The notes under the pieces were generated by a model, which worked only from the letters and a program-made list of their open reading frames with translations, made no database searches and was not told the origin of the DNA. 64,000 nucleotides of DNA, taken from assembly GCF_004010195.1 (NCBI RefSeq), contig NC_057732.1, positions 39,097,644 through 39,161,643 on the forward strand. Reading direction: 5' to 3'. Source of the stretch: Chiloscyllium plagiosum. Lineage: Eukaryota. Positions 1 to 64,000 of the stretch are shown here, one piece after another. The translations under genes and the position numbers were made by a program. Each line of letters starts with the position of its first letter. Position 1 is the first letter of the stretch.

Positions 1-1190
1 CAAATATGTGAATCCTTCTCCCATACACCAGCTCCTCAGCTATGCATTCATCTGCTCTATCCTCCTATACCTGCCCTCACTAGCTCGTAGCACCGGGAGT
101 AATCCAGATATTACTACCCTTGAGGACCTCCTTTTTAAATTTCTGCCTAACTCTCTGTAATCTCCCTTCAGAATCTCAACCCTTTCCCTTCCAATGTGGT
201 TCCAATGTGGACAATGACCTCCTGCTGGTCCCTCTCCCCCATGAGAACATTCTGCACCTTCTCTGAGACATCCTTTCCTTGATCCTGGCACCAGGGAAAC
301 AACACACTATTCTGTTTTTTCTCTGCTGGCCACAGAAATGTCTGTCTGTACCTCAGACTATAGAATCTCCTCACACAATTGATCTCTTGGAAGCCGACGT
401 ACTCCTCGTTGCATTAGTCTTAATATCAGAAACTTGGCTGTTCGTGCTATGTTCCCCTGAGAATCCATCACCCCTCCACCACATTTTCCAAAACAGCATA
501 CCTGTTTGAAATGGGTATATCCACAAAAGACTCCTGCCCTAGGTGCTGCCCTCTCTTACCCTTCCTGGAGTTAACCCATCTATGTGACTGTATCTGAGAC
601 TTTCCCCCCTTCCTATAACTGCCACCCATCACATACAGTTGTTGTTGCAAATTCCTCATCACTTCTATCTGTCTCTCCAACTGATCCACTCAATCTGATA
701 AGATTCGCATCCAACAGCATTTATGATAGATATAATCCGCAGTAACCCTTAAACTCTCTTTAAACTCTCACATCTGACAAGAAGTAATATCACTACAAAG
801 GCCATTTTTGCTCCTTCACAATCTACAGACCCAGAAAATAACACCGTCTTATTCCTTGACAAAACACTACACCAGGTTGAATTAATAGCTATGGCTTATA
901 TTTTAAGTTTAATCAAGAGACTTATCAACAAAAACATATAATCAAGAAAGAACCCACTGTACTCACTAATACAGCCTTTCTCTTGGACAGACTTAAAACA
1001 ACAATTAACTTATCTGGTTCTGTGTTGTGAAGTTCGCCCAAACCGGTTCCTCCAAGATTAGTTGTGAAATTCACTGTTTGTTAATTTTCCCAGATGCACT
1101 CCGATGTCCAGCGACACATGAATTCAAAAACAGCAAAGGCAGTAACTGTGCAGGTTCTCTCTCTCTCTCCTGCACTGACCTCACCATGTG
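1..1190 (-). mobile_element. CR1-type LINE 5' part (ORF1, SGNH-esterase-like), decayed
   Basis: Minus-strand ORF fragments 'GERDQQEVIVHIGTT', 'DYRELGRNLKRRSSRVVISGLLPV...RIEQMNA' and a coiled-coil 'MDQLERQIEVMRNLQ' match CR1 ORF1 esterase motifs; frameshifted. Right boundary approximate. Confidence 0.8.
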
Positions 1191-1499
1191 CCAAGGAAGG
1201 GCTTAGTGAGATAGGGGCCAAGTTCTGGCAAATGGGACTAGATTAGGTTAGCTTATCTGGTCAGCATGGACAAGTTGGACCAAAGGGTCTGTTTCTGTGC
1301 TGTACACTTCTATGACTTTATGCCTGATCCAACATTCCTCATGTCCACTTTCCTGCCCTTTCCCCGTAACTGTTGATTCCCCAACTAATCAAGAATCTAT
1401 CTCAGCCTTAAATATGCACATGGTTTCACCTGCAAGTTTTACTCCCTTCTCAACTAACTCTCAGTGCCAAGAGTATGACAAGATGCATGGCCAATAATT

Positions 1500-1828
1500 C
1501 ACCAAGGCCTCTTTGGTAGCACCTTCCAACCCTGCTACTTTTACCACTGAGAAGGATAAGGACAGCAGAAGCATGAGAATATTACTATCTACAAGTTCCT
1601 CACCAAATCACATACCATCCTGACTTGTAACCGTATCACCATTCCTTCTCTGATATTGAGTCAGAATCCTAGAACTCCCTTTCTAACAGCTCAGTGGATG
1701 TCTATACACTCCAAGGACTGCAGTGATTTAAGAAGGTAGTTCACTACCATCTTCTCAAGGTCAGATAGGGATGAGCAATAAATACCAACCTAGCCAGCTG
1801 TGCCCACCTCCCATGAATGAATAAAAGA
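1500..1828 (+). mobile_element. LINE/SINE 3'-end fragment of a common shark repeat
   Basis: 'caccatcctgacttg...ccttc...caaagtcctggaactccct...ggttcaagaaggcagctcaccacc' type tail; related copies at ~21460-21710 and ~39040-39250. Confidence 0.55.
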
Positions 1829-3681
1829 AATGTCTTTTAGAAAACCAGAGGATGCAATCTCTCAGCATCAACCCTGTCAAACTCTCTCAGACACTTAAGT
1901 GTTTCAATCAAATCACCTCTCAATATTCTAACCTTCTTAGAATATAACCCCATTCCACTCAATCTCTTTTCACCAGATAACCCTTTCATTCTAGGTATCA
2001 ATTAGTGAATCTACACTGCATCCCCTCTAAGGTAAACAAAACTTTCCATAGGTAGAGAAATAAAAAAACATATAATAGGTACATCAGTTGTGGTTTCATT
2101 AAATCCATGTACATTTGCAGCAAGACTTCCTTACTCCTATCAGAAATGACATGCTTTGTGACTGAACAGGATTCTGCAATGGTAATGCCATTGAATATCA
2201 GGTGGTTAGATTGTTATTTGTTGGAGGTGGTCTCGTTTGACACATGTTGGGGTTAGTGTACTTGCCATTTATCAACCCATTGCATGTAACAAGATTAACT
2301 GAAATAAGACAAATAAAAACAGAAACTATATCCATCAGAATCTGAAAAGGTTTATAGTAGTTTAAGATTTAAAGTATAAATTCTTTTTCAGAATGGATCT
2401 TTGTGGGAAGCGTTAATTGGTTTCTTCTCTTCAGCTGCGAGTGGCCATATTTGTATTTCCATTAATTATATACTCTTATTACAAATGTGTGAAGATGTGG
2501 ACATAAGAAAACTGGAATAAGAAAATCAAGAGACACAAAAATAAGTTACACTTAATCATAATTAATTAAAAAGAGAGAGAACGAGAAATATTAAGAAGAT
2601 AAAAAGCTGACAAAAATGAAATGGGCAAACTAGTGGTGTTCATAATTCGTGCAACTCAGCAGGTGGTGTATTCAGAAGCAACAAAAAAACTGTAAGAGAT
2701 AAATAAATAGCAAGCTCAAGGTTCTTGAAGAAAAGTGTAACTCTTATCTATGCATTAACCACATCAATTGCTTTTATCTAATTATAATAATGGTAAGAAA
2801 GATGAGAAACTGAAGTTCAATGCTGTCAGACCAGTATTTACTTGTTTAATTATAGCAGTGATAAGTCTGTCATTCCATGAACACTGGAATTGTATCAAGA
2901 TTAAATTTTAACAGCATCTTGCAATTTTATCTACAATTTTTCTTTCAGAGAAATGATCAATCCAGTATGCCTCTACTTCATTGAAGAAGAATCATACTAG
3001 ACTCAAACCCTTAATTCTATTTCTCTCCACAGATGCTGCCAGACCTGCAGAGTTTCTCCAGCATTTTCTTTGTTTGTTTTAGATTTAGATTTCCTTTTAA
3101 TAAATCTACAGTAAATCACCTACACGTGCCAAAACATAAGTAACAACAAAAATCAACATCCACAGGCAAAAATCATGTATCTGTGAAATTTTAACTATTT
3201 TAGCCAATTTTAATGAGCTCAGCACTCAGGAATTTCATCATTCACAGGGATTCTCAGGAATGGAACCTTTGCAAATTTGGAGGACTACAGTAGCAATGTG
3301 AGGACAGCTTACAACTTCAGTTATTTATCTGCATGAAGTTTTCTGTTGTAACCAATTGAAACCTTTATTGTTTTTGAATAACAGGGAAGATTTACTCACA
3401 AAATGTTAAGTATAGACAGCATTTCAGGTCCAGCGACCCTTCTTCAGAACTGATCTGTCAAGTTGTTGCAGCAATTTCTGTTTTTGTTTCTGATTTCACG
3501 CAGCTGCAGTTCTTTCGCCTTTTTTCAGTCTTTCATATCAGGAATACTCTGTCATCCCCTTGTGGCCATACCTGCTACTTACATTCATTCCAGGTCCTTG
3601 ATTGACCATAATCCGCTTAAGTGGCCTGAAGATTGGCCACCTTTGACTTTCAGATGTAGCATTTTGGTTGATGCACATGTA

Positions 3682-3842
3682 CAGAGGAACCTCGATTATC
3701 CGAATTTTGGATTATCCGAACAAAGTCGCAAGGTCCCGATGCTTGGCTAAACAGTGTTATCCAGCATTCAACTATTTGAACATTCGATTATCCAAACTAA
3801 ATACTCCCTGCCCGTCACGTTTGGATAATCGTGGTTCCTCTG
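3682..3842. mobile_element. Non-autonomous Tc1/mariner-pogo (Tigger-like) MITE
   Basis: Terminal inverted repeats CAGAGGAACCTCGATTATCC ... GGATAATCGTGGTTCCTCTG, flanked by TA on both sides (3680-3681, 3843-3844); internal GATTATCC repeats. Confidence 0.85.
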
Positions 3843-4110
3843 TACCGTGTTTGCTGCATAAGCTACTGCCATATTTTGTAGGTGTGAAATTAATGGAGCA
3901 TAGTGCTGTACAGCCACATGACCAACCCTTGCCTGTTCATCGCTGTAAGACATAACAAGCTGCCTGGCTTTCTGTCTCTTCTAAAAGGTAAAGCAGAGAT
4001 GTTGTGAGCTATATAACTACAAAGTGAGTGAATGCTAAAAAAGCCAGTTAAGAGTCCTAAGAAGCATCCTATTCTGACATAAGAGATAGGTGCCTGTCTG
4101 TGCTCAAAAC

Positions 4111-4592
4111 CATGATGGGGAGGTGCCAGTGTTAGACTGGGGTTGAAAAATCACACAACACCAGATTATAGTCCAACAGGTTTATTTCCATTATGACATT
4201 TAAACTAATTTGTAATGCAGTTCAACAATTCACTACTGCACTTTGGAGCTCGTTGACATTTTACATTGTAATTCTGCTAATCGAAACCTGCATCCCCATT
4301 CCAAGTGATTAAAGACTTAACAGCCATCTAGGTTTTTCTAATACATCACATCAGTTATTTGGCACTTTGATCTTTCACTTATAAATTCTGTGTCCTATAT
4401 CCTGCCCCACGAGTTACCTGAAGAAGGCCATGATGCGGAGGTGCTGGTGTTGGACTGGGGGGTGGACAAAATTAAAAATCTTACAACACTAGGTGATAGT
4501 CCAACAGATGTATTTGGAATTAGGTAACTAGTGGGGCAGGATCATATGAAACTGAATTTAGAGCAAAAGATCATAGTGCCATACAACTGATA
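4111..4592. mobile_element. Penelope-like element terminal-repeat fragments, direct and inverted
   Basis: The ~4111-4190 block recurs at ~4429-4520, and ~4350-4420 is the reverse complement of ~4522-4592. The same family occurs at 18460-18660 and 42560-42690. Confidence 0.55.
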
Positions 4593-4595
4593 CAT

Positions 4596-4893
4596 GGCAT
4601 GATGGCTCAGTGGTTAGCACTGCTGCCTCGCAGTCCCAGGTTCGATTCCAGCCTTGGGTGACTGTCTGCGTGGAGTTTGCACATTCTCCCTGTGTCTGCG
4701 TAGGTTTCATCTGGGTGCTCTGGTTTCCTCTCACAGTCCAAAGATGTGCAGGCCAGGTGAATTGGCCATGCTAAATTGCCCATAGTGTTAATTGCATTGG
4801 TCTAGGTGGGTTACTCTTCGGTGGGTTGGTCTGGACTGGTTGGGCCGAAGGGCCTGTTTCCACACTGTAGGGAATCTAATCTAATCTAATCTA
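4596..4893 (+). mobile_element. HE1-type tRNA-derived SINE
   Basis: A box TGGCTCAGTGG, B box GGTTCGATTCC, core 'tgcgtggagtttgcacattctccc', tail 'gggcctgtttccacactgta' followed by (TCTAA)n. Confidence 0.9.
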
Positions 4894-6337
4894 CCTGATG
4901 AAGGAGCAGTGCTCCGAAAGCTAGTATTTTGTTTTATGCCACTGTTTAGGACAGCAACTTATGGAATTGGAGGTCAATGTGTCTGTAAGCAAATCATTGT
5001 GCATGGAACCTTCAAACAGTTGCACTGGAGGAGTCTGGTGAGTTGGTTCCTCTGCAGATGCAGGGTACCCTGAGATGTTGGGAAGGATTGGCCTAGGTGG
5101 ATGTTTGAAGAAAACAGTGGTGAACTGTAGTCATGACATGACCTCTGTGACATTCAAGTCCAGATTTGGCACATTGCATTGTAGGCTGAAAGTGCCTAAC
5201 TAGTTCTTTAAGGTCTGATCAATGTGCATCCAAGATGACATGTATACTTAGAAATAAAGCAAATTTATTAGCTTAATCTAATTTAGATATATAAGTGAAT
5301 CTGCCAGCTTAAACCACTTTAGATATATTCAACAAGTGAGTCTCACTGCCTTCTGCCTGTTAGGGACAGCTGGGTGATGGCTGGCACATGGATATCTACC
5401 TCACTTTCCATGGGTCTGGTCTATGCACCCAGTCCAACGGTAAAAGATCTCCCCAGGCTGGGAGAAATCCACAGTATTAATACCATTCTGAGTCTGATAT
5501 TATGTGTTGTGTTTTATTAGATTAGATTAGATTCCCCACAGTGTGGAAACAGGCCCTTCGCCCCAACAAATCCACACCGACCATCCAAAGAGTAACCCAC
5601 CTAGATCCATGTGTTGCCATTCCTGAGTACTTTCCAATGCATTCCTCTCTGCTTGGTGGTCACAACCAAATCCAGGTGTCACTGCAAAATAGTCTGTTGC
5701 CAAGCCAAGGCAAGATTATTGTAGGCAAGATTATTGTAGGCAAAATATGCTGCTTTCTATTCAGCCTGATTTTCATGTATTTTCCTTAAATTGCTTATTG
5801 CCATATCCAATTAACCCTTAATGATTAACTGTTAACAATCTGGTTTGGAGATAAGCCTAACACTACAACAGTTTAGTTTATCTCCAACACCTGAGAAAAC
5901 CAACTTACATGCAAATCAGGAACTTTTTTTTAGATATATTGGTGTTGATTAGGTAATGAGATGTTAATATATGCAAATAAGCCTCTCCCTGTTCACTAGC
6001 AAGAATCTAATTTAGCCATTGAAAACTCAAATGGAAAATTGGATGATTTTTCTTGATATCAAGAATCTTATTTTTTCATTCTCCCCGTATCTTCTCAACT
6101 GTCTTATCATTGCTGACATTGTTTAGAAGCTGGGAAAATTCCACCCATCCTATCTATATCCACCCTGTTTCACATTGTAAGAAATTTGTAAGTTTCAGTT
6201 GGATCATCACTTCTTTGAATATAGCTCCAATTTCCTCAATCTCTCCTCATAAGACAGTCTCACCATCCCAGGAACGAGTGTACCAAATCTTCATTGTACT
6301 CCTTGAACGGTAAGTATATCTTTCTGTAACTTTTTGT

Positions 6338-6655
6338 GGGCGGCACGGTGGCACAGTGGTTAGCACTGTTGCCTCACAGCGCCAGAGACCCGGGTTCAAT
6401 TCCCGCCTCAGGCGACTGACTGTGTGGAGTTTGCACGTTCTCCCTGTGTCTGCGTGGGTTTCCTTCGGGTGCTCCGGTTTCCTCCCACAGTCCAAAGATG
6501 TGCAGGTCAGGTGAATTGACCATGCTAAATTGCCCGTAGTGTTAGGTAAGGGGTAAATGTAGGGGTATGGGTGGGTTGTGCTTCGGTGGGTCGGTGTGGA
6601 CTTGTTGGGCTGAAGGGCCTGTTTCCACACTGTAATGTAATCTAATCTAATCTAA
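6338..6655 (+). mobile_element. HE1-type tRNA-derived SINE (young, CpG-intact)
   Basis: GGGCGGCACGGTGGCACAGTGG...GGTTCAATTCC...(TCTAA)3; inserted into an older minus-strand CR1 remnant (~6050-6820). Confidence 0.92.
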
Positions 6656-7364
6656 GGAGACCAAAATCCCATCCCCCCCAAACTACTCAAGGTCTGGTCT
6701 AACCAAAGCTCTGTACAATTGCAGGAAGATATTTTTTCCTTCTGAGCTCAAATCCCTTCACATTGAAGGCCAAAATAGCATTTTCCTTCCTAATTGCTTG
6801 CTACATCTGCTTGCTAACTTTTAGGGGAGGTGATGGCCCAGTGGTATTAATGCTAGACTATTAATCCAGAAAACTCAGCTAACGTTCTGGTGACCTGGGT
6901 TCAAATTCTGTCACAGTAGGTGGTGGAATCTGAATTCAATTAAAAGCATGAAATCATTGCTCATTCTTGGAAAAACCCATGTAGTTCACTATTGCCTTTC
7001 AGGGAAGGAAATCTGGCATCCTAACCTGGTCTGGCCAACATGTGACTCCAGATTCGAGAGTATGGTGCTGGAAAAGCACAGCAGGTCAGGCAGCATCTGA
7101 GGAGCCCTTTATCAGGACTCCATACTCCAGACTCACAGGAATGGGATTGACTCTTAATTGCCCTTTGAAACAGCCTAACAAGCCATTCAGTTGCACCACT
7201 CATTATAAAGTCTCAAAGAAATGAAACCAGACAGATCACCTGGTATCAAGATAGGACACTGGAAATGACAATGGAAGAAACAGCCCTGTTGACTTGCAAA
7301 AGCTTGACGGAATCATACCTTACAGTCAATGTCCCAGACACCACCATCACCAGCAGGACATTCT

Positions 7365-7805
7365 CTGCAGCACAGCATAGGCTGGTGTAGCCTGGAGTAG
7401 AACACTTTTGCAGCGGCATGGTGTGGGTTGGGAAGCCTGGAGTGGGATACTGTTTTGGAGGCTTGGCAGGAACTCTCCAGAGTGGGACCCTCTCTTGGCG
7501 ACAAGGCAGGAGCTGGTGCAGCCCAGAGTGGGACACTCTATTGGTGGACGTGTACAAGCTGGTTCAGCCAAGAGTGGGACACTATTGGCGAGATATGTGG
7601 GCTCGTGCAGCCGGAGTGGGATACTGTCTTGGTGACATAGTGTGGACTGGTGTAGCCTGGAGTGGGACACTCTTTGGTGACATGGTGTAGGCTGGTGCAA
7701 CCCGGAGTGGGATTCTCTCTTAGCGACATGGTGTGAGCTGGTGCAGCCCAGAGTGGGACACTGTCATGGTGACATGGTGGGAGCTGGGATGCCCAGAGAG
7801 GGACA
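7365..7805. repeat. GC-rich minisatellite, ~40-bp unit, ~11 diverged copies
   Basis: Recurrent 'gctggtgcagcc(c/t)ggagtgggacactctcttgg(c/t)gacatggtgt'; it accounts for the stack of overlapping ORFs at 7246-7729. Confidence 0.85.
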
Positions 7806-8789
7806 GTAGTAGTGGTATGTTATAATAGTGGAGAAAAAAAGCTGGATTCTCTTAAAGTTTTTTTTTCTATTCTAAGTTAATGTGAATGGCGCTCATGTAC
7901 AAGCAACTTCACACACTTTTCACTGTATATATTGAATGCACACGACAATAAAGGATATTCATTTATGCATCACCCTCCCTGGATATGTCCTGTCCCACTA
8001 GCAGGACCGCCTGGCAGAGGTGGCAGCAGAGTGGAATACAGTAAAGAGGGAGTTGCCCTGGAACACTTCAACATTGACTCTGGATCTCATGAAGTCTTGT
8101 GGCTTCAGGTTAAACATGAGCAAGGAACCCTCCTGCTGATTACCATGTACCACCCTACCTGAGTTGATGAATCAACACTTGTTGAACTGAGGATGGCAAG
8201 GGCACAAAATGTACTCTGGTTGGGGGATTGCAATGTCCACCTCCAAGAGTGGCTTGGCAGCGGTACTATGAATCAAGATGTTTGGGTTCTAAAGCTATTA
8301 GACTGGGTCTGCAGCAGATGGTGAGGGAAGCAACAAGAGGGAAAAACATACTTTATCTCATCCTCACTAATCTGATAACTGCAGTTGTATCTATACTTGA
8401 CAGTATTGGTAGGATTGATCACTGAACAATCTATGTGAAGATGAAGTTCTGCCTTCACATTGAGAACAGCCTCCATCGTGTTGTGTGGCACTATCACCAT
8501 GCTAAATGGGACAGATTTCAAAAAGATCCAGCAACTCAAGACTGGGCATCTATGAGGTACTGCAGGCCATCATCAGCAACAGAATAGTACTGCAACACAA
8601 TCTGCAATTTTGTGGCCTTGCATATCCCCCACTCGTTCATTACCATAAGGCCAGGGGATCAACCATGGTTCAATGAACAGTACAGGAGGGCAGGCCAGGA
8701 GCAGCACCAGGATATCTGAAGATGAGGTGTCAACCTGATGAAGCCACCAAACAGGACTATTTGCATGCCAAATAGCATGAGCAGCAAGT

Positions 8790-9797
8790 GAATTGGATTG
8801 AATTGAATTTATTGTCATGTGTACTGAGACACAGTGAAAAGCTTTGTCTTGCGTGCAATACGGGCAGATCTCAGAGTTAAGTAGCATAGATAAGTAAATA
8901 ATAACAAAAACAAAGGTACAGGCAAATGTAACAAGTTTGTGAGTCCATTCAGTATTCTTAGAACTGTAGGGTAGAAACTGTTTTGAAACCGACTAGTGTG
9001 TATGTTCAGGCTTCTGACTCTTCTCCCCAGTAGTAGAGGTTGTAGAAAAACATTGCCAGGGTGGGATGGATCTTTGAGAATGCTGGCAGCCTTTCCTTGA
9101 CAGCGGGCCTGTAAATGGAGTCTATAAATGGGAGGTTAGCCTTTGTGATTGTCCAGGCCATGTTCACCACTCTCTGTAACTGTCTCCAGTCTTGAATGGT
9201 ACAGTTGCTATATCAGGTAGTGATGCATCCGGACAGAATGCTCTCGATGACGCACCTATAAAAGTTGGAAAGAGTATTCTCCATCATGCCAAATTTCCTC
9301 AGCTGCCTGAGGAAGAAGAGACATTGTTGAGCTTTTGTAACCAGTGCATCCACATGAAGAGTCCAAGAAAACTTGTTGTGGATGACCACTCCCAGGAGCT
9401 TGACACTCTCCACTCGTTCCAGTTCTTTAAAATAAATTACACAATTATGAACACTGATTGCTACTCATTCCATTTTTCCAGGTCTTCCACCTCTTGTCTG
9501 TAGTCTGTTTCGTTGCCATCTGAGATTCGACCGACTATGGTGATATCATCAGCAAACTTGTAAATGGCATAAGTCTGGTATTTAGCAATGCAGTCATGGG
9601 TATACAGTGAGTACAATAGGGGACTTAGTACGCACCCCTGGGGGGCTCCAGTGTTGAGTGTTAATGAGGATGAAATATTGTCCCCAATCTTCACTGATTG
9701 TGGCCTGGGGGTCAGGAAACTGAGAATCCAGTTGCAGAGAGTGGGGCTTAGTCTGAGATCACTAAGTTTAGTAATCAGTCTCGAGGGGATAATAGTG
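8790..9797 (-). mobile_element. Rex1/Babar-type LINE 3' half (RT)
   Basis: '[58 protein letters not shown]' and 'VESVKLLGV..FLRQLRKFG..NFYRCVIESILSGCIT'. Confidence 0.85.
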
Positions 9798-12700
9798 ACA
9801 GACAAAGCTAAACAATCCCAGCACCAGATCTAAGTTCTGCAGTCCTGCCAAATCCATTTATGAATGGTGGTGGACAATTAAACAACTCACTGGAGGAGGA
9901 AACTCCACAAATATCCCAATTCTCAATGATGGAAGGGCCGAGCACTTCAGTGCAAAAAATAAGGTTGAAGCTTTTGCAGCAATCTTTAACCTGAAGTGCC
10001 GAGTGGATGATCCATCTTGGCTTTTCCAATGGACCCAGCATTACAGATACCAGTCTTCAGCCAATTCAATCTATGTGATAGCAAGAAACAGCTGGAGACA
10101 TTGAATACTGCAAGGGCTACAGGCCCTGACAACATTGTAGCAATAGTACTAAAGACATGTGCCCCAGAACTTGCCATTCCCCAAGAGAAGTTGTTCCAGT
10201 ACAGTTAACTGACAATGTGGAAAATTGCCGAGGTATGTCCTGTCCATAAAAAGCTGGACAAATCCAACCCATCCAATTACTGCCCCATCAGTCTACTCTC
10301 GATCATCAGTAAAGAGATGGGAGGTGTCATTGACAGTGGTATCAAGCAACACCTGCTCAGCAATAACCTGCTCAGTGACACCAAGTTTGGGTTCTGCCAG
10401 GGCCACTCAGCTCCTGACCTCATTACAGCCTTGGTTCAAGCATGGACACTGTCTTGGTGACATAGTGTGGACTGGTGTAGCCTGGAGTGGGTTTCTTTTT
10501 ACCTAGACTCCGCCCTTACGTTTCTCACTAGCTTTCATTTCTATTATCTTCTTCCTATTTTTTTCTTATGTTTTTCTGAATTCCAAATCCCTTACAATCC
10601 TCAGGCTTGCCTTTTCCTTCTGGCAATTTTAAGCTATTTCATACGATCGAATGCAGTGCTTAACTTCTTTTGTTAGCCACAATTGATCCTCTCCAGTTGA
10701 GATTTTGGATTGTAGACGAATACTTGTTGTAAAGTACAGACTATATGATACTTCTTTCAATACTAATTATTGTCAGACTACTGTCAAATCTTTAATATAT
10801 TTTACCCATCCACCATAGCCAATTGGTCCTTCTTTTCCTCAGTTATAAAACCATAATTTCAGAATAAATTACATTACATTCAAACTTAATGAAAAGTTAA
10901 AGAAACTTAAAGAAAATATTAAGCTTAAGGAATCTAAGCTGCACAAATCATGAAAATCATGGGCACGAAGCAGATACTTCCACTGCAGACACTATGTACT
11001 TCTGCCACCTTTTCAGGCAGGATATACCCGATCATTGTTACTTAAGTTTAAAATAAACTCTTCATCATTTCCTTTTTCTGTTTCCAATTACCATTAAGCT
11101 GTGAGCTGAGATTAGCAATGCTCTGTTAGTGGAAAAAAGTTTCTCCTTACACACTCAAGCAAAATCCCTCATCATTTGAATATCGTTATTAAACCTTCCA
11201 TAACTGCCTTTGCACCAAAGGAAACAATCCCACTTTTTCCTGTCTCTCCACATAACTGAATTCTCATCCCTGACATCTTGTGCTGAATGTGCTTTGTCTA
11301 CTTTAGCTTGATATTCTTTCTAAGGGACATTGTCCAGAATGGAAAATAGTACCCCGGCTGTGTTCTAACCAGTCATTTGTAAAGATTTACTATTACTTTC
11401 TTGCATTTTCACTCTGTGCTCCATTAATCAAGTCAGTCCCATATGCTTTTACTTTAACAGCTTGATCAAATTGCCACCTTGAAAGATATGACTACACAAT
11501 CTCCCAAAATCCAAACTAAAGGCCACAATAATTCTAATGTATTCCTCTGACTTGTCAAGATCAGTGAATACATTTTCACATGACATCTCCTACTTGTGCA
11601 ACACAATATATTTAATGATCCTCAATGTTCTATGCCCCATTACTTAGCTATTCCCTAACATTCAAGTTTCTTTCCTAACATCCAGATACTCCACCTCATC
11701 CTTACACATTGCTGCTTGCTTGATACCACCTCTCGCTGGCTCTTTACAATTCAAGCTATTCAGCTATGGCTGGCACATTTTCCAAAAATGTGCAATTTAA
11801 CCATGGACATTCTGCTATCTCTCATACAAAGTAGGACAATACTCAATAAAAGGGCCCAGAGCAGAACTGGAGGAGCCTTACAGAGTCTGATTGATCTCTT
11901 CATCAGATGACTAGTTACAGAAGGAAACATTAAGATGAATAGCATTGCTTATTCCTCTTCATAACTCCAGTATACCCTCATTTTGCTGTCTGGCGTATTC
12001 AGCAAGATGCTGATGGTGCAACCACAGACCTCTTGCTTCCTACTCCAATCCCATTCCCTTCTAACAACATTCACCTTCTACATTTCTTCTTTCAGATATC
12101 CAAGATGTGCTGCCTGCACAATCTCAGAACCAAAAGAGGAAGGAAAAGAGCAACACAGTAGTGATGAAAAGGACCTGATACTTGATCTATTCTTTGCAGC
12201 CATAAGATCAGACACTGCTATTACTCTTTCTTAGAGGCTAGCATGGAAGTGTAAACAGCATATCAATGAGCTAGCCAATGGTAAAGGTTATTCATTTGCT
12301 AGTACTTGACAGATGCAATCTGGGAGACAATACTGCTGCTGAGGACTCAGATGAAAACTGAGTGGCATGTAGGAGAGTTCTGAATGAGCAGAGGGCTGAA
12401 TGCATTGACTGACCTGATGGACAATCTATTACTGTCAAGAAACATGGATGATTCCAACTCCAACTTGGTAGAGGGTGGGCTTCATAATTTGTGTTCCATC
12501 GGTCTTGCTACAGACCCAGTGGCACCATCACTCTTGCATCCATGCCTATTATGGCTTTTCTGTGGATAGGTCAACTTTTCTGTATGCTGTAAGAATGCAG
12601 CCACACTCTCTGGGAAGTGGACCAAAATATCTACTCCAAATTACATTCGGGAACTTGACAATAGAAGTTCCATAATTGTTATTCACCTGTAATCAGGGGC

Positions 12701-14909
12701 CTGGATTTTTAAATAATGCTATTGCAAAGTTTATTTTTTGATTTTACATTTCTTTCAGGAATTAACAAGATAGGCAGTGCCTCGACCTGTGTTATTCAAA
12801 TTTGCAATTCTAGCATTGTATCAACCACATAACTTAGGATGGTGTCAATTTTTGGTTTTCCTGACACAAACAGAAGCTACAGCTGCTGTATCAATGAAGA
12901 ATTATGCTGGGGAAGCAAGGTAGGCCTGCACTGTTCAACTAAGCATGGTGTTATATGAATGAATTTCACTGAAGGCTTGACACAATAAATGAACTTCAGT
13001 GTAAGCTGCACAGTAAATATTCACTTTCTGATGCTACAAGTTGGACAATGTCTATTCACGTGGAACATGATTAAAGGGAACTGGTCTGAAACAGGAGATC
13101 TATTAATTACAATATCTTTGAAAAGGCCATTTTGTATTTCTTTGTCTATAAAAATATTAATGTATTAGGAAGAGAGAAAACTGCGGATCCCTCTCCTGTG
13201 CATTGAACTAATCTTGATACATTTTACTTCCCTTCACTCTCAGGTTGCACAATTAAACAGCTTATGTAAAGGATCTTGCAATCCAAGGATTTGAGACCCT
13301 CAGGATGAATTATATGGGAGGGGTGGAACACATTGCTCCCCGCCTCCCCCCAGGTCAAAGGGTTTGTCTTAGCTGATGGATTTGAGAAAAGGATAATACT
13401 TTGGGTGTGACCTTAACAAGCTGGTAGAGCTTTGTCCCTCAGGGAAAGGAAGACTGCCTTGAGAGCTGCTGGACAATGAGATTGGACAATAGTTGAATAG
13501 GCCCAGCAGAACCTGAACCCAGTAATGGGTGGAGCCATATCTGCAAGCAGTCCTGAAGAGTAGATCATGGATGCCAGATGCATAGGTGACTGCCGGGTAG
13601 TTTGGTTAAGGAAGGTCTGAGGAATCTTGAGAAAAGGGGTGGAGTATGGCATTCTGGATACACAGGGCACCTCCCCCATTTTCCAAGGCCTCCATTGTTC
13701 TGTATTCACATAGTAGTGGCAGAAACAGGCCACTGACCTAGTTAAGGTCCTTAATAGATCTAGGAGTGTCTGATGTTTACAAACTGTCCGTATTATGAGG
13801 GCAGCTCGGTGGTTGACAGGAAAGCAGTGGGCTAGATATCTGTTCTATTTTACATGCTTATGTGCTTGTCAGGTATAATGACCTTCTTAAAAGTATTTTG
13901 TTTTTGTAACTTTCCATTGAGATCAATTCGTACATCATTGTAGTTCAGTAGCTGGATAAGTGGGGGAGTATCCTTCCTGACGTGCTTCTGTGGTCACCTA
14001 CAAGTGCACACACATTTCCACATCTGATATGAGCTATATTTCTTGAGACGTTGTCAACCTTAGGTGAGAAGATTTCCTGTAGTGCAACATATATTGTTTG
14101 TCAACTGTGGTAGACCAAGGTGACAAAAATATTTCTTGATGCATTTCCTATTTCAGTGCAACCCTTAGCAAAATCTGAATACTTCCATCAAATAATTGTT
14201 AAGTAACCCAGTGCTTATTTAAATAATGAGATGTTTGTGAGGAGCATAGGCAATGTTAGGAACAGGGAAGACAATTTTACCTAATAAATTCCCCTCATGG
14301 TTTGGGACTTTACCTTTCCATTAATCCTTTAAACACTTTCTCTAAAAATATATATAGTTGTCTTCTGAACTCACTAAATTTATTTTCTTCAAATGTACAT
14401 TAAAGAAAAAAGTAACTTGCACCTTTATAGGATTTTTCACAATTTCAAGATATCCCAAATTGATTCGCATCTAATCAAGTACCTCTAAACTGTGACTGTT
14501 GTTGTATTAGAGGGAAACGCAGCAGCTAATATTGTCCAGCAAAGTTCCATCATTAGAATTATGATAAATGATGTTTTAATATTTACCGAGATACTGTGAG
14601 AAATCCTCTGCTTTTCTTTGAGTAATGACATGGGGATCTTTTACAGTTAGGATCTAAGATTCTGTGATCTAACTGATTGAACTGATGAGACTTCAGTGTA
14701 AAACTGCCAGTGTAAATTCTTCCTCATTACTCCACTTCAGCTTAAATTATGTGTTCAGATCTCTGGAGGAGTACCTCAACCTTCTGATTCACACTGCAGA
14801 CTATTATGAAGATCAAAGACTACTATTATACCATATTCAATTATTGTCATTTTATACATGATCAAAATCATTAAGTGCATCTTCACATCAGTTGTTTTTA
14901 GTTGAAAGG

Positions 14910-15895
14910 ATTTATTATTGTCACATGTACCTAAGCACAGTGTAAAGTTTTGTTTTGTGTACAATACAGGCAGGTCATAACATACAGGAACACAGATCAT
15001 AGGGTGTTTGAACAGAGCGAGACATACAGAGTTATGGCTGCACAGGAGGTATACAAAAGCAAGATCAAAATTAGATTTGAAATTTGAGAGGTCCACTCAG
15101 CAATCTAATAACAACAGGGGAGAAACTGTCCTTGAACCTGTTGGTATGTGTGTTTAATCTTTTGTATCTTCTTTTGATGGAAGATGTTGAAAGGCATTGT
15201 TACTGATGTGAGAGGGATCTCTGATGATGTTGGCTGCTTTTCCACAACAGTAAGAAATATAGATGGAGTCAATGGATGGGAGGTTGGCTTGCATGATGGT
15301 CTGAGCTGTGTTCACAACTTTCTGTAATTTTTTACTGTGCTGGGCAGAGCAGTTGCCGTACCAAGCCATGATACACCCAGGTAGTATGCTTTCTCTGGTG
15401 TGTCTATAGATTTTGGTGAATGTCCTTATGAACATGCTGAATTCCTTAGCCTCCTCACGAAGAGAGGTGTTGTTCTGCCTTTTGACCGTCGCATCTACAT
15501 GGGTGGTCTAGGACACATTGTTTGTTATCGTCATTCCCAAGTACTTTGATGCTCTCAACCCTTTCCATTTCAGCTCCACTGATGTAGATAGGGGCGTGTC
15601 GCACTCCTTTCTTCCAGTAGTCATTGATCAGCTCTTTTGTTTTGCTGACATTGAGGAAGAGATCATTATTTTTCCACCACAACATTAAACATTTTACCTC
15701 CTTCCTGTATTGTGTCTCATCATTATTTGTTATCCAGCCTACAACAGTGGTATCACCAGCAGCATTTGGATGAAATTTGGCCTCATAGTTATGAGTGTAC
15801 AGGGTGTACAGTAGGGAACTGAGTACACATCCTTGCGGGACGGCAGTGTTAAGAATTATCTTGGAGGAGGTACTTTTGTCTATCTTAACTGATGA
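14910..15895 (-). mobile_element. Rex1/Babar-type LINE 3' half, decayed
   Basis: 'WWKNNDLFLNVSKTKELI', 'ESILPGCIMAWYGNCSAQHSKKLQKVVNTAQ'; similar to the copy at 8790-9797. Confidence 0.8.
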
Positions 15896-16637
15896 TCACA
15901 TCTCATATCATGTGGTTTTCATTGCTCAATGCACTATTAAATACACTGCAACCTAAAATTCAGAGATCAAGCATGACACAACTGCATTCAGGACTCATAT
16001 TTAACATACTAGCTCATCTACTGTGATTTCAACTTCATATCTACCTCTTGCTGCTTCACAGACTACTTTACTATGGCAGGCATATAATCTGTCTCTCCAT
16101 AGGTGACTTCTTCATAACTGCTTGTAATATAAATCCACTTGCAACTGAGTTGATTACCTCCATCCTCTTTCCTTTGGTGTATTCTTTAAAGGAATGAGAT
16201 CTTCTGATGAAACACCTTCATGGATATCCTATGACTTATAGTGTGTGTGTGATGGCCCTGAAGACAAAAACAAAACTGATACCTCACAGTCTTAACAATC
16301 GCCATTGTTACAACCAAGGCTTGAAAATAGTCACCCTAGTCTCATTACTCCATGGGTCATAACATAAAATAAAAAATAAATAAGATGTAAAATAATCCCA
16401 AATGTCTCATTATCTCACTTTCATTTTAGATGTAGGGAAATCCATTAACACTTGTAATTTTGCTGTTCTTGGCAGCACTTGTTGTTGCCCTAATGTATGC
16501 TGTGGGTAGATTACTCATGCCTTGCAAATTTTGGCTAGGTTTAACACAAACACAGCTGAATGAAAGTTCCTAAACAAACTTTTCAGTTGATCCAATTCGT
16601 CCTGCAAAATATTGCTGCACACCAATACATTATCAAA

Positions 16638-16988
16638 GGCTGGTACAGTGGCTCAGCGGTAAGCATTACTGCCTCACAGCACCAGAGGCCTAGGTTTGAT
16701 TCCAGTCTTGGGCGACTGTCTGTGTGGAACTTGCACATTCTCCCCGTGTCTACATGAGTTTCCTCCCGGTGCTCGAGTTTCCTCTCACAATCTAAAAATG
16801 AGCAGGTTAGGTGGATTGGCCATGCTAAATTGCACATAATGTCCACAGATGTGGAGGATAAGTCAATAAGCCATGAGAAATTCAGGGCTACGGGGATTGG
16901 ATAGGGAGGTGGGTCTTGGTAGGATGCTTTTCAGAGGGCTGATTGTGGACTCAATAGGCCAAATGGCCTGCTTTCACACTGTAGGGAT
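16638..16988 (+). mobile_element. HE1-type SINE (older copy)
   Basis: A/B boxes and the HE1 core and tail, diverged. Confidence 0.85.
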
Positions 16989-19299
16989 TATATGCTTCTT
17001 GGTTCATTAGTCTATGGAAAGGTGTTAGAACAATTTTAGTCCAAACAGCATCCCTTGGCATAGAAAGACCATCTGCTGTCATAAAGACCGATATATCTTT
17101 ATCTCTGACTATTACAGGAACTTGCCAGTACAGTCAATTCTGCATAACACGTGTTTCTTCAACGTGAATTGGCTTAAACATGATCAAAGTACTTAGACTG
17201 TTATTTGAAGAACGTGAACCTTCCTTACGTGTATTGGCTATAATGCAACTCTGACCCCATTAGTCTAAATGGTATGGCTAGTGCATGATTTTCTTATAAC
17301 TCGAGATCACACGAGAAAAGAACTATAGTGTTATATCTGAACCGATCGAACTCTTTTAACAAATTTTGCTAAGAATCTTGGCACTGCCAACTCTATCAAT
17401 ATGTCTTCAAAGCAAGGACTTGGTTACAAGTCTACATTTGTTACTGCATTGACTTTTTTGTGGTCAATGTGGAGTCGAGCTGAACCAACAAGCTTGGTTT
17501 CTTATACTAGTGGGGATCTCCAGCTCTTTTGATTGGATTCAATTAAAAATAATTCCAAAATGTATTAGATGCCTGCTTTCACCCTAGGTCTGTTTATCTA
17601 GACCTAAGTGATAAGGATGTGGATTTATATAAGAGGATTCTCCTACATTCTCATTATGGCTAAAGTTGTACACCCAAGTTTGTCCCTCCAAACTTCTTTA
17701 AATTTGGTCACCATTGTCATGTCTTTTCATACTTCTGCACTTAAATATGAAAGCATGATGTTTAACCTCCCTAACTGTTCAGTATTAGCTAATTAGAAAA
17801 TCAATGATTAATTTTCAGAATTGCTTAGTTCTCTTTCTGCCTCATTGTCACCACCCCTTTCATCCTCCCCTGTCCTTACTACCTGATACATTTGCATTAG
17901 CTTATCCTCCTCCTCACTGTGTTGATGCTTCAACATATTGATGAGACACCGCTGAATCTTTATCTGGTGATATGAGGTTTCAATTAAATAATTTATATCA
18001 TCAATCCTTTTGACCAGGGCAAGTGCTGCTCCTACAGAGGCCCACAATTGATCTGAACAAAGTGGTTTCATCCACATCCCAAGCACAGCAGCCCCACCCA
18101 CTCAAATGACATAAAGAAAACCTCCACATTTTTCACTCAAAGTTTGGTCACATCTCATCTAAACTACAAAGTTTAACATTTCTATGCTGGACCTCAAATC
18201 ATGATTCAGATTTTTCCCAACAATATCTGTCATCTCCAGTCTGCACTACATAATTTTAAGATTATTTTTGTGTTCTCTTGCCTTATCTCTTCTTGCAGTT
18301 CTAATTCTAATTTACTAAATTTCCATTTTTTTCAATTCCATTTTCCTTTCTTTATCTTTCTCTTCCCTTTTCTTGTCATTTTCTGCTTTTTCTTTGTCTA
18401 TTCTTCCCTTTGGAATTCTAGTTTTCACTCTCCTGTATTACTCAAACTGCTTTAACAATGTTAAAAATCACACAACACCAGGTTATAGTCCAACAGGTTT
18501 AACTGGAAGCACATTAGCTTTCAGAGTCCAACTCCTTCATCAGGTGATTGCGGAGGACACAATTGTCAGGCACAGAATTTATAGTAAAAGTTTACAGTAT
18601 AATGTAACTGAAATTATACATTGAAAAATACCTTGATTGTCTGTTGAGTCTTTCATCTGTTTGACATAGTTTGCTCAGGAAATACAATCTGGAGATCTTT
18701 TTTACTCTTTCAAAAGAATAATTAGCTTGTTGATCTCAACAAGAGAGTTCACTTTTCAGAAATGAGAGATCAGCTGGGCAAATTTTTCTTAGCAAGTTTT
18801 CCACAAACCCAGCTTGCTCTTTCCAGGTTTCCCTCCAACTAACCAGATAAAATACACTTCTCCAACCGAGTCACTATTGAAATAACGCCAGCATTGGTTC
18901 TACAGCAAAGCAAGTAGTTATTACCAGTCATGAGATTTCTGAGAAGACTTGTATAAATAGAATCTCCAATGTCCATGGTGAATATTCAACAAACTCTTTT
19001 AAAGAAACAACTCTGCAAATTTCCACAAGACATGAAATGAATCAATTTTTCACAACTTTTCAAAAATTAAATGCTCCAAATGTTTAAAATATGAAGCAGC
19101 ATTGTAACACCATGTCCATCTTTCACTCAACTGCAGTAAAATCCTAATGCTATGTTCTCATCTTATTGAAAGTTCTCTGTAAACTAAATGTATTGCACAA
19201 TGGCACCCCAATGCTCTGTGCATCATTTGTTTAAGACAGTGCATCTTAGTCCCAATGCTATGTGTGTGTGTGTGTGTCTCCGTCAGAGACCTGTACCAG

Positions 19300-20412
19300 A
19301 ATGTAGAACAAAGAACATTACAGCGCAGGAACAGACCCTTAGGCTCTCCAAGCCTACACCGATCCGTAACCTCTATCTAAATCTGCCATCTATTTCCTAA
19401 GGATCTGTATCTCTTTGCTCCATTCATGTATCTGTCTCAATACATCTTAAGTGATGCTATCATTTCTGCCCCATCACCACCACTGGCAATGTATTCCAGG
19501 CACCCACCACCCTCTGCGTAAAATATTAGATTAGATTTCCTACAATGTGGAAACAGGCCCTTTGGCCCAACACGTCCACACCGACCCTCCGAAGAGTAAC
19601 CCACCCAGACCCATTTCCCATGTTTACCCCTGACTAATGCACCTAATTCTATGGGCAATTTCGCATGGCCAATTCACCTACCCTGCACATTTTTGGACTG
19701 GGGGACGAAACCGGAGCACCCGGAGGAAATCCACGCAGGCACAGGGAGAATGTGCAAACTCCACACAGACAGTCACCCGAGGGTGGAATTGAACCTGGGT
19801 CCCTGGCGCTGTGAGACAGCAGTGCTAACTACTGAGCCACCATGCCCCATATATTTCCCTAAATTCTTCCCCTCTCACTTTGAACTCGTGGCTCCTAGTA
19901 ACTGAGTCCTCCACTCTGGGAAAAAGTTTCTTGCTATCCACCCTGTCTACACCTCTCATGATTTTGTAGGCCTCAATCAGGTCCCCCCTCAACTACCTTC
20001 TTTTCAATGAAAATAATCTTAGCCTACTCAACCTCTCGTCATAGCTAACACCCTCCATACCAGGCAACATCCTGGTGAACTTCCTCTGCACCTTCTCCAA
20101 AGCATCCACATCTTTTTGGTCATGTGGCAACCAGAACCGTACGCAAAATTCCAAAGGTGGCCGAACCAAAGTTTTATACAATTGTGACATGACCTGCCAA
20201 CTCTTGTACTCAATACCCTGTCTGATGAAGGAAAGCATGCCGTATGCCTTCTTGACCACTCTACTGACCTGTGTTGCCGCCTTCATGAAACAATGGACCT
20301 GAACACCCAGATCTCTCTGTACATTAATTTTCCACAGGACTTTTCCATTTACTGTATAGTTCGTTCTGGAAATTGCATCTTCCAAAATGCATCATCTTGC
20401 ATTTGTCTGGAT
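19300..20412 (-). mobile_element. CR1/HER1-type LINE 3' part, interrupted by a SINE
   Basis: ORF 19993..20385 'QRDLGVQVH..KKAYGML..LYKTLVRPPLEFCVRFW..LEKVQRKFTRMLPG' is the CR1 ORF2 C-terminus. Confidence 0.9.
19525..19848 (-). mobile_element. HE1-type SINE nested in CR1
   Basis: Reverse complement of the HE1 consensus, with the (TTAGA)n tail at the left end. Confidence 0.9.
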
Positions 20413-21819
20413 TACAGTATGTACTGTAATAATGGTAATACCACATTAAAAGGTTTTTAAAACACCTGTTGCTGTCTTATTCCATTGTCATTCTGCATAG
20501 ATCCCCTGTTTACTGTATCAACTAAGTGTTAAGAACTAGCACATGGATCAATCTGCTTTTAAAATTGCTTTGCTGCAGGATGGATGCATAGTATTCACAC
20601 ATTATATCAAACGCCAAACTGAATGCATTGGTGTGACTTTCTCTTTCTCTTTGGTTTAAAAATAATTATTTATTGAATAAAAATGCAAGCACATGTAAAT
20701 AATAGTCAGAAGAAAAGAACAATTGACTATTTACTTTTGCTGAAAAACGTTCCTGTCCAAAAACAGAAATAAATGTTAACATTTTCTTGAGTGGAATTTC
20801 CATATCTGCATAATGGAAATTCCGCTGACTAAAGAAGGAGCGTTGGAACAAGTGACTACGTTAAAGTTGCTTTATAACTGCAAGTTGTTGATGTTGATAA
20901 AGGAAATATGTGAGAAGTAACTCAAACGTGAAATGAAATCTGTGGGCATGTAATAGAGCAGCTGCACCCAATTCCCTAATTCACAGAGTCAATACTGACA
21001 AAGTTGCAACATGGCCTGTGGGGTGGGTATGAGGAGGGTTGTCCTGTTGGTTTTCATAATATCCTTGCCAAGGGATAGAAGTGCAGCAAACTTGGAGTGA
21101 GCATTGTAAATACATAATAAGGACTGATTTGACCTTTAGTTTAATTCAGATCAAATTACAATATATCCCACAACTCTCCCTAATGAAATTGGACCAGGGT
21201 TCAAAGGGACTGATCTTATGTAGCAATCTAATTTGGAAGGGCTTTTGTAGTACAGTGTTAGTGTCCCTGTCTCTGAGCAAGGAGGCCTGGATTCAAGTTC
21301 CACCTGCTCCAGAGAAATGTTATATCATATAAGCATGTTGATTAGAAACTATCTGCAACTTTGCTTGTCTGTTATCAGTCAATTGTTCTCTTTTATCCTA
21401 CATCATGCAAAAGGAGGTAATCAATTGTATCATTCTTGCATGTATAGCAAAAGCAGAAACATGGGAACACCCCCACCTGCAAGATCCCCTCCAAGCCACT
21501 CACCATCCTGACTTTGAAATATATCACTGTTCCTTCACTGTTGCTGGATCAAAGTCCTGGAATTCCCTCATGGCATTGTGGGTTAATCCACAGCAGGTGG
21601 ACTACAGCGGTTCAAGAAGGCAGATCACCACCAACTTCTCAAGGGCAACCAGGGACAGGTAATAAATGCTTGTCAGCCAGCTACAACGACATCACACAAA
21701 AGAGTTAAAAAAGGATTGTAATGTTGTGATAATTGACACCCTTTCTTCATAGATAATGGACGGGCAGTTGAAATCTCTTGCATGCACTTCCTGCACCACA
21801 TGAAAACTTCAGGATATTT

Positions 21820-23970
21820 CATAGAAGTTTACAGCACAGAAAAAGGCCCTTCAGCCCATCAAGTTTTAGCTGATTAAGGACAACCACTTAACTTTCCTAA
21901 TCTAATTTTCTGACACTGAGCCTATAGCCTTATATACCTTGGCATCAAAAGTGCACATTCAAATACTTCTTAAATGTTTTGAGGGTTTCTGCCTTTACCA
22001 TCCATACAGGCAGTGAATTCTAGGTTCCCACCACCTTCTGGGTGAAAATATTTTTCCTTACATCCCTTCTAAACTTCCTGTCCCTTATCTTAAATCTGTG
22101 CCCCAGGTTATTGATCCCTCTACTAAGGTGAATGATTTCTTTCTGTCCAGCCTACCTATGCCCCTCCTAATTTTATGCATCTCAGTCAAGACCCCATGAG
22201 TCTTCTCTGCTTCAGTCTATCCAATTTCTCTTCATAACTAAAACTCTTCAGCCCAGACAACATCCTAGTAAATCTCCTCTGCACCTTCACCAGTGCAATT
22301 ACATCCGTCCAATAATGTTGATTCCAGAACTGCACACAATATTCCACCTATGGCCTAACCAACATTTCATAGTTCAATATACCCAGCAGTTCAAGCAGCA
22401 CCTCCCTGCTCTTAAACTCTATGCTTCAACTACTAAAAGCAGGACTTCCATATGCCTTCCTAACCATTTTATCTGCCAGTCCTCCTACTTTAAAGGTGTT
22501 GGTGGACACGCACACCAAGGTCCCTCTGATCCTTGGTGCTTTCTAGGGTCCTACTCCTCACCATGTTCTCCCTTGTGTAACTTGCCGAAGTACATGACCT
22601 TCCACTTATATGGATTATATTCTATTTACCATTGATCAGCCCATCTGACCAGCCTGTCTATATTCTCTTGTAATCTAAAGCTATTCTCAATGTTTACCAC
22701 CCCACCAACTTCTGTATTATCCATGAATTTATTGGTTTGCCCTCCTGCATTCAAGTCTAAGAAATGTATATATGCCACAAGCAGCAGTGATTCCTGCAGA
22801 GCCCCTCAGAATGCAGACTTCCAGTCACAAAAACATTTCCTGACCATCACCTTGTGCTTCCTGCCACTCAGGCAATTTTGGATTCAATTAGCCAAATTTC
22901 CTTGGATCCCATGGGCTCTTAACTTTGCTGGAATCCAAGTAGACTACATCAGATGCATTGCTCTCATCTACACACCTGGTCACCTCTTTGAAAAATTCAG
23001 TCAAGTTGGTCAAACATAACCTTCCTTTAACAAAACCATGCAGATTGTTCTTGATTAATTTCTGCCTCCAAGTACAGATTAATTCTGTCCTTCAGAATTG
23101 CTTCCAATAGTTTCCCCACCACTAAGTGAAACTGACTGGCCTATAGTTTCCTGATTTACGTCTTCCTTCTTGAATAATGGTATTGCATTGTCTGTCCTTT
23201 AGTCCTCTGGCACCTCTCCTGTGGCCAGAGAAAAACTGAAAATTATTGCTGATGCCCCTGCTATTTTATCCCTTGCTTGGAATATATTTCATCTGTTGAA
23301 ACTTTATTGCTGGAACAGCACAGCAGGTCAGGCAGCATCCAGGGAACAGGAGATTCGACGTTTCGGGCACAGGCCCCCTCACTCCTGGGTATCTCATATG
23401 CTGTATCTAAACCACCCTGAAACCCTCGATTTGATGCCAGTCTGTCCCTCACTCTTGGGTATCTCATATGCTGTATATAAACCAGTGCCCGAAACATCGA
23501 ATCTCCTGTTCCCTGTATGCTGCCTGACCTGCTGTGCTGTTCCAGCAATAAAGTTTCAACTTTGATCTCCAGCATCTGCAGACCTCACTTTCTCCTCATA
23601 TATTTCATCTGGCCCTGGAGATTTATCTACTTTTACGCTTGGCAGATCACTAAGAACCACCTCTCTGTCGAGTAATGTCTTTAATTACATCGCAGTCCTT
23701 CTCCCTGATTTCTATACCCACATCATCACTCTCACTAGTGAACATCAATACAAAATACTAATTTAATACCCTATCTACATCCTCTGCGTCCACGCACAGA
23801 TTACCATGTAGGTAATAATGGGCCCAACTCTTTAGTTATCTCTAGTTATCCTTTTACCTTTAATGTACTTTAAAATAACTTAGAATCCTCCTTTATTTTA
23901 CTTGCTATTTTCTTTTCATGCCCCCTTTTTGTATTCCTAATTTCTTTTTTAAGATCCCTTTGCTCTTCTA
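21820..23970 (-). mobile_element. Old CR1 LINE ORF2 remnant
   Basis: Degenerate reverse-complement CR1 RT and 3' sequence, similar to other CR1 copies in the window; boundaries approximate. Confidence 0.7.
23296..23597. mobile_element. Penelope-like insertion with inverted terminal repeats and 14-bp TSD
   Basis: Arms 23295-23370 and 23485-23560 are near-perfect reverse complements; the insert is flanked by the direct repeat ATATATTTCATCTG (23282-23295 and 23598-23611). Confidence 0.8.
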
Positions 23971-24124
23971 GAGCTTCTGCTGTTTTGTGCCTTCTTGAAT
24001 GTCTCTTACTGCTTTGATACAGAAGTATCTAAGAGTATCTGCTCCCTATCCACTCTGGCAAAATCATATCTTTCATGTTTCTAGATGGGGCCAAACATGT
24101 ATGAAGTGTCCTCCTGTTTGATAT

Positions 24125-24820
24125 CAAGGTCGACAGTGTGGTGCTGAAAAAGTACAGCAGGTCAGACAGCATCCGAGGAGCAAGAGAATCAATGTTTTGG
24201 GCATAAGCCCTTCATCAGGAATGAGGCTTGTGGGTCCAGGCTGAGAGATAAATGGGAGAGGGGGTGGGGTTGGGAGTAGATAGCTGGGAAAGTGCTTGGT
24301 GGATGAAGATGAGGGAGAAGGTGATAGGTCAGAGGGAGGAGAGAATTAGGGAGAATCAGAAGACATTTTATACATATATTAGGAGCAAGAGGCGAGCTAA
24401 GGAAAGGGTGAGTCCACTCATGGACAAAGGAGAGAGCTTGTGCATGGAATCACAGAAAGTGGGTGAGGTTTTTTATAAATACTTTGAATCAGTTTTCACC
24501 AAGGAGAAGAACATGGATGATGGTAAAATTAGAGAGGGGGTTATTGATATTCTACAGCATGTGAAAATTAAGGAGGAAACAGGTGTTTTCAAACCATGAA
24601 ATCAGATAAGTCCCCAAGACCTGATTGGATCTATCCCAGGATATTAAGGGAGGGGATGATTGAGGCCAAATCACTATAAACGAGTTCCAGGAACACTGGA
24701 GAATTATTCCTTTGCTTATGAGGGTAACAAGGATAATCCAGGAAATCATAAGTTGGTGAGCCTTATATCAGTGTGAGGGAAATTATTGGACAACGCTCTT
24801 AGGGACAGAATTTACTTGCA
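24125..24820 (+). mobile_element. Penelope-like terminal fragment joined to a CR1 ORF2 fragment
   Basis: 'gcccttcatcagga' terminal repeat, then 'IRENQKTFYTYIRSKRRAKERVSPL..YFESVFTKE' (CR1 ORF2 linker). Confidence 0.7.
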
Positions 24821-26366
24821 TCAGAAAGCCTGCTCCTACACACACCCACTCAGTGAAGTCTGAAACATCCCTGCCTGGTAGCTTTTCTGTGAACTTCATA
24901 GGCTTCACATCTGCTCAAGTCCCCACCCAACCTGTCTATATGAGTCTGTAGCTCTCCACCATCCCCAGCACCTGGCACAAGAGGTGACCATGCCATACAT
25001 TGCTGCCATCCTCATTGAAGTTCCTCACTGTGGACAAACCTCCCTCCTTCCTGCAGCACCCCCTTTTCATCCAAACTTTACTGTATTTCCACTTCAAATA
25101 CTATTAACCCCCTCCACAGTTATCACCACCCTTTCCCTCTGGTCTGTAGCCCCAATTCCAAAGTAAAGGTTCTCAAAACGCCTTCCTGTGGTAGCAGTCT
25201 GCCCCCACTGCCCCCTGCTTTATCCCTCCTTTCCTCTTACTTTCTGTGGGCAGATCCAACAGACTGACCATGGCCTTGAGTGGCATAATTGAACAGTCCA
25301 ACTTGAGAAGTGCATTAACCTTTGGTTGATACCTAGATATCTCCTGACCATGTTAGCCTTATCATTCCCCTTCCCCCAAGATGGTCATTAAGGAGCCATA
25401 GGACTGACAATGACCCACTCCCCAGACAGAGGCACACAGCCCCTGACCAAAATCACCTTGACTGTGGCCTATCTGATAGACTGGTATCAAAGGTTGTCCT
25501 TGATAGTTTTGTGAGACCCCTGACTGTCAGGGACATCCATGGACTTTAGTGAGGGATTTTCCCCTCGCAGTTTGAGATATGGTGCCTGCTTGATGCACAT
25601 ACAGAGTGTTTGCTACATAGGCTGCTGGCATATTGTGCAGGTATGAGATTGGCACAGCACAGTGTCATACAACAAGATATATGCCCCCTTGACTGAGGAC
25701 TGCTGACCAGCAAGGCAAGCTGCCTGGATGTTCAACTGTGTGAAATGGCATGGTAAGCAGAAGGGTTCAAATCCCATGAAAGCAACAGATCAAATATAAA
25801 TTCAATTATAAAGTCTGGAACTGAATGTTGGTAAAGGTGATTCTAAACTATTTTCAAATGTTGTAAAAACCCATCTAGTTTACTAAGGTCCTTTTGAGAA
25901 GGAAATCTGTCATCCTTACCTGGCCTGACCTACTTGTTACTCCTAACCTACAGCAACATAGATGACTCTTATCTGCCTTTGAAATGGCTAAGCAAAGCAC
26001 ACAGTTCAAGGTTAATTGGGCAAGAAATGTTGGCTTTGCCAGTAATATCCACACCCCATTTAAAAATAAAGAAATAAAGTACTGCCGCTAGCTTACAGTT
26101 AGGTAACTGGATGAATGAATCAACATTATCTGGGTGCTGCATTGTGTACAAATTAACAGTGCAACTCGTTGACTTCTAGATAAATGGATGGATGAATTGG
26201 AATTATACAAATATAATACAAGAAAAATTGTATACATAAGAAAATAGACCACATGTAGATCAACCCACAAACTGGTAGACATAAAGCCTCAGAAACCCAG
26301 CATGAAATGATATGTTAAATTGTTATATTTATATTTAACAAACTGCATAGAAATAGGTGACTGCTA

Positions 26367-26682
26367 GGGCAGCATGTTGGCTCAGTGGTAGTACCGCTGC
26401 CTCGCAGCGCCAGGGATCAGGGTTTGAATCCAGCCTCGGGCGACTGTCTGCGTGGAGTTTGCACATTCTCCCATGTCTGTGTGGGTTTGCTCCGGTTTCC
26501 TCCCACAGTCCAAAAATGTGCAGGTCAGGTGAATTGGCCATGCTAAATTGCCCAAAACGAATGATAGGTGCATTAGTTGGGGAATGGGTCTGGGTGAGTT
26601 GCTCTTCGGAGGGTCGGTGTGGACTCGTTGGGCCAAAGGGCCTGTTTCCACACTGTAGAGAGTCAAATCTAATCTAATCTAA
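26367..26682 (+). mobile_element. HE1-type SINE
   Basis: A/B boxes, HE1 core and (TCTAA)3 tail; ~370 bp upstream of the gene 1 start codon. Confidence 0.9.
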
Positions 26683-27052
26683 TTATGCAGTTTCCTCAAA
26701 AAATATTGCTTCAGCTTAGCTGAAGGCTTAATCTCTACACAGTAATGATGAAATTCCAAGTCAAATTGGTCTAGTGTTTAATTACAACATAGAAATCTCA
26801 TATATGGAACTCTTCCTGCAATCACAGCTGCCTATAAACCAGTGATCGAGCAGTACAGGATTTGCACCCACAATGCTCTGCCACCTACTGTTTTGTCCAT
26901 GTGCCTTCATCCATTGTTCCACACGCTTTGTACACTAAGGTAATAGGCTACCTCATGCTATTCGCGAAATAGACTGAACTGGGTTAAGGTTTTCACATGA
27001 TGTAGTCAGTTTGGCTGGTGATCTCTGCCTAGTAACTTCACCTATGTGCGAA

Positions 27053-27098
27053 ATGAAAATTTTCTACACTTTTCTACAGCTGCTGTTACCATTTACAG
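27053..27098 (+). CDS. Gene 1 exon 1: signal peptide MKIFYTFLQLLLPFT(D)
   Basis: ATG at 27053 (in-frame upstream ATG at 27044), hydrophobic leader, ACAG|GTACTT donor in phase 1 matching the V exon; predicted cleavage TDG|QRD. Confidence 0.75.
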
Positions 27099-30000
27099 GT
27101 ACTTATTGAACTGAAGCGCTGTTTGTAATTGGGTGTGCATTAAACTTGAAGTTAGAGTTGCAGAAAACTATAGCGGAGAAATTTATCGTGAAAAGTAACA
27201 TTGCCAGTCACGATATGAATCAATTCTCTATAATTTAATTATTTCTCCACTGAGTTTTTAGTTACCACTGTTTTTTCAAACTAAAATAGGAGCTTTACAA
27301 TTTTGCCTATATCAGCTGCATTTAATATATTTACAAATATATATAAACTTTGTTTTTACTGATGTCTAAAGGAACTCCCACCCGGTTTTAATTGCCATTG
27401 TTTAATTTAATTGTGCAGCATGCCAAACCGTCTCTATGCTGATAAATGTAACTAAAATCTGTGGAAAACGTACTTAAACTTTCCAAAACAAATTTTGTAC
27501 CCGTTTGATTTCACTGGTGTTTAAATCACTTGTTCATGTGCCGCTCGTGAGGCCAGAGTTGATGTTCCTCAATTCACTTTTCATACAGTATTGTTTTGTA
27601 TCACTATAACATTTTTGTTGTAACATGGCATAATGTTTTCAGTTAGTAAGGTGGTTACAGACAATAATATCCTCCATTCTATATTATTTTGCTCTATATA
27701 AGTTTATTTTGTAAATAGATCTGCTTACTTGACCATTTCCCATATATTTCATTACCAGTGATGTTCTTATAATCACACACATTCGGCAACTTTGTGACCG
27801 TCTCTGACTTCTTAACACAATGTACAAAATTTCTCTGGTTTACTTTTAAACCCCTGTCGGAGCATCTTCAAAATTATGACCGAACAAGATTGAAAATATA
27901 TATAATATTTTGCATAAGAAACATAAGACACATTACTGTGAATACAGAAAAAAAACTCCTCTATTTGAACAAAGGGATTAAGTGAGTTAACTAGCCCTAT
28001 AACTGTAGTCCAGGCTTTTCATATATTCACATTCATTGCTAATAATGCATACATTTAACTTTTCTCAAGATGGACAGCGAGATTTACAACAGCTTGCGCA
28101 TCTTTCCGTCGAAAAGGGAGGCTTGATCTCGTTAGATTGTTTCCATTCAGTACCTAACCTACAAAGATTCGAAGCACGGTGGGTTTTCCGCAATAATAAC
28201 CAAGCACCTCCAAAGATCATTGCCAACCTATCGACCAGTGTATCCCAAGTGACTCATTATCGATATTTTGCAATGCATAATTTCCATAAGAAAGCATTCA
28301 CCTTAAGGATTACTGATGTTCAAGTCAGTGACACAGGACGCTACCACTGTGAGATGTTTCAGACCGCGCCTCCACCGAGTGGTAAAAGAATTGGCAAAGG
28401 AACGATGCTGAGTGTAACAGGTAACAATTTTACAATCGCATTCTTAATATGCCTTGGAATACTGGTGAAAACTTTAGCAGCAATGAATAAGTCATAAAGA
28501 TGAGACGCTTCAAGTTTGATCGCCACTCTATGCAGTTAGCTAATGTTAGCCAGCATGATGGTAGAATTGCTACACTTGACCCCAGGGCGCCAGGGTTTGT
28601 AAAGTTCTCAGTCTCAGTGCATTGTAAGAATTCCAGATGGAAATGTACATTAATAACAATGATGGAAGGCAGAAGGATCCTAATCCCCAGAACAGCTTTG
28701 TGGCTTTGACTTTCCAAGGTCAAACATGAAGAATATTCACAGGAGAAGTTCTGGAGAGAACCTCAGGTGCTGTACATCAGCAAAGGGTGATGTATTTTCA
28801 GAAATGATGAAGGGAAAATAATAATAGGAAAATGAGTCAAGAAAGTAAGTAACAAAAATAAACGGCAAAGCAACAGTCACACCAACGGTGCAAACTTAGA
28901 AAGCTATTATACATTTCCATCACAATAATTTACTCGTTTGTCGCGGGGAAATGGAGAAGAGACAATTATTCACCAATCTTTGGGATAAAAATGCTGGGAT
29001 ACGGACTTGTATCAGCATCAAATCGTAATATATAGGTTAAAATTCCATTTATTCTACTCTAAAGCGGATCATACTTTTCCCAATTCGTTAGCAGGATTAA
29101 TGCAAATGAAATAATGAGGAAAACTCTGACAGTACTAACAAATTTTCTCATTACTGAACACAACTTTCCTTCCTTGCCTACAATATTGAAGCAAAGATTT
29201 GTTGACTTCTTGAAGGTTTAGAAGTTCCCAACCCATCAACTTGGTTTTGGTTTGGTGATTCTACAGTCCGCCATAGAATCATAGGATCTCTACAGGTTTC
29301 ATGGAGTCCACACCGACCCTCCGAAGATCATCCCACCCAGACCCACTCAGTCCCTGTAACTCCACATTTCCCATGGCTAATCCACCCAGCCTGCACATCC
29401 CTGGGCATTACGGGGCAATGTAGCATGGCCAATCCATCCAATATGCACATCCTAGTAACATTCAGTTTGTTCTCGGCTTTGTAAAGACAGCCATGACACG
29501 CCCCTGCCGTTTTCTTTTAATAATTGTATATAAGTTGACAATTCCGCCGTAGGTTTCACCTCAATTCTCTCTTTAAAATAAAGAGCACACGGTAAACATT
29601 GCACTTGACAATAATTAAGTGACATTTCTTGATTTATGAGTTAAGCCTATCAACTTTTCGAAAACACTGGAAACAGGCAGCATGTCAGTGAGCACATCTG
29701 CAGAAGAAGGGACAAGTTAACATTTTAAGTATAATTCTTCAACAAATTTTTTGTACCCGCAGAGTTTTGTTTGACCTTTTCAGCGTGGTATATCATTGAA
29801 AGAAGCTAATTTCCTTTTGCAAAACGTTGGTGAGGGGCTGAGAACAGCAATGATTTTCCTCAGTGTCAATAAAATTTCATAATTAACCACGAAATTAAAA
29901 TATCTGCAGGGAACTCTACACATTGTGCCCGTCGCGCTCTTAACAAGTGTGTTAAGTCTTTGCTGAATTGAGTAATTACCAGCCACTCTTCTAACTTCAA

Positions 30001-33000
30001 CCATATGACGCTCTAATAATAAGAGTAGGAGAGGAGTCCTATGACGACCCCAGTGGCATCACCAACTTGACTTCAAGTGGGCATTTGCTGTTGTACCAGT
30101 CGATGCCGGGCGAATCACCAGTGTCCATTTGACACCGTTCTGCAAAATTAACCCGGCATGAACTGGGGAGTCGCTCTTTCGTGAGAACCTCCCGAATCCG
30201 TGTCTACAGGGTTGGGAAGAATCCACTCAAGTCAGACTTGTTGGGAATCCAATGTAGCTGACATGATTCGTGGGGTGGTGATGATATTGTTAGCGCTCTC
30301 GTGAGTGGTGCATACCTTGCTTATTCAATTAAGGCAATGGGAGGAAGGAATGGACAAAAGAAAACTGATAAGAGGTGGGAAGAAGACAAAACAGCAAGGC
30401 GCCGGGAGTTATTGGAGGGATAACATAGTGTTAATGGGGCAGGGACTGAAGAGCCTGGTGGAACTGTGAGTGGTTGAGCAAATAGAACATTGAGCAATTC
30501 GCATCCGATGCTAGAATAGGAGTCAGGCTGAAAATAGTAACAAATAATGGCAAATCTAACAGATCTGAAACAGCAAAGCAGATGGGATGGGAATAGAGTC
30601 GGTGGACCAAGAGGAATGTAAAATCAGGAAGAAGGGAAAGATTTCATGTGAGAAGTAAAGTGCAGTTGCCATTCTGGTGAAAGACTAAAACAAAACTAGA
30701 GAGTGAGTAAAAAGGAAAATATGTAAATAGTTGGTACCACTTAACCTGTGATTTATTACTAAAAAATCCCTTCTTTATGTTTAGATATCTGTTCAAGATA
30801 TCTGTTTACATAGTTTTAATAGCTTTGAAGTCTGAATGGTTCAATTGCACATTGAGCCGATATTAATCTGATTCTATTATTAATCTATTCTCTGCCCTCC
30901 TTTTTATAACTAGCTCCTCCTTCTCTTTGGCTATTTATATCTTCTAAAGAAACAGTTTCTTCATCTTCAGCTATAATCAACTGTTCAGCACATGATTTTT
31001 ATCCAAAAACAATCATAATGATGTTTCAAACAACCTGCCTCATCAACCAGCTCACCAATGAAAGCCAGATATCCAACCCTGATGGAATGTACAACTACAT
31101 AGCCATTGTTAATATCTCCACTGAAAACTGCAATAACTCAAACAAATTCACTTGTATAATTCAGCATCCTGCTTCACAATTCAAGACAAACCACACCATC
31201 CTCATTCATGTACACCCAAGAGATGAAGGTAAGATGTAACATTATCAACCTCTTCTGAATGTGTATCTGTGTTATTTTTCTTTTAATATGTGGTGGAAAA
31301 ATTGTTTCATTTGCTGTGGGTGAAATAGATGACGCACAATTTTGGGGCCAGAATATTACCAAGGATAGAGAATTGGCAAACTATCGGAAGACAGAGAGGT
31401 GGAGTAAAGGAGTAATTTTAAGAAGGGAACTTGCCACAGGGATCAATACTGGGATTGAAAAGCCTTTGCCTTTCTTCATCATATATACACCTCTAAGGTA
31501 AATTTGCCATAATTCTACTAGATCATAGGGCTGTTCTCTCATGAGAGAGAGAGAGATGATTGGTGGTGGTTTAGTCTGAGGGTCGCCATACCTCAAGCAA
31601 CCTGGGGGGGAAGAGGAGAGTCCTTCATAGAAACCTTAGCTGGACCAGGAATTGAACCAATGCTGTTTGTGTTACTCTGTATCCTAAATCAGCTATCCAG
31701 TCAACTGATCTAACCAAACCCCTTCAGTTTCCAAACTCAGTTCTGAAGAAGGGTCACTGGACTTGAAATGTTATCTCTGTTTTCTCTCCATAGATACTAC
31801 CAGACTTGCTGAATTTCTCCAGCAATTTGTCTGTTTGTTTCAGACTCCCAGCATCTGAGTTCTTTGCTTGATCTAAATGTATTCAATTTGAGTTTTAACA
31901 GGTTGTCTGCATAATTCATACACACTCATATTTTACAGATCATAATGGACATCTTTGGATGCTGCCATTCATTTTACTTTCCATTTGCGGTGGAATAGCT
32001 TGTACTATTCTTCTTGTGCTTTTTCTCATAAAATACATACATGGTAAGTGGTTCTCCAGCAAATAAAATACTGTAGTTTACTTCCTGAGGAACTTAATCT
32101 GTTTTCAAACACTGATAGTGCAACCGCAATTCTTACTCCCCCTTCCCCTGGAATCAGCTATCTACCAACATCCCATTAGATTTATTTATATTCACTCAAT
32201 TGACTGGAGATATAAAATATTATCATAATTACTAATAAAATACTCCAAGTTTTGCATCTCCCTGGTTAGGTGTATCTCTGCCTTTTGTACAAAATCTCTG
32301 ATTACAATCACCTTATGCAATCCCTTTAGTTGTTCAAAGTCTTGCATTGTACCAGTTGCTCAATTGCCTTTTTTCTAAAAGAACAGATTTTCGACAAACT
32401 CTGTTCATAATTAAGCTTATACGTGGATTTGGTTTTGATTCCACCTTTCTGATTCCAAACCACTGTCTCTAAATCCACTTGTAAATGATGTCTCACTGAT
32501 TGGGTACAATGTTCATTCTTTCATCACTTATTTAAGAATGTGGTCACCTCGTGTACTTTTTAAAGATCTTATTGTTATATGCCATATTAAACATTTATCA
32601 GGGAGTGATCATGACATGAATTATTTCCCCAGTCAAAAAACACTATTGCTCATGGGTTACTTTCATTTTGAACAATAATAGCTGAGATTACAGATTATGT
32701 ATGACGATCGCTATATTCTTCATCTGACATTTCTCTGAATGTTTAATTCTAAATAGTTTTTTAAAATTCACTAACTTTGATTCTATTTATGTATTATGCT
32801 ACTTTCCCATGATATAAAGACTGTACCAGTTGTGCTAAACACCAATACATCAAGATTTTACATGATTTAATTTAATAATATCCAATCATGAGCTTAAAGT
32901 TATCATCTATGATTCTCATTTGGACCTGGAGGTAACAAAACCAGATTACAATGTGTTCATAAGCAGCACATATATTTTGTTTGAAAAATATTAATAGGAG

Positions 33001-36000
33001 CTCATTTAAACATGGTTATCATGACCATTATAACAATATTTAAATAATACTAACAGTTGGCAGTTATGCTTTCCTTTATTAGTCAGAGTATTGAGTATAG
33101 GCGTTGGGAGGTCATATTGCAGCTATACAGGACGTTGGTTAGACCACTTTTGGATTATCACATACAATTCTGGTCTCCTTCCTATCGGAAGGATGTTGTG
33201 AAACTTGAAAGGGTTCAGAAAAGATTTACAAGGATGTTGCCAGGGTTGGGTGGTTTGAGTTATAGGGAGAGGTTGAATAGGCTGAGCCTGTTTCCCCTGG
33301 AGTTTCGGAGGCTGAGGGGTGACCTTCTAGAGGTTTATAAAATCATGAGGGGCATGGATAGGACATATAGACAAAGTCTTTTCCCTGGGGAGGGGGAGAC
33401 CAGAATCAGAACTAGAGGGCATAGGTTTAGGGTGAGAGGGGAAAGATATAAAAGAGACCTAAGAGGCAGCTTTTTCACGCAGAGGGTGGTGTGTGTATGG
33501 AATAAGCTGCGAGAGGAAGTGGTGGAGGCTGGTGCAATTGCAACATTTAAAAGGCATCTGGATGTGTAAATGAATGGGAAGGGTTTGGAGGGATATGGGC
33601 CAGGTGCTGGCAAGTGGATTAGGTTGGGATGTCTGGTCGGCATGGATGAGTTGGACTGAAGGGTCTGTTTCTGTCGCTGTAAATCTCTCTGACTCTAAGT
33701 ATTTTGAGTCAGCAACGGTTTGGACCGTGGTATTGCTGAACTCCCTGAATTATATGTAAGTTCAATTCAATGCTTCTTCTGCTTGTGGTTTAGGGGTTCC
33801 CTGTATGGGCGGGTCACAAGCACACTGAAGTTGGCAGGCCTGCTAAACAACTAAGATAAGATTTTGTTTTCTACCCCGAAGTGTTATCATACACAACTGA
33901 GTATCTTCCTATCACCAGAATCACTGTGACGTTTTGTTTTGCCTTTCTTTTAAACTAGCAACCATCACCTGTAAAAACATCCATGCAACTAATTGAACAT
34001 TTGCAAGCAAAGCCCTTTATGGACAATACAAACCATCAAATGAGAGAGGAAGGAGGATTAGGGAGAACAGGAAGGGACTAAATCAAAATGGTGTTGGAAG
34101 GGGAAATAAAGTACTATATCCCCAATAGTGCTAACCTCTCTCTAAAGGCATCACATGCTCCTTCTCCAATGACACTCAGGCACAAATATATCCAAGAACG
34201 CTGCAAGAGCCTAGAGAAGAAATTGCGGTGGCCTTGGCTGATATTTTTGCTTTATCATTAGCCACAGGTGACCAGGAAGGTTGAGGAGTGCAGGGCGGTG
34301 GACTATATAAATTTCAGTAAAGCCTTTGATTACAATGCACATGGTAGACTACTCTGGAAGGTTAGATTGCATGGGATCCAAGGTGAGCTGGCAAATTGGA
34401 TACAAAATTGGCTTGATGGTAGGAAGCAAAGGGTAATGGAAAGATGTTTGTCAGACTGGAGACCTGAGACTAGTGGAATGCCTCAGAGGTTGGTACTGGG
34501 CCCATTGCTGTTTGTTATCCATATCAATGATTTGCATGAGAATGTACAAAGCATGATTAGTAAGTTTGCAGATGACACTAAAATAGGTGGTGTTGTGGAC
34601 AGTGAGGAAGGTTATCAGAAATTGCAGCAGGACCTTGATCAGCTGGGGAAGTGGGCTGAGAAATGGCAAATGGAGTTTAATTTGGATAAGTGTGAGGTCT
34701 TGCATTTTGGAAAATCAAATCAAGGTAGAAGTTTCACTGTAAATGGTAAGGCCTTAAGGGGTCTGGTGGAACAGAGGAATCTTGGAGTTCTCTGAAAGTG
34801 GTGTCACAGGTAGACAGTACAGTGAAGAAGGCTTTTGGCACACAGGTCTTCATCAGTCAGGGCATTGAATATAGAAGTTGGGGAGTTATGTTGCAGTTAT
34901 ACAGGACATTGGTGAGGTCGCACTTTGAGTATTATGTTCAGTTTTGGTCACCTTGTTATAGGAAAGATGTTATTACACTGGAAAGGGTGCAGAAGAAATT
35001 TACAAAGATGTTGCCTGGATTCAAGTTATAGGGAGAGGTTGAACAAGCTAGAACTTTTGTCTTTAGAGCGTAGGAGACTGAGGGTGGATCTTATAGAGGT
35101 GGACAAGAACATGACAGGTATGAATGCACTCAGTCTTTTTCCCAGGGTTGGGAACTAGAGGGCATCAGTTTAAGGTTAGACGGGGAAAAAAAACAAAAGG
35201 GAGCCTGAGGGGCAATTTTTTTACATGGAGGTTGGTGCACATATGGAATAAGCTGCCAGCAGATGTGGTTGAGGTGGGTGCATTAACAACATTTAAAAGG
35301 CATTTAGACAAATACATGGATAGGAAGAGATTAGAAGGATATGAAACAAGTGCAGGGAAATGGAGTTAGCATGGATGAACATTTTGGTCAGCATGGATCA
35401 GTTTGGGCCAAAGGGCCTATCTCCGTGCTATAGGACTCTCTGACTCTATGACTCTATGGATGTAACTGCAGAAGAGGAGCAGACAGTCAGCAGAGATGAC
35501 TCCCTCCATAGCCTGCTGCCTGGACATGGTATAGCCAGCCCAACCAAGCCCAAGAACAGACCCACAAGAAAGCCCTCCAATCTGCCTACACTCCTCCATA
35601 CCAGATGTCCAAAAATCAGAAGTATAGAGCTGAAGCGTAATCAAAAACAAAACAAAATGTTTTACAAATAACTAAAGATGGGGTGCAAAAGTCCACAATC
35701 AACATAAATTTAGTCCCTGGACTCCACAGCGCCACAAAATAAACAGTTAAGGCTGTTAGTCCATGAACTACTGCAATCTGTGGTTATGCAGGACTGCTGT
35801 ATTCAATACCCTGCAGGTCTCTGATGGAAAGTGGGAGTGTCCCATGAAGAGAGCTCTTGATTGGGGTTCTCAATCACCTGGTAACAAATAATCAAGCCAA
35901 AGTATCCATGCAGCTGACGTAAGACTTGAGGTGGACGGTGTGCACCAGCAGCCTTTACAAAAACAAAAGCCTCTTTACAAGGTGGAAAGATATGCTACAC

Positions 36001-38908
36001 ATAAGAGGCATCTTAAGGGATAAATGTAGGGGAATGGGTCTGGGTGGGTTGCACTTCGGCGGGTCGGTGTGGACTTGTTGGGCCGAAGGGCCTGTTTCCA
36101 CACTGTAAGTAATCTAATCTAATCTAATCTCAGGTTGTGAGGGAGGTTAAGGACCCAAGATTTTTTTTGATACTGCAGTTAAACAATCTACTTGCTTCAA
36201 TGATCCAGTTGCTTGTGCAAGGGGAAACTTTCTGGCTGATCAGTGAGTCAACCAGTGAAACAGGGCCCAAAAGTCAACTTCTTTAATAAGTCACTCTTTC
36301 TTTAATTTCAGTTAGTTTCACAAGCAGCAAAATCACCAACATTCCTTTCCTTTCATCGACAATGACAATCTGCTGACCTAGACAGGTGCTAATTGCAACT
36401 TTCTTAACTAAACATTTTAATGGATCTGTTGGGCCATTATGACATTGGGGCAGGGACTCTAGTTTTGGGCCATAAAGTTAAAAATCACGCACAACAAGAC
36501 TGACCCCTCCACTTTTAAAAAAAAATTAACCTATTTTTCTAAACAAGCTGTTCAAAGATGTTATTACACCACCTCTGGAGTTGGTGGGACTTGAACCCAG
36601 GTCCTCGTCCAGGGGTAGCAACAAGACCTCTGCACCACAAGACCCACCCACCACCTTCATTTCCTTTCTCAATTTTTTTTTGTTTTTCAAAAACTGCCAC
36701 AATACCACTGCACCCAAGAGGGCCAGCACTAATGTTTATATTTTTCCCCAAATCAACTGTGGCAATTTTTTCCTCAGTGTCACAGTAAGAAGACACCATT
36801 GTGTGTATACATTAATATTCATTTTTTCCACCAGTAGGAAAACACCCATGTGGCCAATTGAATATTAACAAGCAAAGGCTGTTAAGGGCAATGTTGTCAT
36901 TAAAATGGGAGGGGGGGTGGCGGTGGTGATGATGTTAGGAGAGAAGGAGGGGCTTAAATCAAAATGGAGTTGGAGGCAGAAATAAAGTACTGTATCCTCT
37001 GTGGTACCCACCTCTCCCTAAAGGCATCCAGAGCATTGATGGACACACATGTTCCATCTCCAATGACCCCCAGGCTTGTCCCTCCACTTTCTTAATGAAA
37101 TGCTTAATTATTACAAAACAGACTTTTAGATGTCACAATTAAATGTTCAATGTTTCAGAGTTAATTGTACTACCAATGGTCCTCAACTAATAATTCAAAA
37201 ACACTTTTCATTTGTGTTTAAATCATTCCATTACGAATGAGATTAATAAATCATAAGTATTTCTTTCCAGGTTCCTTTTTGCTAACATTAATCTTTGTTG
37301 TCACAATTTGTAACCAAATTTAAGTAATTACATTAAGCAAATATATTAAGCAAATATATATTCTTCTCATGCACATTTGTACATGTTTTATTGTAAATCT
37401 TTCCCTTTGGTTTTTGCCTGGCGTCCAGAACCATTTCTGCCTTAATATTGTTTATACTTCTCATTTTTGTTTTGTTACACGTGAAGAAATCAAATCAAGA
37501 AAAATGAGTACAATTAAAGTAAAAAAATAAACATATGATTAAACATCAATGCACCTAACAACATACAATTATATTCTTCTATGTCATAATTTTTATTTTA
37601 TATAGGAAGAAAAGGAACTCAAGGAAGAAAAGGAAATCATGCAAGTAATCAAAGTTTGCGCTGTAGACAAGATAGCATCATAAATGTAAATTTAATTTTT
37701 ACAATATGGACACATAATTTAGGGTCCTAAAACCTGGCCTTATTCTTGATTCTTCTGCAACTACCTATTAAACATATTTAACAAAATTTTGTTCATATCC
37801 AACCAGGCCAGATAAAGCAGACTGACTTGGCAGAACACAGCATAGACTCATACAATCCCTACATTGTGGAAACAGGATATTCAGTTCATTGAGTCCACAC
37901 CAACCCTACAAAAAGCAGCCCACCTCCACCCAGCCCCCTACCCCATCCCTGTAACTCTGCAGTTCCCGTGACTAACCCACACAGCCTGAACATCCCTGGA
38001 CACTGTGGGCAATTTAGCATGGCCAACCCAGCTAAGCTGCACATCTTTGAACTGTGGGAGGGAACTGGAACACCAAGAGGAAACTCAAGCAGACACGGGG
38101 AGAATGTGCAAACTCTACACAGCCTCCCAAGGGTGGAATCGAACCTGAGTCCCTGGTGCTTTGAGGCAGCAGTAGTAACCACTGTACCACTATGCTGTCC
38201 CAAGCCAATGGCAGATAGCCAAACTTTTGATGAGTTAAGGAGGGTGGAGGATCGGAGCCCAGCCAGGAAAACAATAGGAATAGGTTTCAGCAAATGACCA
38301 GAAGGAACTGACACCAGGCGTTTGCTAGCAGGGGCTGATACTGAAAAACACAATAAATACATGAAAGAATAATATAGGTAGCAAGAATGTGAACATTTCT
38401 AGTCATAGATCTTTGCAATGACTGACAAATTGGGAACTGAAGCTATATGATAAGACCTAACTCAGATTAGTTTGATGGTACTAATTTTGAATGTCACAGT
38501 TGTTACAATATAAGCCATTTACTCACTGAAATCATTGTTAATATGTCAAAACATTTTTTAAAATTAACAAATTGAAATCACACCTTTGTCTGCTTGGCTC
38601 AGTTTATTTAATGAGAAATTCAGATGACAAGAGCAACAAAGTACAAAAAGTAAGAGATAAATTGAGGTAAAAAGAGTAACAGGTCCCGATTTTTAAAGTG
38701 TGCAGTTGGTATGAGTAATAGGTGCTCAGAAAATGAAGAACAGAAAATGTAAATACAAATGAATATCTTTCCCATTTTTCAGGAGGAGAGCAGCGGGAAT
38801 AATATATGTTATGCAGAACTGCAATTGGAAAACTTGCAGCAGACATTAAAACAAAAGGAAGAGGAGACTGTCTACAGTTCAGTGCTTCACTCAAATTCTG
38901 GTGAATAG
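27053..38908 (+). CDS. Gene 1 (whole model): VJ-C1-TM-ITIM/ITSM Ig-superfamily inhibitory receptor (SIRP-like / antigen-receptor-like), ~342 aa
   Basis: join(27053..27098,28070..28420,30914..31228,31939..32043,37606..37644,38603..38649,38783..38908). All introns are GT-AG with phases 1,1,1,1,1,0 and the frame is open throughout (1029 nt including stop). Confidence 0.85.
28070..28420 (+). CDS. Gene 1 exon 2: germline-joined VJ-type IgV domain
   Basis: tttctcaAG acceptor and ACAG|GTAACA donor; LDC (B strand), ARW (C strand), FTLRITDVQVSDTGRYHC (E/F strands), J-like IGKGTMLSVT. Confidence 0.95.
30914..31228 (+). CDS. Gene 1 exon 3: Ig C1-set domain
   Basis: Pyrimidine tract + tAG acceptor and GAAG|GTAAGA donor; APPSLWLF..INCSAHDFYPKTI..NPDGMYNY..FTCIIQHP carries the C1 motifs CxxxxFYP, NxDGxY and FxCxxxH. 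Confidence 0.92.
31939..32043 (+). CDS. Gene 1 exon 4: transmembrane segment
   Basis: ttttacAG acceptor and CATG|GTAAGT donor; DHNGHLWMLPFILLSICGGIACTILLVLFLIKYIH, with no charged residue in the membrane. Confidence 0.92.
33057..33697 (+). mobile_element. CR1/HER1 LINE 3' end in gene 1 intron 4
   Basis: ORF '[53 protein letters not shown]' followed by the CR1 3' UTR. Confidence 0.92.
34205..35455 (+). mobile_element. CR1 LINE RT and 3' end in gene 1 intron 4
   Basis: 'FSKAFD..GMPQRLVLGPLLFVIHINDL..ISKFADDTK..KWQMEFN'; (GACTCTAT)n-type tail. Confidence 0.92.
37606..37644 (+). CDS. Gene 1 exon 5: basic juxtamembrane cytoplasmic exon (GRKGTQGRKGNHA)
   Basis: T-rich tract + atAG acceptor; A|GTAATC donor, with an alternative in-phase donor after 37653; phase 1 to 1; basic stop-transfer residues. 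Confidence 0.6.
37845..38178 (-). mobile_element. HE1-type SINE in a gene 1 intron
   Basis: Reverse complement of the HE1 head, core and tail. Confidence 0.85.
38603..38649 (+). CDS. Gene 1 exon 6: cytoplasmic exon (IYLMRNSDDKSNKVQK)
   Basis: cctttgtctgcttggctcAG acceptor (alternative in-frame acceptor at 38624) and AAA|GTAAGA donor; supplies the phase 1 to 0 bridge needed to reach the ITIM exon. Confidence 0.6.
38783..38908 (+). CDS. Gene 1 exon 7: ITIM + ITSM terminal exon
   Basis: ctttcccatttttcAG acceptor; EESSGNNICYAELQLENLQQTLKQKEEETVYSSVLHSNSGE*. ICYAEL fits IxYxxL and TVYSSV fits TxYxxV. Confidence 0.88.
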   Translation, partial: EESSGNNICYAELQLENLQQTLKQKEEETVYSSVLHSNSGE

Positions 38909-39246
38909 GACACCCAAGAAGTACTGACATGGATCATTGGCTACCTTGTTTAAAGTAAGCTAGTTATAACAGTGACTAGAATTTAACATAAATAAGGCAA
39001 AGGCTTTGCTACTGGCATACAACATAGAGATGAAACAGGAAAGCTTTACACCGACCCCGAGTTTCCCTCCACTCTCCTGACTTAGAACTCTATCACTGTT
39101 CCTTCAGAGTCACAAGGTTTGACTCAGCTTCATACCTCCACCAGAAGGACTGCAGCAGTTCAAAAAAGCAGCTCAAAACTGCCTTGGGCAATTAGGGATA
39201 GACAATAACTGCTGGCCTAGCTAGCAACAAACAAATCAGTTGAACA

Positions 39247-39252
39247 AATAAA
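39247..39252 (+). terminator. Candidate polyadenylation signal for gene 1
   Basis: First AATAAA I found downstream of the stop (~340 nt), followed by T/GT-rich sequence; it lies at the tail of a repeat fragment. Confidence 0.4.
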
Positions 39253-42109
39253 AATATTTAAAAATATTTGATCGTGATCATTCTTTCAGTTTATTTCACT
39301 TGGAGTTCTAGCTTGAAGTTGGACAGTTAGCTGTGTGTTATATTTGTACATTAATGTATACATGCCTTTATGCTTTGTGTAATGTCTGTGTGTGTCATTA
39401 TGTGCTATCTGCCTGCTCCACTTGCATTTGTGTATTGTATTTTTTGTACCTTCTCCACCAGTTGTATGTTTGCATGCTATGTATGTACTATATATATATA
39501 AGTATTTCCTACAAAAGCATGAATTCTCCTTGGCAACGCCTCTACCAATCACAGTCTACTTGCCAACTTCACACTCTCTTCACACAATTGGTTTTTCCTC
39601 TGAGATTGGTATTCTTGTGAATTGTCCTGATGAGTGCAAGAGAAAAAGTTTATTCAAAATGTATCTCTTTCCAGCAGGGCTCAAGTTCTGTAAGACCAAA
39701 TGACTACATCTATAATTGTGCGTATGCATTGTATTCAGAATGTGGTCAGCAAATTTGTTCTCAACATGCAGTGTATTTGTTTACGGCATCCAGAGGAAGA
39801 GCTTGTATTTACATTTTAATTGGTTAGTGTTCAGCTGTTTCTTTTGCAAACTTGAAAAGTATGATTAAAATTTTTGACATAGCAGATTTAAAACAGGGGT
39901 TTTGCCTAATGAGGGCACAGAAACTGAGCAGAGCAAGAGACATCATTTCACACCACTGGCCAGTTCCCTGGCACAGTCTCAACTCCAAACCATTTTCAGG
40001 AAACTCACACTGGTGGCAGAATGACTATCTGCAGCAAACAGCATGTATCTTCTTACATTAATTAACAAGCAATCAGGCTGCAGGCCCCTTGTGGTATTGG
40101 GAGCATAACAGCTTCTTGATAGTGCCATCCTCTGGCCAATAATTGGCCTATTCAACAAAGATCAATTTAAGATTGCTGTTCTTGACAGTATTGGGTAGAA
40201 ATTCACATTTAATAACAACATCAGGCTCTCAACTCAAAAGGAAAGCTCTCTTTTTAATCACTCATACCTGTGGGCATCACTGGCTGACCAGCATTTATTG
40301 CCTATCCCTACAGTTGCCCTTCAGAAGATGGTGGTGAGCTGTGTTCTTGAACCACTGAAGTATATGTGCTGTAGATAGACCCACAATACCATTAGGGAAA
40401 GAATTCCAGGATTTTCCAGAGCCAGTTAAGAAACAGTAACATATTTCCAAGTCAGGACGGTGAGTAGCTTAGAGTGGAATTTACAGGCTGTAGTATTGCC
40501 ATGTGTCTGCTACCTTTGCTCTTCTATGCTGTTGTGGTCATGGGTTCGGAAAGTGCTGTCGAAGGAGTTTTGGTGATCTTCGGCAGTGCATCTTGTTGTT
40601 AGTACACAATGCAACTGCTCTCATGCACATCTTGATTGGAAAGGTTGATGAGCTACTTTCAATTGGATAGTAAATCAAATTTTCCACTGCTTATTTTGAT
40701 ATTAAGACACTTGTCGGAGTGATAGCAGTGAGTGGTCTTCAGGGCTGTAAAGTGCTTAGAGACATTCTGCACCGTGAAAGGTGCCATATCAAATTTCTTT
40801 AAAGGGCACAGATGAAGTGGGTATTACAATCAGTTTCTTCGGAAACATAGAAAATTTATATCGCAGAAGGAAGTTATTTGGCCTATTATGTCTGTGCCAG
40901 GCTGAATATAATTTCATCTTGGCTTCTTCTATTCCAATTAAACCAATCCCAATCTTTCCACATTGCTAAAATTCTTCAGTCCTGGCAACATTCTGAAAAA
41001 AAATCCCTCGGTACTCTCTCCAGTGCAATCACATCCTTTCTCCACACACTGATCAAAACTGTGTGCAGTACTCTCATGTAGTGTTTCACAGCTCTACTAA
41101 AATCTTTCTGCATTTAAATTCTGTCTCCAGTAATAAAGGAAGAAATCCCATTTGCCTTTAACCACCTCATCTATCTGTAATGCTACCTTCTGTGAACCTG
41201 CACCCAAGTCCCTGGGGAATTTGAGGTGCAGGAACTGTGTTCCCTGCTAATAGCTGTAGTGGTGAAAGCTGATGGCAGGTTTAATCATTTTTAAAAATGC
41301 TCTGTGTGGAATTGCATATATTTCCTGTGTATGCCACCAACACTTTGATTTTTATTTTGAATCACATGAGAAAAGGGAAAGAGCAAGGAAATGGCTCAGT
41401 GCTTGTTAATGCTGTCAGGAATGGCAGGCCACAGTTAAAATTCTACCCTGAGATTCCATATTTGACTTGTAAAAAATGTTATTACATATCTACTCCAGGG
41501 GCTAAATTTTACTGGAGGGCATAGTGCTCACCCACTTGGCAGGTAAGTGGGTGCTGCAGTGCAATGCTCAACAATCCCACCCTCCAGCAATAACAAATTG
41601 CTGGCAGCCTTAAGAAGGTAAAGTTTGGGTTTCCACCCTTAGTGAGAGAATATCCTACTTTGAAGAGCTGCTGGTTAATCCGATTGACAGGTAACTCTAG
41701 TGACTCCAGCAATGCTAGATCTCAGTGACAACTGCTGCAGGGACTGAGCTCAGGGTTGATTAATAAATATCTAGAATCCTCACCAGTGTCAAAACCTGTA
41801 AATAGCCTTGGGATCTCAGTGAATTGATATTTCTCCAATTTGCTTTATCACCAGGCACTGTTTTTCACAAAGCTGACGGGGACAGGCATGGAGGGAGTTT
41901 TTCAATTCTTTTCCTTCCCTGCCCCACCCAATAATTGTTTGCCTAAAATACAACCCACTTGCATATTCCCAAGTCCGGCATCAGAAAATGGGGAAACAGG
42001 TGAGGAACTAAAGGGCTCTTTCTGATCCTGCCTCAGACTCTAATTCGTTTCATGGGCAATTCTTCCACGGATGCTTTGGCAGTACTTTACTCAGTTCTAT
42101 TGCTAGGAT

Positions 42110-42211
42110 TCTGGATCAGTGGTGCTGGAAGAGCACAGCAGTTCAGGCAGCATCCAAGGAGCAGTGAAATCGACGTTTCGGGCAAAAGCCCTTCATCAGG
42201 AATAAAAAAAG
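42110..42211 (-). mobile_element. Short Penelope-like terminal-repeat insertion with a minimal hammerhead ribozyme motif
   Basis: Minus strand reads ATTC-CTGATGA-A-GGGC-TTTT-GCCC-GAAA-CGTC-GATT; flanked by the 13-bp direct repeat CTATTGCTAGGAT (42097-42109, 42212-42224). Confidence 0.75.
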
Positions 42212-42305
42212 CTATTGCTAGGATACCTATAGATCTCATACACCAAACATTCTGTAACCTTTGGAGGGGGATAGAATACAACAGTGTGCTGCACGTTTAA
42301 TAAAC

Positions 42306-42306
<1 letters not shown>

Positions 42307-42337
<31 letters not shown>
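42307..42337. repeat. (AC)n microsatellite
   Basis: acacatacacacacacacacacacacacaca. Confidence 0.9.
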
Positions 42338-42338
<1 letters not shown>

Positions 42339-42879
42339 GCCAATTCCACTGTTGACCTCAGTGAGCTGACACTCAGGAGTTGTACCAAACATTTGTGTTC
42401 TAACGTGTGGTTGTTCCGCCATCTAGTGGTGCTATTGGCAATATACAGAATCAAATCAAAAAGAGACAAGGGATTTTCATGCCGAACTGAGTTTCAGTTC
42501 CTTTTAATAAAATGCTAATTTTGCCTCAGACACTCCTTGTTTATCTCAGATTGAGTCAGAAATCACACGACACCAGGTTATAGTCCAACAGGTTCCAGCA
42601 GTGCTCTGAAAGCTTGTGATTTCAAATAAACCTGTTGGACTATAACTTGACATGGTGTGACTTCTGCCATTGTCCACACCAGCACCTCCACTTCATATCT
42701 CAGATTCAGTTAATGAATTTGGCTTGACCTGTCAGGCGAATGCTGTGGCCATCCTAAATCAGTGTTTTTTTCTCCCTTTCAGATCCATTTTAATCCACAA
42801 AAGTCTCAGGTATTAAAATCGGTTGCACAATAAGAGTCCATATTTTACCTCAGCATGACAAATTAGAGTACATTTCTGC

Positions 42880-45095
42880 TCATCCTGTATTATTCAAGAA
42901 CATCAGGGACAGCATAGAAGCAAAAGAAAAAGCATATAATGCGGCAAAGGGCAGTAGGAAGCCTGCAGATGCTGGAAACCAGATTCTGGAGTAGAGTGGT
43001 GCTGGAAAAGCACAGCAGTTCAGGCAGCATCCAAGGAGCAGTAAAATCAGGCAAAAGCCCTTCATCAGGAATACAGGCAGAGTGCCTGAAGAGGGCCAGG
43101 AGAATGGGAAGTCTACAAAAACCGATAGAGAACAACTAAAAAAGAAGTAAGGAAGGGAAGATTAAATATGAGGGTAAGCTACAAGAGTTTCTTCAGATAT
43201 ATAAAGAGCAAAAGAGGACATTGGGCCACTGAAAAATGATGCTGGAGAAGTAGTAATGGGGAACAAAGAGATGGCTGAGTAACTAAACGAATACTTTGCA
43301 TCAGTCTTCAGAGTGAAAGACACAAGTAACATCCTAAAAATTCAAGAGAGTCAGGGGCAGAGGTGAATGTGGTGGGCACGACCAAGGAGAAGGTACTAGA
43401 AAAACTGAAAGTGGATAAATACTTGGATGAGATGGACGACACCCCAGAGTTCTGAAGGCAATAGCTGGAGAGGTAGTGGAGGCTTAAGTGGTGAGCTTTC
43501 AGGAATCACTGGAGTCAAGGAGAGTCCCTGAGGACTGGAAAATCGCTAATGTAACCCCCCTGTTTAAGAAGGGAGCAAGGCAAAAGACTGGGAATTACAT
43601 GCTGACTAGCCTGACCTCGGTCATTGGTAAGATTTTGGAGTCCTTTGTGAAGAATGAGAGTTCTGAATACATGGGAGTGCATGGTAAAAAAGGGCAAAGC
43701 CAGCATGGTTTCATCAAGGAGAGGTCATGCCTGACAAATCTGTTAGAATTCTTTGAGGATGTATCGATTAGGTTAGACCAATGAGAGGCAATGGATGCTA
43801 TCTACCTGACTTCCAGAAGGCCTTTGACAAGATGCTGCACCGGAGGCTGCTGAGTAAGATAACAGCCCTTGGTATTAGAGGCAAGTTACTAGCATGGATA
43901 GAAGATTGACTGTCTGGCAGGAAGTGGGAGAAAGCGAGGACTGCGTTTGCTGGAGATCAGAATTGAAAAATCTGGCACTGGAAAAGCACAGCAGGGCAGG
44001 CAGCATCCAAGGAGCAGGAGAGTCAACATTTCAGGCATAAGCCCTTCATCAGAATGTGTCTGGCAGGAAGCAGAGAGTGGGGATAAAAAGGTCTTTCTCA
44101 GGATGGCAGCCAGTGACTAGTGGTATTCCACAAGGACGAGTGTTGGGATCACAACGTTTCACTTTATACATTAATTATTTAGATGATGGAACTGAAGGCA
44201 TTCTGGCTAAGTTTGCAGATGATATAAATATAGGTAGAGGGACAGGTAACATTGAGGAGGCAGGGAGACTGCAGCAAGATTTTGACAGGTTTGGAGAGTG
44301 GGTAATGAAGTAGCAGATGGAGTACAATGTAGGAAAGTGTGGAGTAATGTACTTTGATAGGGAGAATAGATGCATGAGGAGAAACGTCAGAAATCTGAAG
44401 TGCAAATGGACTTGGTACTTCTAGTCCATGATTCACTGAAGGTTCACTTGCAGGTTAACTTCCTCAAAGAATTTTAACAGATTTGTCAGGTTGAATCAGT
44501 GGTTAGGGAGGCAAATACAATGCTGGCATTTCTTTTGAGAGGACTGGAATATAAAAGCAGAAATGTACTTCTGAGGTTATGTAAAGCTCTGGTCAGATCA
44601 CATTTAGAATATTGTGAGCAATTTTGGATCCCATATCTCAGAAAGGATGTGCTGGCCCTGGTATGGTTCTAGAGGAAGTTCACGAGGATGATCCAAGGAA
44701 TGAAAGTCTTAACATAAGAGGAACACTTGAGGAATTTGGGTCTACACTCGATGGAATTTAGAAGGATTGGGGGAATTTAATTGAAACTTACAGAATACTG
44801 AAAGTCTTGGATGTTGGGAAGATGTTTCTATTAGCAGGAGAAATTAGGATGAGGAGAAATTTCTTCAGCCAGAGAATGGTGAATCCTTGGAATTCATCGC
44901 CACAGGAGGCTGTGGAGGCCAGGTCATTGAATATATTTAAGACGGAGATAGAGGTTCTTGATTGTTAAGGGGATCAAAGATTACTGGATGAAGGCGGGAA
45001 AATGGATATGAGAAACCTATCAACTGGATTGAATGGCAGAGCAGACACAATGGGGTGATTGGCCGAATCCCTGCTCCTGTGTTTTGTAGTCTTAA
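42880..45095 (+). mobile_element. Long CR1 LINE ORF2 remnant (RT + 3' end) with two Penelope-like inserts
   Basis: 'VPEDWKIANVTPLFKKG..QSQHGFIKERSCLTNLLEFFE', 'SGIPQGRVLG..LAKFADD'. The insert at 43925-44056 is flanked by TGTCTGGCAGGAAG (43911-43924, 44057-44070). Confidence 0.9.
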
Positions 45096-46429
45096 GAAAG
45101 TAAGGAGAGAGGAAACAGGCCAGTTAGCCTGATGTCAGTCAACAGGAATGTCAGGAATCTATTATTAAAGAAACATAAAAAAGTCACTTAGAAAATCATT
45201 GAATGATTTAAAAAGTCAATATGTAGAGATCCAGCTTCTTACAAGGGCAAATTAATGCACAGGTTTTACTTCAGGTCCAGAATATTGAATTTCGACAAAA
45301 ATCTATTGTCACCATGGAACCCTCTGGAATCTCTGGTTTGAAAACCTTATGTGCCTCACATAAAGATTCTTCTTGTTGATGTTCATTTCCTTTTATTGCT
45401 TTAATCGAGTTAAACCTCGGGGATGGAGCAGAGGCATGGATTGACACACTTGATTATGGACTTGTTGCAGAATGTTTTGTTCCTGTTCTGTGATGACTGT
45501 ATGGGTGGAGTTTACTGAAGGTGGTGAGAGTCCAACATCAGACACCAAAATTTATTCACCCACATGACTTGATCTGTATAAATCCTGAGTTAATTAAGAT
45601 GCTAATTGGTAATCATAACCTTGACACCGTAACTCTAGGAGCACCTAATTATTGTGCTTTCCCCAGTCATGCAGAAATCTCAACCCCCCCGGGAACTGCT
45701 GACCAATCAGAAACAGGCTGCTCCCCATTGCCAGCATAGTGTCACCAGGGGTGGAGTCTGCCAGAACGACATTGGCCCTTCACCGAAGATCTCGGGAGAT
45801 CATTAAATGAGGGCAAACTGAGGAGATGATCACCGATATAGGGAAGAGGATCAGAGGAAAGAGTGGGTTTCTGACTTTCAGTGGGCATTCTCGTCCCATC
45901 ACTGGGTGAGTGGCTTTGAATAAGAGATCTCTATCCCCCTCCCACAACCAGAGTCTTTATTATGAGTCCCAACCTATCATTGAATACCAGCGGCAATGTG
46001 ATCAGGCTGATTAATGCCCACTTAAGGATCTTAAGTGATATACAGGGAGGAAAGTCATCTAGGAGAAAGTGAGGACCACAGATGCTGAAGATCAAAGTCG
46101 AGAAGCGTGGGGCTGGAAAAGCACAACAATCTTCCAGCAACGACTTTATTCGGAGAATGGGGGAGGTGTCCATCCTGCACCCTCCAGCCCAACGAAACAC
46201 TTTGCCAACTCTACCATCAGCGCTCATTTCCAGGAGGTGTGGTTTGGCATTTATTCCATCCTAAGGCTTTATCAACAGCAGAGAAAATTGGCCAAGCAAC
46301 CCAATTGATTTATGCTCTTCAGAAAACACTTGTTGTATGATGGATCCTCCCCACTGTCACTTTGGTGAAAGATGCACCATGTGGATATGCTACCACCAGC
46401 TTCCTTTCGAACTAGACAGGCCAGCAGAA

Positions 46430-48635
46430 GTAGTAAGGGTAGATGCAGGAAGGATGTTCCTGATGACAGAACTAGCAGTCACAGTCTAAGGATATGGACT
46501 AAACCACTTATGACTGAGATGAGGAGAAATTTCTTCACCCAGAATGATGAGCTTGTGGAATTCACTAACACATAAAACAATTGAAGTCAAAACATTGTAT
46601 GATTTCAAAAAGGAGTTTGATATAGCAGTTTCTGAGGAAGGTTGTGCTGGTGTTGGAGAAGGTCCAGAGGTTTACAAGAATGATCCTGTAAATGAAAGGC
46701 TTGTCCTTTGAGAGGCTGTTGAGGATGTTAGGTCTGTACTCAGTGGAGTTTAGAAGGGGGGGGATTTCGTGGTAACTTTCAGAATGCTGAGAAGCTTGGA
46801 TAGAATGGATGTGGAGAAGAAGTTTCCACTTGTAGAGGAGACTAGGACCCAAGGCCACAGCCTCAGAGTGAAGGATGATCCTTTAGAACTGAGATGAGGA
46901 GAAATTTCTTCAGCCAGAGGGTGGTTAAGCTGTAGAAGCCAAGTCATTGAGTAATTTAAGACAGAGATGGACAGGTTCTTGATTCATAAAGGGATCATAG
47001 AGTCATAGAGATGTAAAGCATGGAAACAGACCCTTCAGTCCAACCCATCCAGACCGACCAGATATCCCAAACCAATCTAGTCCCACCTGCCAGCACCCGG
47101 TCCATATCCCTCCAGACCCTTCCTATTCATAATACCCATCCAAATGCCTCTTAGATGTTGCTTGTACCAGCCTCCATCACTTCCTCTGGCAATTCATTCC
47201 ATACACATACAACCCTCTATGTGAAAAAGTTGCCCCTTAGGTCTCTTTTATATCTTTCCCCTCTCACCCTAAACCTATGTCCTCTAGTTCTTAAATCTTT
47301 TCTGAACTCTTTCAAGTTTCACAACATCTTTCCAATAGGAAGGAGACCAGAATTGCACGCAATATTCCAACAGTGGCCTAACCAATGTCCTGTACAGCCC
47401 CTTGGTTTGCTTCTTTAAAGAAAATGAGAGAGAAATTTCATTGAAACAAAAGTCAATGATACATAACTGCTGTTTCCAATAATTCAGGGTTGTCAAGTTT
47501 GGTTTCACGCATTCAAGGAGATGTTCTCATGTGACCACCTATCCTCAACTGTACTTCACTTAGACTTAGACTTAACACAGTGGACACCCAATACATGCAT
47601 CATCACCTTCTCAATATATCCCGGTTTTGACTTTGGACAATCACCTGCGTACTTGACCTCCAACTGTGTTATAGAGGCACAATGGAAGCTCAGGTTAACA
47701 GAGCAGTTAGTAAAGCATACAGTATCCTTCCTAGGCTTTATTAATAGGGACATAGAGTATGAAAGCAAGGAGATTATGGTGAATGTCTATACGGCATGTG
47801 TTCAAGCTCAGCTGGAGCACTACGTCCAATTCTGGGTGCCACACTTTAGGAAGATGTGAAGGCACTAGAGTGTGCTGAAAATATTCAGGATAATGGTTCC
47901 AGGATGAGGGACTTCAGTTATGCAGCCAGATTGGTGATGTTATTACAGTATTTCTTGGGAAAGGGAAAGCTAAGGGATCTGAAAGAGATATTCAAAATTA
48001 TAAGGGGTGTGGATGGAGCAAATATTATAAAGAGAAACAATTCCCACTTGTGAAAAGACCGACAGCAAGAGATCACAGGTTTAAAGCAATTGGCAAAAGA
48101 AACAAAAGCAATAAGGAAAACTCTTTCATGAAACAAGTGGTTAAGGTCTGAAATGCCTAAGTGTGTTGTGGAGGCAAGTTCAAAGCAGTCAGAGTCAGAT
48201 TTGTACAGCATGGAAACAGACGCTTCAGTCCAACTCATTCATGCCGACCAGATATCCTAAACTGATCTAGTCACATTTGCCGGCATTTGGCACATATCCT
48301 TCTAAACCCTTGCTGTTCATGTACACATCCAAGTGCCTTTTAAATGTTGCAATTGTAACTGCCTCCACCACCACTGGCAGCTTGTTCCTAACTCGCTCCA
48401 CCCTCTGCATGAAAAAGTTGCCCTCAGGCTCTTTTTAAATCTTTCCCCTCATCTTAAACCTATGCTGTCTGGTTTTAGACTCACCTACCTTGGGAAAAAA
48501 GACCTTGGCTATTCACAGTATTCATGCCCATCATGATTTCATTAACCTCTATAAGGTCACCCCTTAGCCTCTAACATTCCAGGAAAAAAAGACCCAGTGT
48601 ATTCAGCCTCTCCCTGTAGCTCAAACCTTCCAATC
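46430..48635. mobile_element. Patchwork of CR1 3' fragments in both orientations
   Basis: 'EMRRNFFTQ', '[19 protein letters not shown]', 'QLEHYVQFWVPHFRK', and reverse-complement CR1 tails at ~46995-47400 and ~48190-48635. Confidence 0.8.
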
Positions 48636-50831
48636 TCAGCAAAGGGAGTTAGTGATTTTTTTCCCCCAAAAAAGAACATGCAGAGTTACAGGGTGAATGC
48701 AGGAGAATGTCAGCTCAGGAAATACTTGTTCAGATCACTGGTGCTGACATTATATGCTAAATGGCCTCTGATGGTTCTGTAACAATTCTGCAATTGTGAA
48801 CAGAACATCTCTTCTTTTTTGATTAAGCTCTTTATAGCCTTCCAAGTCCAACGTTGACTTCACCCAATTTCAAATAATAACTAGCATTTTTATTTTCTCA
48901 GACTGCAACTGTTGCAAATAACAATGACACCGTGCAGATAAGTAATTTGTTATTTTACTTGTGTCCCATCATCTCCTTTTGCTTTGCGCATTGCATTATC
49001 ATTTAATTCCTCCTTCCCCCTCATCTTTCAACTTTGTTCTCCTCCCTGTTAGCTCTGTACTTACTTAAAACCAGTAAGTTTGTTTTTGCAGTGGTCTTAA
49101 ATTGGATTGCCTTCCTTAGGCCATTTGTCACTAACATAATCCTATGCAGAAATAACATTTCTATGATGCAGAAGAACATAATTAACCTGAAATGTTAACT
49201 CTGTTCTTATCTTCTTGGATACTATCAAAACTACTCAGCATTTTTTGTTTTCATTCCCTAGAGTGGAATTGAGTTGATTTCTCCCATTGCAGTGCATAAA
49301 ACAGATTGAAATTAGAACCAACAATAGACGGGTAAAACAAAGAACTGTGATGCTAAACATCTGAAACAAAAACAGAACTTGCTGGAGAAACTGGTAGCAT
49401 TTGTGGTGAGAATGCTGAGTTAAAGATTCAGTTAAAAACTCATTTTTGTCTCCACTGATGGTGCCAGTCTCTCCAGAAATTTGTTTTGATTTCAGCAAAG
49501 AATGAAACTTGGTAAATCTTACAAACAAAGCGCTTACTGCCTATCATTTTGTGGGAACTGGTGTTGCCGACATTCCATGTAGCCTCTTTGAGGCGTGACC
49601 GCTCCTCCACACTGTCAGAATCTGAATCAGACTCCACACTGGCCGCCGCCATCTTCGACCTCCCTCCGCACTGCTTGCGGTTGGGTTACGGTAGAAGGTA
49701 GAATAGTTGCAGTATCAGCCATGATTGAATGGCACAGCAGACTCAGTAGGCTGAATGGCCTTATTCCCACATATATTATACACTTGCTGCTGTACTTTTC
49801 GTACCAAGAGTGAAATGCTTTCAGCATTGACTAGATTTTGCCTTGTTGAATTTTTCTGTGAATTGCTCTTCTGCAGATGACAGTTCAGCTCTTTCAGCTA
49901 CTGATGTCTACACAAGTTACTCTCTTACATTCTTCTGATATCACTGGATCCAAAGTGCTATCTACTCTTTGTATTGTTCAAATTTGCAACAGCGCTCACC
50001 ATGTTATAACATGATGTAATGCCCCCTGCTGGCAACATGTTGTATAATGAATCATACACCATGGCTCATTGTGTTTATGTGCTCACTGGATTCTTTGCCT
50101 GGTAGATTTAGGAATGATAGGACCTGCTTTGTCTAGTGGGATGAGAGGAAAACCACTGGGCAGGGTAAATAGAAGAGACTCATTTCTTCAACAATGTATT
50201 TTATTACATGTTGGCAATTTACAAACAAGTTACGTTGGATGATAGACATGGTTCCTAAAAGTACCAGGAGACTGGATCTGTCTCCTTCCAGATTCAGAGC
50301 TGTTTCCCTATCTATGTCCTCCTGATATCATCATATTTGCTAGGGCTTAATGCACTCTGCAGCATTAACCCTTTTAGAACCAAACATCTCATACAACACA
50401 TGAAGACACACATTTAATAGTAACAACAATAAAGTATACAATTCTAGTGAGGGTGCACTAGCAGAAGATCCTGCGTGTGTATGTGCATATAGCATTAAAA
50501 GTGGCAGGATAAAGTGGTTAGAAATGTACACAGAGTCCTAATAGGGGCATAAGTGATGAAAATGTGGGCTTGTACAGAACAATTTTAACTTGGCGTCTCT
50601 GGGGAAATGTCCCTTGGAAAGGATGTCGGCCTCGGGGCCCCATCGGGATCAAACATTCTACTTGCGAGTCTCAGTTGGATCTGCCACAACACGGAAGCTG
50701 AGTTCTCAGTATCTACCGGTACAGTTACCGATCACATTTACAACATCCGGTAGCCAAAAGTACTCTCTGACATCATGCGGATGTTTTTGTTGTCGCAATT
50801 TCGTGGTTGCTCTGTAACTGGCCGCCCCCAG

Positions 50832-50840
50832 TTCCGGGAA
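50832..50840. promoter_or_regulatory. GAS (STAT-binding) element TTCCGGGAA
   Basis: Exact TTC-N3-GAA consensus within the CpG-rich region. Confidence 0.5.
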
Positions 50841-51176
50841 CAGAATCGTCCAGGTCAACAGAAGAGGAAGAAGGCCCTTCAGCCCATCGGGTGTGCACTG
50901 GTCATAAACAATCACCTAACTATTCCAATACTATTATCCAGCACTTTAACCAATTGTAAGCCTTGTCATTCAGATAAGTACATTTCAATATTTTTAAATG
51001 ATGTGAGGGAAACGCGATTTCTAGAAATTGAGAGTATGTTAAGGCTGAAATTGTCTGAATTAAACAGGAATTCGGAAGGGGAAGCGGTTTAGGCAATTTG
51101 GGGAAAAAGCGTTGTAACTTTTTGCGTCGATGAACTTTGTCACTCGCTGAATTTTTATTCCGAAGTTAAACAAGTC

Positions 51177-51188
51177 AGTTTCACTTTC
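51177..51188. promoter_or_regulatory. ISRE / IRF-E element AGTTTCACTTTC
   Basis: Exact match to AGTTTCNNTTTC, ~110 bp upstream of the candidate first donor. Confidence 0.6.
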
Positions 51189-51444
51189 ACAAGTTCACTG
51201 CGTCAACAGTTATCGTCAAACGAATAGTGCCAGAATAGATCGCGAACTTTTCTCCCGGGTCGTAAGACGCGTTTGTTTTCTCTCTCATTTTGGGGATCAG
51301 GTACAGAATCAGAATTTACCTCCCACTTCGTGTTTTTATTGCTCCATCGATCGGTTTCGTTGTTGTCAGGTGACCAAATGATCATCAGAAAAGAACTGTA
51401 AATGAGAAACAAAAATATAAATTACTGGAGCAGCTCAGCAGCGT

Positions 51445-51570
51445 CCTGATGAAGGGCTAATGCCCTAAACATCGACTCTCCTGCTCTTCAGATGCTGCCT
51501 GACCTGCTGTGCTTTTCCAGCACCACACTCTCGACTCCGACCTCCAGCATCTGCAGCCCTCACTTTCTCC
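51445..51570 (+). mobile_element. Penelope-like terminal-repeat fragment
   Basis: cctgatgaagggctaatgccctaaac...ctccagcatctgcagccctcactttctcc, the same family as 23485-23597. Confidence 0.7.
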
Positions 51571-52199
51571 CAAATGATGATAGTAGCTCACGACAACTGA
51601 ATAAATGACAGAACTCAAGGAAATTGGGACCCGGGTCCTGGAAGGTTGGGGAGTGATGGGAATTCTCCAGTTCCCTCTCCTGTTGCAAACAAATCTCTAA
51701 ACTGCTCAGTGAGCATTGCTTCTCTATCGGTTCTTCTTGCTGAAATAATCCAATAGTAATCCCACTCTCCTGGAATATTAGATGTTTCAAAGCAGAGAAC
51801 TATAAACATTTCAGAGACATTAAAACGAATCTTCTGCTTGTTCAAGTTTGCAGGCACTTGGAGCTTTTTAAGCCACTGTCATTATGCTAAGTGAAACCAG
51901 CCTTTCGGAAACCACGGGCTGTTTTTGTGTGCATGATCTAAATTATCACAAAGGACTCTCCAAGGTACTTCAAGGATCAGTGAAACAGATGACCAAACAA
52001 CAAGACGTCTTATTTTAAGAAGGGTGGTCTTTAATTGGAGATCCCTGGAGTGAATCATATTGTGACGATTGATGACTAGTTGGTGAGTTTATTTTTATAA
52101 TTGAAGAGAATGCAAACTGAGAGTCAAATGAAAGAGCTAAAAAGAATAGTTTTCTTTGATCCTAAAGTTGGATGCAGCCAGACAGATGTGACAGAGTTG

Positions 52200-53550
52200 G
52201 GGGTATGCTGTACTGCAGCAAGTTGGAGTTGGAGTTGATCACTGCGATCTTAGATGTTCATATCTGCACCATGTGCTTAGCTCACAGGCCTTCGACTCAG
52301 AATTCTTGAGCTGGAGTCTGACCTGCAAATATTGCAGAGTATCAATGAGTGAGGGAATTACCTGGACAATTTGTTACTAGAGACAGTTGTGTTCCTTCAA
52401 TTAAGTGAACCTTTAGAGTTGGTTCATGGTCAGGGGCAGGAGGGTGTGATTGCAAGTCAGATTGGTATGGGATACATTAGTGGAGGAGGTGTAGCCATTC
52501 ACTTTGATGAACAGGTGCAAGTTACTTGCTGTGTGAATAAGAACAACAATTTCATGTGAATGGAAACTGACTGTAGCATGATGACACAAGCACATTCAAG
52601 TGAAGATGGGAGGGATAAAAGAATTATGGTGTGATTGGGGACACTGTAACTTGGGAAATTGATACTCTTTGATTTACAATCAAGGTCTAGAGTTCGAAAG
52701 ATTCTGTTGGCAGGATTAAAAACATCATCTCATGGCTAAAGAGGAACTTGAAGACAATGATCCAGTTGTCCTGGTCCATGTAGGAAACAATGACACTGCA
52801 AGGATGAAAAATGCTATTATGCTGAGAGAGTTTGAGAAATTAGGATTCAAATGAAGAAGCAGAACCTTAAAAAGTAATCTCTGGTTTGCCACTGAAACCA
52901 CATCCCACTTAACACCGGAATAAACAGATTATAGGGTCAGATGCATTGCTGAAAGAGTGGTGTGATAGCAAGGATTTTGCTTCATGGATCATTGGCACAT
53001 AGAAAGAGGGAGCTGTTCCTTTGCGATGGGCTCCACTTGAACCAAGTTGGGATTGGAATCCTGGCAAATCTTAACAAGTAGGGCTGGAGAGTGCACTTTA
53101 AAATAATGAAGGCCAGGTAGGAAGATTCAGAAAAGGACAAATTCAAAGGAGAAAGGGAAATGTTCTTTAAAGTTCTCTAGAGTTGCACACTGTTTTAAGT
53201 AAAAATAAGGAGAGTAGTTCAGGAAGTGACAAAGAGAAATGAAGTTAAAATTGTATTCGTGTATAAGGTGATGTCAGAAAAAACAGAAAAAGTCAAAGCT
53301 TAAGGCACTTTATGTAAACGTGTGAAGGATTTACAACAAATTGGACACATTAATAACAGAAATTAATTGGCTTAATCCAATAATTATTACAAAGATGTAA
53401 TTGCAAAGTGATCAAGATTAGGACCTAAGTATTCCAGCGTACTTGTATGAGAGAGATTAAAAGGATGATGGAGTATTCTTGATACTAAGGATGAATGAAG
53501 ACAGCAGAGAGAAATGATCTTAACTCAAAAAAAAAGGAGGGTCAGGTTGA
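52200..53550 (+). mobile_element. Old CR1 5' remnant (ORF1 esterase to start of endonuclease)
   Basis: Degenerate 'gtcctggtccatgtaggaaacaatgac' (VxVHVGxND) and 'gatgggctccacttgaac' (DGLHLN) motifs. Confidence 0.6.
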
Positions 53551-53732
53551 TTGGAACTATTAAGTAGCGAGTCTGAATGATTCTTTTAACTTAAGGTGCC
53601 AGTGAAGCACCTATCACCTTTTGTTCTAATCATCAGTCACTCTGGACACACAATTGCCACAAACCTTGAATAGCTATTTGGAAAAATCTTTAATGACTCA
53701 TTTCATTCCAATGGATTTTTGGTTTTCAGGCA

Positions 53733-53793
53733 ATGGAGAGTCCACTGTGCATCACATTGTGGTCACTTCTGTTCCTTCAACAGCTTTTCTTAG
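53733..53793 (+). CDS. Gene 2 leader exon MESPLCITLWSLLFLQQLFLG
   Basis: ggttttcAG acceptor before 53730, Kozak-like GCAATGG, hydrophobic leader, strong TTAG|GTAAGT donor, phase 1. Confidence 0.85.
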
Positions 53794-56700
53794 GTAAGTG
53801 CCTTGTCTTTTTTTTCAGGAGTTTCTCACGTGTAATTGACTGTCTGGTTAAATCTGTCTGGATCATGTTTAGTTTTGGTTTTAACAAGTGATCTCTTGCT
53901 GAAACACAATGCTGCAGATTTTGTTTTAACAATAAACCAAAAGTTTACTAACAAAGGAAACAAAGATAAAAATGAAGAAACTAAATCATCTAACCGTAAC
54001 ACACATTCAAAGATCTTTAAATGCTTTGTAAGAGTGTAATCCCATAAATCCCAAAATGCACTTTTATAAATTGAAAATAAAATAAAACAGCTTTTGTTTT
54101 TACAATACTCATGAAATACATACATTAAAACCCCTGTATCTAACACCATGATAGGTTTAATTTGCTGTGACTTCAACTTACTGACTTGAACTGTGGATAG
54201 TTTCTTCTTGGAACTATTATCCACCTTAGTTTGAATATAACCACTTCAGGGTTTTATCCCAACATTCTGGTCTGTGATAACATTGCTCTTCATTCTATAA
54301 GGATACTGAGTTCCCTATGTCCTGTCCTTGCCTCTTGGGCTGTACATCCATTCGAGGGCTTTCCAGGACTTCCTCAGTCAAAGAAAACCTAAGAACAAAT
54401 AGCTGCCTGTCAAAAGCTATGTTTTTTTCCCTTAAGCTTAAACAAACAAGTTCCAAAAGTCTCTAACAAATGTTGAAACTCCAGTATTTATGTTGGTGAG
54501 TCCAAAACAAGCCAAAATAATCAAACTTTTATTAATGGTGTACAAAAAGTTTGGCTTCAAAAACTGCTTTACTAACAAAAAAAATCACTATGGCTTCGGA
54601 AATATTTAAGTTAATTATTAATTTCAGACACACAGAAAACCCACAGGCCGGTTACTCAAAACCAAAATCCCAAACGTAGAATAAATGGCATTACATATAA
54701 ATGACAAGAGTTTACACCACACTGATATATACAATGAATGAGAATCTAAGGAAGACAGATATGAAATTAGTAAGCCTGTAGAGAAATTGATGTCAGTGAG
54801 AATTTGTTTTGGATCAAACTGCAATAGTCAAGCAGAAAAATAGTTAGTGCCATTTGTGATTCTTTTCTTTGAAAGGAAAGCAGTATTAATGGCACATGAA
54901 CAATGGGGCTATAATTTAAAAAGTTAAGCTCAAGCTGAGGGAAAACAATTTACATTAAATAGCAATACATCACTTCTTTTCAGAAATCCCAAATGCTGAA
55001 AATAATAAGTTTTAAAGGACAATTACCACTCTTGTGTGGACAAATACATCAGCCTTTGTGAACAGTAAGAAAACACAAGCCATATATGTAACATTTGGGA
55101 TTCAGCAGTCATACATCCTTAAAATAAGTTTGACTATTTGTAAATAATTTTAAGGTGGTTTATTACATTTATAAAGAAAACAGTTTAGATATAGTGCTTA
55201 GCTAAATAGGCAGGAAAAGTTTACAATCTGTGACAGGGGAAGGCAGTTCTCCAATACCAGTGACAAACGGACACTTGGCACAGAACGTATTGACCTCAGG
55301 AGGGAGTGATGGAAGCATTCTGCTCTCTCCAGGTGAAGTGTTGGGGTGGTTCTCCTTTCTTGGTCCATTTTCTATCTGAAGAAAACAGCAGTCTGGTGAG
55401 AACTGCCACATCATGATGACTGCAATCCATCTCTGAACCCTTCTTGATTTACTTTATTTCCAGGTGATATACCCTATTTCAAAATCATTCCTTTGAACCT
55501 TTCTAACTGCTGAATACAGGCTTTGCATTCTTTCCAAGACGAAATACATAGGGCCTCAGTATAATATCCAAATGGTAGCATTTTATTCAGTAACACACTG
55601 AAGTGGCAGTCATGCACTCAAATCCTGAAATAGGATTTGAAACTGTCCATATTGACCAATTACATCACAATCTAAATATTGTTGGTCCAGATACTAGAGT
55701 TGAGTAATCATGATTTTACATTTAGACAGGGTTGTAATGGCAGATTGGAAGATAAGATTTGACTTGTGTGGGAAAGGGAGAGCTTTTACACCTTTATCTT
55801 GTAGATTGGTTCCTTTTGGGAATTTCAATAGATTGGGCAGAAACCATTAAATGGAATGGATGTTCTGAATGGGGCAAATGACCACTTCTTGTTTCATCCT
55901 TATTTGTATATTGTATGTCTAATATTTTCATTAGGTGATGGATCCTTCATCCAGATCTGCGGCGTCTTAGGTGAAGACATCTTACTGCCCTGCACCTTTA
56001 CTGTTGCATCCAACTTTAGTCTGCAGCAACTTGTCATTACCTGGCAGTGGACAGTCAGTTTAATTGTGGTTCATAGCTACTACAATGAGAAAAACCATCC
56101 AGAGTATCAGGACCCAGCATTCAGAGGACGTACTGAACTATTTCCCGAAAACTTCCCCAATGGAAATGCTTCACTCAGATTGAAAGAAGCAGCCACATCA
56201 GACATGGGGAACTACACCTGCTTTGTAATTCAGGAGGATGGAAAAGGCTACATTGAAAATTTGGTGGAACTGAAATTATATGGTAAGCTTGTAGATATCT
56301 CCCAGCCGTAAATAAAAGTACATGCAAAACTTGTTGAGAGAATTGTGCCCAGGCAGGGAATAATCACCTGGAAATTGTTTCAAATCTTTCACATATTTAA
56401 ATGTTTCAGGGAGATTCATGAGAATGGAGCTTGTTAGACTGTAAGAAAGTTATATCATATATTCAGTCACTTGTGTGCTGTGTAGAAGATGAACTACACA
56501 TCAGTTTGAGTAAACCGTTTAACTATCAATTATCCTGTTCGCTTAAATAATTTGTCATGGGCCCCCAACTTTCTTTAGTCTGAGAATACCTTTAGGTTTG
56601 AAGTGTTCTGCCCAACTTCACCTGAAACTGCTTTTTTTTTTAGTCAGCTTATTAACAAGACTTAATGGACAGCAGGCATAAGCCTGACACTTGGAAGCTA

Positions 56701-59581
56701 ATGAACCTAAAAGCTCAAATCTGACAGGCATGATGGAAGGTTGTCATATTCAAGAATTTCTTGATGTCCAGTTCAGTTTGGATGACCTCTGCCTCTGATC
56801 CTTGTGCTACCATCTGGGAGATAGAGGGACCTGCTTTGTCCCAACTTCCAGGATGTTGTTGCCTCCCACCCTGCAGACAGAGACAGGGTGTTAGTTGAGA
56901 CCCATTTCTTTTCAAAGATGGTGCTCTTCTGATATTGGTGGAGGAGGATAAGATGGAATTGCTAGTTATTAACGTGTCCCTTGGTACGAGAAATCCCATA
57001 ATCTCAGTGGAAATCCAGCAATCCCAAGCAAGAACATGAGCACAGAGCCAGTGTTGCAATCTTCCTGACCCTTTATCCCTTACTTTTGGTGATTGAGTTT
57101 GAGGGGAAAATCAGACCCCAATCATCCTGCTAACTCCCAGACATTTTATGCTCCAGTTAGCTGTTCAATGAAGCTTCTGAGCTGGTGGTCACACATTTAC
57201 TAATAATTAATTGAGGAAACATTAAGGATTTCATTAGATTTATTTGATAAAGGGGAGATTCTAAGGTCTCAAGTACAATTTAAAGTTTAGCACCCACAGG
57301 CATTCAAGATTATTATATAATGTAAACTGAATGGCATTACCTATACTTATGAAATATTATACTCAAATGAATGTTAGATATTTTAGGATAAAACACATTT
57401 CAGACAGACACAATGTAGCAGAAATGGCCATAGCATAAATGAATGAATAAAAATAAATCATAGTCTAATGCCACCATATGGTTAATTGAAGTATATAGAT
57501 CTTACTGAAATATCATTACATTCAGATGCAAACTGTAGACCTTAAGTTGGTATCTGGTACTTTTTAACAACCCTATATTCTAATAATTTAACTATTAAGT
57601 AGTGCAAAAAATTTAGTTGTTTATTTAGGCAAAAGCTGAAAACAGAAGCTAAATTGGTACTTGGGAAATATGGCATGACTGTCTGGAGTCTGGGTTTAGT
57701 GCAAGTTTTGGTCCTTATTACTGATTATCATAATTTAATTTGTCTGGAGGCAATAAAGAAGATTTATTCATATTTAGCACTTAATTTCTGTGGAGAAGAT
57801 TTTGTGGACTCTTCTAAATCACTTACAGTGCAGGCCTCTGCCTGGTAGATGCACATTAGCGTGTTATAACAAGGGCCAAAGCATGGAGTAAAGTGTGCAC
57901 AGTTCTTGCATACAGCACTTGAGGTTGGACGAGGTCCAGAGAAGGAGAAAGCACTGAACTAAAAGGCACAGGCACCATTCTTCCATTCCTCCCGTCCCGC
58001 TCTCCTGCAGTAGGCAGTGCCATGGCATAGTGTCATGTCCTTCTCCCATTCTTTGTCCAAAACGAATGGGAATCACTAACAAGATTGCCTTGACCAGGTA
58101 CTCCCTTTCTGCTGCTGACTCCAAGAAGAGTGTCAGAGCACTTAACTCCCTTTTTTTAGGTGAACTCCTCAGAGAATTCTTTGAATAAGTGTTGCTGTAA
58201 AGTTATTGAAGAGTTCAGTCTCTAAGAAAGTCTTACAATTTATTCAGTAGCAGCTTCTCAATTGCAGCAGCAAATTGAGATGGTCAAGAGTATCCATTTA
58301 AACAGTATTTCAAATCCATAACAACACTTTGTTTACTTCCAAGTAAATTGTTGGGGGATGGTATTAGAACAAGTCTCCTAATTGAGCACTGTAGGCATTT
58401 TTAGTATCAGTCAACCCTTTTACAAGCTTCTGAATAGCTGTTCTAAATTGTTCTTTTACTAAGATGACATTCTGCTCTAAACACAGCTGAACTGGCATTT
58501 CGGTTTAAGAACAAAGAACAAAGAAAATTTACAGCCCAGGAACAGGCCCTTTGGCCCTCCAAGCCTGAGCCAATCCAAATCCACTGTCTAAACCTGTCGC
58601 CCAATTCCTAAGCATCTGTATGTTTCTGCTCCCCACCTATTCATGCATCTGTCCAGATGCACCTTAAATGAATCTACCGTGCCTGCCTCTACTACCTCTG
58701 CTGGCAACGCATTCCAGGCACCTACCACCCTGTCTATAAAGTACTTGCCATATATAGCCCCATTAAACTTTTCACAACTCACCTTGAAAGTGTGACCTCT
58801 CGTTATTGAATCCCTCACCCTGGGAAAAAGCTTATCTCTATCCACCCTGTCTATATCCTTCATGACTTTGTAGACCTCAGTCAGGGCCCCCCTCAATCTC
58901 CTTTTTTCTAATGAAAACAATCCTAACCTAGTCAACCTCCCTTCATAGCTAGCACCTTCCATACCAGGCAACATCCTTATAAACCTTCTCTGCACTCTCT
59001 CCAAAGAGTCCACATCCTTTTGGCAGTGTGGTGACCAGAGCTGTACACAGTATTCTAAATGTGGCCAAACTAAAGTCTTGTACAATTTTAACATGACCTG
59101 CCAGCTCTTATACTCAGTATTCCGTCCGATGAAGGCAAGCATACCATATGCCTTCTTGACCACTCTATCCACCTGTGCAACCACTTTCAGGGTACAATGG
59201 ACCTGAACTCCCAGATCTCTCTGCTCATCAACTTTTCCCAAGGCTCTTCTGTTTACAGTATAGTTTGCTCTGGTCACTGTGATCACATCAGAGGATAATT
59301 AACACCTGAACATGCTAGTTAAGATAGCTCATTTCATGGGAAGAAGAGTGAACATTGTATCTCAGCTGTTAATGGAGTGATTAAACCATAATTTTATACT
59401 TCTAAATATCCTAGATAAACCACTGGTCATTGGAAATGACGATACCGCAGTTTTGCACAGACAAAGAGCAATTTATACACTTGGATTCATAAGTGGAGCA
59501 CTGATTGTTTTAATTGGATTTAGAGTTGGATATTCGGAAATGCAAAAGAAGAAGCAACAAATTTCCAACGAGAGTGAGTAA
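53733..59581 (+). CDS. Gene 2 (whole model): B7-family (CD276/HHLA2-like) single-IgV type I membrane protein, ~191 aa or slightly longer
   Basis: join(53733..53793,55935..56282,59415..59581), or the last exon ends at donor 59573 and splices onward; phase-1 GT-AG introns and an open frame. Confidence 0.75.
55935..56282 (+). CDS. Gene 2 IgV exon, B7/butyrophilin family
   Basis: ttttcattAG acceptor and TATG|GTAAGC donor; GEDILLPCTF..FSLQQLVITWQ..VHSYY..QDPAFRGRTELFP..NGNASLRL..DMGNYTCFV are B7-family signatures shared with CD276, HHLA2 and VTCN1. Confidence 0.95.
58507..59272 (-). mobile_element. Young 5'-truncated CR1/HER1 LINE in a gene 2 intron
   Basis: 232-aa ORF 58588..59286 is the CR1 ORF2 C-terminus (QRDLGVQVH, LEYCVQLWSP, ITRGH); tail repeat aagaacaaagaacaaagaa. 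Confidence 0.93.
59415..59581 (+). CDS. Gene 2 stalk/TM/cytoplasmic exon
   Basis: atcctAG acceptor, phase 1; DKPLVIGNDDTAVLHRQR-AIYTLGFISGALIVLIGFRVGY-SEMQKKKQQISNESE*; a perfect GTGAGT donor follows 59573. Confidence 0.7.
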
Positions 59582-61723
59582 AGTGTTCCAAAAAATTAAA
59601 CACGTGTCAAGCAATTTGCATATAGTAACTGAAGTTTGATACTTTGAAGGACCTACTATGACAGTTACAAAATTTAATGTAATTTGTTTTAATATTTAAG
59701 GCTACAGTTTCTTGACACAAGGGAATTTACTCTGTTTCTAAAGTTCAACCTTAGGATTAAAAAAAAATGTTAAGATATGGGACACAGACTGATATGTTTA
59801 TGGGATTAAAAAAATGAGAATTTCCCACAGGATGTGGGAAATGATTGAGTTCTATTGATGCATGTTTTGTGATATGATTGTTCACTTAATGTAAGGATTT
59901 CTTAGGCTTTTTATTGCAAGGTATAGCTTCACTGAAGGAGATTGCTTGCACCAACATTAATAAATTCTAAGGTTAGATTTTCCAAATAGGAAACAGAACT
60001 GGGACTTCATATTTTTAAAATCTCTGTAGTCAAGAGTCAGGGATTGACTTGTCTCAAGATTCAAGGGAATTGTTATTGGGAATTCAAGGGAATTAGTATT
60101 GTTCAATTGGTAATGTAAATGGCTTCACATTCACTGAACAGTAAACTGTTGCCCAATAAACATCACAGAGTCAATGCTCCACATATTCTTTGTAATCTCA
60201 AATTTGGGTGAAACCTGAGTGACATGGACAATAGCAAGATTTGTGGCAGAATTGGGTGGGAGGTCTAGTGAGGGCCATCTCAATGCAGGGAGAAATCTGT
60301 TGCATTGATACCGGGTGATGAGGTGAATTTCCCACTAGGCAGCAGCAAGTTATCATTTCAGGGGGATTATAGCTGCAAATTGCCTCATTAATATTCACTT
60401 CCTATCTTTCCAAATGTGCTGAACAAGCTAGACATGAAGACATCTCAGTGTGAAGTCAGAGCCCATGTCTGGCGACTTCAGCTTGCTGCTTGGCTGTGAG
60501 AAGCTTCCATATTGCTCAGCACCAAACAGCATCCGCAGCCATGGGCTGCACGCACACCTCATCCACAGACATTGCCATCTGACATTTATGAACTCCTCGT
60601 AACCATCTTGGCATCTCTCCAATCCACTACAGGCCACTTTGCAAGCACAGACTTGCATTGCCAGGTACAATGGCAACGAGCAATGAAATTCTGCTGCAAG
60701 GACACTTTTTACTTAGGCATAGGCACCAGCTCACAGATTGGACAAAGCTGTGTCTTAGGGCTGCTTTCTTGTTTTCTCAGTACCTACGTTTTAGCTTTTA
60801 TCTGCAGCCTTGCAGTATCCCTGCCTTGCCTTACCTTGCCATTCCTTTTAACACAGTTAGACAACCAAGCAGCTTACCTTGTTGGTCAGCAGTCCTCAAT
60901 CTAGGGATGTACATCTTGCTGTAGGGCAGCTACATCAATGTCATAAATGTAGTATGTGTCAGCATATTATGCACTAAACAGATTGCGTGTGCAGCAAGCC
61001 GATGGCTTATCCTCACTGAGGTTCATGGAAGTACTGGAAGAGCACAGCAGTTAGGAATCCTGCCACAGTCAGTGAGGGCACGCTCTGATGCCAATTAACA
61101 GTCAGGCATCCGATCAGGGTTGACTTGTTCAGGGTGCCCATGCAGAGCAGAAATTCCCAGTCAGACCTGTGGCTCCGTTGCAATCAGTTTTGTTTTTTGG
61201 GTAGGGGTTCGCTGGAAAGATATACAGGAATGTGTTACGGTCTGGGCAGTTCTTGCTGGCATCTCGTTACGTCGCCTAAGGGAGTGGCTGTGCTCAGTTT
61301 GTTGGGTCCATCCTCAGAGGTAAAGGGAAAAGAGATGGAAGAGGGTGCAGCTCCTGTAGGAATAAGACAGGAACCTACTGTTCAGGATTGAGGGTTGCAG
61401 GCTTAAGGGGAAAGGGAACGATGATTATGAAGTTGGTTAATTGAGATATGGTAAATCATGGAAGTGAATGGAATCATGTGGCAGGGGTCTTGGGTTCAAC
61501 CACAGACAGGAGCCCACTGGTTTCAAGAGGACAGTTAATAACCACACCAGGCATGGTCACCTCATAATGCAGGGCCTGGGGGACTGGTACATCTATGTAC
61601 AGTCCTGTAAACACTTAGGCAGAGACCTGAGGATGTGTAAAGAGCATTTCATGGGAAGGGCTATCTCAAACAGGATCTGAATGTTCAGGATTTCTTCGAC
61701 ACATTGTAATAGTAATGTATTAC

Positions 61724-62067
61724 CATAGAATCCCTACAGTGTGGAAACAGGCCATTCGACCCAACAAGTCCATACCAAACCTCAACAGTATCCCACTCAG
61801 ATCCATCCCCCTACTCTATAACCTTGCATTTTCCATGACTGATGCACCTAACCTACACATCTCAGCACACTATGGGCAATTTAGCAAGGCCAATTCACTT
61901 AACCTGCACATCTTTGGACTGTGGGAGGAAACCAGAGCACCTGGAGGAAACCCACGCAGACACGGGGAGAATGTGCAAATTCCATACAGACAGTCACCCA
62001 AGGCTACAATCAAACCTGGATCCCTGACACTATGAGGCAGCAGTGCTAACCACTGAGCTACCCTGCC
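61724..62067 (-). mobile_element. HE1-type SINE
   Basis: Reverse complement of the HE1 head, core and tail. Confidence 0.88.
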
Positions 62068-64000
62068 ATGTTACATGTATTTATGAAAATACAGTGAAAT
62101 ATGTATAAGGTGACATAAGTTGGTGCAATTTTAATTACATAAATTACAAAAAGAAATAAATCATACAAAGTTAGGACTAATCTCATTTTTTGTTCCATAC
62201 ATGGTTTATTGATTTCTTAAGTGCTACAGGATACTGTCACACTCTCCAGCCGCCAAAACTCTCCCTGAGGTCACAACACCAAAGCGGAAGCAGCTGAAGC
62301 AGCTCCTCTCCACCAGATGTCATCTCTGCCAAAGCTGCCTCATTGCTGCTGACGTTCCAGCCACTGCCATAGCCAGGAGAATGTCCCAACTGTTGAAGGC
62401 CAGGATCTGTCTCAACTTCCAAGAAGTGGTAGACCGTCCAAATCAATTCCTGAAGACCAAGAGATCGTTAACTCGCCCGCCATTGCAGACCTCACCAAAA
62501 CACCGAAGGAAATGAGCGGACCCCAATTCATTGACGCTGGAACAGCCCCTCAAGCTGCAACTGCTATGGCAAGTAGGAATGAACATGACCACCGCTCAAC
62601 AGTTCTCTGCAATCTCTCTCCACCACCGCAGCCAGAGAAAGAAGAAATTAATTTGATTCAAAAGTTAAATGAAGAAGAGTTAAATAAACAAAGGAAGAAG
62701 GATGCAATCTGTCTTGTGAGAGGGAGCAGACGGGTTGGGATCCTGAACACCATCAACCCTGCCATCTCCTTCCATTGTTAGGGAAAATTGGAAGTACACA
62801 ATGGGAAAGAATATGGCTGCAACCGCACTGAGACTGGGTGGGATCAGTGTCTGAGCCTGTGAGGGAGGCGCCTAGTGCATTAGCTCCTTGTATGCTGCAC
62901 TCCTCCCTGCCTGGATCTCACCTAACAACCATTCACAAAATGGCCAGGCAATGAATGGGGATGTTTTAGGATGAGGGGTAATGGAATCAGCAAAGTCCAT
63001 TCTTCTCTATACACTTGGTTCATCCTACCTCTGATTACTGCAGCAGACTCTCAAAACAGATATTGGTCCATGGTGTATCCTGTGTAAATATGAAGTTAGT
63101 CCTTCTGCTGGCATAGTTATATTCAGGGCTAAACAGAGACTCAAAGAAACAGATGTGGTGTCAAAACAAGGAAAATGATACAAATGTGACACTTTACACA
63201 CATGTGCAATGTCACCTGTGCCAGCAAAATGCCCTGAATAGGTTTCATCTTTCTATCCCTGTCTCTACATCTCGGTGTAATCGCTGATTCTGCAGGAGTG
63301 GTGGAGGGACTCTGCTTGGCAGTGGAGCTCAGTGATTTGGTCAGGATGTCCTGGGGTGTTTGTGTCTGGATGGCCCAGAGATGTTTTCCCAGACTTCTCT
63401 TGCCAAAGGCAAGAGGACTCTTTTCCTAGCTTTAACTTCCAAGGGTCAAAGGGTGTGCAGGCAGGGTGGAGGTGGAGGGTCTAACCACTTCTGGAGTAAT
63501 CTGGGAGGAGATTCTGAGGTGCTTGTGTGTGTGGTTCCTTCTCCAGTTGGGTGCCTCCTGGCACTGCCCTGTTTCCTTTTGAGGATGTGGGCAGGTTCCC
63601 CATCCCCCTGTCACCACACCTTCAGTTTTGAGGGCCAGTGGCTGGAATCCAAGTGAGTTCACCTCTCCAGCAAACTCGGAGGATGCTGGACCTGGCTGTC
63701 CAGTGCGACTGTCCATAGAGGCAGCCAGACAATCTCCTGCATAGCTGCACTCCTAAGGCTTTTGGGCATTGATGGCTATTGTCTCCCACATGCCTTGCTT
63801 CCAATTCCGTTGCTGCTTGTGCATGTGGATGATGTCCCTGATTGTCAACCCCAAAAGGTCCCCTCCTGCCTGGGGCTAAGCAGGCACTTGGTCTCCTGCA
63901 GGCCTCCGAATGCCAGAGGCTTGAGCAGTTTCATCCTCAGCCAGCTGTCACAGTGAGGTGCTCACCAGCAAATGTTCCACTTTCTGTGGCTGACATTCTC

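Follow-up and report, generated by a model that had tools for sequence, protein, structure and literature searches.

An inhibitory-type VJ-C1 receptor gene adjoining a single-IgV B7-like gene in the bamboo shark Chiloscyllium plagiosum

The window analysed here, the whole 64,000-nucleotide (64-kb) stretch of Chiloscyllium plagiosum DNA, contains two adjoining genes with immunoglobulin (Ig)-type exons, both of which are real and both of which are new but of known kinds. The two are fairly probably an inhibitory VJ-C1 receptor with a CTLA-4-type loop (gene 1) and an expressed single-IgV protein of the B7-H4/B7-H3 branch (gene 2), a reading that does not imply partnership between them. Most of the elements reported in a preliminary description of this DNA are present, namely both genes, the loop, the B7-type V domain and the GAS and ISRE sites, but its gene ends, its exon count and the generality of its ITSM did not hold.

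Exon structure of the two genes

A six-frame search found only three Ig-type exons in the 64 kb, all on the + strand (V1 at 28070-28420, C1 at 30914-31228 and V2 at 55935-56282), and one of the nine other long open reading frames that were scanned had a Pfam match, which was to a reverse-transcriptase fragment. Because of these results, the earlier claim that the window holds two genes only, adjoining and co-oriented, stands as far as long open reading frames show. The two genes lie on the same strand and are separated by a repeat-rich spacer of approximately 12 kb. The gene models in the window were searched exon by exon, and database proteins (P0175, P0005, P0001 and alignment A1) were used in whole-protein steps. 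The features are as follows:

27044..27098, + strand: gene 1 exon 1, encoding the initial Met and the greater part of the signal peptide; phase 1 end; donor GT at 27099
28070..28420, + strand: gene 1 VJ exon (IgV, germline-joined); Pfam V-set 5.3e-13; 100% identity to P0175
30914..31228, + strand: gene 1 C1-set Ig exon; Pfam C1-set 1.5e-9; 100% identity to P0175
31939..32043, + strand: gene 1 stalk and transmembrane exon, from reading frames and alignment to P0175 and P0172
37606..37685, + strand: gene 1 cytoplasmic exon, from tblastn of P0175 and P0179 (100%)
38783..38908, + strand: gene 1 last exon, with the ITIM ICYAEL, TVYSSV 21 residues later and the stop codon
50832..51443, + strand: candidate gene 2 promoter and 5' untranslated exon, with CpG island, GAS and ISRE; putatively linked to gene 2
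53730..53793, + strand: gene 2 ATG/signal-peptide exon, with ATG at 53733, an acceptor before 53730 and donor GT at 53794; tblastn of whale-shark P0001
55935..56282, + strand: gene 2 IgV exon; Pfam V-set 1.2e-10; tblastn of whale-shark P0001
59415..59573, + strand: gene 2 stalk, transmembrane and first cytoplasmic exon, with a donor at 59574; tblastn of P0001

Gene 1 (27044-38908, + strand) comprises leader, VJ, C1, transmembrane, short cytoplasmic and ITIM-tail exons, each of which is 100% identical by tblastn to the C. plagiosum RefSeq proteins XP_043569912/XP_043569911. RefSeq protein P0175 matches exon 1 with 100% identity over 27044-27097 (tblastn); the start previously placed at 27053 is the second in-frame methionine, the RefSeq start being at 27044. 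The membrane span is devoid of charged residues, and the transmembrane helix occupies residues 248-274 of the AlphaFold model. The cytoplasmic exon, which was overlooked in the earlier model but is revealed by alignment of the RefSeq protein, has alternative donors at 37640 (isoform X2, 328 amino acids) and 37685 (isoform X1, 343 amino acids); it is needed with either donor because the frame between the transmembrane and ITIM exons depends on it.

The splicing of gene 2 was observed in RNA contigs. The joint 53793-55935 (GT..AG) is present in contigs of runs X1, X2 and X3, and the joint 56282-59415 (GT..AG), also present in RNA contigs, connects the V domain directly to the transmembrane exon. 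Leader-V-transmembrane splicing was found in three of four RNA runs, from three studies; single-cell RNA run X18 yielded zero reads and so has no bearing on expression of gene 2. Within the V exon, the spliced contigs of runs X1 and X2 are free of differences. The end of gene 2 that had been assigned to 59581 is contradicted by the contigs, which leave the transmembrane exon at 59573 and extend 463 to 2455 letters beyond it; the stop codon at 59579-59581 arises only by reading past the donor at 59574. A tblastn search for the 3' exon(s) with P0167 gave nothing convincing downstream of 59573. On the other side, the contigs carry 265-355 letters 5' of the ATG exon, with one or more untranslated exons upstream.

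Relationships of gene 1

The FG loop of the gene 1 V domain has the form YxCx6PPPx5GxG and is followed by a J-like segment, G-K-G-T-x-L-x-V, so that the PPP motif described earlier is seen directly before the J-like segment. The pattern YxCx6PPPx4/5GxG, which occurs in 14 of the 20 gene 1 family sequences (12 of 15 sources), is the CDR3 signature of CD28X/CTLA-4 according to PMC11599192. The nearest solved chains to the VJ exon are Ig light chains and T-cell receptor alpha V domains. The C1 domain contains invariant C177 and C208 besides C216 (alignment A1), a second cysteine pair that is family-wide. Across the alignment of the family, the two tail tyrosines show no variation or almost none. 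The second tail motif is an ITIM in most species and ITSM-like in the bamboo shark: among the 20 family sequences, TxYxx[VI] occurs only in the two bamboo-shark isoforms, and 13 of 20 have two ITIM-type motifs, none of these being the bamboo-shark isoforms with TxYxx[VI]. PD-1-like ITIM plus ITSM logic, as proposed for gene 1, is weaker than it looks: ICYAEL and TVYSSV are indeed encoded by the last exon, but the ITSM form is confined to the bamboo shark (two of 20). The broader identification of gene 1 as an inhibitory-type VJ-C1 receptor is borne out by the Pfam V-set and C1-set domains, the J-like segment and the ITIM tail. In the preferred reading, its product is a type I membrane receptor that resembles an antigen receptor but does not rearrange.

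Homologues with the same build are found in sharks and rays and as far away as gar and turtles; the chimaera homologue is a V-domain fragment. P0175 aligns to gar P0075 with 27.8% identity over 317 residues (E 1e-33) and to the loggerhead turtle protein with 27% identity over 255 residues (E 3e-27); both matches are far above V-only matches and have the identical domain order. The RefSeq name [quoted passage not shown] is given to the proteins of catshark, Narcine and Heterodontus and to one bamboo-shark isoform, and other names in the family are "Ig kappa light chain-like", "CEACAM1-like" and "Ig heavy chain Mem5-like". Because these labels vary from light chain to SIRP, CEACAM and heavy chain, the family is effectively unannotated. 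An AlphaFold model of P0175 made with alignment A1 (mean pLDDT 71.1) was searched against 48,161 chains, and the matches were tied at Z 15-17.6 among T-cell receptor V domains, antibody chains, B7-H3, nectins and butyrophilins; the model confirms the predicted V-plus-C Ig ectodomain, at a level that does not discriminate the family.

By its list of features, gene 1 is presumably most like the PRARP family. PRARP, which Fu et al. are said to have described in 2019, reportedly has a non-rearranging VJ, a transmembrane segment, an ITIM in the cytoplasmic part and, outside birds, a C1 domain, and is said to be a gene pair, present from bony fish to birds and absent from mammals, with no report from cartilaginous fish. 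Gene 1 likewise has a single-exon germline VJ (GxGTxLxV), a V-C1 ectodomain, a transmembrane segment and the ITIM ICYAEL, and the range of its family (gar, turtles) fits that reported for PRARP. The PRARP genes are said to be paired side by side, whereas the 64 kb contain one VJ and one C1 exon.

The loop of gene 1 matches the CD28X/CTLA-4 signature position for position, and CD28X resembles gene 1 also in its patchy range, which in PMC11599192 comprises sharks and rays, gar, turtles, birds and crocodiles, with loss in mammals. In that paper, however, each of the nine CD28-family members has one V domain without C1 (Quiniou et al. 2024, PMC11599192), whereas gene 1 adds a C1-set domain after the V domain, and the conserved tail motif of CD28X is EYEDM (PMC11599192), whereas gene 1 has ITIMs. 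None of the genes that mark CD28X synteny (pudp, sts, anos1, nlgn4x or pnpla4) was seen in the 64-kb window. Gene 1 is excluded from CD28X proper, which is a single V domain with an EYEDM tail. PD-1 is similar in the order of its motifs (an ITIM and then TxYxxV in bamboo-shark gene 1) and in its inhibitory logic with a B7-family ligand, but it has a single V domain and lacks conserved CDR3 prolines, according to PMC11599192, and the threonine of the second motif in gene 1 is confined to the bamboo shark. UrIg and UrIg2 of elasmobranchs share with gene 1 a non-rearranging VJ exon followed by C1-type domains (Flajnik et al. 2025, PMC12227049). UrIg2 has 9 to 11 C domains, and expression is chiefly in liver and gill (PMC12227049); a word search of that paper found no mention of ITIM or ITSM; gene 1 differs in having a single C1 domain and an inhibitory tail. 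Both UrIg and UrIg2 are rejected as identities of gene 1 on the ground of multiple C domains versus a single C1 exon.

Family and candidate promoter of gene 2

Among solved structures, the gene 2 V domain matches VTCN1 (B7-H4) at 2.7e-17 (66 bits) and each of the two V domains of CD276 (B7-H3) at about 56 bits, and the other best matches in the PDB are MOG, BTN3A, ICOSL, PD-L1 and CD86. The Pfam V-set match, the PDB matches to VTCN1 and CD276 and the transmembrane exon in the contigs confirm the earlier identification of gene 2 as a B7-type IgV membrane protein, and it is probably a membrane-spanning protein with one IgV domain that belongs to the B7-H4/B7-H3 branch. The V exon is 77% identical to whale-shark P0001, and the whale-shark orthologue, which RefSeq names VTCN1-like, has the order leader-V-transmembrane without IgC; P0001 and P0167 have Pfam V-set matches only. 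Between the V and transmembrane exons of gene 2 (56283-59414) there is no IgC-type exon. B7-H4 and B7-H3, although no other solved structures match the V domain as well, differ from gene 2, which lacks IgC and whose transmembrane segment is a true one, followed by a cytoplasmic tail continuing into further exons; in the B7 family, an IgC domain after the IgV domain is typical but not universal. MOG and butyrophilins have a related IgV domain (MOG 3e-13, BTN3A about 1e-10), and MOG is also a V-only membrane protein, but their scores are below those of B7-H4 and B7-H3; no B30.2-type open reading frame was noticed in the frames at 59.5-64 kb. Relatives of gene 2 were found in the whale shark and in one transcript cluster (three proteins at E <= 1e-8 among 121 candidates), by a search that was bounded by word matching, length and existing annotation.

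Since an acceptor near 53730 marks the 5' edge of the ATG exon of gene 2, the promoter must be farther upstream. Among the CpG islands of the window, the strongest one, at 50.9-51.5 kb, has a CpG observed/expected ratio of 1.33 at 51001-51400, versus 0.22 for the whole window; it contains a canonical ISRE at 51177-51190 and has a GAS (TTCCGGGAA) at 50832-50840 beside it. By its position, this island is probably the gene 2 promoter. The segment 50700-51443 has one weak match at another place in the window, 60 bases long with 75% identity (21839-21897); at 51444 a dispersed repeat begins. The GAS and ISRE sites noted earlier upstream of gene 2 exist, but window-wide counts are not above chance: there are four ISRE versus 1.86 expected (12 of 100 shuffles reach four) and three GAS versus 1.13 expected (15 of 100 shuffles reach three). 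The sites carry weight because they are positioned in or beside the strongest CpG island. Gene 2 is probably interferon-inducible, because its likely CpG-island promoter contains an ISRE and has a GAS beside it.

Alternative readings and the question of pairing

The identification of gene 1 with an ordinary SIRP that binds CD47 is highly improbable from its sequence. SIRP consists of a V domain and then two C1 domains, with four tail tyrosines. A VJ-type V domain followed by C1 and an ITIM tail predicted to recruit SHP phosphatases are common to SIRP-alpha and gene 1, several orthologues of which RefSeq names substrate 1-like, and SIRP-alpha (2wng) matches the gene 1 family profile at 1.8e-22; but gene 1 has a single C1 domain, only two tail tyrosines and a conserved PPP...GxG loop of the CTLA-4 type, RefSeq naming is inconsistent within the family, and there is no special sequence closeness, SIRP-alpha scoring no higher than antibody chains do and below UrIg2 (9dmx), the best solved match to the profile (3.4e-25). 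Gene 1 is not an ordinary SIRP by C1 count, tyrosine count and profile scores, an outcome that favours the preliminary description, which had named ordinary SIRP identity among the findings that would refute it. It is also improbable that gene 2 represents a B7 gene in decay, deprived of its IgC exon and still transcribed but without a function of its own, as might be argued from the direct succession of V and transmembrane exons, from the failure of a protein search to find a bamboo-shark protein model, and from a comparison of the window with organism C in which seven of ten changed V-exon codons alter the residue, which is near the neutral expectation. Against decay, the three coding exons are open with correct phase-1 boundaries and are spliced identically in three runs from three organisms, the canonical V-domain residues are intact, and the V-transmembrane build is retained in the whale shark at the 77% identity given above and is also found in a cluster of five transcript-derived proteins (214 residues).

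Apart from the preferred reading of the two genes as an inhibitory VJ-C1 receptor and a B7-H4/B7-H3-branch protein, it has been suggested that they form a cognate linked pair, in which the loop of gene 1 would bind the IgV face of gene 2 and an interferon-raised ligand would switch off the cells that bear the receptor. Receptors of the CD28/CTLA-4 family contact B7 through the PPP...GxG signature of the loop, and gene 2 belongs to the B7 family; the genes adjoin on the same strand; their V domains have diverged alike between two sharks (83% identity for gene 1 and 77% for gene 2); and the likely gene 2 promoter contains an ISRE and has a GAS next to it. The whale-shark orthologues (XP_020371795.1 and XP_020371796.2) have consecutive RefSeq accessions on one record of 50,604,709 bp, so they are probably adjacent and the linkage probably holds within one shark order; conservation of linkage, as envisaged in the preliminary description, would extend to one further species of the same order, by accession order rather than coordinates. 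On the other hand, we know of no CD28-B7 pair that is linked in mammals; receptors with the PPP loop bind the CD80/CD86/ICOSL branch and are not known to bind the B7-H3/B7-H4 branch, to which gene 2 is nearest; and homologues of gene 1 reach gar and turtles, whereas relatives of gene 2 were found only in the whale shark and one transcript cluster. Such a pairing is unlikely on balance, and binding of gene 1 to gene 2 is conjecture. The literature search returned no description of the gene pair or of a shark V-only B7-H4-like gene among the matches listed, and a paper on shark PD-1 (PMC12151841) has none of six terms for B7-H3/H4, interferon or linkage that were looked for in it.

In the most likely mechanism, a B7-family ligand would engage the PPP loop of gene 1, the two tail tyrosines would be phosphorylated, the tandem SH2 domains of SHP-1/SHP-2 would dock on the tail, and the cell bearing gene 1 would be dampened. 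The adjacency of the two genes most likely goes back to an ancient grouping, in MHC-related neighbourhoods, of genes of the VJ and B7 types. To our knowledge, no receptor for B7-H3 or B7-H4 has so far been identified in mammals. An unlikely extension is that the locus may be an ancient, linked, interferon-tuned checkpoint pair in which the PPP loop would bind the neighbour; gene 1 would then be the first class of receptor put forward for the B7-H3/B7-H4 branch.

Gene 1 unites, on an inhibitory tail, the body of an antigen receptor chain (VJ plus C1) and the loop signature of CTLA-4/CD28X, two features that are usually separate, and its build, which extends from sharks and rays to turtles, bears on the split of co-receptors and antigen receptors from a common VJ ancestor. 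Gene 2 demonstrates that sharks have a transcribed gene of the B7-H4/H3-like kind with a V domain only. Should the products of the two genes prove to bind one another, experiments on the orphan B7-H3/H4 branch would gain a direct point of entry; otherwise, the locus remains a clear case of VJ-type genes lying together with B7-type genes.

Exon models of the inhibitory-type receptor gene

Six-frame translation of the window yields three Ig-type exons, all on the + strand, and both genes of the preliminary description proved to be real, with their parts well identified, by RefSeq match, Pfam and spliced contigs. Gene 1, the upstream receptor gene, is already modelled in RefSeq as five isoforms (XP_043569911-15), and each of its exons is 100% identical by tblastn to P0175 (XP_043569912.1 of C. 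plagiosum, named "immunoglobulin kappa light chain-like isoform X2"). Whole-protein analyses of gene 1 were performed on database proteins; the window exons were kept separate and not concatenated.

Features of gene 1 in the window
27044-27098, +, leader exon (match to P0175)
28070-28420, +, VJ exon (match to P0175; Pfam V-set, 5.3e-13)
30914-31228, +, C1 exon (match to P0175; Pfam C1-set, 1.5e-9)
31939-32043, +, stalk and TM exon (match to P0175)
37606-37640 or 37606-37685, +, cytoplasmic exon (matches to RefSeq isoforms)
38783-38908, +, tail exon (match to P0175)

The start formerly placed at 27053 is the second methionine, the RefSeq start being 27044, and the former model omitted the 37.6-kb cytoplasmic exon, which P0175 includes and which is required to carry the phase-1 end of the TM exon in frame into the tail exon. 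Alternative donors at 37640 and 37685 in this exon give RefSeq isoforms of 328 and 343 residues, respectively; the shorter RefSeq isoforms have 294, 281 and 257 residues. LINE reverse-transcriptase fragments lie at 33057-35400 (+), inside the long TM-to-cytoplasmic intron, where 34268-34792 matches Pfam RVT_1 (4e-16), and at 43488-44313 (+), between the genes.

The tail motifs ICYAEL and TVYSSV are spaced 21 residues apart. Among 20 family sequences, the threonine on which the ITSM reading of the second motif depends is confined to two bamboo-shark isoforms, and 13 others have [IV]VYSxV or similar, a second ITIM; thus the ITIM plus ITSM tail described previously holds for the bamboo shark, but the conserved feature of the family is a tandem ITIM. 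From general knowledge, SHP-1 and SHP-2 would be its expected partners. The membrane span contains no charged residue, which fits an inhibitory receptor and not an adaptor-coupled one.

Transcripts, relatives and candidate promoter of the B7-like gene

The nearest solved relative of the V exon of gene 2, the downstream B7-like gene, is B7-H4 (2.7e-17, 66 bits), followed by B7-H3 (about 56 bits with each of its two V domains), with lower matches to MOG, butyrophilins, ICOSL, PD-L1 and CD86. A protein search (two matches, 15 candidates) found P0001 (XP_020371796.2), a "VTCN1-like" whale shark protein of 190 residues with 77% identity across the V exon, and a second search found P0167, a cluster of V-TM proteins (214 residues, five members) from transcript assemblies; no bamboo-shark protein model of gene 2 was among the protein search results. 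No IgC domain was found in P0001 by Pfam, nor any IgC exon for gene 2 in six frames of the window.

Parts of P0001 placed on the window by tblastn
53733-53793, +, leader part
55935-56282, +, V part
59415-59578, +, TM part

Comparison of 5,991 letters of the window with four public RNA runs gave contigs from X1, X2 and X3 (runs from coded organisms A, B and C, respectively); the fourth, a set of single-cell raw reads, contributed no matching reads. The contigs from X1 (3382 letters) and X2 (1300 letters) have joints at 53793|55935 and 56282|59415, with GT..AG, and zero differences from the window within the listed V and TM pieces. In X3 both joints recur, the V exon differs from the window at 12 places and the leader lacks 12 letters, so organism C is a close relative; the leader gap, at 53746, amounts to four codons of the signal peptide. 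The listed differences between organism C and the window alter the residue in seven of ten changed V codons and three of four TM-exon codons; divergence of gene 2 is fast, with a near-neutral ratio, on small numbers. Gene 2 was formerly ended at 59581; after the TM exon, which they leave at 59573, the contigs continue for 463 (X2) or 2455 (X1) letters. The stop at 59579-81 is therefore that of a read-through form. The whale shark RefSeq model ends with the same three residues as the read-through and stop at 59574-59581, and probably likewise represents an unspliced form.

The ATG exon has an acceptor near 53730, and the contigs hold 265-355 more letters upstream. Judged by position, a 5' exon would naturally lie in the most pronounced CpG island of the window, which is 2.4 kb ahead of the ATG exon: the observed/expected CpG ratio is 1.33 at 51001-51400 versus 0.22 across the window, and the four 400-base windows with top scores are all within 50.9-51.6 kb. 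The GAS and ISRE sites previously noted upstream of gene 2 are both present, but their counts across the window are unremarkable (four ISRE-like matches, 1.86 expected; three palindromic GAS matches, 1.13 expected). The best ISRE (51177-51190), which matches the classical consensus throughout, is within the island, with GT donors 3' of it at 51300 and 51368, and a GAS at 50832 is immediately upstream of the island. The segment 50700-51443 has a single weak 60-base match to the rest of the window; a dispersed repeat starts at 51444, adjoining the island, and short dispersed repeats are common to several sites (51444-51577, 42963-43073, 46055-46128 and others). The V-TM intron contains a retroelement fragment (58450-59250) with a - strand ORF (58588-59286) that is C-terminal reverse-transcriptase-like and has no Pfam match; each of the three contig runs reaches depths in the thousands there, which points to a repeat family that is either very abundant or strongly transcribed in these sharks.

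Family of the receptor and comparison with known systems

The V exon of gene 1, searched against 1.84 billion representative proteins, returned 159 matches at E <= 0.001, the best being elasmobranch proteins of about 300-345 residues. Orthologues are present in whale shark, zebra shark, two catsharks, horn shark, sawshark, sevengill shark, houndshark, stingray and electric ray, and as a V-domain fragment in elephant shark. Remoter proteins with the same domain order are found in spotted gar and sea turtles; among the 191 proteins collected, the alignments of P0175 to those of gar (27.8% over 317 residues, E 1e-33) and loggerhead (27% over 255 residues, E 3e-27) score well beyond V-only matches. 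Pfam detects V-set and C1-set in the loggerhead protein; the C1-set score of the gar protein is 20.8 bits, under the cut-off of 21. Invariant positions in A1, a ten-sequence alignment of the family, are two cysteines, a tryptophan and the first and third prolines of PPP in the V domain; in C1, F-Y-P and an additional cysteine pair; and in the tail, the first tyrosine. The middle proline is kept in nine of ten sequences. Family members (P0172, P0175, P0005, P0174, P0182) bear at least four unrelated RefSeq names (Ig kappa light chain-like, SIRP-alpha-like, CEACAM1-like, Ig heavy chain Mem5-like), and such automatic naming obscures the family.

The FG loop of gene 1 fits exactly the CDR3 signature YxCx6PPPx4/5GxG given for CD28X/CTLA-4 in passages of Quiniou et al. 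(PMC11599192). By regular expression, 14 of 20 family sequences (12 of 15 sources) carry the signature; it is lacking in two S. torazame isoforms with S replacing the first G, two Narcine isoforms with PAP and GxS, a catshark isoform without the J part and an N-terminally truncated houndshark model. It also occurs in 25 of the remaining 171 collected proteins: 19 belong to the same family, as isoforms or as members of clusters, four are turtle fragments and two are others (P0030, P0150). P0030 (488 residues) is a tandem V-C1-V-C1 protein, complete for PPP...GxG in its second V domain, with PPP and GxE in its first, and with a weak match to the Pfam ICOS V-set domain (24.2 bits, cut-off 28); the protein is possibly a duplicated relative of the family to which gene 1 belongs.

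With the A1 profile, the top match among all PDB sequences is UrIg2 (9dmx, 3.4e-25), followed by antibody chains; SIRP-alpha (2wng) scores 1.8e-22 and SIRP-gamma 1.5e-19. The possibility raised earlier that gene 1 is an ordinary SIRP is very unlikely: SIRP-alpha ranks below UrIg2, and gene 1 has a single C1 exon and two tail tyrosine motifs, where SIRPs have two C1 domains and four tyrosines. UrIg2 carries 9 to 11 C domains according to PMC12227049, in which a word search turned up no ITIM, whereas gene 1 combines one C1 with an ITIM tail. By its C1 domain and ITIM tail, gene 1 falls outside the CD28 family as defined, since passages of PMC11599192 describe all nine members as having a single V domain and give CD28X an EYEDM tail. 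A structure search with a predicted P0175 model gave no information on the gene 1 family. The best architectural fit is PRARP, which is reportedly a non-rearranging VJ gene with C1 in non-avian species and an ITIM, present as a gene pair from bony fish to birds (Fu et al. 2019). The window contains one copy only, and membership of gene 1, judged on architecture, is likely. Passages of PMC11599192 name PRARP solely within a list of joined-VJ genes, and those of Verissimo et al. 2023 (PMC10751288) cite it among VJ genes in the MHC.

Linkage of the two genes

The whale shark orthologues of gene 1 (XP_020371795.1) and gene 2 (XP_020371796.2) are carried by one record of 50,604,709 bp. Consecutive RefSeq accessions usually denote neighbouring models, so accession order in the whale shark, together with the bamboo shark arrangement, indicates that adjacency is probably conserved within Orectolobiformes. 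Judged from sequence, gene 1 is a predicted inhibitory receptor of PRARP-like VJ-C1 build that carries a CTLA-4-type loop, and gene 2 is a V-only member of the B7-H4/H3 branch. That their products form a cognate checkpoint pair, as was proposed, is a reasonable idea that we consider improbable. B7 genes are located in MHC paralogons, according to passages of PMC11599192, and the likelier reading is that gene 1 and gene 2 are adjacent because genes of the VJ and B7 types have long been located together in MHC-related regions.

What the first reader, a model, noticed from the sequence alone, without database searches (positions are those of the whole stretch)
27053..38908. Non-rearranging antigen-receptor-like gene: germline VJ + single C1 + TM + ITIM/ITSM
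Seen in sequence: V and the J-like G strand (IGKGTMLSVT) sit in one exon with no RSS, followed by one C1-set exon. This is the ectodomain layout of a TCR or Ig light chain, but with an uncharged TM and an inhibitory tail. Established: C1 domains are largely limited to Ig/TCR/MHC/B2M/tapasin/SIRP/B7H6-type proteins, and germline VJ-C1 genes are discussed as models of the pre-RAG antigen-receptor ancestor. SIRP-like features are present (CxxF after the second Cys, GxGTxLSV-xAxPS, CxxHxFxP, YAxL..TxYxxV), but SIRP-alpha has two C1 domains. The ORF track shows only fragments of this gene.
Basis: partly seen in the sequence, partly recalled or inferred. Interest (0 to 1): 0.8.

Follow-up and report, generated by a model that had tools for sequence, protein, structure and literature searches.

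The report
Shark germline V-C1 inhibitory receptor gene
This is a real, intact shark gene for a membrane receptor built like a single antibody light chain or T-cell-receptor chain but fixed in the germline and carrying a brake-type tail; it belongs to an old, barely studied vertebrate family that mammals appear to lack.

Summary
On the + strand, six exons with AG/GT borders and matching phases (27044-27098, 28070-28420, 30914-31228, 31939-32043, 37606-37685, 38783-38908) encode leader, V domain with a J-like strand in one exon, one C1 domain, an uncharged TM and a tail with two tyrosine motifs. Pfam: V-set 5.2e-13; C1-set 1.5e-9 against C2-set_2 3.8e-4. Each exon translation is found letter for letter in a RefSeq model of Chiloscyllium plagiosum, auto-named "immunoglobulin kappa light chain-like".

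Predicted relatives exist in 10 further shark and ray species, a chimaera, gar, axolotl and turtles. All are uncharacterised or auto-named. They share YxCx6PPPx5GxG in the V domain and a C1 with an extra cysteine pair and no strand-C tryptophan.

It is not SIRP, UrIg or CD28 by architecture. It may be the cartilaginous-fish member of the PRARP family (recalled, untested). The strict ITSM is found in this species only.

The scan noted similar V-C1 genes on other pieces of this genome.

A B7-H3/H4-like V exon lies about 17 kb downstream.

The parts
27044..27098 (+).
   Evidence: identical to residues 1-18 of RefSeq model P0160
28070..28420 (+). V-set exon with the J-like G strand (IGKGTMLSVT) in the same exon; phase 1 at both ends
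   Evidence: Pfam V-set 5.2e-13; AG/GT borders; structural neighbours are TCR and antibody V domains, Z 16.8 to 14.4
28369..28377 (+). PPP codons in the FG (CDR3-like) loop, part of YxCx6PPPx5GxG
   Evidence: same motif as given for CD28X/CTLA4 in PMC11599192
30914..31228 (+). C1-set exon (CSAHDFYP ... FTCIIQHPA), with an extra Cys pair (QTTC, TENC) and no Trp in strand C
   Evidence: Pfam C1-set 1.5e-9 vs C2-set_2 3.8e-4; PDB phmmer best hits are Ig heavy constant domains and UrIg2; alignment A3
31939..32043 (+). Stalk and transmembrane exon (DHNGHLWMLPFILLSICGGIACTILLVLFLIKYIH), with no charged residue in the span
   Evidence: Hydropathy scan; sequence and borders
37606..37685 (+). First cytoplasmic exon, 80 nt (RKGTQGRKGNHASNQSLRCRQDSIIN); shifts phase 1 to phase 0; RefSeq isoform X2 ends it at 37640 with a GC donor
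   Evidence: tblastn with catshark P0003 tail; borders
38783..38908 (+). Last coding exon with ICYAEL (38804-38821) and TVYSSV (38867-38884), stop at 38906-38908
39247..39252 (+). First AATAAA after the stop, likely poly(A) signal (inferred)

Best explanation
This is an intact single-copy gene of the bamboo shark for a type I membrane receptor. Its ectodomain is one antigen-receptor-type V domain with a germline-joined J-like strand, followed by one C1-set constant domain. Then come an uncharged transmembrane helix and a short tail with two ITIM-type tyrosines 21 residues apart.

It is the orectolobiform orthologue of a gene family found across jawed vertebrates: sharks, rays, chimaera, gar, axolotl and turtles. 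The family has its own signature, YxCx6PPPx5GxGTxLxV in the V domain and a C1 domain with a second cysteine pair and no strand-C tryptophan. It is separate from SIRP, UrIg/UrIg2, CD28/CTLA4 and the rearranging chains.

The likely mechanism is inferred, not shown. A conserved, non-polymorphic ligand is bound through the invariant proline-rich FG loop. The two tail tyrosines are then phosphorylated by Src-family kinases and recruit tandem-SH2 phosphatases (SHP-1/SHP-2), which damp activation of the cell that carries the receptor. Because C1 domains normally pair, the receptor probably works as a homodimer or with a partner chain.

From memory, the architecture and the range of species fit the PRARP family (Fu et al. 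2019). If that is right, this is its cartilaginous-fish member.
For: - Exon structure: six exons with AG/GT borders and consistent phases, 1032 nt in all.
- Identity with an annotated model: each of the six exon translations is found exactly in RefSeq model P0160 of C. plagiosum, cyt1 in its short form.
- Domains: V-set 5.2e-13 and C1-set 1.5e-9; V-set and C1-set each in 14 of 14 family members.
- Fold: Foldseek aligns the model over about 225-246 columns with two-domain TCR and Fab chains; the V domain scores Z 16.8 to TCR V domains.
- Homologues with the same layout and tail: S. canicula P0151 344 aa, R. typus P0157 343 aa, N. bancroftii P0153, P. japonicus P0156, H. perlo P0158, H. francisci P0159, S. 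torazame P0154, gar P0075.
- Family signature and invariant columns.
- Tree: 15 family rows form one clade with support 95/97 against 5 other VJ-type proteins, with orectolobiform, carcharhiniform and bony-vertebrate subclades.
- Single copy in the window: tblastn with the V and C1 exons finds nothing else there but a weak match of 29 residues to the B7-like V exon.
Against: - Expression and splicing therefore rest on predicted models, which may lean on each other by homology.
- The nearest species' model (Stegostoma, P0001) lacks the TM exon and reads the tail exons in another frame.
- The AlphaFold model is good for V (pLDDT 78-93) but poor for C1 (block means 38-65) and for the tail.
- The turtle proteins lack the tyrosine pair, so inhibitory signalling is not a property of the whole family.
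- The strict ITSM is in 1 of 10 chondrichthyan species.
- Ligand, phosphatase binding, dimer state and expressing cell type are all untested.
- The PRARP link is recalled only. No PRARP sequence or paper text could be obtained, and no hit carried that name.
Confidence: 0.7

Rival explanations
1. It is a SIRP-family gene, as NCBI's automatic names for the catshark and electric-ray orthologues suggest: a SIRP-alpha-like inhibitory receptor that has one C1 domain instead of two.
For: The family profile's best PDB hit is human SIRP-alpha ectodomain 2wng_A (E 1.5e-24, 89.7 bits), with SIRP-gamma at 5.2e-21. The C1 shares DGTYN and FYP with SIRP-alpha domain 3. The tail motifs are of the xxYAxL ... 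xxYxxV type.
Against: The SIRP-alpha score is the sum of two stretches (47.9 and 40.4 bits) in which the single family C1 is used twice, against d2 and against d3. Ordinary light chains reach 66.5-74 bits in one V-C1 stretch, and UrIg2 reaches 88.4 bits, so there is no special affinity for SIRP. The defining V-C1-C1 layout is not met. A bichir protein auto-named SIRP-beta-1-like falls outside the family clade. The PPP...GxG signature is not seen in the SIRP-alpha alignment.
Confidence: 0.1
2. It is a relative of the CD28/CTLA4 family that kept or gained a C1 exon. It binds a B7-family ligand through its PPP loop, possibly the product of the B7-H3/H4-like gene 17 kb downstream.
For: The FG loop fits YxCx6PPPx4/5GxG, the motif given for CD28X and called reminiscent of CTLA4 (PMC11599192, section 20). 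PPP, or PAP in one ray, is conserved in all 14 aligned members. Mouse/human CTLA-4 (1dqt_A) is among the V-exon PDB hits (E 2.5e-4). The downstream V exon's best PDB hits are CD276 and VTCN1.
Against: Every CD28-family member described has a single V domain and no C1 (abstract of PMC11599192). Antibody light-chain and TCR-alpha V domains score better than CTLA-4 (1e-7 to 1e-6 against 2.5e-4). The structural neighbours are TCR V domains. The stalk has no cysteine, and the tail has no YxxM or EYEDM. Linkage to a B7 gene in one species proves nothing, and synteny in other species was not checked.
Confidence: 0.12
3. The locus is not a working gene in this species: a silent or decaying copy whose model was carried over by homology.
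For: No RNA run on record holds the V exon. The reads check failed. The intron between TM and tail is 5.5 kb and full of retroelement pieces. The Stegostoma model is aberrant.
Against: All six exons are open, with intact AG/GT borders and phases. Conserved residues of the family are all kept: both V cysteines, W, PPP, GxG, four C1 cysteines and both tail tyrosines. The terminal branch is short (0.12).
Confidence: 0.05

Closest known systems
[quoted passage not shown] The reference was seen in PMC10751288; the content is recalled and the paper is not held.
   Same: As I recall it: non-rearranging VJ-type V domain, a V-C1 layout in bony fish, amphibians and reptiles, TM, an ITIM-like tail, and absence from mammals. 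The range found here (gar, axolotl, turtles) fits that, and one turtle species has two paralogues (P0083 and P0135).
   Different: No sequence comparison was possible. I do not recall cartilaginous-fish members or a PPP...GxG signature being reported. PMC10751288 speaks of PRARP as a VJ gene 'in the MHC', and MHC linkage of this window was not established.
SIRP-alpha (PTPNS1), PDB 2wng
   Same: VJ-type V domain, C1-set domains, tandem ITIM-type tyrosines and an uncharged TM. It is the best whole-chain PDB score for the family profile.
   Different: SIRP-alpha has two C1 domains and four tail tyrosines. It has no PPP loop and no extra C1 disulfide. Its score advantage comes from counting the single C1 twice.
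UrIg / UrIg2 of elasmobranchs (PMC12227049; PDB 9dmx)
   Same: Non-rearranging, with a single-exon VJ domain followed by C1-type domains, in sharks. It is the second-best PDB hit (3.7e-24).
   Different: By the legend of Fig. 4C UrIg has N-terminal C domains in the plural, and I recall three. UrIg2 has 9 to 11 C domains (PMC12227049 section 7). No ITIM is mentioned anywhere in that paper ('itim' 0 occurrences). The gene here has one C1 and an inhibitory-type tail.
CTLA-4 / CD28X (CD28 family; PMC11599192)
   Same: YxCx6PPPx4/5GxG in the FG loop and G strand, and a checkpoint-type role is plausible.
   Different: The CD28 family has a single V domain and no C1, and CD28X signals through EYEDM. 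The gene here has a C1 domain and an ITIM pair. Overall V similarity to CTLA-4 is lower than to Ig light-chain or TCR-alpha V domains.
Ig light chains and TCR chains
   Same: V-C1 ectodomain, phase-1 exon borders, J-like GxGTxLxV and the FYP motif in C1. Foldseek and VIA give them as the best structural matches. NCBI's automatic name is 'immunoglobulin kappa light chain-like'.
   Different: There is no V/J split and no RSS. It has its own TM and signalling tail, no interchain cysteine in the stalk, and an invariant CDR3-like loop.

Membership tests
Non-rearranging VJ-C1 IgSF receptors of the PRARP type | V-set domain with the J-like G strand encoded in one exon | tested here: met
   Exon 28070-28420 is continuous through IGKGTMLSVT. 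V-set matches profile positions 5-109 of 109, E 5.2e-13.
Non-rearranging VJ-C1 IgSF receptors of the PRARP type | No recombination signal sequence at the V/J boundary | tested here: met
   There is no nonamer in 28000-28600. The one heptamer-like CACTGTG at 28345 lies in the His-Cys codons.
Non-rearranging VJ-C1 IgSF receptors of the PRARP type | One membrane-proximal C1-set domain | tested here: met
   C1-set 1.5e-9 against C2-set_2 3.8e-4. C1-set is matched in 14 of 14 members. The AlphaFold confidence for this domain is low.
Non-rearranging VJ-C1 IgSF receptors of the PRARP type | TM plus cytoplasmic ITIM | tested here: met
   By motif only: ICYAEL and TVYSSV, with an uncharged TM. No binding test was done.
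Non-rearranging VJ-C1 IgSF receptors of the PRARP type | Sequence orthology to chicken PRARP1/PRARP2 | not testable with these tools
   The paper is not held. No protein named PRARP appeared.
SIRP family | Ectodomain of V followed by two C1 domains | tested here: not met
   There is only one C1 exon between V and TM. The orthologues of 323-345 aa have one C1.
SIRP family | Closer in sequence to SIRP than to other V-C1 proteins | tested here: inconclusive
   2wng_A tops the list at 89.7 bits, but as 47.9 plus 40.4 bits with the C1 used twice. UrIg2 scores 88.4 bits and light chains 66.5-74 bits.
CD28/CTLA4 family | Single extracellular V domain | tested here: not met
   A C1 domain follows the V domain. 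The family definition is from the abstract of PMC11599192.
CD28/CTLA4 family | PPP in the CDR3-like loop followed by GxG | tested here: met
   YHCEMFQTAPPPSGKRIGKG. The motif is as given in PMC11599192 sections 14 and 20.
UrIg / UrIg2 | VJ domain followed by several C1-type domains (UrIg: more than one N-terminal C domain; UrIg2: 9 to 11) | tested here: not met
   There is one C1 here. The UrIg2 domain numbers and the plural 'UrIg N-terminal C domains' are from PMC12227049 section 7. A count of three for UrIg is recalled.
Rearranging Ig light / TCR chains | Separate V and J segments flanked by RSS | tested here: not met
   V and J-like parts are in one exon, with no RSS.

The most novel reading that the evidence does not exclude
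The PPP-loop V-C1 family is an ancient B7-binding checkpoint receptor. On this reading it is a sister of the CD28/CTLA4 lineage that still carries the C1 domain of the antigen-receptor precursor. In sharks it is genetically linked to its ligand, the B7-H3/H4-like gene 17 kb downstream, as NKp30 is to B7H6. It would then tie the origin of co-inhibition to the VJ-C1 ancestor of Ig and TCR, and would name a receptor for a B7 branch whose receptor is (recalled) still unknown in mammals.
Probability: 0.1. Interest if true: 0.8.

Novelty: new member of a known kind. Interest (0 to 1): 0.45.

Why it matters
Non-rearranging genes with a joined VJ exon and a C1 domain are the closest living stand-ins for the gene that the RAG transposon split to create antibodies and T-cell receptors. 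Sharks are the oldest lineage that has both systems.

This locus shows that one such gene is kept as a single orthologue from sharks to turtles. Its 'CDR3' loop is invariant and proline-rich, like the B7-binding loop of CTLA-4, and in cartilaginous fish and gar it has an inhibitory-type tail.

That makes three questions directly testable: what the family binds, whether it pairs through its C1 domain, and whether it is the same family as chicken PRARP.

It is not a new kind of gene. Pipelines already annotate it under misleading names: kappa light chain-like, SIRP-alpha-like, CEACAM1-like.

Tried and rejected
- **C1 exon alone in the search for homologous proteins**: nothing, as expected from the length window.
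- **Search for a PRARP name or text.** Paper searches for PRARP, 'antigen receptor precursor', 'putative remnants of an', 'nonrearranging IgSF', 'IgSF genes in chicken', VJ-C1/VJC1/'V-C1 structure', and SIRP+elasmobranch+ITIM+C1-set found only passing mentions, in PMC10751288 and PMC11599192. The 2019 PRARP paper and the 2023 UrIg paper are not held.
- **Turtle protein search**: found turtles only.
- **ESM Atlas**: gave generic V-C1 clusters (tapasin-related, SIRP, Ig-like), which decides nothing.
- **Second copy in the window:** none found.
- **IgC exon for the B7-like gene:** none found up to 64000.
- **RSS:** rejected.
- **SIRP membership:** rejected on architecture. **CD28 membership:** rejected on architecture. 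**UrIg membership:** rejected on domain number.
- **Reference trees not done.** A V or C1 tree with curated SIRP, NKp30, CD28, TCR and IgL references was not made, because no such sequences were available as stored proteins and sequences from memory are barred.
- **Synteny in other species not checked** (see below).
- **Supplements.** The supplementary data sheets of PMC11599192 could not be seen. They may show whether this family was met and set aside in that survey.
- **Joined model.** The spliced model was never joined by me.
Full report
**What is there.** The window is vertebrate DNA with about 40% G+C and many retroelement pieces. On the + strand between 27044 and 38908 lie six exons:

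| Exon | Coordinates | Length |
|---|---|---|
| Leader | 27044-27098 | 55 nt |
| V | 28070-28420 | 351 nt |
| C1 | 30914-31228 | 315 nt |
| Stalk and TM | 31939-32043 | 105 nt |
| First cytoplasmic (cyt1) | 37606-37685 | 80 nt |
| Last (cyt2) | 38783-38908 | 126 nt with stop |

- Every internal border is AG...GT.
- The first four junctions are phase 1, as is usual for immunoglobulin-superfamily genes.
- The 80-nt exon brings the frame to phase 0 for the last exon.
- The total is 1032 nt, 343 codons plus stop.
- The first AATAAA after the stop is at 39247.

**The observation.**
- The V exon matches Pfam V-set at 5.2e-13 over profile positions 5-109 of 109, so the G strand is part of it.
- The next exon matches C1-set at 1.5e-9 (38.5 bits) and C2-set_2 only at 3.8e-4 (20.9 bits).
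- Against PDB sequences, the V exon is most like antibody light-chain and TCR-alpha V domains (about 3e-7 to 4e-6), with CTLA-4 at 2.5e-4.
- The C1 exon is most like Ig heavy-chain constant domains, and UrIg2 scores 1.3e-9.
- V and the J-like IGKGTMLSVT are in one exon.
- In 28000-28600 there is no nonamer, and the single heptamer-like CACTGTG is formed by the His-Cys codons of YHC. There is no RSS.
- The TM span has no charged residue.
- The tail has ICYAEL and TVYSSV with the tyrosines 21 residues apart.
Without it, TM joined to 38783 would read GGEQRE and stop. I found it with the catshark homologue's tail (44% identity over 25 residues, weak on its own). It is confirmed by its borders, by its phase, and by its presence in the RefSeq model of this species.

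**It is an annotated gene.**
- A full HMMER scan of 1.84 billion representatives with the V exon gave 161 proteins at E up to 0.001. The best was a Stegostoma tigrinum model at 78% identity.
- A profile search then returned P0160, "immunoglobulin kappa light chain-like isoform X2" of Chiloscyllium plagiosum.
- Each of my exon translations is found in P0160 exactly. P0160 ends cyt1 at 37640, where the genome has CAT|GCAAGT.
- The window is therefore from this species or a near-identical one.
- Full-length models with the same order of parts exist for Rhincodon (343 aa), Scyliorhinus canicula (344 aa), S. torazame, Pristiophorus, Heptranchias, Heterodontus and Narcine. A partial model exists for Mustelus, and Hemitrygon has an isoform without C1.
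- Their automatic names disagree: kappa light chain-like, SIRP-alpha-like, CEACAM1-like, uncharacterized.

**The family.**
- Outside cartilaginous fish, the same layout is found in gar (P0075, 323 aa, with two tail tyrosine motifs), sea and pond turtles (P0098, P0176-P0180), and axolotl (P0028, two V-C1 units). V-only fragments come from Callorhinchus and several turtles.
- The 14-row alignment has these invariant or near-invariant columns: both V cysteines, the strand-C tryptophan of V, D-x-G-x-Y-x-C, P-P-P, G-x-G-T-x-L-x-V, and in C1 the C-x4-F-Y-P motif, D-G-T, and four cysteines.
- Two of the four C1 cysteines are additional to the canonical pair. One lies after strand C, where Ig C1 domains have tryptophan. 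The other lies seven to eight residues before the strand-F cysteine.
- V-set and C1-set are each matched in 14 of 14 members, C2-set_2 in 3 of 14.
- In a maximum-likelihood tree of 20 rows, the 15 family rows form one clade (95/97) against 5 other VJ-type proteins. Those five are a bichir SIRP-beta-like, a newt NCR3-like, a white-shark V-only ITIM protein and two unnamed ones.
- The inner groups follow taxonomy: orectolobiforms 100/100, carcharhiniforms 98/99, gar plus turtles 94/98.
- Long branches meet among the outgroups and at gar plus turtles, so only the family clade itself should be relied on.
- I left out of that tree the axolotl tandem protein, the V-only fragments and the isoforms.

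**Structure.**
- AlphaFold2 with the 14-row alignment gave pLDDT 78-93 for the V domain, but block means of only 38-65 for C1 and under 50 for the tail.
- Foldseek aligned the model with two-domain TCR and Fab chains over about 225-246 columns at E about 1e-11 to 6e-13.
- VIA against 48,161 representatives, effectively the V domain alone, put TCR V domains first (Z 16.8, rmsd 2.2 over 107 residues) and antibody V domains within 2 Z.
- This supports an antigen-receptor-type V domain. It adds little for the C1 domain.

**Which known family?**
- With the family profile, the best PDB chains are human SIRP-alpha (89.7 bits), UrIg2 (88.4) and multi-domain antibody constructs. Plain light chains reach 66.5-74 bits.
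- The SIRP-alpha score is two stretches, 47.9 bits (V plus the start of d2) and 40.4 bits (the family C1 against d3). The single C1 is counted twice.
- There is thus no particular closeness to SIRP, and the V-C1-C1 layout is not met.
- UrIg has more than one C domain and UrIg2 has nine to eleven (PMC12227049, section 7 read), so that layout is not met either.
- The CD28 family is defined by a single V domain (abstract of PMC11599192), which is also not met.
- Yet the FG loop here fits the motif that paper gives for CD28X and calls reminiscent of CTLA4, YxCx6PPPx4/5GxG (section 20 read).
- The family that fits by architecture and range is PRARP. I saw only its reference and two passing mentions (PMC10751288, passages; PMC11599192, passage).
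- The description of PRARP as V-C1-TM-ITIM in bony fish, amphibians and reptiles is my recollection of the 2019 abstract and comes from no call.
- I could not obtain any PRARP sequence, so the identity is open. I put it at roughly even odds.

**The tail.**
- Both tyrosine motifs are kept in all 10 chondrichthyan species with a tail on record, and in gar.
- The first motif is I/V-x-Y-x-x-L throughout.
- The second is T-V-Y-S-S-V only in this species. The other nine species have I or V at -2, which is an ITIM rather than an ITSM.
- The turtle tails lack the pair.
- Inhibitory signalling through SH2 phosphatases follows from established knowledge of ITIM pairs at this spacing in PD-1, BTLA and SIRP-alpha (recalled). 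It is not a result obtained here.

**What was not checked.**
- Reads. I kept that place out of all later searches.
- Contig collections. I did not look for the gene or its flanks in them, so neither expression nor synteny in other species was tested.
- RNA runs. None of the ten runs that hold the V exon is on record as RNA.

**Surroundings.**
- About 16.7 kb after the poly(A) signal, on the same strand, lies a B7-family V exon (55946-56290; V-set 2.7e-10). Its best PDB matches are CD276/B7-H3 (about 3e-14 per domain) and VTCN1/B7-H4 (3.2e-17).
The linkage is real in this window; the pairing is speculation.
- Earlier notes also list other VJ-C1 genes and clusters on other pieces of this genome, one of them followed up with a similar verdict. 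A look-up by sequence with my V exon was blank, which means nothing.

**Verdict.** This is a real, intact, already machine-annotated but unstudied gene. It is a member of a conserved V-C1 receptor family that is neither SIRP, UrIg nor CD28 by definition, and it may be PRARP. It is interesting mainly for its CTLA-4-like invariant loop on an antigen-receptor-like V-C1 frame and for its B7 neighbour.

Noticed in passing
window 55946-56290 (+), inside ORF 55856-56311: This is a B7-family V exon. Pfam gives V-set 2.7e-10. The best PDB matches are CD276/B7-H3 (1.1e-32 for the two-repeat chain, about 3e-14 per domain), VTCN1/B7-H4 (3.2e-17), MOG and butyrophilins. No IgC exon was found between it and the window's end.
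   Followed up: partly
window 28381|28382: A donor-like G|GTAAAA sits exactly between the PPPS loop and the J-like GKRIGKGTMLSVT. The catshark RefSeq isoform X2 (P0003) lacks exactly that piece (PPPS|ARPS, in phase), as if the equivalent donor were used to skip the J-like strand.
   Followed up: partly
window 37640|37641: RefSeq isoform X2 of this species (P0160) ends the first cytoplasmic exon here at a GC donor (CAT|GCAAGT). That removes 15 residues, and the long form to 37685 matches the whale-shark length of 343 aa.
   Followed up: yes
window 33057-35369 (+), in the intron between TM and first tail exon: There are pieces of a LINE-type retroelement in the sense orientation. ORF 34268-34795 matches RVT_1 at 4e-16. 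Similar ORFs lie at 58588-59286 (-) and 19993-20385 (-).
   Followed up: partly
P0001 (Stegostoma tigrinum model), compared with window 37636-37680 and 38787-38843: The closest species' RefSeq model has no TM exon and reads both tail exons in another frame. It is either a mis-prediction or a TM-less form. The catshark isoform X3 (P0152) is a clean in-frame TM-skipped form.
   Followed up: no
P0028 (Ambystoma mexicanum, 488 aa): The axolotl relative carries two tandem V-C1 units, each with the PPP loop and the four-cysteine C1, before one TM. It has no tail tyrosine pair.
   Followed up: no
other pieces of the same genome (earlier notes s1-883833, s1-885739, s1-885746, s1-885754, s1-885755, s1-885753, s1-883826): The scan lists further non-rearranging VJ-C1 genes, some in tandem clusters said to pair activating and inhibitory forms. 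Their relation to this single-copy gene is unknown.
   Followed up: no
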